Shown here: piece by piece, positions 1 through 43,185 of the stretch
How positions within the stretch are numbered: the stretch's first letter is position 1
Layout: each line of letters opens with the position of its first letter
Origin: a virus
Taxonomy: Duplodnaviria; Caudoviricetes
Length of the DNA: 43,185 bases
Reading direction: 5' to 3' (one strand)
Virus record (IMG/VR): IMGVR_UViG_3300005764_000033
Span: 1-43,185 of that record
The notes under the pieces: model-generated
Told to the model about the DNA's origin: nothing
The model's database searches: none
Seen by the model: the letters and a program-made list of their open reading frames with translations, nothing else
Program-made: the position numbers and the translations under genes

Positions 1-216
1 GTGCAGACTGACAGCACGGGGAAATACTACAGCAACTATCTGAAGTTCCCTACGCGCAACCAAGCCGAAGCCTATGCCATCGACCTCGCCGGTCGCTGGA
101 CGGCAGTGAAGTACTGGCGAGTTGGCGAGACTAGCGAGCCCGCCAACTACCAATACCACGACGGCAAGATCGAGCCCTATCATGAGAAGGCATCATCAAC
201 TAGGAAGGAGAGTTAA
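1..216 (+). CDS. Hypothetical early protein (probably 5'-truncated)
   Basis: Frame open from the window edge; stop precedes the next gene's start. Confidence 0.6.
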   Translation: MQTDSTGKYYSNYLKFPTRNQAEAYAIDLAGRWTAVKYWRVGETSEPANYQYHDGKIEPYHEKASSTRKES

Positions 217-220
217 TAAC

Positions 221-412
221 GTGCCAGCATATTGGAGCGTCAAGGGTTACTACACTCGGGGCGCAGGACGTTTGATCACCACGGGCCGCCTGTCGACCAT
301 CGACAAGTACGACAAGACGCTGGCGACGGTGCGGCTGCTCAAGCGGATGAACATGCGTAAGCGCAAGCGTAAACAGCGTAAGACAGCTAAAACCCCCAAG
401 GAGGGATCATGA
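221..412 (+). CDS. Small basic hypothetical protein
   Basis: AAGGAG RBS then GTG at 221; K/R-rich C-terminus; ATGA overlap with next gene. Confidence 0.6.
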   Translation: MPAYWSVKGYYTRGAGRLITTGRLSTIDKYDKTLATVRLLKRMNMRKRKRKQRKTAKTPKEGS

Positions 413-741
413 CACCGAACCAAATCAAGGCCATCGTCAAGGAACTGAGGCAGGACGGCGAACTGCCGGTCTGCGCTTTCCAACTGCGATCGGGCCCCAT
501 CCATACCGGCACGTGGCAGGTCATGAGCATGGGCCTCATCATGCTGACGCTGAGTGACAGGGACGCGCCGCCGATCTACATCGACTGCATTGCCGTCGAT
601 GCCATCGCGGTGTCGAACGCCAACGGGCCGCGGGCCGCCAACACCGAGGCGGTGCCGGTCCCTTTGCCGCGCGCCGCCCGGTCGAGAAGTATGAAGCCCA
701 CATCTTCGCATGGTGGCTCTACCACTTCTTCAACGAGGTAG
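409..741 (+). CDS. Hypothetical protein
   Basis: GGAGG RBS, ATGA coupling. Confidence 0.7.
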   Translation: MTPNQIKAIVKELRQDGELPVCAFQLRSGPIHTGTWQVMSMGLIMLTLSDRDAPPIYIDCIAVDAIAVSNANGPRAANTEAVPVPLPRAARSRSMKPTSSHGGSTTSSTR

Positions 742-747
742 ACGATC

Positions 748-1185
748 ATGGCTAGGAAGTTCAAAGGCCGGGACATCGTCAATCCGTCCCGTGGCATGCG
801 GCTCAGGGTGACCGAGGCCGACATCAAGAAGGGCACGCCGCTCGACCCCGAGAACTGCGCGGTGGCCGAGTGCATCAAGCGCATCACCGGTGCCGACGAA
901 GTCAGCGTGCATCGTGGCGTCGTCATGATCGTCAAGGGCAACAAGGCCCATCGCCTGATGACGTCATCGGGCGTGCGCCTCGAAACCATCGTGTTCGACC
1001 GGGGTGGCGTGTTCATCCCCGGCGAGTACGATCTCAAGCCGGTGCCTGCTCACATCATCGCGCCCAAGAAGAAGTCCAAGTCGGCTCCCCGTACGGGGAT
1101 GGCAGCCAAGCTCAGCCGACGCCGCACGATCATCCCCGGCGTGCGCCGTCGCCTGTATGAAATCAAGAAAGAAGAGGACAAGTAA
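748..1185 (+). CDS. Phage hypothetical protein (basic C-terminus)
   Basis: GAGGT RBS, strong GC3 codon bias; VTEADIKKG...CAVAECIKR segment resembles other phage hypotheticals (recollection). Confidence 0.75.
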   Translation: MARKFKGRDIVNPSRGMRLRVTEADIKKGTPLDPENCAVAECIKRITGADEVSVHRGVVMIVKGNKAHRLMTSSGVRLETIVFDRGGVFIPGEYDLKPVPAHIIAPKKKSKSAPRTGMAAKLSRRRTIIPGVRRRLYEIKKEEDK

Positions 1186-1698
1186 ATGCCACGCAAGAAA
1201 CCCGAAGCCGAGGCCGACGCGGAGATCGCTCATCTCAAGCAGCGCATCGCCGAGTTGGAGAAGGACCACAAGCAGCGCGTCCACGAGATGATGGAGCGCG
1301 TCAGGCTCAAGCGCTTGGGCAACATCAAGCGGCTGAACCTGCTCAAGCATTGCCAGCGCAACAACTACGATCGCGCCGACATGCGCTGGGTCATCGCCGA
1401 ACTGCCGTTGGAGCGTGTCTCGGCTAAGCACCGATTGGCAAGTGGGGAGAAGCCCAAGCGAGGCCGACCAGTCAAGCAGAACAAGACGACCATCAAGCAT
1501 CCCGCGTTCGCCCGCGTCATCGACAAGGCGATGCGGGCCAAGATGCTGACGCCCCAGCAGGTCGCCGACAAGGTCAAGGTCCACGTCTCGTCGGTCCATG
1601 GCTGGATGCGCGGCACTTCGTTCCCCATCAAGGAGGGCGTGGTGCCCAAGCTGATGGAGATGCTTGACCTGCCCGAGGCCGCCTTCAAGAAGGGGTGA
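1186..1698 (+). CDS. XRE/Cro-like HTH DNA-binding protein with N-terminal coiled coil
   Basis: C-terminal LTPQQVADKVKVHVSSVHGWMRG..FP fits an XRE HTH; GAGGA RBS. Confidence 0.75.
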   Translation: MPRKKPEAEADAEIAHLKQRIAELEKDHKQRVHEMMERVRLKRLGNIKRLNLLKHCQRNNYDRADMRWVIAELPLERVSAKHRLASGEKPKRGRPVKQNKTTIKHPAFARVIDKAMRAKMLTPQQVADKVKVHVSSVHGWMRGTSFPIKEGVVPKLMEMLDLPEAAFKKG

Positions 1699-1931
1699 CC
1701 ATGGACGACGGGGAGATGTTCGTGACTGAACTGGAGGTGGAGATGCAGCGCTACGTGCTGCTCACCAAGAACTGGTCGGGCCATCACCGCTACCGGGTGA
1801 TGGCCAACTGGATGGGCATGCTGCGCATGCGGGAGATGAACGATTTCCTGCAGGCGCAGATGGCCGAGGCGGCAAAACTACACTCGGACCGGGCCTCAGA
1901 AGGCCCTGAGGAGGACGACAATGGCGTATGA
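1695..1931 (+). CDS. Hypothetical protein
   Basis: GTGA overlap (or ATG at 1701); codon bias. Confidence 0.6.
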   Translation: MTMDDGEMFVTELEVEMQRYVLLTKNWSGHHRYRVMANWMGMLRMREMNDFLQAQMAEAAKLHSDRASEGPEEDDNGV

Positions 1932-2184
1932 GGAAACAGCCAAGGTGCTGCTCGACACCCTGCTGGTCGCGGCCAATGCCAAGACCGACGAAGAGAAAGC
2001 CCGCGTGGCGTGGCGCTTCAACGACCTGATGTGGCGCGGCGTATTCGCGGGCAAGTGGGACATGGCGGCAGCCCGTGCCTTCAACAATCTCCTGCAGGAC
2101 CAGCAATGGGCGTGGGTCGACGGCCTGTGGTCGAAGGAAGAAGCTGAAGCAATGTATCCCAAGCCGCCCGAGACCAAGCAATGA
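1921..2184 (+). CDS. Hypothetical protein
   Basis: GAGGAGG RBS; coupled to neighbours. Confidence 0.7.
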   Translation: MAYEETAKVLLDTLLVAANAKTDEEKARVAWRFNDLMWRGVFAGKWDMAAARAFNNLLQDQQWAWVDGLWSKEEAEAMYPKPPETKQ

Positions 2185-2417
2185 CTGTCGTGAACGATAT
2201 GAAGCTGGCCGATGAACTGTGGGCGTGGGTCACTGACTATGGTGACGGCACTTACGGTTTGATCGGCACAGTCCTGCCGGGGCTGGGCCACACACCGTTG
2301 ATCGGCCGCAGCGAGAAGTCGATCCGTGTACTAGAACCATTGGCGCGCCAGCACGGCATGGTGCTGGGCCAGAAGGTGTTCCTCCGCAAATACGTCAAGG
2401 TGGAGGACTTCCCATGA
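2181..2417 (+). CDS. Hypothetical protein
   Basis: ATGA overlaps at both ends. Confidence 0.7.
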   Translation: MTVVNDMKLADELWAWVTDYGDGTYGLIGTVLPGLGHTPLIGRSEKSIRVLEPLARQHGMVLGQKVFLRKYVKVEDFP

Positions 2418-2713
2418 CCACCATCATCATGGGTGGCAACATGGAGGACTGGGGCTACATCCCCGGCTTCCTCAGCGACGACGATCCGCGCGGAGCCAAG
2501 GAGCAGTTCAACGACCGCTACATCAGCGGCTGGCAACCGTTCGATGGCTTCACGCTGAATAAGCAGACCATGCAACTCAAGTATCCCGGCGACCCGCCGA
2601 CCGAGATGCTCAGCGTCATGTTCTTCCGCGGCGAAGTCATCATCCTCTACGAGTTCAGTTGGGTGATGGTGCTGGAGCCGGACGGCACGTGGGAGGTGTG
2701 CCGCATGGATTAG
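2414..2713 (+). CDS. Phage hypothetical protein
   Basis: GGAGG RBS, ATGA overlap; YPGDPP and terminal VCRMD segments. Confidence 0.75.
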   Translation: MTTIIMGGNMEDWGYIPGFLSDDDPRGAKEQFNDRYISGWQPFDGFTLNKQTMQLKYPGDPPTEMLSVMFFRGEVIILYEFSWVMVLEPDGTWEVCRMD

Positions 2714-2757
2714 TAGCGTAGCGTAAGCGTTAAATGTTAAGTGAAAAGGAGAAGCAC

Positions 2758-3282
2758 ATGTGCTTGTTTTCCGTGTTCGCGAACCACAATATGCGTAAGG
2801 CCCGGGTCGAGGAGACCTTGACCCGTGGCGACTATGCTCGACACGCCTGCTTCAGGGGCGACGACGGACTGGTGACCTGCATCAAGCCAGGCACCAAGGT
2901 CGAGATCGCCAACCTGCGGCTCTGCCTGCACAAGCACTACACCAACACCGAAGGCAGGGTTGCCCAGCCCCATGGCACTGACGTGCTCCGCGAGCAGGTC
3001 AGTGCGTGGAACAACAAGACGCAAGTCCGCGGGACTTTCGTCCGTTGGCACGACAGCCATCATCAATACACAGCCGACGCGCTGTGGTTGGAGGATGGCC
3101 TTGTCATCCACATGGGTTGGATGGTCGAGGGCGTGACCATGCGCATCCCGCGCAAGGTCCGCAAGGACAAGGGGCTGAAGCGCCCGCGCAACCTCGACAA
3201 GGTGCTGGGCCTCGACCAGATCAAGGCCGAGGTGCCGCACGTCGATGACGCCGCCGTCTACATGACGACCGTCAACGAATAG
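2758..3282 (+). CDS. Hypothetical protein
   Basis: AAGGAG RBS before ATG 2758; followed by a terminator. Confidence 0.7.
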   Translation: MCLFSVFANHNMRKARVEETLTRGDYARHACFRGDDGLVTCIKPGTKVEIANLRLCLHKHYTNTEGRVAQPHGTDVLREQVSAWNNKTQVRGTFVRWHDSHHQYTADALWLEDGLVIHMGWMVEGVTMRIPRKVRKDKGLKRPRNLDKVLGLDQIKAEVPHVDDAAVYMTTVNE

Positions 3283-3291
3283 ACCGTTACG

Positions 3292-3329
3292 GGCGGGGCG
3301 AGCATGCTCGCCCCGCCTTCTTTTTATTT
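3292..3329 (+). terminator. Intrinsic terminator (perfect 26-bp palindrome plus T tract)
   Basis: GGCGGGGCGAGCATGCTCGCCCCGCC followed by TTCTTTTTATTT. Confidence 0.85.
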
Positions 3330-3343
3330 GAAAGGAGATACCG

Positions 3344-3520
3344 ATGCCGCATACCCGTGCCGAACTGCAGGCGATGGCGCAGATCGAACGCATCGCCGAC
3401 ATTCTCGAAGAGGCGACGAGGCAGATGAAGGCACTCAACATCACGCTCGAATCGATCAACAGCACGCTGGAGAAGCTCCATCGCGACTTCGCCAACACCA
3501 CCAACGGAGGCGGGCAATGA
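3344..3520 (+). CDS. 58-aa coiled-coil-like protein (absent from ORF track)
   Basis: AAAGGAG RBS; MPHTRAELQAMAQIERIADILEEATRQMKALNITLESINSTLEKLHRDFANTTNGGGQ; ATGA overlap with next gene. Confidence 0.75.
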   Translation: MPHTRAELQAMAQIERIADILEEATRQMKALNITLESINSTLEKLHRDFANTTNGGGQ

Positions 3521-3759
3521 TCAGGATGCTGGGACACAACAGCAAGACCAAGCGGCCAATGATCATCCTTGGCTTGAGCGACATCAACATCGTGCGGATG
3601 CGCGAGGGCAAGCCGATCCACATCCATGCCGATGACATGGGGTTCGCTGGCGAGATCGTCATCTTCACCGGCAAGACCGAGGACGACATGGCGAAGATGA
3701 TCTTGGAGAACTTCGAGGTCGGTCGGTTCACCGATCACCGTGGCAAGAAGAGGAACTGA
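3517..3759 (+). CDS. Hypothetical protein
   Basis: GGAGG RBS and ATGA overlap give start 3517 (MIRMLGHN...). Confidence 0.7.
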   Translation: MIRMLGHNSKTKRPMIILGLSDINIVRMREGKPIHIHADDMGFAGEIVIFTGKTEDDMAKMILENFEVGRFTDHRGKKRN

Positions 3760-3760
3760 C

Positions 3761-4273
3761 ATGGAACAGGAGCGGAAAGGCGAACCTGCCGATGGCGACT
3801 TCAAGCAATGGTTCGAGAGGATCAGCGAACGTGTATTGGCATTGGCCAGCCAGATCATCTTCGACAAAGGCGAGATGCACGCGCCGATGCTGCTCGTGTT
3901 CAACAAGGGCAGCACGGATATGATCCCCTTGCTGCTCGACTTCAGCACGCTGCAATGCAAGAGCATCGAGGCGGCCAAGCATCGTTATGTTGCCAGTCAA
4001 ACGGACCTGTGCGACGGCGCGATCATGGTGACCGAAGCATGGACGCTGGCGCTGGAGAAGGGCAAGCGGCGCAAGGACTACCCGGACAGTCTGGAGCATG
4101 CGCAAGGCCGCAGGGAGATGCTGATGTTCAGCGCCATGCGCGGACGCATGCAACTGCTGGCCCTGTACGAGATCAACCGCAAGACCAAGCAGTTCGAGAA
4201 CAGGCAACTCGTCGACCCCACTGATGAGCATTCGACGGGGCGGATGATCTTGAACCGACCGACCAAACATTGA
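3761..4273 (+). CDS. Hypothetical protein
   Basis: GAGGA RBS before ATG 3761; codon bias. Confidence 0.7.
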   Translation: MEQERKGEPADGDFKQWFERISERVLALASQIIFDKGEMHAPMLLVFNKGSTDMIPLLLDFSTLQCKSIEAAKHRYVASQTDLCDGAIMVTEAWTLALEKGKRRKDYPDSLEHAQGRREMLMFSAMRGRMQLLALYEINRKTKQFENRQLVDPTDEHSTGRMILNRPTKH

Positions 4274-4282
4274 GGGACTGAC

Positions 4283-4510
4283 ATGAACCTGCTGAACAAA
4301 CGTGAACTGCACAAGCGCATCGTCGCCACGCTATTGAGCAATGGCTTCTATACCATTAAGCACGACATCCCCGGCGAGCATATCATCTGCGAAGTGCCGA
4401 CGCTGGAGATGGCGGGCTGTATCGTTGCGGCGTTGCGCGAACGGCAGGTCAGCAAGCTCGCCTTGCACCTACTGGCTAAGAAGCATACGGCTACTAAGAA
4501 GAGGAGGTGA
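4283..4510 (+). CDS. Hypothetical protein
   Basis: GAGGG RBS; fills the gap between neighbours. Confidence 0.6.
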   Translation: MNLLNKRELHKRIVATLLSNGFYTIKHDIPGEHIICEVPTLEMAGCIVAALRERQVSKLALHLLAKKHTATKKRR

Positions 4511-4511
4511 T

Positions 4512-4880
4512 GTGTTCGACCATTACATTCTCGACAAGAACCGGATGGCCGTGCCGGTCGATGCAATGACGTGGGGTCATTGGTTCGAGAAAGCGAGTCG
4601 GTCACGTGAGCGCATGGTGGCGCAGGAGGAGATCGGCGAGACTTACTACGTCTCGACCGTGTTCCTCGGTCTCGACCACAGCTTTGGCTCCAATGCCGAT
4701 CCGATGTTGTTCGAGGCAATGATCTTCATCTCGGCGGATTGGAGCGAACACCACATGTCCGAAATCTGGATGGCTCGTTGCGGCACATGGGATGACGCCA
4801 TCGACATGCACGAGCGCGCGGTCGCGCATGCCCAGAAGTTGTTGCGTCAACTACCTGTTATCGTAGAGGAGAGATCATGA
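4512..4880 (+). CDS. Phage hypothetical protein (VSTVFLGLDH-type family)
   Basis: GAGGAGG RBS before GTG 4512; VSTVFLGLDHSFG...LFEAMIF segment recalled from other phages. Confidence 0.7.
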   Translation: MFDHYILDKNRMAVPVDAMTWGHWFEKASRSRERMVAQEEIGETYYVSTVFLGLDHSFGSNADPMLFEAMIFISADWSEHHMSEIWMARCGTWDDAIDMHERAVAHAQKLLRQLPVIVEERS

Positions 4881-5065
4881 CCGACAAATGGCGATCAGAA
4901 CTATGTTCATGCGGCTCAGGACAGCAACGTAGGCCCTTGTCCGACGCCAAAGGTTACTTCGTGGCCTACGTTTGCGAGGAGTGTGAACCCAATGTCAAAA
5001 AGAAATATAGGCCGGAAATATTCACAGACCCGGATTACTACGCGCCGGATGATGAGGAGGAATGA
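4877..5065 (+). CDS. Small putative zinc-binding protein
   Basis: CSCGSG and CEEC motifs; GAGGAG RBS; ATGA overlap. Confidence 0.7.
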   Translation: MTDKWRSELCSCGSGQQRRPLSDAKGYFVAYVCEECEPNVKKKYRPEIFTDPDYYAPDDEEE

Positions 5066-5066
5066 G

Positions 5067-5303
5067 GTGGTCGTCAAAGCGGAGATCAGGCTCACGATCC
5101 TGCTGCCCGCCAAGTCGGTCGAGGATGCGGCAGCTACACTCGGGCAGTGCGATCTCGGCGACATCTACTTCGAGATCACCGATGGCCAGTGGCTGGGCAA
5201 CATCGAACTGATCAAGACCGAGCGCGTGCTGCCGTGGAACCTGAGCGCCGAGTGCGTCGCACTCGACGGACCTACCGACTTCTTTGGAGACAACGATGGC
5301 TAG
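5067..5303 (+). CDS. Hypothetical acidic protein
   Basis: GAGGAGG RBS 6 nt before GTG 5067 (ATG 5049/5052 are alternatives). Confidence 0.6.
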   Translation: MVVKAEIRLTILLPAKSVEDAAATLGQCDLGDIYFEITDGQWLGNIELIKTERVLPWNLSAECVALDGPTDFFGDNDG

Positions 5304-6918
5304 ACGAAAGGGCAAGATGATCCACGGCAGTCCGCAGGGCACACCTGCCGTCACCATCCCTGCCGGTCGACCGATAAGCGAGGTCTACGACACGATCGAC
5401 AAGTACGCGACTGATCCCCGTACGGGGACCGATCGTCAGCCGACGACGCATCACGGTTGGGGTCGCGGGGACATTCCCGTGACCCCAAGAAGTATTCAGA
5501 ACGCACCGACTGGTGCCGGTACATCCGGCACCATCGACGTCCCATCATTGGGCATACCCAGTCCGAGCGGGGGCAAATCTCCCGCTCTCGACTTCTCCGA
5601 CGCCTTGATGCGCGGCGATCCGCGCGCCACCGAAGCATTGGCGCGCTCGATGGCCGACGCCAAGCGCGACAAGAACGCCAGCCTTGCCGACCAGTTCATG
5701 GCCGATTCGGAACGGCAAGCTGACTACTGGGGCTTCAAGGGCCGCAAGGCCAAGAACTTCAATGCGATGCTGGAGCGCTATCGCAACGAGATGCGGCGCG
5801 CCCATCGCTTCCACCTCGAAGACGACTTCACGGCCATGGCGACCGCCGTGAGTTCGTCGACCGACGCCAAGAAGCTGCTGTACCGCCTGCAGTACGCCAC
5901 GCTGCCCTACGAGATCACGTGGATCGAGTTCGATCCCCGGGTCAAGATGCGCGTCATCCATCGCATGCGTGGTCGTGACAATCGTTCGCTCGAAGGCGTG
6001 CCGGACCGCATGGGCATCATGCTCTATCGCATCAACGAGACCGACACGCTGTGCCAGTTGTTCGCTGCCTATCCCACGTCAGGTCGCGATCTCTTGGCCC
6101 CGCATCTCACCTGTTACTTCTTCTCAACCGTCGAGCGCGACTTCGCCAAAGGCGGCGCTATTCATTTCGGTGCGTCGGCAATGGCCATGGTGCAGGGGCC
6201 CGAGCGGCCCGAGCAGGACCGTGTAATCATGCCATCGTCGGAAGAGGAGACCAGCAGGGCATCCGATGATCCGCACAATCTCAGCAAGGGCGCGTTGTGG
6301 GGCTATGGCCCGGGGCCGATCGGTATCATCGACACCATGGAGAAGTTCGAGACGCTACAAGCACCAAGTTTCCTCCGGCGGCATGGCGACTCGGGGCAGT
6401 CGCGTTACAGCAAGGCACTGTACGAAGCGACCGACAGCGAGCGGCTGAAGGAGACGTTTGGCCGGATGGTCCTTGCCGAGCTTGCCGAGTTCGGCGGCTT
6501 CGTGCGCTGGGTCGTCACCGTGCTGGCCATGCTCAACGAAATCCCAGTGCGCAACGAGCACATGCAGCCGCAAGGTCAGATGCGCATCGGGCTGACCGGC
6601 AGGCGGCGGTACCTCGACTATCATCGCCTGACGTTGCGCCTGCCCAAGAGCAAGCCGCTGCAGTACATCGAGCGCAAGCTGCGCAACGTCGATCGGGCCC
6701 GTCACCGGGCGCACGAGGTACGTTCGCACTGGCGCACCTACCTCGTTGCCCAACCGTGCAGCCGTGACACCCACGACTGGGAGTACGACTATCAGGAAGG
6801 CTACCGGCTGTGCGGCAAGTGCATGTCCTTCTCAACGCTGGTCAAGGAGCATGTGCGCGGCGATCCCAACCTCGGTTGGGTGAAGAAGGAATATGTAATT
6901 AAGAAGGAGCAGCCATGA
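5296..6918 (+). CDS. Large phage hypothetical protein with His/Cys-rich C-terminal domain
   Basis: GGAG RBS before ATG 5296; RAHEVRSHWR...C..H...CGKC...HVRGD.. C-terminus. Confidence 0.8.
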   Translation: MARRKGKMIHGSPQGTPAVTIPAGRPISEVYDTIDKYATDPRTGTDRQPTTHHGWGRGDIPVTPRSIQNAPTGAGTSGTIDVPSLGIPSPSGGKSPALDFSDALMRGDPRATEALARSMADAKRDKNASLADQFMADSERQADYWGFKGRKAKNFNAMLERYRNEMRRAHRFHLEDDFTAMATAVSSSTDAKKLLYRLQYATLPYEITWIEFDPRVKMRVIHRMRGRDNRSLEGVPDRMGIMLYRINETDTLCQLFAAYPTSGRDLLAPHLTCYFFSTVERDFAKGGAIHFGASAMAMVQGPERPEQDRVIMPSSEEETSRASDDPHNLSKGALWGYGPGPIGIIDTMEKFETLQAPSFLRRHGDSGQSRYSKALYEATDSERLKETFGRMVLAELAEFGGFVRWVVTVLAMLNEIPVRNEHMQPQGQMRIGLTGRRRYLDYHRLTLRLPKSKPLQYIERKLRNVDRARHRAHEVRSHWRTYLVAQPCSRDTHDWEYDYQEGYRLCGKCMSFSTLVKEHVRGDPNLGWVKKEYVIKKEQP

Positions 6919-6967
6919 TTGCCAAGATACATCAGCTTCGTCACAACCACAGTAAAGGAGGTAACTA

Positions 6968-7561
6968 ATGCCGCCAACCACCCCTGCCGTCATGGGCGGG
7001 CGCAAGATCGCGCGTCCACTCAAGACACTCATCCCGATGATCCAGTCCGAGTTGCAGCAAGGCAATTCGGCGGGTCACGATCACTATCGTCGCGCTGGTG
7101 AAATGCTGATCGAAGCCAAGGATCAGGTCGGCTACGGCAGTTGGACCAAATGGCTAGCCAAGAACTTCGACCTAAGTCGGCATACGGCATCGACCTACAT
7201 GCGGTGGGCGCGTGAGCACGATGACTTGGGAAACGGAGTTTCCCAACCGCGCTACACCAGCATGAGGGACATGACTGGCGCTGCCGAACACCAACGTGAG
7301 CAGCGCCGCTCGCCGCAGCAGCAAGCCTTCAAGCGCGTGCTGCATGAGGTGGCGCGCGACGACTTCGTGCAGGAGCGGCAGGCCCGTGATCAGGAAATCC
7401 AACTGCATCGCGAGCTAGCCGAGCAGCTAATTGATGCCGGATACCGTGCATTGGCAACTAAGCTTCACCCGGATCGCGGCGGGTCGAAGGACGCAATGAC
7501 GCGTCTCAATCGTGTCCGCGATGAACTGAAGGAAGTAGCAACCACAAGGAGGTTTGTATGA
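6968..7561 (+). CDS. DUF3102-like N-terminal domain fused to a C-terminal DnaJ-like J-domain fragment
   Basis: AGEMLIEAKDQVGYGSWTKWLAKNFDLSRHTASTYMRWA; YRALATKLHPDRGGSKDAMTRLN (HPD motif); AAGGAGG RBS. Confidence 0.75.
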   Translation: MPPTTPAVMGGRKIARPLKTLIPMIQSELQQGNSAGHDHYRRAGEMLIEAKDQVGYGSWTKWLAKNFDLSRHTASTYMRWAREHDDLGNGVSQPRYTSMRDMTGAAEHQREQRRSPQQQAFKRVLHEVARDDFVQERQARDQEIQLHRELAEQLIDAGYRALATKLHPDRGGSKDAMTRLNRVRDELKEVATTRRFV

Positions 7562-7794
7562 GCAACTCAGTGATCGCCCACAAGCCCGCCAGCGTGATGC
7601 GTACTTACACCCAGCAGGTGCGTGACCACAGTGCCGCCATGGCACGTCTTCAGGATCAGTACTTCGCCGCGCTCAAGCGCGCCGAGGCGCAGTATTTTGA
7701 AGGTGTGAAGCGCATCACCGACGCCTTGGCGCAAGGCACTGCGCCAGAGCCAGAGACCGCGCCAGAGGGCAAGGCCGAAACCTCGGCATCGTAG
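7558..7794 (+). CDS. Hypothetical helical protein
   Basis: AAGGAGG RBS; ATGA overlap; terminator follows. Confidence 0.75.
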   Translation: MSNSVIAHKPASVMRTYTQQVRDHSAAMARLQDQYFAALKRAEAQYFEGVKRITDALAQGTAPEPETAPEGKAETSAS

Positions 7795-7805
7795 TGACAC
7801 CAACT

Positions 7806-7833
7806 AGGGGCGGCTTCGGCCGCCCCTTCTTTT
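7806..7833 (+). terminator. Intrinsic terminator with cUUCGg tetraloop
   Basis: AGGGGCGGC-TTCG-GCCGCCCCT then TCTTTT. Confidence 0.9.
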
Positions 7834-7850
7834 CGGGAGATAGGTAAACG

Positions 7851-8066
7851 ATGATAACGAGTACTGCGTTCAACATCTTCTGCTGGCTGATCTGCCTTTG
7901 GATATGGGCTGGCAACATGCGGCGCGGCTGGCAGGGCTACGGCTGGTTCTGGGTCTCGGTCGCCATGGTGTCGATCAGTGCGTTGGCCATCGGGTTCTCC
8001 GTTGCCAAGTTCTTGGACTTGGCCCCTGACGAGATCATGCGTTTACAAGCTGGGAGGCAACCATGA
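7851..8066 (+). CDS. Small membrane protein (2 predicted TM helices)
   Basis: Two hydrophobic Trp-rich stretches; ATGA overlap with next gene. Confidence 0.65.
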   Translation: MITSTAFNIFCWLICLWIWAGNMRRGWQGYGWFWVSVAMVSISALAIGFSVAKFLDLAPDEIMRLQAGRQP

Positions 8067-8290
8067 CAGACCGCGAACTCAAGCTCGAAGAGGCACTGAC
8101 GCAAATCCTGCAATGGTGCATGGCCTATCCTGAAACGATGTTCAAGCCAGTGTCTGATCGGGAATTGCATGAGACAGCCGAACTGCTCAAACGCATGGGC
8201 CCTATCAGCATGGATCGACTGCATGGATCATGGGCGCGCCATCTGCTCGACGGCATCGGCAACATCGCAAGGAAAGGACTCGAACCATGA
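8063..8290 (+). CDS. Hypothetical protein
   Basis: GGAGG RBS; ATGA overlap. Confidence 0.7.
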   Translation: MTDRELKLEEALTQILQWCMAYPETMFKPVSDRELHETAELLKRMGPISMDRLHGSWARHLLDGIGNIARKGLEP

Positions 8291-8394
8291 CCTTCGATCT
8301 ATTCCTAATCTTCATCCTGTCGATCATGTTCGCCAAGGTGGCGATCGGGATTCAACTGTTCATCTACCTCGTGCCGATGGAGAAAATCGAATGA
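8287..8394 (+). CDS. 35-aa single-TM microprotein (absent from ORF track)
   Basis: AAGGA RBS, ATGA overlaps both ends; MTFDLFLIFILSIMFAKVAIGIQLFIYLVPMEKIE. Confidence 0.6.
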   Translation: MTFDLFLIFILSIMFAKVAIGIQLFIYLVPMEKIE

Positions 8395-8477
8395 GCTTCA
8401 CACTGTTCTGTATCATCCTGCTGACGATGGCCATCTACCTGTTCATCTTGGTCCTCAATAGAAACAGGAGGAAGTAG
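8391..8477 (+). CDS. 28-aa single-TM microprotein
   Basis: GGAG RBS, ATGA overlap; MSFTLFCIILLTMAIYLFILVLNRNRRK (hydrophobic helix plus basic tail). Confidence 0.6.
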   Translation: MSFTLFCIILLTMAIYLFILVLNRNRRK

Positions 8478-8478
8478 C

Positions 8479-8664
8479 ATGAAAGAAACCTATTCGATGC
8501 GGGCCCGCATCGACACGCTCGACAACGGCTGCACCATGGTCATCCGGCGGCACGAGACGCCCAACTCGGTGGGCATTGTCGTGCTGAAACGGGTCTACAC
8601 CGACATGGAAACGCTGATAAAGGACTTGGAGCAGGTGATGAAGTTCAATTGGTCGAAGAAGTAG
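8479..8664 (+). CDS. Hypothetical protein
   Basis: AGGAGG RBS. Confidence 0.7.
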   Translation: MKETYSMRARIDTLDNGCTMVIRRHETPNSVGIVVLKRVYTDMETLIKDLEQVMKFNWSKK

Positions 8665-8678
8665 AAAGGAATTGTTCA

Positions 8679-8936
8679 ATGGCAGCATACTGGATGATCG
8701 AAGTGTCCTATGCCGGGTTCAACCCCGTGCTCGACCAGAAGCTGGAGGAACTGGCCGGTCCCCGTACGGGGAGCGGTGCCGGGTTCGGCCAACGCGACAT
8801 GGACTGGATATTCACCTACAAGGAAGAGGCCGAGGAGAAGCTGGCCATCCTGCTGGAGTATGCTAAGACCGTGCCGGTGGACTGGCAGGTGTCGGTGCGC
8901 ATGCATGACATGGATGACGACGAGGAGGATGAGTGA
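8679..8936 (+). CDS. Hypothetical protein with acidic tail
   Basis: AAAGGA RBS before ATG 8679. Confidence 0.7.
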   Translation: MAAYWMIEVSYAGFNPVLDQKLEELAGPRTGSGAGFGQRDMDWIFTYKEEAEEKLAILLEYAKTVPVDWQVSVRMHDMDDDEEDE

Positions 8937-8940
8937 CTAT

Positions 8941-8968
8941 TTGACAAACGCCCCCCACGCGGTATGAT
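8941..8968 (+). promoter_or_regulatory. Sigma70-type promoter for the replication module
   Basis: TTGACA (8941-8946), 16-nt spacer, TATGAT (8963-8968), in the intergenic gap before the polymerase. Confidence 0.75.
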
Positions 8969-8986
8969 CCGCGCGGGGGGTTTTTT
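8951..8986 (+). terminator. Intrinsic terminator overlapping the promoter
   Basis: CCCCCC-A-CGCGG / TATGAT loop / CCGCG-C-GGGGGG followed by TTTTTT. Confidence 0.75.
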
Positions 8987-8987
8987 C

Positions 8988-10898
8988 ATGTCCAAATTCC
9001 ACTTCATCTTCGTCGACTTCGAAACCTTCTACTCGAAGGAATACACCTTAAAGAAGCTCGATGCCCCGAGCTACATTCTCGATCCGCGCTTCGAGGCGAT
9101 CTGCCTCGGCGTTGCCGAAGGATTCGAGAACAAGCCGTACATCATCGACGGCCCCGACATCCCCCTGTACGTCATGGAGCTTAAAAATATCCGGGCCCGC
9201 GGCGCGAAGGTCGCCGTCGTCAGCCACAACGCTTTGTTCGACGCCTGCATCCTGTCATGGCGCTACGACTTCGTGCCCGACCTGATCGTCGATACGCTGG
9301 CGATGGCGCGCACGCTCCTGCAACATAAGCTCAAGTCCTGCAGCCTCGCCTATGTCGCCGCCTACTTCGGCCTCGCCAAGGGCGACATGGTGCACAAGGT
9401 GATCGGCATGACCCGCGCCGACATTCAGGCGCAGGGCATCTGGGGCGACGAGATCGCCTACTGTCTCGGCGACACCGATCTCTGCCGCCAGATATTCCTC
9501 AAGCTCCTGCCCGACCTTCCCCCCGAAGAACTGATCCTCCACGACATCATTGCCCGCTGTGCCGTCGAGCCGGTGTTCCATCTCGACATGGATGTGCTGG
9601 CCCAGAACCTCGACAGCGTGCAGGCCAACAAGGACCGGCTGTTCGCCATGGCCGCCTTCGCCGGGCTGACCGACGAGGCGCAACTCATGAGCAACGTCCA
9701 GTTCGCCGAGTTGCTGTGGGACCTCGGTGTCGATCCGCCGACCAAGCGCAACGCCAAGGGTGAAGCTACACTCGCAATGGCCAAGACCGACCCGGCCTTC
9801 TTGGAGTTGCTCGACCACAGCGACCTCCGCGTACGCGCCCTGATGGAGGCGCGCATGGCGTTCAAGACCACGCTGGAGGAGACGCGCACGCTGCGCATGA
9901 TGAACATCGGCGAGTTGGAGTTCTATCCCCATACGGGGAAGCAGACCACCGGCCTGATGCCGATCCCCTTGATCGTCGGGGCCGCCCATACCCAGCGGCT
10001 GGGCGGCGGCTGGCAACTCAACTGCCAGAACTGGGGCCGCAAGTCACTCATCCGCAAGGCCATCAAGGCCCCGCCCGGCCATCAGATCGTGACGGCTGAC
10101 GCCAAGCAGATCGAATGCCGCATGAACGCATGGTTCTGCAGCCAGATCGATTTGCTGGAACGATTCCGCAGGGGCGAGGATGTCTACGCCGCCTTTGCCG
10201 AGGTGATCTACGGCTACCCGATCAACAAGGATGACCATCCCAAGCAGCGGTTCATCGGCAAGACCGGTGAACTGCAACTGGGCTACATGGCGGGCTGGAA
10301 GAAGTTCCAAGGATCGGTGTGGATACAGAGCTTCGACGATCCCGGTGGGCCGATCGAACTCAGCGAGGAGGAAGCGCGCAACATCGTCTACGTCTATCGC
10401 AACACCCATCCGAACATCCAAACCATGTGGGAAGGGCTGTGTCAGTGGTTCCCCATCCTTGTCGGCACGGCAAAGGCCAAGGACTTCAAGTGCCTGCATA
10501 TCGAGCAGGGCCGCGTGATCGGACCGGGTGGGCTCTGCCTCTACTACGACAATGTCGACTTGGACTATGGCGGCGGCTACGTCGGCGAATGGACCTACGA
10601 ATACAACGACCACGTCTACAAGATTTTCGGCGGCAAGTTCTTGGAGAACATCATCCAGTTCCTTGCCCGCATCGCCGTGATGCAAGTCGCCGTCCGCCTG
10701 AAAAAACCGATGGCCGACCTGCATTCCCGCTTGACACATACTTCCCACGATGAGCTAGTCTATGTCGTGCCGGATGCGGACGTAGAAGCCGCCAAGGCAC
10801 TGCTTACCGTTGAAATGAAACGGCCACCCAGTTGGGCCCCGTCACTTCCCCTCGATGTCGACATTGGCGTCGGCACAACGTACGCTGACGCCAAATAG
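8988..10898 (+). CDS. Phage DNA polymerase, family A, with 3'-5' exonuclease domain
   Basis: Exo motifs DFET, HNALFD, YCLGD; polymerase motifs DAKQIECR (A), RFIGKTGELQLGY (B), HDEL (C); likely start ATG 8988. Confidence 0.93.
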   Translation: MSKFHFIFVDFETFYSKEYTLKKLDAPSYILDPRFEAICLGVAEGFENKPYIIDGPDIPLYVMELKNIRARGAKVAVVSHNALFDACILSWRYDFVPDLIVDTLAMARTLLQHKLKSCSLAYVAAYFGLAKGDMVHKVIGMTRADIQAQGIWGDEIAYCLGDTDLCRQIFLKLLPDLPPEELILHDIIARCAVEPVFHLDMDVLAQNLDSVQANKDRLFAMAAFAGLTDEAQLMSNVQFAELLWDLGVDPPTKRNAKGEATLAMAKTDPAFLELLDHSDLRVRALMEARMAFKTTLEETRTLRMMNIGELEFYPHTGKQTTGLMPIPLIVGAAHTQRLGGGWQLNCQNWGRKSLIRKAIKAPPGHQIVTADAKQIECRMNAWFCSQIDLLERFRRGEDVYAAFAEVIYGYPINKDDHPKQRFIGKTGELQLGYMAGWKKFQGSVWIQSFDDPGGPIELSEEEARNIVYVYRNTHPNIQTMWEGLCQWFPILVGTAKAKDFKCLHIEQGRVIGPGGLCLYYDNVDLDYGGGYVGEWTYEYNDHVYKIFGGKFLENIIQFLARIAVMQVAVRLKKPMADLHSRLTHTSHDELVYVVPDADVEAAKALLTVEMKRPPSWAPSLPLDVDIGVGTTYADAK

Positions 10899-10941
10899 GA
10901 CCGCTCCCCGAGCCCCCCTGCCTCTAACGGGGAGCGGTCCT
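10897..10941 (+). promoter_or_regulatory. 14-bp perfect stem-loop without T tract
   Basis: AGGACCGCTCCCCG ...17 nt... CGGGGAGCGGTCCT between the polymerase and exonuclease genes. Confidence 0.6.
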
Positions 10942-10956
10942 TGCATCGGAGGATTC

Positions 10957-11691
10957 ATGGACACCATCACTCCTTCCAATCGGCCGCCGTTCGCGTGGAG
11001 TTACTCCGCGCTCAGCAACTTCGAAAAGTGCGCCAAGAAATTCTACCACATCAGCATCGCCAAGGACTTCAAGGAGACCAAGGGCGAGGCGCTGATGTGG
11101 GGCGACACTGTTCATGCCGCCATGGCCAAGGCAGTGATGCACCATTCCCCTCTGCCCGCCGAGATGAAGAAATGGGAGCATTGGGTCAAATGGGTACGCG
11201 AGCCCTCCGATAACGTCGTCATCAAGGTCGAGGAGCGGCTGGGCATGACCGAGACCATGCAGCCCTGCGAGTTCTTCGACAAACAGCAGTTTGTGTGGTT
11301 CAGGACGGTGGCCGACGTGCTCAAGATCAACAACGAGGTCGCCCGGGTGGTCGACTGGAAGACCGGCAAGTCGGACGTCTATCTCGATCAGTCGACCAAC
11401 ACGTGGCAGGCCAATAGCGAGCAGTTGGATTTGGCGGCTGCCGTCGTATTTGCCCACTATCCAAATGTCGAACTCATCAAGCTGGACTTCGTCTGGCTAG
11501 CCGAAGACTTTTCGACGACCGCTTATCTGCCACGCGATGGCCTGCCGAAGATGTGGCAACGCCTGCTGCCGCGCCTCGACAAGATGAAGCGGGCGCACGC
11601 CACGGGTGTCTACGAACCGACGCCCAGTGGCTTGTGCATCAAACACTGTTCGGTGAAAACATGCCAATACCATGGAGTCGGGAGCCGATGA
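10957..11691 (+). CDS. Cas4/RecB-like PD-(D/E)XK exonuclease
   Basis: WSYSALSNFEKC, GDTVH, VADVL, VDWKTGK, QL..A motifs; 1+3 Cys arrangement; GGAGG RBS before ATG 10957. Confidence 0.88.
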   Translation: MDTITPSNRPPFAWSYSALSNFEKCAKKFYHISIAKDFKETKGEALMWGDTVHAAMAKAVMHHSPLPAEMKKWEHWVKWVREPSDNVVIKVEERLGMTETMQPCEFFDKQQFVWFRTVADVLKINNEVARVVDWKTGKSDVYLDQSTNTWQANSEQLDLAAAVVFAHYPNVELIKLDFVWLAEDFSTTAYLPRDGLPKMWQRLLPRLDKMKRAHATGVYEPTPSGLCIKHCSVKTCQYHGVGSR

Positions 11692-12077
11692 GACGCTCAG
11701 TTCTGGAACGGTCGGTCAAGCGGCGGGTCACGGCTTACCTGCTGGAACTGCAACGCATCGGCACGCCATTGTTCTTTTCCATGCCCGTGCCGTCCGGCTA
11801 TGGCCGGTCGGGGCTCGACTACGAGGGCTGCCTTGCCGGTCACTACTTCGCTGTCGAGACCAAGTCGCCCGACGAGGACGCCGACCTGACGCCGCGCCAA
11901 CGCCACATCGCCAAGTCGATCGTCAAGGCAGGTGGCAAGGTATTCATCATTTCGGACCGCGAGGGCTTGGCCGCCTTTCAATCATGGGTCAACCACGTCT
12001 TGACTTCTCAGATGACAAATAGTTCCTACTTGCCAAAGTCAGTGGGCAAAAATTTGGATTTGCAATCCCATGCCTAA
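11688..12077 (+). CDS. VRR-NUC domain nuclease
   Basis: LERSV...GYGRSGLDY...AVETKSP...LTPRQ...AGGKVFII; ATGA overlap. Confidence 0.85.
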   Translation: MRRSVLERSVKRRVTAYLLELQRIGTPLFFSMPVPSGYGRSGLDYEGCLAGHYFAVETKSPDEDADLTPRQRHIAKSIVKAGGKVFIISDREGLAAFQSWVNHVLTSQMTNSSYLPKSVGKNLDLQSHA

Positions 12078-12522
12078 GAAAACCTCCCTGCCCTACGCCG
12101 ACGCCACCTCGGGCCAGCGCGCCTACGAGGAGATCGAGAAAATCCTGCGCGGCTTCGGCTGCACCCAGTTCGGCGTGATGAACGACTGGCAGAACGGCGC
12201 GGTCATCCTGCAGTTCCAGTATCGTGGCCGACAGGTGTCGATCACGGCAAGCTGGCATGGCTACGCCGCACTGTGGGTCAAGCAGCATCCCTACTCGGCG
12301 CGGTCACGACGCACCGCCAAGCAGCACGAGGAACTCGCCCGTAAAAAGGGCGAGATCGCCGTGCCGTCGATCCTGCGCGACTGGATCAAGGGCCAGACTA
12401 CGGCGGTCGAGACCGGCCTGATGCCGTTCGACCACGCATTCATGAGCCACATGTTGATGGCCGATGGCAGCCGACTGATCGACCACGCCGTCAAACTTCT
12501 CCCGGCTCCCCATGCAGGCTAA
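12070..12522 (+). CDS. Phage hypothetical protein
   Basis: Strong codon bias; EIEKILRGFGC..FG and ILRDWIKGQ segments. Confidence 0.8.
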   Translation: MPKKTSLPYADATSGQRAYEEIEKILRGFGCTQFGVMNDWQNGAVILQFQYRGRQVSITASWHGYAALWVKQHPYSARSRRTAKQHEELARKKGEIAVPSILRDWIKGQTTAVETGLMPFDHAFMSHMLMADGSRLIDHAVKLLPAPHAG

Positions 12523-14086
12523 TCTCGACCAACTGCGCCGGATGGGCGTCGATGTCCATCCGCACATCCGCAACACCGCCTACGATTACTGCGGCGGTAC
12601 GCCGTTCGACATTCAGCGCACGACGGTCGAACTCCTGACCGAGAACCAGCGTGCCTACGTGCTGAACTCGATGGGCACCGGCAAGACCAAGGCGGCGCTG
12701 TGGGCGTTCGATTACCTCAGGCGTTGCGGCGTCGCCCATTCGATGCTGGTCGTGGCCCCGCTCAGCACGCTGCGCTTCACGTGGGCGCGCGAGGTGTTCA
12801 TGACGACGCCCCATCTCAGCACCGTCATCCTGCACAATCCCAATCGCAAGATACGATTGAAGCTGCTGGAGCAGCCCGCCGACATCTACATCGTCAACCA
12901 CGACGGGCTGAAGATCATCGCGCCCGAGATCGCCAAGCGCACCGACATCGACGTGCTGTGCCTCGACGAGCTTGCGACCTACCGCAATCGCGTGCAGAAA
13001 TCGCACCTCGTCGAATCGCTGGCCAAGCTGAAGCCTGTCGTGTGGGGCATGACCGGCGCGCCGATGCCGCGCGCGCCGACCGACGTATGGATGCAGGCGC
13101 GCATCATCACGCCGCACACCGTCCCCAAATATTGGACGTCGTTCCAAGCCGAGACCATGCTGCGCATCAACCAGTTCCGCTGGGTGCCCAAGCGCGGCGC
13201 GATGGAGCGGGCGATTGCCGCCCTGCAGCCCAACGTACGCTTCACGCTCGACGACATCATGGAGTTGCCGCCGTTCGTCACGCAGCGCATCGACATCGAG
13301 ATGGGCCCGCACCAGAAGGCTGTCTACAAGGCGGTCAAGGACGACTGCTACACCCTGCTCAAGGAGGGCTCGATCAGCGCCGCCAATGCCGGTGCCGTCA
13401 TGGTCAAGCTGCTGCAGGTCAGCCTTGGCTGGGTGTACATGGATGACGGCACCATCAAGCATCTCGACAACCAGCAGCGCAACGAGATGCTGATCAACCT
13501 GATCATGGGGGCCGAGGCCAAGGTGCTGGTGTTCGTGCCGTACGTGCACGCCTTGGAGGGGCTGAAGGCGCTGCTCGACAGCCACGAGATCGAGTGCGAA
13601 TTGGTGAGCGGCGCGACATCGCCCAAGGAACGCGACCGCATCTTCCGCGAGTTCCAGATCGGGCGCAACGACGACCGCCCCGAACTGAAGGCGCTGGTTG
13701 CCCATCCGCAGTGCATGAGCCACGGCAACACCTTCACCGAAGCCAACACGATAATCTGGTACGGCCCGATCACCTCCACCGAGATTTACGATCAGGCCAA
13801 CGCCCGCATCAGGCGCGTCGGCCAGACGCGCAAGCAACTGTTCCTGCACCTACAGGCGACGCCGACCGAGAAGCACATCTACGAACTGCTGACCAGCCAC
13901 ATCAACGTGCAGGATGCGCTGCTGCAGTTGATCGAGGATGAAAGCCGGGCGCAAGCAAAGGAGGATGGCAATGGAGCCAATGGACAATGGCTTGCTGGAG
14001 AAGATGATCGACAGCTTCATCAAGCTGCGCGACAAGAAGGAGGAGTTGATCGAGAAGCACAAGGCCGAACTCAAGCAGTACAATGA
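12512..14086 (+). CDS. SNF2-like superfamily 2 helicase
   Basis: MGTGKT Walker A, VVAPLS, LDELA Walker B, MTGAP, QANARIRRVGQ motif VI. Confidence 0.92.
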   Translation: MQANLDQLRRMGVDVHPHIRNTAYDYCGGTPFDIQRTTVELLTENQRAYVLNSMGTGKTKAALWAFDYLRRCGVAHSMLVVAPLSTLRFTWAREVFMTTPHLSTVILHNPNRKIRLKLLEQPADIYIVNHDGLKIIAPEIAKRTDIDVLCLDELATYRNRVQKSHLVESLAKLKPVVWGMTGAPMPRAPTDVWMQARIITPHTVPKYWTSFQAETMLRINQFRWVPKRGAMERAIAALQPNVRFTLDDIMELPPFVTQRIDIEMGPHQKAVYKAVKDDCYTLLKEGSISAANAGAVMVKLLQVSLGWVYMDDGTIKHLDNQQRNEMLINLIMGAEAKVLVFVPYVHALEGLKALLDSHEIECELVSGATSPKERDRIFREFQIGRNDDRPELKALVAHPQCMSHGNTFTEANTIIWYGPITSTEIYDQANARIRRVGQTRKQLFLHLQATPTEKHIYELLTSHINVQDALLQLIEDESRAQAKEDGNGANGQWLAGEDDRQLHQAARQEGGVDREAQGRTQAVQ

Positions 14087-14372
14087 CGCGATGGTCGAGC
14101 TTGAGGGCTACCTGCGTGGTCATCTCAAAAGCCAGAAGCTCAACTCAATATCTTGCGGTGCAGGCACAGCCTTCATCCAGAGAACGCGTAGTGCGACGGT
14201 CGCGGACACCGCGATCTTCCGTGAGTTCGTGATATCAAATAGCAATTTCGACCTTGCAGACTTTCGCCCGAAGAAGGATGCTGTCGAAGGCTATATCGAA
14301 GAGCACAACGGTGAAGGGGTGCCCGGTGTGAACTTCTCGACCCGCGACATCGTACTCGTTCAACGCCGATAA
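13971..14372 (+). CDS. Phage coiled-coil hypothetical protein
   Basis: AAAGGAGG RBS before ATG 13971; coiled coil then GVPGVN motif; overlaps the helicase 3' end. Confidence 0.8.
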   Translation: MEPMDNGLLEKMIDSFIKLRDKKEELIEKHKAELKQYNDAMVELEGYLRGHLKSQKLNSISCGAGTAFIQRTRSATVADTAIFREFVISNSNFDLADFRPKKDAVEGYIEEHNGEGVPGVNFSTRDIVLVQRR

Positions 14373-14384
14373 AGGGAGAGGCAT

Positions 14385-15557
14385 ATGCCCGAACAGGGTC
14401 TCACAATCTTTCGCAATGGTGCGACGCAAGTCTCCAGACTATTCGACAACGCCAACCTGCCGACCACCGGGTTAGACGAAGGCATTCTTGGTGGCTTCGC
14501 CCGCGTCGTCTACAAGGGCGGCAAGTGGGGCATCCGTTATCAGGGCAAGTACATTCCCTACGAGATCACCCTGAACAACGGCACGAGGATCGACAGCCCC
14601 TTCCTCGACATCGTCATGCTGCGATCGGCCAGCCATTTCAGCAAGGCATGGTACGAGGGAGCCTACGCCGAGGGCCAGATGGGCCCGCCCGATTGCTACT
14701 CGTCCAACGGCATCGTGCCGGATGCCGCCAGCGTCAAGCCGCAGTCGCGCACCTGCGCGTCGTGCGAGCACGACAAGTTCGGCTCCAAGATCAACGCCCA
14801 GACCGGCGAGGCGATGAAGGGCAAGGCGTGCATGGACATGAAGCGCGTCGCCGTGGTGCCGGTCGGCGACATTGAAAATGTCAGTCTTGGTGGACCGATG
14901 ATGCTGAGCGTGCCGCCGTCGTCGCTCAAGCAACTGGTGTCCTACCAGAACCAACTGCGCGGCATGTCGGTCAACTACGCTACGGTGTGGACCCGGATAT
15001 CGTTCGTCAAGAACCTGAGCTTCCCGATGTTCGACTTCGATGCCTTGGCCCCGCTCAACGACGAGCAGGCGGCACAGGTCCTCAAGATGCTGGAGCATCC
15101 CCTGATCGACCGCATCTTGGTGGCGCGGGAGGGCGTGGACGAATCGCGTGACATTTCTTCGGCGGCTGCTCCAGCCCAGCCTGCCTTCCCTGCCAAGCCT
15201 GTGGTTACTTCAAGAGAGGAAGTTCCTCCATCAGGTGACCAAGGACAGAATAAAAACCAAGAAAATTCGACGGGTACACCCTCCGAAGTACCGCCCGGGG
15301 TAGACCCCGCGCAATGGGCGCAGTTTCTAGCCATGCAAAACGCCCCACAGCGTCAACCGCGGCGTGGTCGGCCTCCCAGTGCCAGCGGAATTAGAACCCC
15401 TGTAGTGAGCCCGCAGCCCACTGACAGCGCGGTCGTGACCAAGAAGCAACAAGCTGCAGCGGCAACGCAACCTGATCAACCGGCCACCCCGGCAGCCCCA
15501 GCCGCCCCGGGCGCGGCGATCTCCAAGCTGATGGACACGATCGGCAAGATGGTTTGA
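14385..15557 (+). CDS. Putative ssDNA-binding/annealing protein with Cys cluster and disordered tail
   Basis: PDCYSSNG..P...CASCEH..FGS...GKAC motif; position in replication module; P/A/Q-rich C-terminus; function inferred. Confidence 0.65.
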   Translation: MPEQGLTIFRNGATQVSRLFDNANLPTTGLDEGILGGFARVVYKGGKWGIRYQGKYIPYEITLNNGTRIDSPFLDIVMLRSASHFSKAWYEGAYAEGQMGPPDCYSSNGIVPDAASVKPQSRTCASCEHDKFGSKINAQTGEAMKGKACMDMKRVAVVPVGDIENVSLGGPMMLSVPPSSLKQLVSYQNQLRGMSVNYATVWTRISFVKNLSFPMFDFDALAPLNDEQAAQVLKMLEHPLIDRILVAREGVDESRDISSAAAPAQPAFPAKPVVTSREEVPPSGDQGQNKNQENSTGTPSEVPPGVDPAQWAQFLAMQNAPQRQPRRGRPPSASGIRTPVVSPQPTDSAVVTKKQQAAAATQPDQPATPAAPAAPGAAISKLMDTIGKMV

Positions 15558-15627
15558 ACCAATAAATGAGCGGAGGCTCATGATATTCTGCCAGCAGAAT
15601 ACCATGGGCCCACCCGCTGGCGGGGGG
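15551..15627 (+). promoter_or_regulatory. Array of short hairpins upstream of the primase
   Basis: GGTT-TG-AACC; ATGAGC-GGAG-GCTCAT; TATTCTGC-CA-GCAGAATA; CCC-A-CCCGC-TG-GCGGG-GGG. Confidence 0.55.
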
Positions 15628-15632
15628 AACCA

Positions 15633-18620
15633 ATGGACGAGATCGGCACGTTCTTGGCCCGGGCGGTGCCGTGGCCAACCGAGAGCACGCCGGGATATGT
15701 CAACATCCACTACCCGTGGGTGCCGCCTGACCTGAAGCCGGGCGAGAAGCCACCCATGCCGGGCCGGGCATTCACCGATCTTGCTGCCGCCAAGCGCTAC
15801 GTCGATAGCCGGAAGCACCACAGCGACCTGTACTTGTGCATGAGCCTGCAGTCCGAGATCAAAGGGCAGGACAAACGGGGCTTGAGGGCCCGGCGGCGGC
15901 AGAAAAACGTAGTGCTGATCCAGAGTTTGTATATCGACGTCGATATCAAGGATGGGTTTTTCTACAGCACGCAGCATGCCGCCGAGGAGTGCGAGAGGTG
16001 GCGGGTGAGCGTCGGCTTGCCGGATTGGAGCATGCTCGTGCTGACCGGCAGCGGCGGGTTCCACGCCTACATCACATTTAATACACCCGTTTCACGTGAA
16101 ATATGGCAGCCGCTGGCCGACGCACTGGCCAATGCCGCCATGACATTTAAGCCGCTGCCGCTTGACGGCAAGGAAAGGCTGCTTGATCTCGGCGTAACCG
16201 TTGATCCGACGCGCATTTTGCGCATTCCCGGCACGCTAAATTTCAAGCACGCGCCGCCCAAGCCTGCCTCGCTGGCGCACGTCGGCGAGAGCTACGATGT
16301 GGCGGTGATCGAACGGGCGTTGGAGCGGTTCAAAGGGAAACGATCTTCCAACCGATCGACGGCGCGGCGCACGTTTAAAACATCATCCGTGTTCAAAGGC
16401 ATGGCCGAACCGCCGCCGCTCGACGAGGGCATCACGTCTCCGATCCCCGTGCTGGAAAATGTCATGGAGGTCTGTCCGTGGATCAGGCGAGTGGCCGAGA
16501 CCGGCGGCTCCGAGTGTAGCGAGCCCGAATGGCGCAACAGCTTGGTGATGGCGTGGTTCTGTCAGAACGGACGCGAGGTCGCGCATTATCTAAGCTCAGC
16601 CCATCCCGGCTACACGGTCGAAGCGACTGACCAGAAGTTCGATCGTGTTGCTGAAAGTCATATGGGCAATAAGAACTTGGGCTGGCCACAATGCCAGACG
16701 ATGTGGCTGCAGGCCAAGGAGTGCAAGACCTGTCCCCATCTAGCGGAAGAGAAGTCGCCTTTCAACTTCGTAACTCTTCAGTCGTCGCCGCCGCCAGCAC
16801 AAGACGACGTTCCCCGTACGGGGAACGGTGCCGAACAACCACTGTCGCTACCGCGTGGCTACACCTATGCCCCTGATGGGCACATTCTTCGACGCGACAG
16901 CCAAGGCAAGTCGCAGCGGGTAACCGATTATCTGATACGAAACATCCGCCCCTATGCTGAGCGCGACGACGGCAGTGGGAACTGGTCTGTTTCGTTCGAC
17001 GTCGACCTCGATGCGAAGCGATCGAAAACGATCTCTATTCCTTACGAAGCAGGCGGTAAAAAATTAACCGAGTACCTGCTGACGCAAGGGATGTGGCTCA
17101 ACGAACGTGGTGGCAGAAATGTGAGGGAACTCATGGCTTCATTCGTTGAACAACTGCACGCACGCAAGATCGCGTCAGCCGAATCAGAACCGTACGGCTG
17201 GTCAGTGATCGATGGCAAGCGCACTGGCGTGGTGTGCTTCGACCGGCGGTTCAATTGCAGCGGCGTGCAGAGCATTGCTTCCAGCGATATTGAAGTGTCG
17301 AAGAAATACCGGCCGACTGGCTCGCTCGACATCTGGAAATACAATGCCAAGCTGATCACTCAGCAGAAGCGGCCCGATCTCGACATCATCATTGCTGCTG
17401 CCTTCGGCGGCATTCTCGTGCCGATGACCGGCATCGACGGCGTGGTGTTGGCGGCGTTCTCACCCGAGAGCGGACTGGGCAAGAGCCATTGCATGCGCAT
17501 CGGTCAAGGCGTGTGGGCACAACCTGTAACAGCAATGGCAAGTGTGAGCGACACCGCCAACTTCGTCATTAAGAAGCTGGGTGTGCTGCGCAACATCCCG
17601 TTCTTTTTCGACGAGGTGAAGCTCGCGACCGACATGGACACGGTCGTCGGCATGATCTTCTCGATGACGCAGGGCAAGACCAAGGGACGACTGTCGGCCA
17701 ACCTTGAGACCCGCGAGGTGCTTGAGTTCAGCACGCTGCTTGCCGTTGCCTCCAACGACTCGCTGACCGACTACATCAACGAGCACATCAAGACATCGAC
17801 GGCGGGGCTCAACCGCATCTATGAAATCCCGGTGCAGCCCAACACCAGTAAGACGGGACTGATCTCCAAGACCGATGCGCAGAAATCGATGGGCCAATTG
17901 CGTGACAACTATGGCCATGCCGGACTGGTGTACTGCGAGTTCCTCGGCAAGAACATCGACGCTGTCGAGAACATGGTGACGGCCACCAGCACAGCATTGG
18001 AGGAGATGGTCAAGGCGACCAATGACGAGCGGTTCTGGCTCGCCACCATGGCCGTGTGCTACGTCGGGGCGCACCTTGCCAACCGGCTGAAGTTGGTCGA
18101 GATCGATGAGGCTGTGCTGCTGGAATATATGGTCCAGAACTTCTACCGGCTGCGCGCCTTGGCGGCAGGGTCTTACGTCGACATCACCAAGGCTCAGTCA
18201 TGCGAGCGCTACGTGCAGGACTACGTCAACGCCAATCATCGCCGGTTCCTGATCACCGACAAGGTGCCATCAGGGCCCGGGCGAGTGGCGGTCGGCAAGA
18301 TCAATGCGCTGGGTAACACGCTTGAGTTCAAGGATGGCGTGCGCGTACGCTATGCCTACGAGGACAAGCTGCTGCGCTGGTCGTCTTCCGACTTCCGCGA
18401 ATGGCTGCGCAAGGAGCGCCGGGTCGGGCCCAGCCAGATCGTCGAAGCGCTCAAGCGGACGATGGGTGTCACTATCGAGAAGATGAACCTCGGCGCGCCC
18501 TTGATACCCGGTTCGCGCGAAGAAGTGTTCCAGCTTGACACGGCTGATCGTCCCGGTTTCATCAACCTCAACGACATACTTGACGAAGGGGAGAGCGACG
18601 ATGTGGCATCTACTGCATGA
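15633..18620 (+). CDS. Primase-helicase: AEP (RepB-like) primase plus DUF927-type helicase
   Basis: YIDVD, TGSGGFHAY, DPTRILRIPGTLN primase motifs; Cys-rich linker (CPW...C...CKTCPH); Walker A ESGLGKS, Walker B FFFDE. Confidence 0.88.
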   Translation: MDEIGTFLARAVPWPTESTPGYVNIHYPWVPPDLKPGEKPPMPGRAFTDLAAAKRYVDSRKHHSDLYLCMSLQSEIKGQDKRGLRARRRQKNVVLIQSLYIDVDIKDGFFYSTQHAAEECERWRVSVGLPDWSMLVLTGSGGFHAYITFNTPVSREIWQPLADALANAAMTFKPLPLDGKERLLDLGVTVDPTRILRIPGTLNFKHAPPKPASLAHVGESYDVAVIERALERFKGKRSSNRSTARRTFKTSSVFKGMAEPPPLDEGITSPIPVLENVMEVCPWIRRVAETGGSECSEPEWRNSLVMAWFCQNGREVAHYLSSAHPGYTVEATDQKFDRVAESHMGNKNLGWPQCQTMWLQAKECKTCPHLAEEKSPFNFVTLQSSPPPAQDDVPRTGNGAEQPLSLPRGYTYAPDGHILRRDSQGKSQRVTDYLIRNIRPYAERDDGSGNWSVSFDVDLDAKRSKTISIPYEAGGKKLTEYLLTQGMWLNERGGRNVRELMASFVEQLHARKIASAESEPYGWSVIDGKRTGVVCFDRRFNCSGVQSIASSDIEVSKKYRPTGSLDIWKYNAKLITQQKRPDLDIIIAAAFGGILVPMTGIDGVVLAAFSPESGLGKSHCMRIGQGVWAQPVTAMASVSDTANFVIKKLGVLRNIPFFFDEVKLATDMDTVVGMIFSMTQGKTKGRLSANLETREVLEFSTLLAVASNDSLTDYINEHIKTSTAGLNRIYEIPVQPNTSKTGLISKTDAQKSMGQLRDNYGHAGLVYCEFLGKNIDAVENMVTATSTALEEMVKATNDERFWLATMAVCYVGAHLANRLKLVEIDEAVLLEYMVQNFYRLRALAAGSYVDITKAQSCERYVQDYVNANHRRFLITDKVPSGPGRVAVGKINALGNTLEFKDGVRVRYAYEDKLLRWSSSDFREWLRKERRVGPSQIVEALKRTMGVTIEKMNLGAPLIPGSREEVFQLDTADRPGFINLNDILDEGESDDVASTA

Positions 18621-18709
18621 GGCCAAAGGCTACACGATCAAGCATTCCGGCCGCGATGAAGAACTGCGCTGCAATTCGTTGCAAATGGCCATGGACTTGA
18701 TCGACATGC

Positions 18710-18985
18710 TCAACTCATCTTCGTCTTATGGTAACCCTTCATCCCAAAGACGATCTTCGACGCCCGGTTCACGTGAGGCGATTCAATCCGCCAGTTCATC
18801 TCCGAGTTCGATCCGCCTGCTTGGAGTGGGTGAATATGATCGACATCTTTACCGCGCAAGGCGGCCTCGCCGTACTTCTTCACCATCCAGTAGCGAGCCT
18901 TAGAGCGGGCGCGCTGCTTGGCGTTGTCGTGCTTGGCATACTCGCGATCGTACGCCGAGTAGTGATGGACCCAACCTTCGCTCAT
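18710..18985 (-). CDS. HNH endonuclease
   Basis: DVDHIHPLQAGGSNSEMNWRIESPHVNR; ATGA overlap with the endolysin stop gives start 18985. Confidence 0.85.
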   Translation of the reverse strand: MSEGWVHHYSAYDREYAKHDNAKQRARSKARYWMVKKYGEAALRGKDVDHIHPLQAGGSNSEMNWRIESPHVNRASKIVFGMKGYHKTKMS

Positions 18986-19560
18986 TTGATCAATCCGTTG
19001 TACGTGCCTTGCGGCGTGATGGTCAGCACCTGATGGCGCGGTGTCGTGCTGGGCGGGATAGCGATGCCGACATGCACCCATACGCCACTGGGTCGCTCGT
19101 AGATTAGCTGGTCGATCCTGAGCGGCTGAAGGTTCTTCTGCAGCAGCAGGCAGACATCGTAGGCGCTGCCGTAGCCTGCGATGGTGAAGTCGGCGGCGCA
19201 GCCATACATGTGCGCGCTGTTGGAGGCCCCGCCGATGGCGGCATTGAGTTGCGGGCTGCGATAGCCCGACGAGATGTTGACCGGGTTGTTGCCGCACAGC
19301 GTGCGGATGCCCTCCAAGGTGTGGCTGCACAGCGCCTTCAACTGGGCGGTCTGATCGGCTCCCGGCGTATTGTTGATGCCCTGTTGGATCGCCGTTGCCG
19401 AATAGGTCATCTCCTGCAAGGTGAAGTGCGGGCTGAGGTTTTCGGGCGGCAGCGGAGGCGGCACCGGGATGGTGACGATGCGGTCGAGGATCGCCTTGGC
19501 GATCTCGCCCTCGACGATCTGCTGCTCCAGAAATTTAACGATCTGACTCTGGTCTATCAT
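18982..19560 (-). CDS. Endolysin, peptidase M15 family
   Basis: LSPHFTLQEM, ISSGYRS..LN..IGG..NSAHMYGCAAD, DQLIYE, WVHV Zn-peptidase motifs. Confidence 0.9.
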   Translation of the reverse strand: MIDQSQIVKFLEQQIVEGEIAKAILDRIVTIPVPPPLPPENLSPHFTLQEMTYSATAIQQGINNTPGADQTAQLKALCSHTLEGIRTLCGNNPVNISSGYRSPQLNAAIGGASNSAHMYGCAADFTIAGYGSAYDVCLLLQKNLQPLRIDQLIYERPSGVWVHVGIAIPPSTTPRHQVLTITPQGTYNGLIK

Positions 19561-19783
19561 CGTTCTTCCTTCCGCGTACGAACCCGCCGATGAACATCAT
19601 GGTCGCTGCCATCGCCGCTGCCATCATCTCGGCAAGCCGTCCCGACTTATCGCATTCGAATGATCCCTGTGCCGGGTCGAACCAGATGATGCAGCCAACG
19701 TAGCCCAACAAGATGACCAGCCCATGCAGCGCAATCACCAAAGCGATCAGATAAAAACCCGCCTTGAACGGATCGAACTTCAT
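19535..19783 (-). CDS. Putative holin (2 TM)
   Basis: MKFDPFKAGFYLIALVIALHGLVILLGYVGCIIW... two hydrophobic helices and charged C-terminus; directly upstream of the endolysin. Confidence 0.55.
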   Translation of the reverse strand: MKFDPFKAGFYLIALVIALHGLVILLGYVGCIIWFDPAQGSFECDKSGRLAEMMAAAMAATMMFIGGFVRGRKNDDRPESDR

Positions 19784-19974
19784 TTGCCCGGCAGGCAGCG
19801 GTCGAGAATCATTCTGAGATGCTCGGCGTGCGTTGCCTCGGCGCTGATCAGGTACCAAGCGCCTGCGCCGACGAACAGCACATTAAGCAGCAGCACGCTG
19901 ATGATCAGCGGGTTGGTTCTCAGTGCCTGAAGCGCCGCCGTGATGGCGGTTGGGGCTGGAGGATCATCGGCCAC
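19780..19974 (-). CDS. Single-TM membrane protein (holin/antiholin/spanin candidate)
   Basis: LIISVLLLNVLFVGAGAWYLI TM helix; ATGA overlap in the lysis cassette. Confidence 0.6.
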   Translation of the reverse strand: MADDPPAPTAITAALQALRTNPLIISVLLLNVLFVGAGAWYLISAEATHAEHLRMILDRCLPGK

Positions 19975-20311
19975 GGGGAGTTTTCCCTTCGATCAGTTGG
20001 AGGATGTAGTCGCACGGCTCTTTCACCGAGACAAACTTGCCGTCTGCCATGGTGATGACGCAGCGTGCGCCGGTAACGACCATCTGGTTGGGACCTTTGT
20101 CCTGAGCTTCGCGTGTCGGGTACATCTTGGTGATGAATTGCGGATTGATATGCAGCTTGGCTCCATCGGGCGCTGTCACACTGATCATGAGGGTTGCGGC
20201 AAGGACAATGTTCTTGTTGCGCGTCAGCAGATCAGGCGGCGGCACCGTCACATCGTCAGCGCAAGCGGCCAATAGAAGGATGCTAACTGCGGCGCTCAGA
20301 ATTTCTTGCAA
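19964..20311 (-). CDS. Putative lipoprotein with FlbD/SwrD-like domain
   Basis: Lipobox LLAAC; MISVTAPDGAKLHINPQFI...VITMADGKFVSVKEP resembles the FlbD pattern (recollection). Confidence 0.55.
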   Translation of the reverse strand: MQEILSAAVSILLLAACADDVTVPPPDLLTRNKNIVLAATLMISVTAPDGAKLHINPQFITKMYPTREAQDKGPNQMVVTGARCVITMADGKFVSVKEPCDYILQLIEGKTPRGR

Positions 20312-20577
20312 CTGAGCACCTTACCTCCGGTGCTATAGCAGTGTTGCCCGACCTTGCCGCCTCTGTTGTAGGCCGTCGAGCCTTCGCGCGGACCGGGCGG
20401 CGCGATGAGTTCGTTCTGCTCTCGCAGGCGTCGATCGAGATCGCTGGTATCGGGGGTCGCTGCACGCCGCATGGCGGCCTCGCGGCCGACTCGCTCCCAG
20501 TATCCGGCCGACAACTGCCCAAGTTCTCTCCGAGTAGCAGGGTCGATGGTAGCTGGTGTCGATTTAGTCTCAGCCAT
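20296..20577 (-). CDS. Small late protein with two GG tags (YNRGGKV, YSTGGKV)
   Basis: TGATG coupling; AGGAG RBS; C-terminal motif shared with two neighbours. Confidence 0.75.
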   Translation of the reverse strand: MAETKSTPATIDPATRRELGQLSAGYWERVGREAAMRRAATPDTSDLDRRLREQNELIAPPGPREGSTAYNRGGKVGQHCYSTGGKVLSCKKF

Positions 20578-20858
20578 CACATGCTCCTGCTGCTGATGAC
20601 TTTGCCACCCTTGCACATGCCCGGGCAGGTGCTGGACCCAGCCTTCACCTTGCCGCCTTTGTTATACCAGAAGCCACCCGCCTTGCCGCCCCGCATGCCG
20701 AGGCCGCCGGGGCTGATCGGCACGGCAGCACTCGATCCTGATGGTGGTGGCGCAGGCGTGCTCGATGGCGTGTTGTAACTATCGAGCACGCTGCGATTGA
20801 TCTGGTTGACTTGATCCCAATCGATGCCTTCCGGCTCGACGCGTGGTCGCTTGGCCAT
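20577..20858 (-). CDS. Small late protein with GG tags (YNKGGKV, MCKGGKV)
   Basis: TGATG coupling; GAGGG RBS; shared C-terminal motif. Confidence 0.75.
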   Translation of the reverse strand: MAKRPRVEPEGIDWDQVNQINRSVLDSYNTPSSTPAPPPSGSSAAVPISPGGLGMRGGKAGGFWYNKGGKVKAGSSTCPGMCKGGKVISSRSM

Positions 20859-21220
20859 CACACATCCCTCTTGCTGATCACCTTGCCGCCCTTGCAGTAG
20901 TTGTAGCCGCTCACGCCTCCTTCGGTACTTAGATTAGCACTGCCGCCACCATAGCTGGTGCTGCCGGTGCTGATCTCGCCGCGTTTCTTAACGTGGCCGA
21001 TCACGCGTCCGCTCGTGTCGAGGACATCACCGGACGGGTCTTCGTTCTCTTCGCCGCCTCCGCCGCCGCCAACTAGGCCACCGGCCTGATACGATTTCTT
21101 GCGTGGCAACTTACCCTCCTTCTGCAACGCTGATGTTGCGATCGCCCACGTCGAACTCTCGCTGAGGTTCGGATTGCCGCGAGCGATGGCCTTGCGCCGG
21201 TCTTCTAATATTTTGGGCAT
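20858..21220 (-). CDS. Small late protein with GG tags (YQAGGLV, YCKGGKV)
   Basis: GGAGG RBS; shared C-terminal motif. Confidence 0.75.
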   Translation of the reverse strand: MPKILEDRRKAIARGNPNLSESSTWAIATSALQKEGKLPRKKSYQAGGLVGGGGGGEENEDPSGDVLDTSGRVIGHVKKRGEISTGSTSYGGGSANLSTEGGVSGYNYCKGGKVISKRDV

Positions 21221-21371
21221 TGATCCTCCATATCTCGCATTGATACACCGGGTTGATCACTCCCCAAACGCGTGCGCATCGATTGGTATCGGAGCGGAAA
21301 TGGAAGCAGTTGCTGCAGGTCTTGGTCTTGCGCCACAGCCACCGGTAGTCCACGTCCACCTTGTGCATCAT
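21111..21371 (-). CDS. HiPIP-like 4-Cys protein
   Basis: Y...CSNCFHF.....RCARVWGVINP..QCEIW = C-x2-C-x9-C-x12-C-x2-W; ATGA overlap start; 3' part overlaps the next gene by 110 nt. Confidence 0.55.
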   Translation of the reverse strand: MMHKVDVDYRWLWRKTKTCSNCFHFRSDTNRCARVWGVINPVYQCEIWRINAQNIRRPAQGHRSRQSEPQREFDVGDRNISVAEGG

Positions 21372-21628
21372 GCTGGTGCCGGTGGTGGCGCTAATGAGAA
21401 ACAGATCACCTTGTCGACATCGATCCACCACCTCACACCCTTGTCGTCGGTAAAATCGCAAACGTTGGCCTCGCGATGGTACGTCCAGTTGCCCAGCAAT
21501 GTCTGGCCATTGACCAGCAGTATCTGGCCATAGGTCTGACCGACCGGCAGTATCATCGACGTCGTTGCCGCTCCTGCTGCTTGCTCTCTCAGCAACAATT
21601 CAATGGCAGCGAGTTGTGCGTTCGTCAC
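21368..21628 (-). CDS. Small beta-rich hypothetical protein
   Basis: GGAG RBS, GTGA overlap with upstream stop. Confidence 0.65.
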   Translation of the reverse strand: MTNAQLAAIELLLREQAAGAATTSMILPVGQTYGQILLVNGQTLLGNWTYHREANVCDFTDDKGVRWWIDVDKVICFSLAPPPAPA

Positions 21629-21888
21629 CGCTTGTGCTCCATCGCCGCGTTGCGGAAGCCGCCCTCCACGTACGGCGGGATGCTGTCCTTCGCTGTCGCT
21701 TTGGTCGCGGCCCCTTGGTTGGCGTTGGTCTTGCCACCGGCATCGGACGTGCGCGGCCCGTTGCCGGTGCCGCCGATCAGGCCGGTGTACCGGTCGACGG
21801 CACCGGGGTCTTGCATCGGCTTGTCGCTGATCTCCTTCGACCCCTTGTGGATGTCGGGGTCGGCCTTGCCGAACCTCTGTCCAGCCAT
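21625..21888 (-). CDS. Small disordered late protein (YVEGG near C-terminus)
   Basis: GGAGG RBS, TGATG coupling. Confidence 0.7.
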   Translation of the reverse strand: MAGQRFGKADPDIHKGSKEISDKPMQDPGAVDRYTGLIGGTGNGPRTSDAGGKTNANQGAATKATAKDSIPPYVEGGFRNAAMEHKR

Positions 21889-22055
21889 CACTTCCTCCGT
21901 ATCTTGCCGCCGCGCCGCAGCCCTTGCGCCATCTCCTGCTGCTCGACGCCATACGGCTCGCCTTCACTCTTGGCTTCGCGAGCGATCTTGGCGGTCTGCG
22001 GCACCGGCGGTGCCTTCTTCTTTGCCATGAACGGTGGCAGCTTGCCCTTGGCCAT
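21888..22055 (-). CDS. 55-aa basic late protein ending in LRRGGKIRRK (absent from ORF track)
   Basis: GGAGG RBS; MAKGKLPPFMAKKKAPPVPQTAKIAREAKSEGEPYGVEQQEMAQGLRRGGKIRRK; TGATG coupling. Confidence 0.75.
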   Translation of the reverse strand: MAKGKLPPFMAKKKAPPVPQTAKIAREAKSEGEPYGVEQQEMAQGLRRGGKIRRK

Positions 22056-22057
22056 TG

Positions 22058-25000
22058 TCATCCTCCAATGTTGTAGACATCACGATCGGGTAGGAACGCA
22101 CGCGTACGCCGGTTGACCGGCATGCCCATGTACTCGCCGGGCTGGCCAGCCCGCACCTCGCGGCGGTGCCGGGCCGCTTCGAGTTGATGAACACCAATCT
22201 TAAGCTCAGACGGCAGGTCAGGATTGAACTCCTGCGTGACGTACTGGATGATCCGTCCGCGTTCGGCTGGACTATCGGCCATGGCGTAGGCCGTCAGCAG
22301 GCTGTTCTTCTGGTCGTTGTAGCGCTTCTGCTTGATCTGGAACTCCTGACGGAACTCACCCGCCTCCTGCTGGCGTGCCGACCGGATGCCCAGCGCGGCA
22401 AGGACCGTTTCGGCCGTCGTCGGATCGTAGCCCAGTGGCGCACCGCCCTTGGTCTCGGACTTGCGTCCGCCGATCGCTTGGCTGTAGGCGCGATAGATAT
22501 CACCCACTGCCTTGATCGGGATCGCCTTCTCGACGAACTCGCCATAGTCCCGGTCGGCAGCGGTGTCGAAGCCTTGGCTGGAGTTGATCGCGCCACGGAT
22601 GCCAGCCCGCACACCCTCGGCGATGTCGAACCCCATGCCGCCGGGCGAGCCCAGCGCGAACCGGCCTGCCGCCTCAAACCAACTGGCGGGTGTGTCGCCG
22701 ATGCTGCCGGGCGACAGGAACAGGCTGTCGTAGCCCATGCGCGTGCCGATGCCGAGACCGAGATTGCGCAACACGCCGCGCGTCAATGTCATGCCAAGCT
22801 CTGGCCCCAGCACGTCGGCAGCGCCGTTGCGGGCGGCAATCTCGACGTCGTCCCAGTTCCAATTGATGAGGCCAGCAAACTTGAGCGCGTTGACTGTCGC
22901 CCGCAATGGCTCGGTCGGCAGCCCCAGCATGCCGCTGACGGCGACCTGCGAGGCGGTCCAGTACATCAATTGCTTGAGCGCCACGGCGCGATCTTCAGGG
23001 CTGACATTCTCCTTGCGGCCGAACACCGTCGCAAACAGGCGGAGGTAGTTCGACGCGATGCGATGGCCATAGCGCTTGAACTGCAAGGCAGGCTTGAGCC
23101 ATGGATGGCGGAACATCTCAGCCGACGCGTGCGCGGCGTAGTTGCCGTTGACGTCATGCATCATGTCCTTGGCGTGCGCCAGCGCCGCCTCGTGGCTCAT
23201 GCCTCGCTGGATGGCGAGACGGTACGAGGCGATGGCGGTGACTGCCCGGTTGACGTTCTCGACTTGGTTGTTGACCTGCCGGAAGGCAGTGTCGGTATGG
23301 TCGGTAACCCGACCTAACCAAGTGGCACCGGGATTGAACATCTGCTCTAGTTCCATCCCGGCATTGCGATCGAAGTAGCCATGCTCGTCGACATAGTCGA
23401 ACAGCTTGTTGAGGGCGGCCTCGTCGTGCTGGCCTTTGATCGCGTCGCGCAGCAGCAGGAGGTTGTCGTGGGGATTGAACTCCTTGCCGGTCCACGCGCC
23501 CTTGATCACGTTCTTGAAGTCGGTGCCGCCGCGCCACCACAGCTTGCCCGCACCGACCGCCGCATAGGCGCGCATCAGTTCGCGGTTGGCGTTGATGAAG
23601 CCGTGCTTGCCCGCCAGTAACGGCATGCCCAGCACCCACGGCTCCGACGCGTTGAGCAGCAGGAAGCTCGGACTCATCAGCCGATCGATGTAGGAGACCT
23701 GCAGGGCGCGGGCGAGCCCCTTCTTCCACATCGGTGACGTTTCCGTCTCGGGCTGCTGGGTCAGCGTGCGGTGGATTTGCTGCTGTATCTGAGCGCGCAC
23801 CGTGCCGTAGCGGCCGGTCGGGTCGCCCGGCGACGCTCCCGCCTTGTGCTGCTCGACGTAGTCGTCCATGCGCTTGAGCGCAGCATGGACCTCGGCGGCA
23901 TGCTGGTTATGGGCCAAGGTGAACGCCGTGTTGCGGCCATACTCCACGAAGTTCTTGATCAGGTCCTTGTCGGCCCCCAGCGCGTAGCGGCGCGGCAGGT
24001 AGGTGGCGCGGGCCGACGTCGACATGACGTGGCGCAGCGTCGACTCGTCGAAGTCACGTTTCAGTTGCGCCTTCTCGACGTCGCTCAACATCTCCCAGCC
24101 GGGCGAGTTCTGCAGGCCACGCATCACGGCGGCCTGCGCCCGGCGCGCCTGCATGTCGGGGACGTAGGTCTTCTCGCGATCCCTCACCGGCTCGGTATGG
24201 GTCAACTCCATATCGTCAGGGTTATAGGCATTGCGCAGATCGGCATGGCGCTGCGCCGCCTTGAACTTGCTGGTGTGGAATTCGAGCAGCAGGGGATTGA
24301 ACTCGGCGCGGTATTTGACGATGACGCTGCCATCGTGCTTGACCTTAGGTGCACGCACCGCCTTGCCGTCCTCCATCTTGATGCCGCCAGTCGTCGGGTC
24401 CTTCTCATAGGCAACCTCCCGAACGCGCAGAAGCTTGAGGTCCTTGGTCTTGTCGTTGCCGGTCACGCGGTTGATGAACTGGTCGCGCGCCGCTTCGTTG
24501 TCGAACTCCCAGTCGCCCCGCACGACCTCGCGTGCGTTGGGATCGACCGCCCTTGCATACTGGCCCAGCTTGTAGATGCCCTCGACCACCCACTTGCCGC
24601 GCCGCATCATCGGGTACCAGACGCCGGGCAGCTTGCGGAACTGCGGCACGCTGCGCACCTCGTTGACCCACTTGGTGAACGGCGACTTCTCCTCGTCATA
24701 GCCCTTGATGTTCCTGAGCGCGGCCTCTTCGGCAGATGACAACGGCTCCTGCATGATGTGCTTCTTGAGCGCCTCGACCTGAGCCCGGTCGTTGCTGGGC
24801 ACGTATTGCTTGAGCTTGATCAACTTCTCGATCTGGGAATGCAGGCTTTCACTGTGCCGCTTGCGCGTGAAGTCGAGCAGTTCGTTGCGCATCGCCTTCT
24901 GGTCGGGCGACAGGGCGTTCCACAGGCGCTGTAGCTCGGCATGCTGCGCACGCATCTGTGAATGGCCGACCGATGTCGGGCTGACCCATTTGTTCTCCGG

Positions 25001-28000
25001 GCTGCTGAGCGGATCGGCACCGCTCAAGCCTGCGCGGTTCTCGGCATCGATGTAGTCGACGAACTGCCGCCAGCGTTCGGCGGGCATGCGCGACTGCACC
25101 GCCAGCCGGGACAGCATCTCGTGGGTCTTGGACGCCTCGATGATGTGGCGCGCCGTGGCATACACCTTGTTGACGATGCCTTCGAACGGCGCGACGACCT
25201 CGCGGAACCCCGGCTCGGCGCGGCGGCCCAACTGGTTGATGTCGTGCCAGCGCATGCCGATACCGCTCAGGCCGCCGCGCTGCTGCCAGTAGTATTTGGC
25301 CCGCTCGATGCCCTCCTTGGCGATGTTGCCCGCATCCTCCATGGTGAAGGGATGCACCTCGGCCTTGGCTTCCGGCCGCACCCGGCCCAGTGGCTCGATC
25401 GAATGGAACAGGTCGAGCGAATGGATGATGGCGTCGTTCAACAGCTTGTTTCTGTTGGTCTGCATGAACAGCTTCATGAAGCCGTCGCGGATGACGCGCA
25501 GCGTCTGCTCAAGGAACGACTGGCGCTCCCCGGTGCGCAGGTCACGCCGCAGTTCCGGCGACGTTTCGATGCTGCGCAGCGCCGCCATCAGGCTGCCGTC
25601 GTCGTTGAACAGTTCAGAGATGAACTCGTGAACGTTCTTCAGCGACTGTATGCGGTCGCCAAGGATTTCCCGCACCCGGTTGGGGGCCCACGTGGTTCCG
25701 ACCGACTCATAGTAAGCCTTGTTCAACTCCTGCCGGATGCGATCGAGCTTGGCCGTGATCTCGGGGAACCGCTCGCCTGCCGCCACGGTGAGCGGATGCA
25801 TGAACTCGTGGCCAAGGATGTAAGCGCGGTTCTCGCCGTTGGCGGTGATGTTGTCGGTGAAGATGCGATGGCTGGCTTGGTCGTAGAACGCCGGATGGTC
25901 GCCCTCCAGCCCGCGCCGTTCCTTGACAAGCTGGAACTGCTCGGGCGTCAGCACGACGACATCGACGTCGCCCGACACCTTGTCGACGATGTCGAAGAAG
26001 TGGTTGAGCAGCCGCGCCCGTGGCGACGTGTCGGTCGGGTCAGGGCGGATGCTGCGCTCGCCGGTCAGGAAGTCGCTGATCCGGTGCACGGTGGCACCGC
26101 GCGGTAGGGGCGGCGGCTTAGGCGGCCGGGGCACGGCGCGCTGTGGCATCCACGGCTTGCCCTCGCGCTCGGCGATGGCACGCTGCTCGGCCATCGCCTT
26201 CTCGCGCTGCATCTCGCGCTCGCCCTTGCCGAACAGGCCTCGGGCAGCCCCCTGCTCCTCGTACTTCGGCAGGAAGTCGCGCTCCTCGGGCGTGCGCTCG
26301 CGGATTTGCGTCACCGGCTTGGCCCGCAGGTCGGCCGCCGGATCGAGCACGTCGCCCGTGCGGTAGTCCCAGTTGATCGCTTCCGGGTCGAGTTGCTCGT
26401 AGGCTTGCCGGGTCTTGTCCTGCAGCAGCGCGATCTCTTCGTCGATCATGCGCGTCAGCCGGTCCAGCGTCTCGTACTTGATCGGCAGGCCCTCCAACGG
26501 CATCGCGGCCGTGCGCAGGTAATAGCGCAAGGTCTGGATCACTGGCTTAAGCTCGCCGATGCCGACACGCTGCGGGATGTAGCTGCGCGCCTGCATCAAC
26601 TCCTCGATGCGGGCATTGTTGGCATGCACCTGCTGATCGGCCTCCTCACGCGTCAGCTTGGGGCCCGCCGCGGCCTTCTCGATCTCCCTGATGCTGCCGT
26701 CGATCTGCTCCTGCGTGCGGCCGTCACGGGCGATCAGCGAGCGCTTGAAGGCTTCGTCGTTCTGCCGCTTCTGCTCACGCGAGAGTTGGACTTCATCCTC
26801 TTCGGGCAGCCGTCCCTTGGGGCCGAACCGAGCGGCGTAGAAATCAAGCAGCCGCTTGCGCAGTTCCTCGTTGATGTCCGGTTTGTCCATGTACTCGGCA
26901 ATGGCTTCGCTGAACTCGGCGATGCTGCGGCCGGACCGGGTCTGCATGTCCTCCATGGCGTCGCGTATCTCGGCCAGCTTGTCGAGCCGCTTGCGCGCCC
27001 GGTCGACTGCCGCCCTGTCGACCTTCAGCGACTCGGCCCGTTCATAAATCTCCCGGCCGCGCTTGGTCTGGTTGCCACCGGCCGCTTCGGCCTGCCGATA
27101 GAGTTCCTGCCGCATGGCATCCTGACGTTCGTACTCGTCGATGATGCCCTGCTGCTTGATCGTGTCGGCCGCCACATCCTCGTACAGGATGCTCTCGCCA
27201 TGCTTGTTGAGCGCAACCACCTCGTCGAGCTTACCGGCTTGGATCAGACGCTCGCGCATCCACGCATCGAGCAACCGGTTGCGCAGCAGCCGTTGCGGCT
27301 CCATGCCGCGCCCGCTGGCAACCCGGTCACGCAGGTTCAACAGCATGCCGACGCGCTGGTTGTAGTCGCTCAGCACGTCGTACCACGGATTGACGCCGCT
27401 GACCCTGCTGCCGATCCTGAAGGAGACTTGCGGCCGACGCGGGCCGCCCGGCGGATAGAGTTCAAGCTCCAGCTTGCGCAAGGCGATGTTGCCCTCGGCC
27501 ACCCGATGCATCATCAGGCCAATCAGGCGATCGGCTGCCTCGACCAGCTTGTCCTTGTCGACGCCGTCGAGCGGCAACTCGTGAGCTTCGCCGACCGGCA
27601 ATGCCTCTTCGGCGGTGCCGCGCAGGCGCACACGACCGGCAGGCGTGATCAGGTCGTTGAGATACTGGCCCAGACTGATGCGCTCGGCCGCCATGCCGGG
27701 AGCGCGTTCGATCAGTCTCGGTTCTTCTTTCTTGCCAACCTTCCGCTCGATCGGCTTGTCGGCGTCGAAGAAGTCCACTGGGATGCTGTCGGCATGCATC
27801 TCGGGGTCTTCCAGCACCGCCTTGAGCACGACCTCGCGGGCATCCTGATCGGGCTTGGTGCGGCCTTCCTTGCGGGCGCGCTCCTTGGCCAGCTTGGCGG
27901 CAGCCCGGGTCGCCCGCTGGACCTCGGGGCTGCGCGCGATCGAACGCCGTGCCCTGTCTGCGATGATGCGGATGGCTTCTTGGGTGGCGCCGATCTCGTT

Positions 28001-31000
28001 AGCCATCTGCTGGAGATCGACGATGCGGTGCAGGCGCGCCTCCTCGACCCGCGATCTCTCGACCGACTTCTCCCATTCAGCCTGCCGCTTCTCCTCGGTC
28101 GCTGCGATCTCGGCCTTGATTTCGGCTTCGCGTTGCTCGGCGCGCTGCCGTACCCGCTCGGCGATAAGTCTGGCGCGCGGTTCGGGCGGCAACCAACGCG
28201 GCTCGCCTTCCTCGGGCCAGATGCCGCGCATCTGCCCCTTGGTGCGCTGTGCGTACTCCATGGTGGTCGTCGGCTCGAAGCCATACTGCACCGGGCCCCT
28301 CTCGCCCACGACCCTGCGCCGCAGCCTACCGGTCGCCTTGCGCAGTTCCTCCATCTCAGGTGTGCGCTCGGCACGCGCCTTGGCCTGTTCAAGGCGGCGC
28401 GCGACTTCGACAGCCGTGCGCAGCCTGCCGGGCATGCGCGCGACAAGACCGACTGCTCGTTGGGCTCTGAGGGTGCCGGGTTGGAACCTACCCTCACGGG
28501 TAAGTCCCAACGTTGCAGCGAGACGCTTAGCCCGTCTTCCAGCAGGAGACGGTTCTACGACAGGTAGCCAGCGCGGACCGACTAGCGGCCTTTCGCCCGG
28601 CTCGACTTCCGGCCCGTACTCGCCCGGCGGCTTCGGGATGACTTCCTTGAAGACATCGAAGGCGTGCTCTGCTTCTGCTTCTTGACGGCTCGGTTCTTCG
28701 CCACGTGGTTCTCCCTCTGGGGGGCGACGTTCACCCTCCGGTTTGTATTCACCGAGTTCACCCGCCTCCATCTCACGACCGGGGACAGGTTCGTAAGGGC
28801 CCTCTTCGTAGCGCCGTTCGGGCTCCTTACCGCGCAGTTCATCAGCGAGTGCGCGTAAGTTCCTTTTTACCACATCGCGTACATCGGCTTCCATGCCTTT
28901 AACGGCTTCGCGCCACGATCGTGGCATGCGTGCATAGTTGCCTTTGGTCTTTTCCAGTGCATCTGCCCATTCGGCCCGCTGTGCTGACGTACCCTTGTCC
29001 TTTAGCCGTTGAACAGTGTCGTGCTCCTTGGGCGTGAAGCCGCTCGGCTCGGGCGGCACCTCGCGAATGCCGCGGCGGAACTCGGCGATGACGGCACGGG
29101 GATGATCACGCAGCAGGCGCTCGACACGCTCGTCGTACTTCAGCCCGGCGATGCGGCTGAGCGATGCCGTCTCGCCGCGCTCGTGCATGCGCTCCAGCAT
29201 CTGGGCGATGCGGACCCGCTGGGCAGGCGGCACGTCGCGTATCGTCTTGCGGATCGCCGCGCGATCGGGATACGGCAACTCTGCTTCGACCGGCTCGCCC
29301 CTAACCTCACCAGCGCGTCGCCGCCCGCCTGCCAATTCGAGCTTCGCTTCGGCCGCCGCCTCGTGCCGCGCCTTGACCTCGGCGGCGCGTTGCTTGGCCG
29401 CTTCGGCCTCGGCTTCCTCACGCGCCTTGGCTTCGCGTTCTGGCACTTCAACTGGTGCAGCCCGCTCGATCGGCAGTTCACGAACCGGCGGCCGGGCTGC
29501 GGGTTCACGTCCGGGCTCGACGAGATGGCCATAGTCATAGCCACCGCGCACCTCGCGAGGATGGATGTCCTCGCCGGTGATCAGCATCTCGCGCGCGGGT
29601 GCAGGCGGCGGGCCATACTGTACTTCAGCCTGAGGCCCGTACTCGCCATACGCCTGTCGTGCTTGTTCACGCGCCATCCTGCGGCTCGGCGTGCCGCGCG
29701 GCGTATAGCCTTCCACCGGAGCGACCTCGGCAGGCTCCATCGGCACGCCACCCATGACGGGTGGCCGCGCGCCATACTCGGCACCGTACTCGCTGGGATG
29801 GATGTCGGTCTCCCACATCGGGCGTGGCGGACGTGGCGGAGGCGGTCCACCTCCACCGCCGCCTCCGCCACGGGGCGGGGGACCGCCTCTCGGCGGTGGA
29901 GGTGTCGGCGGCGACGGAGGTGGAGCACCTGCAGGTCGGCCGCCGGGCGGGATTTCTTCGCCGTACTCGGAAGGCGTCGGCGGATAGATGTCGCCCTCGA
30001 CCATCGGGCCGCGAGCCGGTGGCTCGGGCCAACCGCCACGGGGCCGCGATGGATAGGGCACCTCGGGTGGCGCATAGCCGCCCGGTGGCGGCAGCACGCG
30101 AGGCTCATGGATGACGCCGCTGCCCAGTGCCGAATATTCAGTTGCGCCAATGTCCTCTGGTACTATCCCCGGTACTGGACCATATCGTGGCGCGCCCGGG
30201 CCGAGATGACTCGGATAGAGCGGTGTCTTCGGCCCGGACTCGCCATACTCGCTCGCACCGATATCGCCGGGCGTCATCTCCTCCGCGCCGCCGGTCGCAA
30301 TCGGTCGCGGCGTTCTCGACGGCTGGCCATAACCCTGCGCCTGCATGCGCGCTGTCGTCACCGTGTCGGTGCCGATCGGCGGCGCGGTCGTGCGGCGATG
30401 CGTCAGCGCACCGACTGCGCCAAACGTTAGGCCCTGCTTGACCGCCTCTTCCTTGACCGCTCCGTAATCAATATTGGGCCGCAGCCCCATGGCGACGTCG
30501 GTCGCTTGCGACGTGTAGGCACCGCCACCGCCCATCGCCGCGCCGCCGACACCGCCCTGCAGGCCGCCGATCGCTTTACGTCCCGCCCAGTTGGCGACGC
30601 CGGGGCCTTGATTGACGTTCGCCAGAATGCGGTCGGTGATGTTGCCCGCCTGCGTGCGCATGAACCCCTTGGTCATCATGCCAAGGGCACCGCCACCGAT
30701 GATGTTGCCGATCACGGCAGGAGCAACGTTCTCCCACGTCTCCAGCTTAGAGAGGTCGGTGCCCTTGGTGTACAGGTTCTCTCTCAACTCCTCGTCACTC
30801 TGACCCGGATACTCGCGCAATTGGTCAAGTTGTTCTTTCGGCAGGTTCATCACCCGCTCGCGCGCCTGCACGCGCTGGCCACCCAGCGCCAGCGCACCGA
30901 ACGCAAACGGCGCGGCGGGACCGGTTGCCGCCAACGGTGCATACGGCACGATGCCAGTGGCCACGTCGGTGATGTCGTCGATCGTCGTCTTAGCTTCGGG

Positions 31001-31291
31001 ATGCTGGGTGCGATACTGACCGGCGGCTGTCTTGCCGCGCTCTATCCATTCACTGGCCCTTGCCAGTTCATCCATGTCACGGCGCGCTTGCGTCTGCTGC
31101 GGACCGGGGACCGTCGCCGCTTCGCGCAAGCCGCCGATGTCGCGCACCACGCCCAAGCCACCCTTGGTGACGTCGAGGGCAACGTCACGCAGGTAGCCAC
31201 CGATACCCTCGCGCCTCGGAGCCGGGGTCTCCGGCGCGTTGGTCGCCATGCCGAAGCCGGTATAGGCGTCTGGTGTCGGTTCGTTGGCCAT
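22058..31291 (-). CDS. Giant internal virion/ejection protein (polyvalent-type) with zincin-like HExxH domain and PLxRFG-like segment
   Basis: 3077 aa; ILGHEFMHP...HEFISE; WYPMMRRGKWVV; hydrophobic Gly-rich N-terminal region; last of three large genes after the tail genes. Confidence 0.75.
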   Translation of the reverse strand: MANEPTPDAYTGFGMATNAPETPAPRREGIGGYLRDVALDVTKGGLGVVRDIGGLREAATVPGPQQTQARRDMDELARASEWIERGKTAAGQYRTQHPEAKTTIDDITDVATGIVPYAPLAATGPAAPFAFGALALGGQRVQARERVMNLPKEQLDQLREYPGQSDEELRENLYTKGTDLSKLETWENVAPAVIGNIIGGGALGMMTKGFMRTQAGNITDRILANVNQGPGVANWAGRKAIGGLQGGVGGAAMGGGGAYTSQATDVAMGLRPNIDYGAVKEEAVKQGLTFGAVGALTHRRTTAPPIGTDTVTTARMQAQGYGQPSRTPRPIATGGAEEMTPGDIGASEYGESGPKTPLYPSHLGPGAPRYGPVPGIVPEDIGATEYSALGSGVIHEPRVLPPPGGYAPPEVPYPSRPRGGWPEPPARGPMVEGDIYPPTPSEYGEEIPPGGRPAGAPPPSPPTPPPPRGGPPPRGGGGGGGGPPPPRPPRPMWETDIHPSEYGAEYGARPPVMGGVPMEPAEVAPVEGYTPRGTPSRRMAREQARQAYGEYGPQAEVQYGPPPAPAREMLITGEDIHPREVRGGYDYGHLVEPGREPAARPPVRELPIERAAPVEVPEREAKAREEAEAEAAKQRAAEVKARHEAAAEAKLELAGGRRRAGEVRGEPVEAELPYPDRAAIRKTIRDVPPAQRVRIAQMLERMHERGETASLSRIAGLKYDERVERLLRDHPRAVIAEFRRGIREVPPEPSGFTPKEHDTVQRLKDKGTSAQRAEWADALEKTKGNYARMPRSWREAVKGMEADVRDVVKRNLRALADELRGKEPERRYEEGPYEPVPGREMEAGELGEYKPEGERRPPEGEPRGEEPSRQEAEAEHAFDVFKEVIPKPPGEYGPEVEPGERPLVGPRWLPVVEPSPAGRRAKRLAATLGLTREGRFQPGTLRAQRAVGLVARMPGRLRTAVEVARRLEQAKARAERTPEMEELRKATGRLRRRVVGERGPVQYGFEPTTTMEYAQRTKGQMRGIWPEEGEPRWLPPEPRARLIAERVRQRAEQREAEIKAEIAATEEKRQAEWEKSVERSRVEEARLHRIVDLQQMANEIGATQEAIRIIADRARRSIARSPEVQRATRAAAKLAKERARKEGRTKPDQDAREVVLKAVLEDPEMHADSIPVDFFDADKPIERKVGKKEEPRLIERAPGMAAERISLGQYLNDLITPAGRVRLRGTAEEALPVGEAHELPLDGVDKDKLVEAADRLIGLMMHRVAEGNIALRKLELELYPPGGPRRPQVSFRIGSRVSGVNPWYDVLSDYNQRVGMLLNLRDRVASGRGMEPQRLLRNRLLDAWMRERLIQAGKLDEVVALNKHGESILYEDVAADTIKQQGIIDEYERQDAMRQELYRQAEAAGGNQTKRGREIYERAESLKVDRAAVDRARKRLDKLAEIRDAMEDMQTRSGRSIAEFSEAIAEYMDKPDINEELRKRLLDFYAARFGPKGRLPEEDEVQLSREQKRQNDEAFKRSLIARDGRTQEQIDGSIREIEKAAAGPKLTREEADQQVHANNARIEELMQARSYIPQRVGIGELKPVIQTLRYYLRTAAMPLEGLPIKYETLDRLTRMIDEEIALLQDKTRQAYEQLDPEAINWDYRTGDVLDPAADLRAKPVTQIRERTPEERDFLPKYEEQGAARGLFGKGEREMQREKAMAEQRAIAEREGKPWMPQRAVPRPPKPPPLPRGATVHRISDFLTGERSIRPDPTDTSPRARLLNHFFDIVDKVSGDVDVVVLTPEQFQLVKERRGLEGDHPAFYDQASHRIFTDNITANGENRAYILGHEFMHPLTVAAGERFPEITAKLDRIRQELNKAYYESVGTTWAPNRVREILGDRIQSLKNVHEFISELFNDDGSLMAALRSIETSPELRRDLRTGERQSFLEQTLRVIRDGFMKLFMQTNRNKLLNDAIIHSLDLFHSIEPLGRVRPEAKAEVHPFTMEDAGNIAKEGIERAKYYWQQRGGLSGIGMRWHDINQLGRRAEPGFREVVAPFEGIVNKVYATARHIIEASKTHEMLSRLAVQSRMPAERWRQFVDYIDAENRAGLSGADPLSSPENKWVSPTSVGHSQMRAQHAELQRLWNALSPDQKAMRNELLDFTRKRHSESLHSQIEKLIKLKQYVPSNDRAQVEALKKHIMQEPLSSAEEAALRNIKGYDEEKSPFTKWVNEVRSVPQFRKLPGVWYPMMRRGKWVVEGIYKLGQYARAVDPNAREVVRGDWEFDNEAARDQFINRVTGNDKTKDLKLLRVREVAYEKDPTTGGIKMEDGKAVRAPKVKHDGSVIVKYRAEFNPLLLEFHTSKFKAAQRHADLRNAYNPDDMELTHTEPVRDREKTYVPDMQARRAQAAVMRGLQNSPGWEMLSDVEKAQLKRDFDESTLRHVMSTSARATYLPRRYALGADKDLIKNFVEYGRNTAFTLAHNQHAAEVHAALKRMDDYVEQHKAGASPGDPTGRYGTVRAQIQQQIHRTLTQQPETETSPMWKKGLARALQVSYIDRLMSPSFLLLNASEPWVLGMPLLAGKHGFINANRELMRAYAAVGAGKLWWRGGTDFKNVIKGAWTGKEFNPHDNLLLLRDAIKGQHDEAALNKLFDYVDEHGYFDRNAGMELEQMFNPGATWLGRVTDHTDTAFRQVNNQVENVNRAVTAIASYRLAIQRGMSHEAALAHAKDMMHDVNGNYAAHASAEMFRHPWLKPALQFKRYGHRIASNYLRLFATVFGRKENVSPEDRAVALKQLMYWTASQVAVSGMLGLPTEPLRATVNALKFAGLINWNWDDVEIAARNGAADVLGPELGMTLTRGVLRNLGLGIGTRMGYDSLFLSPGSIGDTPASWFEAAGRFALGSPGGMGFDIAEGVRAGIRGAINSSQGFDTAADRDYGEFVEKAIPIKAVGDIYRAYSQAIGGRKSETKGGAPLGYDPTTAETVLAALGIRSARQQEAGEFRQEFQIKQKRYNDQKNSLLTAYAMADSPAERGRIIQYVTQEFNPDLPSELKIGVHQLEAARHRREVRAGQPGEYMGMPVNRRTRAFLPDRDVYNIGG

Positions 31292-31292
31292 T

Positions 31293-34200
31293 TCAATCTC
31301 TCGGGCGAGTTGCTGCCTCTACGACAGGGCCGACAATAGGGAGCATCGGTGCGACCGTGCGCAAGGCAGCACCGGCGGTCGACCAACTCGGCGTCCACGA
31401 ACTCTTCTTGTCCTTGTTCTGTTCGTAGTTCTTCCAGTTGTTTTGGTGCTGCGCAACGATCCGGCTGTAGGTCGCCGCATCGACGAGGATGCTGGTCCCG
31501 TCGCCGAACCGCAGCAAAGTATTGGGATACGTCGCCGAACCAACGCGCGAAGCGCGTTGACCTTCCGCTATAGGTTGGAACTTGGTCGCCTTGCCGCCCT
31601 TCTGCCGGTTCAGTCCGACCGGGTCCGGTATGTCCTTCGACGGTGGCATGATCGACGTCGCCTGCAGGGCAAGCTCATAGGCCTGATCAGGCGTGAGCTT
31701 GTGGCTGTTCTGGGCGTAGATTTGCGTCGCGATCGTGTCGATCGTGGCGCTGTCGTTTGGACCTGCATAACGCAACGGCGAAGCATTCACTCGTCCAGCC
31801 ACATCGCCGGTCGGGTTGGTCTTGGCTTCCTTGGCCATGGCCTCGCGCTGCTCCTTGTAGCCCGCCTTCAAGTTCGCGTTGTCGGTCGGCGTGATGCGGA
31901 TCGGCTTGGTCTCTTCCCGGTCCGCCTTTTCCTCAGCTTGGAACTTGGCAATCGCCGTCTTCCTATCGGCCTCCACCTGCTTGATCAGATCGTCGAATTC
32001 TTTCCGCTTGGCCGTGATCAGGTTGGTCACCGAACTCGGCAGGTTGTTCGACTTGCGGCTGATCAGGCCGCGCCGGGCCGCACTCTCGACGATCGCATCC
32101 CCAATTCGTTTTCTGCCATCTTCAAGCTCAGCGATCCGGTCGTCGTACGCCTTGATATTGGGTGGCGGCGCTGCCGTCTCGCTATGCCGTTGCGGCAACG
32201 GCGCATAAGGGTCTTTGTCCCAGTGCTTCTGCTGCTGGTCGTCGCTGGCGGCTTTGGCCTTCTGCTCTGGCGTTTGCGGCTCGGGTGCTTTCTGTGTCGG
32301 TGGCTTCTGTTCGCCGCCGCCCTGCTCGGGCATCGGAGCACGCTGCTCCCCGCCGCCGGGTCGCTGGGTTGTCGGTGGCGGCGGTGGAGCAGCGGCCCCC
32401 GCAGTCGGCGTCGGCCCGGCGGGGGGCGTCGACGGCGCTGCTGGTGGCGTAGTCGGAGCGGTAATCTGGATAGCCTGCGTCGGACCGAATTCATCACTCG
32501 GCGGGGCTAGCGTGGCCGCTAGAGGGGTGGGCGCGGGTGGAGTGGGCGCAGGGGGCGGCGCTGGCGGCGGCTGCGTAGCGGCCGTTTGCGGGCTCATAGC
32601 GGGGGTCGTCGCAGGCGGCGGGTTTGTCGCCTGCGGACTTGGCATGGGAGCCGCCGACCCGGGCGGCGATGGCTGTGGTGTCGCGGCCGGGGGTGAAGCT
32701 GCTGGCCCAGCCGGGGCCGCCTGAGGCTGGGCCACTGGCGGAGCGGCGGCGGGCGGGGCTCTACTTGGAGCCTGAGGCGCGTTACTTGGAGCCTGCGGAT
32801 GGTCGGACCCTACCGGCGCGCCGTTGCTGCTGTGGATGACATCCCACGCCAACTGGCCCGACATCATGCCCAGCGACAGGTTCTGCAACGTGCCGGGCTG
32901 CACCGGGATGGTTGCGCCGACCTTGCCGTCCGGCCCGGTGACGACGATCGAGTTGCTCCGTTGGTCGTAATGGGGAGTACCGCTGTCGGGTATCCAGCCG
33001 TAGCCCGCCATCAACTGGTTCATCGCGCCGTTGGTGTCGCCCTTCTGCAGGGCCTTCATGGCTTCGGCCCCGTGCTGCTTGGCCTGCTGGTTGCCGAACT
33101 GGGTGATCGCAAACGACGCTGCGTCAGCTGCCTTTTGATCACCCTTGGCCATGTGGAAATCGTGCACCGCTTTAGTCGCAGCGATCATCTTCTCGTGCGG
33201 CGGCAACTTATTGTCGGGATCGACGATCTTGAACACATTGTCGACATCGACCGGTGTAGCTGCCCCATGACCTTGCGCCAATGCGAGCTTGCCCTCAGGC
33301 GTGTCGCCATAAGTCGCCTTGGCATGGTTCGACGCGCCTTGGATGGCGTAGTTGTAATCGTTAGTCGCGCTGTTTGAACTGAGGCCCGCGCCATAGACGT
33401 TGGAGCCCTGCGGGTTCATGCCGTAGCCACCCTGCGGCGAGGTGACGGGCGGCGCTGTGCTGATCGCACCATTCCCCGTACGGGGAGCCTCGCGCACCGG
33501 AAGGCCGTCCGGCCCCAACCGGCCGACAATCTGACCATTGGCATCGATGATCAAACCCGACCGAGGATCGAGCGGTGCCTTACTCGGATCGAACGCCTTG
33601 TCGCGCGGGTCCACCTGTCGTGGCGCGCCACCGCCACCGCCAGCGCCACGAGCGCGTGGCGGCGGACCTTCCGTCCCCGGACCGTACTGTGTCGGCCCCT
33701 TGGGCGGCGCTCCCGCTGGCTGATTAGTGTACTGAGGCGGCGGAGCCTCCGTCTGTGGCGGCACGTCGGGCTCGGTAGCCGCTGCCGTACCACCTTGCGG
33801 TCTAACTTCACGCCGTTGCGGCGTGATCGTCTTCGGCGGCGCGTCCTTGCCTTCGGCCCAGTCCCACGCCCGCTGGCGATCATCGGTGGTGTATCGCGGA
33901 TCAGACGGATCGAGCAGATGCGTCGGCTTCTGCCATGGCAGACGATCATCCTCACTGCCGCCCACACCGGGCCCGGCAAGCCCTGCGCCGACACCCAGTT
34001 GCGGCGTGCCCTGCGGCGGCACGTCGGGTTCGGTGCCTGCCGCCGCACCGCCGCCGCGTAGCGGTGGCCGTCGCCGCTGCTCATACGAACCACGCGACGG
34101 CGCGTCGAAGTCAGCAGGGTTGGGAGGGTTGGTCACGGAGCGCGGCGCGTCAGGACGTGGCGGGAACGGTCCCGGCATCGGGGTGTATTGTCCGCGCCAT

Positions 34201-35537
34201 CCCAGATTGCGCAGACGTGCCGCGTAGCCTTCCGGGTCCTCACCGGGTGCCGGTGGCGGCCGTGTATCGACAGCTGCTGCTGTTTGCTGTGGTTCGTCTG
34301 CCCGCCGGGCAACCGCCCGTCGTGCGCGGTCCTGCTCACTGCGGTCACGCACATCGGGCTGGCTGAGATCGGGCGGGCCCGGTGGCCGTTCCCACGACCG
34401 TCCCAGCATGGGCGGCGGCACCGAGATGCGCGTCGCGTCATAGCGGGGATCGGCCCGTTCATAATCCTGTATGGGCAGGTCTACCAAGCGGCCCTGATCA
34501 TCGACATAGCTGACGCCGTCACCAACCGGCAGGTTGTCCCTGACCCGGGGCGTCGGCGTGCCGCCACCCTGCAGATGCACGCGACCGCCACGGCGGTATC
34601 CGCCAGCAGAGGGCGGACTGGATGCGTCGTAACGAGACCAATCCGGTGCACCTTGACTGCGCTCTGCCCATTCGCGCATACCCTGTCGACCGCGCCAATA
34701 GCCCTCGTAGCGATCACGTATCTCATCACGTCGTGCTTGGTCTTTGGCGCTGACTTCCGCTTTGTAACCAGCGGTGTCGGTGATGCGTCCTCCCTCTTGA
34801 TATCCCGTTTCGCCAATGTTAGGCGGCGGAGGTGCGGCGATCTCGCCGTAGCCTGAGCCCGGTCCCGTCGTGCCTGCACCGGCGGTGGGCACGCGCGGCG
34901 AGATGTTGGTCGGCATGATCGGTGGCGTCACTGGCGGCGACAGCGGTTGCCCTGTTTGCCCGTCTGTCGGTTGTTGATTGCGCGGCCGGTAACGATTGAT
35001 CCCACCCATGACACCACTCGCGAAGCGACCCATGGGCGACGTGTTGATTGCGCCACCTCTAGCGTAACTGTTGGCGCGCACTCGACCGCCGCGCGCCATG
35101 CCGGTGCTGCTATCATTGTCGAACCCGCCACTGGTGTCACCATCGCCCGGCGGCGCGCTCGGCGCTTGAATGTTGTCGCCGCCGCCGGTCGGAGCCGGAG
35201 CCGGAGCCGGTGGCTGCGGTGACTGCACACCAAACTCGCCATACAATCCAGCAACGGCGTCGTTAGAACCACCGGCTGCGACAGCACCGCCACGACCAGT
35301 TCCCTTTCGCCGCAAGTAATCAGCGTAGGCACCCGACTGCGTGATATACGCATCGTTCCTGCGCCGCTGCTCAGCAAGCTGGTCACGCCGCCAGTCTGCC
35401 TGCGCCCGCCAATGCGCCAATTGCGCCGCCGCTTGCTGCTTTTTGAGTTCGCGGTCCTCGGCCTTCTCCCACCAGTTGGTGCCGATGCCGAGACCCTTGA
35501 TGAAGTAGTCGGTGAAAACCCGGAGCGCCCTGCTCAT
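31293..35537 (-). CDS. Large Pro-rich internal virion protein
   Basis: 1414 aa, largely low complexity; carries several GG tags; position in the ejection-protein block. Confidence 0.7.
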   Translation of the reverse strand: MSRALRVFTDYFIKGLGIGTNWWEKAEDRELKKQQAAAQLAHWRAQADWRRDQLAEQRRRNDAYITQSGAYADYLRRKGTGRGGAVAAGGSNDAVAGLYGEFGVQSPQPPAPAPAPTGGGDNIQAPSAPPGDGDTSGGFDNDSSTGMARGGRVRANSYARGGAINTSPMGRFASGVMGGINRYRPRNQQPTDGQTGQPLSPPVTPPIMPTNISPRVPTAGAGTTGPGSGYGEIAAPPPPNIGETGYQEGGRITDTAGYKAEVSAKDQARRDEIRDRYEGYWRGRQGMREWAERSQGAPDWSRYDASSPPSAGGYRRGGRVHLQGGGTPTPRVRDNLPVGDGVSYVDDQGRLVDLPIQDYERADPRYDATRISVPPPMLGRSWERPPGPPDLSQPDVRDRSEQDRARRAVARRADEPQQTAAAVDTRPPPAPGEDPEGYAARLRNLGWRGQYTPMPGPFPPRPDAPRSVTNPPNPADFDAPSRGSYEQRRRPPLRGGGAAAGTEPDVPPQGTPQLGVGAGLAGPGVGGSEDDRLPWQKPTHLLDPSDPRYTTDDRQRAWDWAEGKDAPPKTITPQRREVRPQGGTAAATEPDVPPQTEAPPPQYTNQPAGAPPKGPTQYGPGTEGPPPRARGAGGGGGAPRQVDPRDKAFDPSKAPLDPRSGLIIDANGQIVGRLGPDGLPVREAPRTGNGAISTAPPVTSPQGGYGMNPQGSNVYGAGLSSNSATNDYNYAIQGASNHAKATYGDTPEGKLALAQGHGAATPVDVDNVFKIVDPDNKLPPHEKMIAATKAVHDFHMAKGDQKAADAASFAITQFGNQQAKQHGAEAMKALQKGDTNGAMNQLMAGYGWIPDSGTPHYDQRSNSIVVTGPDGKVGATIPVQPGTLQNLSLGMMSGQLAWDVIHSSNGAPVGSDHPQAPSNAPQAPSRAPPAAAPPVAQPQAAPAGPAASPPAATPQPSPPGSAAPMPSPQATNPPPATTPAMSPQTAATQPPPAPPPAPTPPAPTPLAATLAPPSDEFGPTQAIQITAPTTPPAAPSTPPAGPTPTAGAAAPPPPPTTQRPGGGEQRAPMPEQGGGEQKPPTQKAPEPQTPEQKAKAASDDQQQKHWDKDPYAPLPQRHSETAAPPPNIKAYDDRIAELEDGRKRIGDAIVESAARRGLISRKSNNLPSSVTNLITAKRKEFDDLIKQVEADRKTAIAKFQAEEKADREETKPIRITPTDNANLKAGYKEQREAMAKEAKTNPTGDVAGRVNASPLRYAGPNDSATIDTIATQIYAQNSHKLTPDQAYELALQATSIMPPSKDIPDPVGLNRQKGGKATKFQPIAEGQRASRVGSATYPNTLLRFGDGTSILVDAATYSRIVAQHQNNWKNYEQNKDKKSSWTPSWSTAGAALRTVAPMLPIVGPVVEAATRPRD

Positions 35538-36952
35538 GTGCGTGCTCCCTCTGACCGGAACATCGGCGGCTCAGCCATGATGGCCTGCGACACAGGCTTC
35601 TCTTCGCCCTCCGCCACCGTTTGGGTCTGCGCTTCCTTGTCGGCCTTGTTGATCAGGTTCTGGAAGAACTTCTCACCGTACCAATCGACCGTGCGCTCGG
35701 GCACGACGAACTCGCCCTCGCTCACCATGGCGTTCACGTCATCGACGTTCGCGCCGCCGCTGGGCGATGCTTCAGGCGGCACCATATGACCGCCATCCAT
35801 CGGCGACCCCGTGTCGATCGCGCCGCCCCGGGCATATCGCGGGATGCGACGACCCCTAATCCTGCCGCCTTCGGCGAGCCCACCAAAGATGCTCTTGCCA
35901 CCTGTGCTGCCGAACGGCCCGCCTGTGTAGCCACTACTGCCACTGCCAAAAGCGGCACTGCCAAGCGCCTTACCTGCCATGCTGCCAACAGCACTCCCCG
36001 CCGGACCAAGGAACGATCCGGCAATGCCACCTGCCAGACCAAGCAAAGCGCCCGCACCCGATCCCTGAGACTGAGCCTCTTGGTTGGCCTTGAAGGCGTC
36101 GAGACTTGCCCTGTAGTTGCTCAGTTGCTCATTGAAGCTGTTCGCCATCGTCGACCCCCACTGCTGCATGTAGGGGAACGCCGCCGAGTACATGCCCATG
36201 CTGGGCGAGTAGAGACCCGACGCGGTTGATGCGGCTGCGTTGGGTGCCTGTGTCTGCAGGCCAAGGGCCTGTGTCTGGATGCCTTGCTGGCTGGTCCCGT
36301 ATTGCGGCAGGAACTGCTCTTGGCCCAGTGCTTGCGCCGTGACGCCGCGCGCCTCGGTACGCGCCGCCAACCGCCCCGCCTCTCCCGCCGCTGTTGTCGC
36401 CAAGGCCCGGTTGGTCGCCGCCATGGTGTCGAGCGCACCGGTCGCCGCCGCGTTGGGCGGAAGGCCACGCGCTTCCATGTCACGAATGGCCGACGCCTTC
36501 TGCTGGTCGAGCGCCATCGCCGTGTCGGACGCCTGCTTACCGGCATACAGTTCCTCGGTCTGCGGCAGGTTACCGATCATGCGTTGGGCGTCGGCTGCCT
36601 GCGCCTCGTAGAGCGGCGTCGACAGGCGTTGCCACAACTGTGTGGCTTGCTGGCCCCAGCTACCCGCCTGATCAGCAGTCGCACCGGCTTTGTCGGACAC
36701 TGTCTTAGCAATGCTGGTGATGTCGACGCCGGTCTTCTTGGCCCAGTCCATCAGGTCCTGAGCCCACTGCATGCCTTGACCACCGATCTTGGTCATCTGG
36801 GCGATATACGAGGAGTAGTCCGGCACGGTCGGCGTCTGCTGGGTGAACTGCTCGCTACCGCCGCCACCGTTCATGATGTGCTTGTTGACAACCGGGTGCG
36901 GTGCCCATGGATCATCGAGGACATGGACGAAGCCGTCATCATGCAGGCGCAT
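35534..36952 (-). CDS. Internal virion/DNA ejection protein with tape-measure-like C-terminal domain
   Basis: GGAG RBS before ATG 36952; A/Q-rich helical body; Gly-rich hydrophobic segment GALLGLAGGIAGSFLGPAG; YARGG...DDVNAMVSEGEFVVP domain. Confidence 0.75.
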   Translation of the reverse strand: MRLHDDGFVHVLDDPWAPHPVVNKHIMNGGGGSEQFTQQTPTVPDYSSYIAQMTKIGGQGMQWAQDLMDWAKKTGVDITSIAKTVSDKAGATADQAGSWGQQATQLWQRLSTPLYEAQAADAQRMIGNLPQTEELYAGKQASDTAMALDQQKASAIRDMEARGLPPNAAATGALDTMAATNRALATTAAGEAGRLAARTEARGVTAQALGQEQFLPQYGTSQQGIQTQALGLQTQAPNAAASTASGLYSPSMGMYSAAFPYMQQWGSTMANSFNEQLSNYRASLDAFKANQEAQSQGSGAGALLGLAGGIAGSFLGPAGSAVGSMAGKALGSAAFGSGSSGYTGGPFGSTGGKSIFGGLAEGGRIRGRRIPRYARGGAIDTGSPMDGGHMVPPEASPSGGANVDDVNAMVSEGEFVVPERTVDWYGEKFFQNLINKADKEAQTQTVAEGEEKPVSQAIMAEPPMFRSEGART

Positions 36953-37400
36953 GGATCGTCTCCCCGCCCCCGCCATTGACCTTGAGGAAGCGCGTCTTGA
37001 GCTTCAGCCAAGGGCACCTGTCGCGGGTCATTGAGAATACCAGCAAATCACCCGAAGGTGTGCCGCCAAGTATGCGATGGTCGGACTGCCAACCTCCCCG
37101 CATGATCAGGCGCAGGGATCGTTGGTTCGCCGAATCGCAAGTGCACAGCATGCGGCGCACCCCAAGGTCGTTGAAGCAATAGTCGAACACCGTCCATAGC
37201 AACTGGGGACTGCACCAGCGCGAGTCTTTGCCCGCCATGTGGACGTAGCAGATCGCACCGTTGTAGTTGGTGATGATGAAGCCACCGAGGAATTCGCCGT
37301 TGACGACACGGACGATGCACCGATCGACATCGACGTCAAAGCCGGTGCGGGCCGCCCGGGCGATCAAGCCAGCTTGGAAGCGGTCCCCTATGACAATCAT
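36939..37400 (-). CDS. GNAT-family acetyltransferase-like protein
   Basis: VFDYCFNDLGVRRM...DSANQRSLRLIMRGGW matches a RimJ/RimL-type GNAT; ATGA overlap start. Confidence 0.8.
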   Translation of the reverse strand: MIVIGDRFQAGLIARAARTGFDVDVDRCIVRVVNGEFLGGFIITNYNGAICYVHMAGKDSRWCSPQLLWTVFDYCFNDLGVRRMLCTCDSANQRSLRLIMRGGWQSDHRILGGTPSGDLLVFSMTRDRCPWLKLKTRFLKVNGGGGETIHAPA

Positions 37401-37654
37401 GTCAGCGTCCCCACCTTCAACCACTTGCCATGGAGCGCGACGTTGAGAGTGAAGTTGGTGCCCAGCGTGCACAGCCAAAGCCTGCCGTCGCGGTCGGCGT
37501 CAGGCGTGGTATCCTGCACGTAGATGCCCGCCATGCGCACGCCCACGCTGACACCGACGATCTGGTCCACACTTTCCTTCAAGCGCATGCAGCACTGTTG
37601 CAGACTGTTGAGATCAGGTTGCGGGATGGGGATTTGGGCGTAATGGGCGGTCAT
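37397..37654 (-). CDS. Small tail-associated protein
   Basis: TGATG coupling after the tail stabilisation gene; short coiled coil plus DGRLW beta motif. Confidence 0.65.
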   Translation of the reverse strand: MTAHYAQIPIPQPDLNSLQQCCMRLKESVDQIVGVSVGVRMAGIYVQDTTPDADRDGRLWLCTLGTNFTLNVALHGKWLKVGTLT

Positions 37655-39597
37655 CAGACTTGCCTCAGTTCATGAGCCGTCTGAGCGCAATGGATGGCGT
37701 TCACCACCACCTCGCCTTCTACCTCGAACTGGTAATACTGCGCCTTGAAGCCAGACGGCAGACGAAACATCTGGCCCGACTTCGTCATCGCTTCCTGAAA
37801 ACGCAGCGGCAGCCCGCTGTCTGCTGCTTGGGCTTGGTCGCCAGCAAACACGCGGAAGTACGATGGCGCGGTCGGCGGCGTGCTTAGGGGCGGCGTCCAG
37901 TAGACCTTGGCGGCACCGAGGTTCTGCAGGTAGGGCAGGGTGAAAATCTTGGAGCGCCAGCGATAGCGGGCGTACGGCACGATGATGCGCAGATCGACGA
38001 GATAGATCACGCCGTCGCGCAGCACCATCGTCTCGCCGTTGTACTCGTCCTGCATCAGGTTGATGACTTCGGCCGGGGCCGGGTTGAGCACCGTGACGCC
38101 CAGCCGTTGATCAGCCAGCGAGATGAACGCGCCGGGCCGCGTGCCGTAATGGCTGACGACTTGGAAGGCCGGTTTGGTTGGCTGGGTGTTGATGTTCTGG
38201 AACGTGTCCTCTTGGAACACGCCTGCGATCGGCCCGGAGTAGGCGTAATAGCCTTGAGAGATCATCGTCGCGATGATCGTGTCGAGGTTGAGAATGCCGT
38301 ACCACTGGTCCTTGAGCATCAACTGTGCGGTAAGGTTCACCGCACCGGCTGGCGTGATGTTGATCAGGCCATTGGGCGAACTGTAAAGCACGCCATTGGG
38401 CGTATTGACGATCGAGAGCCGCGACGTGCACGGCTCCAATGGCTGTATCTTGGCAAGGCTCATGGCCGAGGGATGGACGCCCGTCGCCGCGAACGGCTGG
38501 CCCTGACACAGGATGATCAGCGACTGGTTATAGACGCCGAGGCCGACGATGTTGCCTTCGACCGCGATGACATAGCTGACCGGCCATGCATGCGGATTGT
38601 AAGGCTCGCAGAACCACACCTCGTTGAAGCGCCAGCCCGCCAGCATGCCGTTGGGCATGCCGACGATGCCCTGCAGATCGGCAGGAGGCGGGAACCAAGT
38701 GACCGTCTTGAGTTGCTCGTTGTTGACCAACTTGGCGTCGGTCAGCACCGCATGGTCGTCGGTGTAGCTGAGCGTCGCGATCGGTATCTCGGCGACGAAG
38801 TAAAACGTCGGGATGCCCTGCGCGCTGACAATGGTGCGATAGATGCGCGTCTTGGTGAGTTGCCGGTTCGCCGTGTCGCCGGTCAGCGGGGCCGTCATGG
38901 TGACGGCACATGAGGCGTCACTCTTCATCGACAGTGTGATCGACGGCGGGCTGGGCGGCCCCTCCTCGCCCTGCGCCGTGACCCACGTATAGACATAGGC
39001 GACCGTCACGTTAGTCGTGCTGACGCCGCCGGTCGGCGTCACGACCGGTGCCGTCTCGGGCGGCGGCACGCCCAGCTTCAACGGTGTCGGCTGCACGACC
39101 CAGTAGGTCGCGTTGGGCGGCGCTTGGTTGGTGTTGCCGAGGATGCAGGTGTAGTTGATGCCGCCTTGCGTCACGCCGTCCTGAATGAGGTACGCCGTCG
39201 TGCTGCTCCACGCCCCCTTCGGATTGGGGTTCATCTCCTTGATCATCGTGCCAGTCAGCATTTTGGGATACTGGCCATCGGCCCAATAAAACCGGCCGTC
39301 GTCGTCCTGCCCCGGCGTCGGGCTGCGCACGACGCGCACGTTGGCATTCTCGAACTCCACCCAATAGCTGTTGATCATGTAATCGATGCTGGCCGCGCCG
39401 ATGGGCATGCGGAACCACGACGTCGCCGCCGGGTTTTGCATCGTATGCAAGGGCGTCAAGGTGTGAAGCGGCTCGATACGGCCTGAGAACAGCCACGCAT
39501 TGACCGCGTCAGTCGCGGCGTTGTCAGGCAACAGACGATCGTCGACCGCCGGTATCTCACCGCCGAACGTCGTGATGGCAATGGGAGGGACCGGCAT
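37654..39597 (-). CDS. Tail stabilisation/nozzle protein (P22 gp10-like)
   Basis: N-terminal FGGEIP...LLPDNAA, YVYTWVT..GEEGPPS, FCEPY.PHAWP, YRWRSKIF segments recalled from podovirus tail proteins. Confidence 0.75.
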   Translation of the reverse strand: MPVPPIAITTFGGEIPAVDDRLLPDNAATDAVNAWLFSGRIEPLHTLTPLHTMQNPAATSWFRMPIGAASIDYMINSYWVEFENANVRVVRSPTPGQDDDGRFYWADGQYPKMLTGTMIKEMNPNPKGAWSSTTAYLIQDGVTQGGINYTCILGNTNQAPPNATYWVVQPTPLKLGVPPPETAPVVTPTGGVSTTNVTVAYVYTWVTAQGEEGPPSPPSITLSMKSDASCAVTMTAPLTGDTANRQLTKTRIYRTIVSAQGIPTFYFVAEIPIATLSYTDDHAVLTDAKLVNNEQLKTVTWFPPPADLQGIVGMPNGMLAGWRFNEVWFCEPYNPHAWPVSYVIAVEGNIVGLGVYNQSLIILCQGQPFAATGVHPSAMSLAKIQPLEPCTSRLSIVNTPNGVLYSSPNGLINITPAGAVNLTAQLMLKDQWYGILNLDTIIATMISQGYYAYSGPIAGVFQEDTFQNINTQPTKPAFQVVSHYGTRPGAFISLADQRLGVTVLNPAPAEVINLMQDEYNGETMVLRDGVIYLVDLRIIVPYARYRWRSKIFTLPYLQNLGAAKVYWTPPLSTPPTAPSYFRVFAGDQAQAADSGLPLRFQEAMTKSGQMFRLPSGFKAQYYQFEVEGEVVVNAIHCAQTAHELRQV

Positions 39598-39600
39598 CGC

Positions 39601-40356
39601 TCATGTCCTGATGATGAAGTTGACAGCGGCTGTCGGCTGCACCGTCGCGATCGTCCCCGTGGCGTAACCTGCGTTGTTGTAGACGGTCCACGAACCGTGG
39701 GTCGACAGGGCTTCGCCGCCCGTGTTGAACCAGCCATCGACGTAGTGGGTGTGAGAGCCATGGGCCACATCGCCGCCGCCGACAATGCCGCCATACAGAC
39801 TCTGATTGCCGCCATCGGTGGTCATATAGACATGAACCGACTGCGTACCGGTCGTGTAGCCACCTTCAATACTCACGCCGATGGCCATCTGCGGGATGGT
39901 CGCTGTCGTACTCTGTGCGCCACCCGTCGCTGCCAAGGCATTGAAGCCAGTCAAGCGGCCTGCCCCGGCGTCGATACCGGCCGCCGTACGCCCGCGCATG
40001 TCGGGCACGCAGAAGTGCAGGTTGTCGACCGTGCCAGTGTTCCACGTCGTGCTGATCGCAGCGAACAAGTTAGGATAGTCGGAGCGCAGTACCTGTCGGC
40101 CATCGCACAACAGCCAACCTCCCGGCACGGTCGCCCCGGCAAACGGCAGCATGATCCCGGCCGGAAGAACGTTGCTGAACGGCATATCGGTGATCGGTCC
40201 CGGCCCCGCGCCTTCGGCGCGGCCGAGAATGACGCCACCCGCCACCGCATCCGTCGTCAGGTTGTGGTCGTCGTTCCAGTTCGACGGCTTGACCAGCGTG
40301 ACATCGGTGCCATCCGCCTTGGCTGACTGGAACTTGTGCTTGGTGCTCAGCGTCAT
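39601..40356 (-). CDS. Tail fibre protein with tail-collar domain
   Basis: PAGIMLPFAG...PGGWLLCDG....RSDYPNLFAAI....VPDMRGR; terminal QPTAAVNFIIRT; TGATG start. Confidence 0.85.
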   Translation of the reverse strand: MTLSTKHKFQSAKADGTDVTLVKPSNWNDDHNLTTDAVAGGVILGRAEGAGPGPITDMPFSNVLPAGIMLPFAGATVPGGWLLCDGRQVLRSDYPNLFAAISTTWNTGTVDNLHFCVPDMRGRTAAGIDAGAGRLTGFNALAATGGAQSTTATIPQMAIGVSIEGGYTTGTQSVHVYMTTDGGNQSLYGGIVGGGDVAHGSHTHYVDGWFNTGGEALSTHGSWTVYNNAGYATGTIATVQPTAAVNFIIRT

Positions 40357-40997
40357 CAGGACCAGCCTTTCCGCCCCGTCGTGGCGAACGATTGCGGGAA
40401 CATCCAACGCTGGCCGCCATAGACATTGGCCTTCTGCCCATCAGCCCGCGCCTTGCTGCGCTCGGCGATGTAATTCTGCCGGTTCCACAGCGCGAGCTTC
40501 GGGTTGGAGTAGGTCTTAGCAGGCAGGTTCTGTAGCCGCCCCATGATGCCGAACACCAAGCAGTCGCGGTACTTGTCGACGATCCAGTTGGAGGGCGTGT
40601 CGATGTCGGGATAGTTCTGGCTCGATCGAACCACCGGTATCTTGGCGACCACGGCGTTCCACGTCGCCGCGGTCGACGGCGAGTAGGAGATCACAATGGT
40701 GCCTGGCACCATCATCGAAATGTTGCCCTGCACCCACTTGCGATCAGGGTCCTTCTGCGCCGGGTCGTAGAGCAGCATGAGCCGGTTGGGCTGGCCGTTC
40801 ACACAAGTGAACTGGTAGATGAGCACGTTCGGCGTGACCGCGATCGGCACCTCTTCGGTCCACAAGTTGGTCTTGTCGGCAAAATCCTTCCACACTTGAT
40901 AGCTAGCCTGCTGGAACACAGCATCGGTCAGCCCCGGCATGGCGACCTTGACCTCTTTGTAGATGTCCTCCCAAGGAGGGCTGGGCACTGTGGGCAT
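40356..40997 (-). CDS. Putative head-tail adaptor/tail tubular protein
   Basis: Position between adaptor-like and fibre genes; ATG 40997 (GTG 41006 alternative). Confidence 0.55.
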   Translation of the reverse strand: MPTVPSPPWEDIYKEVKVAMPGLTDAVFQQASYQVWKDFADKTNLWTEEVPIAVTPNVLIYQFTCVNGQPNRLMLLYDPAQKDPDRKWVQGNISMMVPGTIVISYSPSTAATWNAVVAKIPVVRSSQNYPDIDTPSNWIVDKYRDCLVFGIMGRLQNLPAKTYSNPKLALWNRQNYIAERSKARADGQKANVYGGQRWMFPQSFATTGRKGWS

Positions 40998-40998
40998 G

Positions 40999-41481
40999 CT
41001 AGCCACCTACCGACAGGATGGATTGCGAGAACGTCTTGAGGAACGCGAACGCACGCTGATCTTGGTTCTGCTCGTCGTCACGCGCCTGCACGAGGCCGAC
41101 GACATAGTAGATCAGGGGCGGGATGTACTGCTGCTCGACCTGCAGAGGCGCATCGAGGAAGCCGGTGCTGAACGACGGCACGATGAAGTCGACTTCGAGG
41201 AACAGGTCCGGCCGCAACCTGAACATATCGATGACGCCTTGGTTGAGCGCCGTGATGATGCTGTCGGTCGAGTAGCGATACTGGCCTGACAGGTTGTCGG
41301 TGTCCTGCACCAGCGTGCGCACCTGATTGACGATGTCGCCGACAAGCGAGACCTGCTGGGTGTTGCTGTCGTAGAACCCGACCGTCCATCCCTGCCCGTC
41401 GAACGTGTAAGTCACGCCCGAGGGTGCGGTGTAATGCTGCCCCTTGTAAGGAGCAGGCGGGAAATCCATCGGGTCAGCCAT
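40999..41481 (-). CDS. Putative head-tail adaptor with N-terminal fibre-type module
   Basis: VRTLVQD...RYSTDSIITALNQG...RLRPDLF adaptor-like pattern; N-terminal DFPPAPYKGQHYTAPSGVTY. Confidence 0.6.
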   Translation of the reverse strand: MADPMDFPPAPYKGQHYTAPSGVTYTFDGQGWTVGFYDSNTQQVSLVGDIVNQVRTLVQDTDNLSGQYRYSTDSIITALNQGVIDMFRLRPDLFLEVDFIVPSFSTGFLDAPLQVEQQYIPPLIYYVVGLVQARDDEQNQDQRAFAFLKTFSQSILSVGG

Positions 41482-41490
41482 GATCGTCTC

Positions 41491-42588
41491 CTAAGGCGAA
41501 CCGTAGAGTGACACCGCGCCGCCCGCTGCAAAGTTGCCGGTGCTCATGTAGAGGTGCAGGCCAGAAATCGCAGTAGCGACGGTATAGACGCCGTCGCTTA
41601 CAACTTGCGCATAGTAGACGTTGGTCGGGTCAACAAACCCATACTGACATGCAACATGCTTGATACGCACATCCCTGATGTTGTTGATCGACGCCTTGCC
41701 CTGAATTGGAAAGCTGCTGCTGGCACCCCAACCCGACGTATTGATGCCGCCTAGCAGGATCACGCTCGTACCGCCAGTCGACGGATAGTTAACGACGTTC
41801 GCGCCCACCGCCGAATTGTGGACCTGATAGAACGACGTATAGACGTAGTTGTTGCCGGTCAGAAGTGTCCCGGCGGCGTTGTACAGTTGCAGATCGAAGT
41901 ACACACCATTGGTCGCTGGCGTGACGTCGTACCTCAGTTCGAGGTCATTGATGTCGGCCGGGATGTTGATGAAGTCGATGGCCGCTTGTCCCGCGATTGG
42001 GACGACACGCGCGATGCGCCGCCACGATCCAACGGTGCCCGCCGCCGGTCCCGCCGCGCTGATCGGGAACGCGCCGAACCATGTCCCTGTAATGGCCGAC
42101 ACTGCGGTATTGTTGAAAGCTTGCACGTCGAAGTAGTCGGTGCCGTTGGCATCGAGTTGTACGTCAATGAACGGACAAACGGACTGATTTGCACTAGGCG
42201 AAGTGTTGTCGACGCGGACGACAGTCACTCCGTTCTTGCGCAGGTACAAACTCGAGCCCATCCCTCCGGAGGCCGAATAGGCACTGTATCCCGCCGAGAT
42301 GTGATAGCGTCCAGCCGGAGGCGTGAAGCGACCTGTCCCACCCGGCCCCGGTGAATACCATCCGCCCGCATTGCCTGATACAACAGTGCCGAACAGCAAT
42401 GTCACAGTTGCGCCAGCCGTAAGAGACGCCAGATTAGTGATAGCGTTGGCATAAAAATCGCCGACGCCTGCGCTGGTCACGGCGAGCGGCAGCCACGCGG
42501 TGTAGGTGCTCGACCACTGGTAGGTGACGCCGTTGGGCGCGGCGTAGAGTTGGCCTGCGGTGGGCGAGTTGGGGAAATCGAGCGCCAT
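41491..42588 (-). CDS. Fibre/spike-like protein with C1q-like domain
   Basis: TGATG start MALDFPNSP; GRFTPPAGRYHISA...LRKNG...LDANGTDYFDV...WFGAF C1q-like pattern; beta-rich C-terminal domain. Confidence 0.65.
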   Translation of the reverse strand: MALDFPNSPTAGQLYAAPNGVTYQWSSTYTAWLPLAVTSAGVGDFYANAITNLASLTAGATVTLLFGTVVSGNAGGWYSPGPGGTGRFTPPAGRYHISAGYSAYSASGGMGSSLYLRKNGVTVVRVDNTSPSANQSVCPFIDVQLDANGTDYFDVQAFNNTAVSAITGTWFGAFPISAAGPAAGTVGSWRRIARVVPIAGQAAIDFINIPADINDLELRYDVTPATNGVYFDLQLYNAAGTLLTGNNYVYTSFYQVHNSAVGANVVNYPSTGGTSVILLGGINTSGWGASSSFPIQGKASINNIRDVRIKHVACQYGFVDPTNVYYAQVVSDGVYTVATAISGLHLYMSTGNFAAGGAVSLYGSP

Positions 42589-43184
42589 CACTGCACCACG
42601 TAGCAACGCAGGAACGAACCTGCGACGAAAGTCGGTGAACCGCCGTTGCTGAGCAGGCGGAAGCCGGTGACGCCCGCCAGTACATTGTCGTGGCCCACTG
42701 AAAGATACTGGCGCGACGTGCCGTTGAAGTTCCAGGTGTTTCCCTCGCCCCACCAATTATTGGTCGGCATGACGCGGTATCTCATCTGGCCGTAGCACTG
42801 GCTGGCCGTGGAGAGAGACCAACCGACGGCGTTGGCCGCCAGATAGCCGAAAGCGCCGGTCGGCGTCGATTGGACCCAATAGACGCCGTTGACATTGTAG
42901 GTCGCGGCGAGGTTGGGCGTGCCGCTCTGCATGAGGACGATGCGAGCGTCGGCATTGACGCCGCCTGTGGTGGTGAAAGCCCAATCGAGCGCAACCAACT
43001 TTGCATTGGACGGGATAGTGACATCCATTGTCGCTGCCGCCGATGTCAGCACGCTCTCACTGTAGAGATACAGGTTGCCCGGCGCGGGCGTGGTGTAGCT
43101 GATGACGCCGACCGGGATCGCGCTGAATGTTATGCCGCAATTGGGATTTGTGGATGCTGAGCCAGACGATACAGTAAAATCGAA
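42588..43184 (-). CDS. Fibre/spike-like protein, 5'-truncated paralog of 41491-42588
   Basis: Frame open to the window edge; similar C-terminal domain (AATMDVTIP / QAAIDFINIP; VTGFRLL / ISGLHLY). Confidence 0.65.
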   Translation of the reverse strand, partial: FDFTVSSGSASTNPNCGITFSAIPVGVISYTTPAPGNLYLYSESVLTSAAATMDVTIPSNAKLVALDWAFTTTGGVNADARIVLMQSGTPNLAATYNVNGVYWVQSTPTGAFGYLAANAVGWSLSTASQCYGQMRYRVMPTNNWWGEGNTWNFNGTSRQYLSVGHDNVLAGVTGFRLLSNGGSPTFVAGSFLRCYVVQ

Positions 43185-43185
43185 A

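Follow-up and report, generated by a model that had tools for sequence, protein, structure and literature searches.

Background

The capsid targeting sequence of phage T4 and the cargo peptides of encapsulins are short signals carried by unrelated internal proteins, and the T4 sequence serves both as an address and as a cut site. Double-glycine sites are cleaved as GG|X by the maturation proteases of adenovirus and ASFV and by C39 double-glycine peptidases, and Peptidase_S74 is a domain that removes itself.

The closest described relatives of the locus studied here are virion proteins of other phages. The available part of the T5 study reports, from mass spectrometry, that pb2 is cleaved after R1127 to give pb2* and pb2C (PMC10038345). 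The lambda protein gpH sheds about 14 kDa, and the accessible portion of its account still gives both the cleavage site and the enzyme as unknown (PMC12617516). In crAss001, the resolved portal-bound fragment of gp45 starts at residue 425 and, in the sections available, the authors regard gp45 as a single chain (PMC10172136); the strings 'cleav' and 'proteol' are absent from that paper's peer-review file. The authors on JBD30 propose a cut at 1066, which is a prediction only and a different site from the tag described below, and the available parts of the phiTE, DT57C and Xop411 papers yielded no mapped cut site.

The window analysed here is the whole stretch of 43,185 nucleotides of IMG/VR record IMGVR_UViG_3300005764_000033 (Caudoviricetes). 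A sequence-only reading had proposed that a peptide of the form [YMLF]-x-x-G-G-x-[VI] is shared by its ejection proteins and a cluster of small late proteins, as an address for virion cargo or a maturation cleavage site. We found no description of such a motif in the open-access PMC and bioRxiv literature, as far as its accessible text extends.

Results

The tag in the window

In this short-tailed phage, six late proteins of otherwise unrelated sequence share a seven-residue tag. The 13 strict copies listed earlier are all where they had been placed, on the minus strand like the genes and features below, and their codons vary from copy to copy as claimed. E1, the first ejection protein (472 aa; 35534..36952), carries LAEGGRI at residue 359 (35858..35878) and YARGGAI at residue 373 (35816..35836). 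E2, the second (1414 aa; 31293..35537; assigned from sequence and class enrichment in relatives), carries MARGGRV at residue 147 (35079..35099), YARGGAI at 158 (35046..35066), YQEGGRI at 246 (34782..34802) and YRRGGRV at 314 (34578..34598), all within a region of low hydrophobicity. The giant ejection protein E3 (3077 aa; 22058..31291; PHROG 37402, E 4e-75) has no copy, so that the proposed tagging of ejection proteins holds for E1 and E2 only.

The other copies are in four small proteins, each with a tag 8-14 residues from its C-terminus. A basic protein of 55-57 aa (21888..22061) has LRRGGKI nine residues from its end (21900..21920), and tblastn finds tagged homologues in the relatives G001 and G005; by eye, G002 and G003 have a similar small tagged gene. 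A 120-aa protein (20858..21220) carries YQAGGLV (21071..21091) and YCKGGKV (20879..20899), one of 93-94 aa (20577..20861; 52% identical to a homologue in G003) carries YNKGGKV (20646..20666) and MCKGGKV (20598..20618), and one of 93 aa (20296..20577) carries YNRGGKV (20350..20370) and YSTGGKV (20317..20337). The YVEGGF of an 87-88 aa protein (21625..21891), listed earlier as a partial tag, is not a strict match, and the variant is kept in G003 and G005. Alanine occupies position 2 in 4/6 tags of E1 and E2 and in 0/7 strict tags of the small proteins.

The 23 late-arm open reading frames (8206 aa) contain 15 strict matches, against 1.18 expected from whole-protein shuffles and 1.49 from local shuffles of 30 residues; the maximum was 7 and none of 1000 shuffles attained 15, and the enrichment check proposed by the sequence-only reading therefore places the tag above chance. 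Both tag flanks occur at 15 of the 127 late GG sites (4.3 expected), the residue two after GG being constrained. The two late-arm matches beyond the 13, at a fibre C-terminus (41512..41532) and in a membrane protein (19577..19597), look like chance. The early arm, in which the strict tag had gone unnoticed, does have two matches in 5920 aa, FAKGGAI (6142..6162) and LRRGGDV (4494..4514); this is only the chance level, at least two arising in 118-143 of 1000 shuffles.

Distribution in relatives

Since the pattern was derived from the window itself, the independent test is in its relatives. Their E2-class proteins hold 89 tags where 6.5 are expected (40/68 proteins tagged), and the small genes following the giant hold 7 against 0.9 (6/93 tagged). 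The giant ejection proteins have 6 against 12.2 expected (5/47 tagged) and the genes upstream 30 against 30.6 (680 ORFs). At least one strict tag is found in 63/73 E1 homologues. The tag in relatives is thus restricted to E1, E2 and small late proteins, with giant and tail proteins excluded, and a peptide-level tag common to ejection and small late proteins is supported by shuffles and relatives alike. Copies per E2 range from 0 to 6, with number and spacing varying freely, and tandem copies 8-9 residues apart form the commonest interval (12 of about 60). Gly, Pro and Ala abound in the tagged regions, and among small tagged genes of relatives 9/20 have the tag 8-14 residues from the C-terminus. 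No tagged ORF was found among the ORFs listed for the close relative L084, from a lysin-based locus scan.

The core of the 93-aa protein (20296..20577) corresponds to a tag-bounded segment of the E2 of G002 (49%, E 1e-11; 54%, E 3e-9 with tags masked). With tags masked, 2/45 small tagged genes match segments inside the E1 or E2 of other phages, and in 3/4 of these alignments the matched segment lies between tags.

E1 and its GEFV module

E1 (PHROG 8003, virion structural protein, E 3e-22) follows a tail nozzle-type protein (37654..39597; PHROG 511, E 5e-114; nozzle role suggested by gene order) and a GNAT-like gene (36939..37400; Pfam Acetyltransf_3, E 0.0015, under the cut-off). This is the position of E1 in BcepIL02, PBC5 and RHph_TM3_14A, with whose E1 proteins it aligns. 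RHph_TM3_14A, a Rhizobium phage, is the nearest relative in culture; its E1 has L|ASGG, and its E2 and E3 hold loose tags. The portal gene of the phage is outside the window. E1 consists of a helical body, a glycine-zipper hydrophobic stretch (residues ~290-332; 35957..36085), two tags and a C-terminal GEFV module (residues ~389-440; 35633..35788), within which a degenerate tag, SPS-G, DDV-A, GEFV-P and two helices follow in order. The hydrophobic stretch is likely to be the membrane-inserting end of mature E1, and BcepIL02 gp66 (E1) terminates just past the equivalent stretch.

Asp and Glu are invariant in the module, for which we found no Pfam family although it is widespread, with 5255 clusters when grouped at 50% identity (E up to 0.001). 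The GEFV core profiles A2 and A4 match each other (probability 98%, E 9e-14), and A4 matches lambda gpH (E 7.6e-4), JBD30 (1.3e-3) and the mycobacteriophage tape-measure protein (TMP) gp16, PDB 8zdo (1e-16); A2 directly against lambda gpH is weak (E 4e-4, probability 36%). Profile homology places tag and GEFV core of the window in one module that also occurs in tape-measure proteins, lambda gpH among them, and bears out the kinship suggested earlier. As in lambda gpHC, JBD30 gp46 and 8zdo, the window E1 has a Gly-rich hydrophobic stretch, a tag upstream of the GEFV core, and a helix. A second tag after the helix, which lambda has and the window E1 lacks, is present in 75/121 tape-measure-type modules, and 70/121 have tags on both sides, the upstream count being biased by selection. 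Giant tape-measure proteins carry 5-10 modules along their length, and stand-alone modules retain their tags. In Roseobacter phage CRP-13, the gene of a tagged GEYV protein lies between the portal and scaffold genes.

AlphaFold2 predicted only helices, both for the window domain (pLDDT 62) and for a two-tag tape-measure module (pLDDT 69), in which neither tag forms strands. These models thus offer no support for the earlier suggestion that free tags dock into the domain by beta-strand complementation. Foldseek of these models against the PDB returned nothing, the models gave no catalytic geometry, and podophage-only profiles had no significant match among PDB sequences. A complex prediction of two window modules, without their own strict tag, with the last 34 residues of the 93-aa protein scored 0.10, which weighs neither way on binding. 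The window module gave no Pfam or profile match to crassvirus cargo protein 1 (PF25725 not found in the genome; profile E 0.084); an ESM Atlas score of 0.80 is a lead only.

In the E1 of PBC5 and Skulduggery, Peptidase_S74 (PF13884; E 6e-11 and 2e-8) stands in the module's place; it is unrelated in sequence, begins with Ser, and occurs in phages whose E1 and E2 are untagged. Profile comparison of the module with S74 was negative, with no PF13884 match, and the E1 of BcepIL02 has no domain at this position and simply ends. Anchoring a co-occurrence test on the nozzle gene gave 80 loci, and the counts leave out 2 with no nozzle ORF called, 13 with no recognised E1, 4 with a truncated E1 without module, 6 without E2 and 1 duplicate. 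E2 was tagged in 35/50 GEFV-type loci versus 0/4 complete non-GEFV loci, and four cultured GEFV-less phages had no tags in E1/E2-region proteins; as loci lacking GEFV are also some of the remotest ones, this co-occurrence is confounded with kinship.

Tags at mapped or possible chain ends in other phages

The T5 cut, R|AEGGMM, falls before Ala, between tag positions 1 and 2, at the only loose-pattern tag in pb2 (1219 aa); T5-like TMPs retain R|Ax[GS]G in 7/7 cases, at identities down to ~40%. The X|AxGG sequence of this T5 pb2-type maturation site recurs in the window, in the four E1 and E2 tags with Ala second; T5 itself departs from the strict pattern at position 1 (Arg) and position 7 (Met). 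Within the published material available, pb2 is the only tagged protein with a mapped cut in it. As in the window, this tag-like site belongs to a virion protein that is ejected, and a hydrophobic stretch precedes it; T5 is a siphophage with a single site and Arg at P1, whereas the podophage of the window repeats its tag on six proteins. The domain downstream in T5 is not measurably GEFV-like, and 5/6 tagged proteins of the window phage are without the module.

Residue 425 of crAss001 gp45 is the Ala of N|AFGGWL, although the boundary of a cryo-EM model may differ from the true chain end. Further candidate tag alanines in gp45 are A261, A330 and A560. The 65 gp45 homologues hold 232 loose tags against 14 expected and 67 strict tags against 13.7 (3/27 loci, one with in-frame stops, were left out of the crAss alignment). 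The gene of gp45 (PF25725), like that of the window E1, comes first among the ejection genes behind the tail-tip gene, and the two proteins share repeated AxGG tags and a compact, tag-led domain built around GE-V. They differ in that neither HMM nor profile comparison matched gp45 to the window module, and the available text reports no cleavage of gp45. Profile comparisons of the T5 pb2C and crAss C1 domains with the GEFV module detected no measurable homology, hhalign scores for the domain after the T5 site lying inside the range of column-shuffled controls, and both links therefore rest on short motif and position.

In lambda gpH, the F/Y-A-x-G-G motifs named earlier as flanking GEFV in the C-terminus are indeed there (F733 and Y778, with GEFV at 754). 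A cut at F733|A734 would release a computed 12.5 kDa; the 14 kDa loss is better matched by residue 715-720.

Discussion

The evidence establishes the tag and its restriction to certain protein classes and, from profile homology, its kinship with tape-measure modules. For its function we lean, by a modest margin of belief, towards a predicted maturation cut site in a cargo polyprotein, probably doubling as a docking site, with the cut likely to fall just before the second tag residue (X|AxGGxV). The cleavage reading proposed earlier thus gains outside support from T5 mass spectrometry, in the register R|AEGG and not GG|X. The start of the gp45 fragment, the approximate mass lost by lambda gpH, the Peptidase_S74 domain or plain end in place of the module, the co-occurrence of E2 tags with GEFV, the small genes that match stretches of E1 or E2, and the repeated modules of giant tape-measure proteins also speak for it; the shortfall of 12.5 against 14 kDa in lambda and the lack of measurable homology between GEFV and the T5 and crAss domains speak against it.

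In such a mechanism, the C-terminal GEFV module would hold E1 in the assembling head, and the tags of E2 and the small proteins would be recognised at the same place and these proteins thereby also loaded. Cutting would free a mature E1 ending soon past its membrane hairpin (pieces of 359, 14 and 99 aa) and split the front of E2 into pieces of 147, 11, 88 and 68 aa ahead of a core of 1100 aa. The most probable reader would be the GEFV module itself, which would use its two invariant acidic residues (Asp, Glu) and work both in cis and in trans, though another protease, of phage or host, may take that role instead. In the small proteins, cutting at tags would remove only 9-16 residues from the ends, and their lack of Ala at position 2 counts against the X|AxGG cut.

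The tag may instead be an address only, which draws cargo into head or tail by attaching to the GEFV module, the portal or the scaffold, and remains uncut in podophages. We consider this unlikely but the strongest of the alternatives: it suits the near-C-terminal tags of the small proteins here and in relatives, the tag-led gp45 domain, which the accessible structural text shows bound to the portal wing (PMC10172136), the gene order in CRP-13, the tags kept by stand-alone modules, and the recruitment of P22 ejection proteins, conjectural in the part of that literature available (PMC4992974). It gives no account of why the tag coincides so exactly with the T5 cut, or why Peptidase_S74 can take the module's place; moreover, tape-measure proteins are tagged though assembled in tails without a portal, and the giant ejection protein would also need loading, yet is untagged. 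The T5 cut is equally unexplained if the tag has a structural part, as a beta-turn unit through which cargo chains zip up into a regular bundle to be stored and ejected, a reading we hold improbable; the tandem spacing and two-sided flanking of modules would fit it, and the strandless AlphaFold2 tags and free variation in copy number and spacing would not.

Far less credible is a GG|X site for a dedicated cysteine protease of adenovirus/ASFV or C39 type. The GG core and the hydrophobic residue three before it do resemble the adenain consensus, but the T5 cut precedes Ala and does not follow GG, the second residue past GG shows constraint, and neither a cognate protease family nor a prohead protease family was found in 30 window proteins and 30 selected ORFs of the complete relative G001. 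The T4 targeting sequence is N-terminal; the tags of the window lie inside their proteins or towards the C-terminus, in several copies. We regard as refuted the idea that glycine-rich composition by itself produces the matches: tagged regions have that composition and the pattern was defined post hoc from the same data, but composition-keeping local shuffles give 1.5 against 15, independent loci show the E2 excess with none in giants or tail genes, and the gp45 homologues are likewise enriched.

A wider form of the preferred cut-site reading, which we offer tentatively and judge unlikely as a whole, would make the GEFV module, 50 residues long, a hitherto undescribed self-processing reader based on Asp and Glu. 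It would dock X|AxGG tags and cleave them, both in cis and in trans; a single code would then serve the loading and the maturation of ejected proteins in podophages, in the siphophages T5 and lambda, and in crassviruses, and E2 and gp45 would be cargo polyproteins.

The cut reading addresses two gaps apparent in the accessible literature, the lambda gpH cut (PMC12617516) and the loading of podophage ejection proteins (PMC4992974). It predicts a long-unmapped cleavage in the lambda tail ruler protein: if true, gpHC would begin at A734, at 12.5 kDa. crAss001 gp45 would be cut at its tags, so that the fragments of it in tail and capsid would not have to belong to a single chain. As a portable signal, the tag could help load proteins into phage heads, and in the window phage's own group E1 and E2 would mature as polyproteins.

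Genomic setting

The window record is incomplete (43,185 bases; CheckV 69%). Its plus arm carries genes for DNA polymerase, exonuclease, helicase and primase-type proteins, and its minus arm those for an adaptor, fibres, a nozzle-type protein, a GNAT-like protein, E1 (472 aa; 35534..36952), E2 (1414 aa; 31293..35537), the giant E3 (3077 aa; 22058..31291), small proteins and an M15 lysin. Terminase, portal, scaffold and capsid genes are absent from positions 1-43185, and head genes are present in complete relatives of 58-65 kb; a 62.6-kb contig carries an identical E1. Among cultured phages, its nearest kin are Rhizobium phages such as RHph_TM3_14A. The order nozzle-GNAT-E1-E2-giant is common to the window, BcepIL02, PBC5 and Skulduggery and, together with PHROG labels, suggests that E1-E3 are ejection proteins. 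The late arm ends with a 91-aa HNH-like gene (18710-18985), and a 115-aa lipoprotein-like ORF with a short FlbD match lies at 19964-20311.

Distribution of the tag

The sequence-only reading had proposed that a recurrent peptide, [YMLF]-x-x-G-G-x-[VI] (the strict tag), marks ejection and small late proteins as a cargo address or maturation cleavage site. All 13 of its strict tags were recovered in place, and the late arm proved enriched (15 tags in 8206 aa versus 1.2-1.5 in shuffles, with 0 of 1000 shuffles reaching 15); the early arm holds two in 5920 aa, the chance level by shuffle control. Early-arm tag-like matches, in a 544-aa window protein (match at 6142-6162) and a 400-460-aa protein of three relatives (L101:9391-10776, L105:14278-15627 and L118:1305-2513), are possibly ordinary beta-turns.

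Because the pattern was drawn from the window, it was tested on 80 loci of relatives, picked via the E1 C-terminal domain with crude ORF calling; identical proteins were entered once, and relatives were not thinned further. The enrichment extends to E2-class proteins (89 tags versus 6.5 expected; 40/68 proteins), to E1, where the count is biased by the query (66 versus 5.3; 49/61), and to small genes downstream of the giant (7 versus 0.9; 6/93). Neither giants (6 versus 12.2; 5/47) nor upstream genes (30 versus 30.6) show an excess, although the RHph_TM3_14A giant (L003:17472-24395) has a loose tag at residue 31. The profile of 161 copies is [YF]-A-[EDRA]-G-G-[AP]-[VI], with Ala, which the search pattern does not demand, at position 2 in 59%.

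The small window genes are probably real, since each of the five whole relatives inspected carries small tagged genes, and stand-alone tblastn homologues of four of the five window genes turn up in these relatives. At 21625-21891, a YVEGGF variant and the next ten C-terminal residues are kept in two relatives and missing in two others; small genes directly after portal (L103:1297-1644; L004:8356-8574) carry tag-like variants with differing last residues.

The GEFV module and its exchange

The E1 C-terminal domain, the GEFV module, has no Pfam family and matches tape-measure PHROGs. A module profile search yielded 5255 clusters, among them giant tape-measure-like proteins (P0194, P0199, P0201, P0282, P0288 and P0305; 3600-7800 aa) with 5-10 copies of a tag-GEFV-helix-tag unit. 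Podophage and tape-measure module profiles are homologous (probability 98%, E 9e-14), and in a PDB search the latter matches lambda gpH, JBD30 and a mycobacteriophage tape-measure protein. Over 90 modules, invariance is confined to Asp, Ala, Glu and Phe, and AlphaFold2 resolves just the two helices. The Roseobacter phage CRP-13 encodes, between portal and scaffold genes, a 1208-aa protein (gp55; L005:26136-29762) that contains the module (HMM E 2e-16) along with three strict tags, and has tags in a small basic gene elsewhere.

By sequence comparison, the module is exchangeable within the E1 family. In the cultured phages PBC5 (gp19; L363:14053-15255) and Skulduggery (gp25; L364:20777-21940) its place is taken by a Pfam-confirmed Peptidase_S74, a chaperone domain usual in tail spikes that removes itself. 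BcepIL02 E1 ends at the module's place; in compact E1 members, such as that of RHph_TM3_14A, the tag begins within a few residues of this end point, and in the window the first tag lies ~25-30 residues beyond it. In two metagenomic loci (L438, L440) the first ejection protein has an S74-like C-terminus, as judged by eye.

Among loci picked by nozzle rather than by module, E2 is tagged in 35/50 GEFV-type loci versus 0/4 complete module-less ones (Fisher p 0.012, uncorrected for kinship). Four cultured GEFV-less phages lack the strict tag in E1 and E2, with two chance-like copies in their giants. As module-less loci are more distant, the co-occurrence may partly reflect descent. Co-occurrence, the invariant acidic residues and the S74 exchange suggest that the module may be the tag's reader.

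Cleavage or address

T5 pb2 is cut after R1127, as mapped by mass spectrometry in the results cited from PMC10038345 and its preprint; residues 1127-1133 are RAEGGMM, the protein's sole loose-pattern copy, and R|Ax[GS]G is conserved in 7/7 aligned T5-like proteins. For crAss001 gp45, the authors of PMC10172136 place the resolved portal-bound part at residues 425-552 and treat gp45 as a single chain. Residue 425 corresponds to the Ala in NAFGGWL, the next tag is at 559, two further copies flank the tail-bound segment 214-245, and 65 gp45 homologues, many near-identical, are strongly tag-enriched. Lambda gpH sheds ~14 kDa, with site and enzyme given as unknown in PMC12617516; a cut at F733|A734 would give 12.5 kDa, 1.5 kDa below that mass. 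The JBD30 account (PMC11445458) predicts another cut site and terms the module a hook. Profile comparisons gave no measurable homology of the T5 fragment or crAss domain to the GEFV module, so both are tied in by short motif and position only.

Tag-bounded segments exist in two forms, as stand-alone genes and within E1 or E2, as a polyprotein would show. A segment between two tags in E2 of one relative (G002) matches the window's 93-aa protein; a 107-aa gene (L017) matches E1 or E2 segments of three further loci, of which two lie between tags. In total, with tags masked, 2/45 small tagged genes gave such matches. The main rival, that the tag is an address only, would yield the same picture if every cargo had to carry one. 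Small-protein tags also lack Ala and are mostly terminal, and therefore fit an address better than a cut; on balance we consider address alone rather unlikely. No protease for the tag was identified among 30 window proteins and 30 selected ORFs of a relative (G001), whose early arm has a DUF2201 putative metallopeptidase with a VWA-like domain (L101:17812-19347) and which has a Tad2-like anti-defence domain near terminase (L102:14036-14362).

Both cargo signals and the cleavage of virion proteins at maturation have precedents; at the level of listings, searches of the open-access literature gave no description of this motif or module. We lean, with modest confidence, towards recognition coupled to cleavage, which in the window phage's group is predicted by analogy with T5, where the cut register is shown. 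Recognition of the tag would take place as the particle assembles, and the cut would fall just ahead of the tag's second residue, such that E1 would shed its C-terminal module and the front of E2 would be released as small internal proteins.
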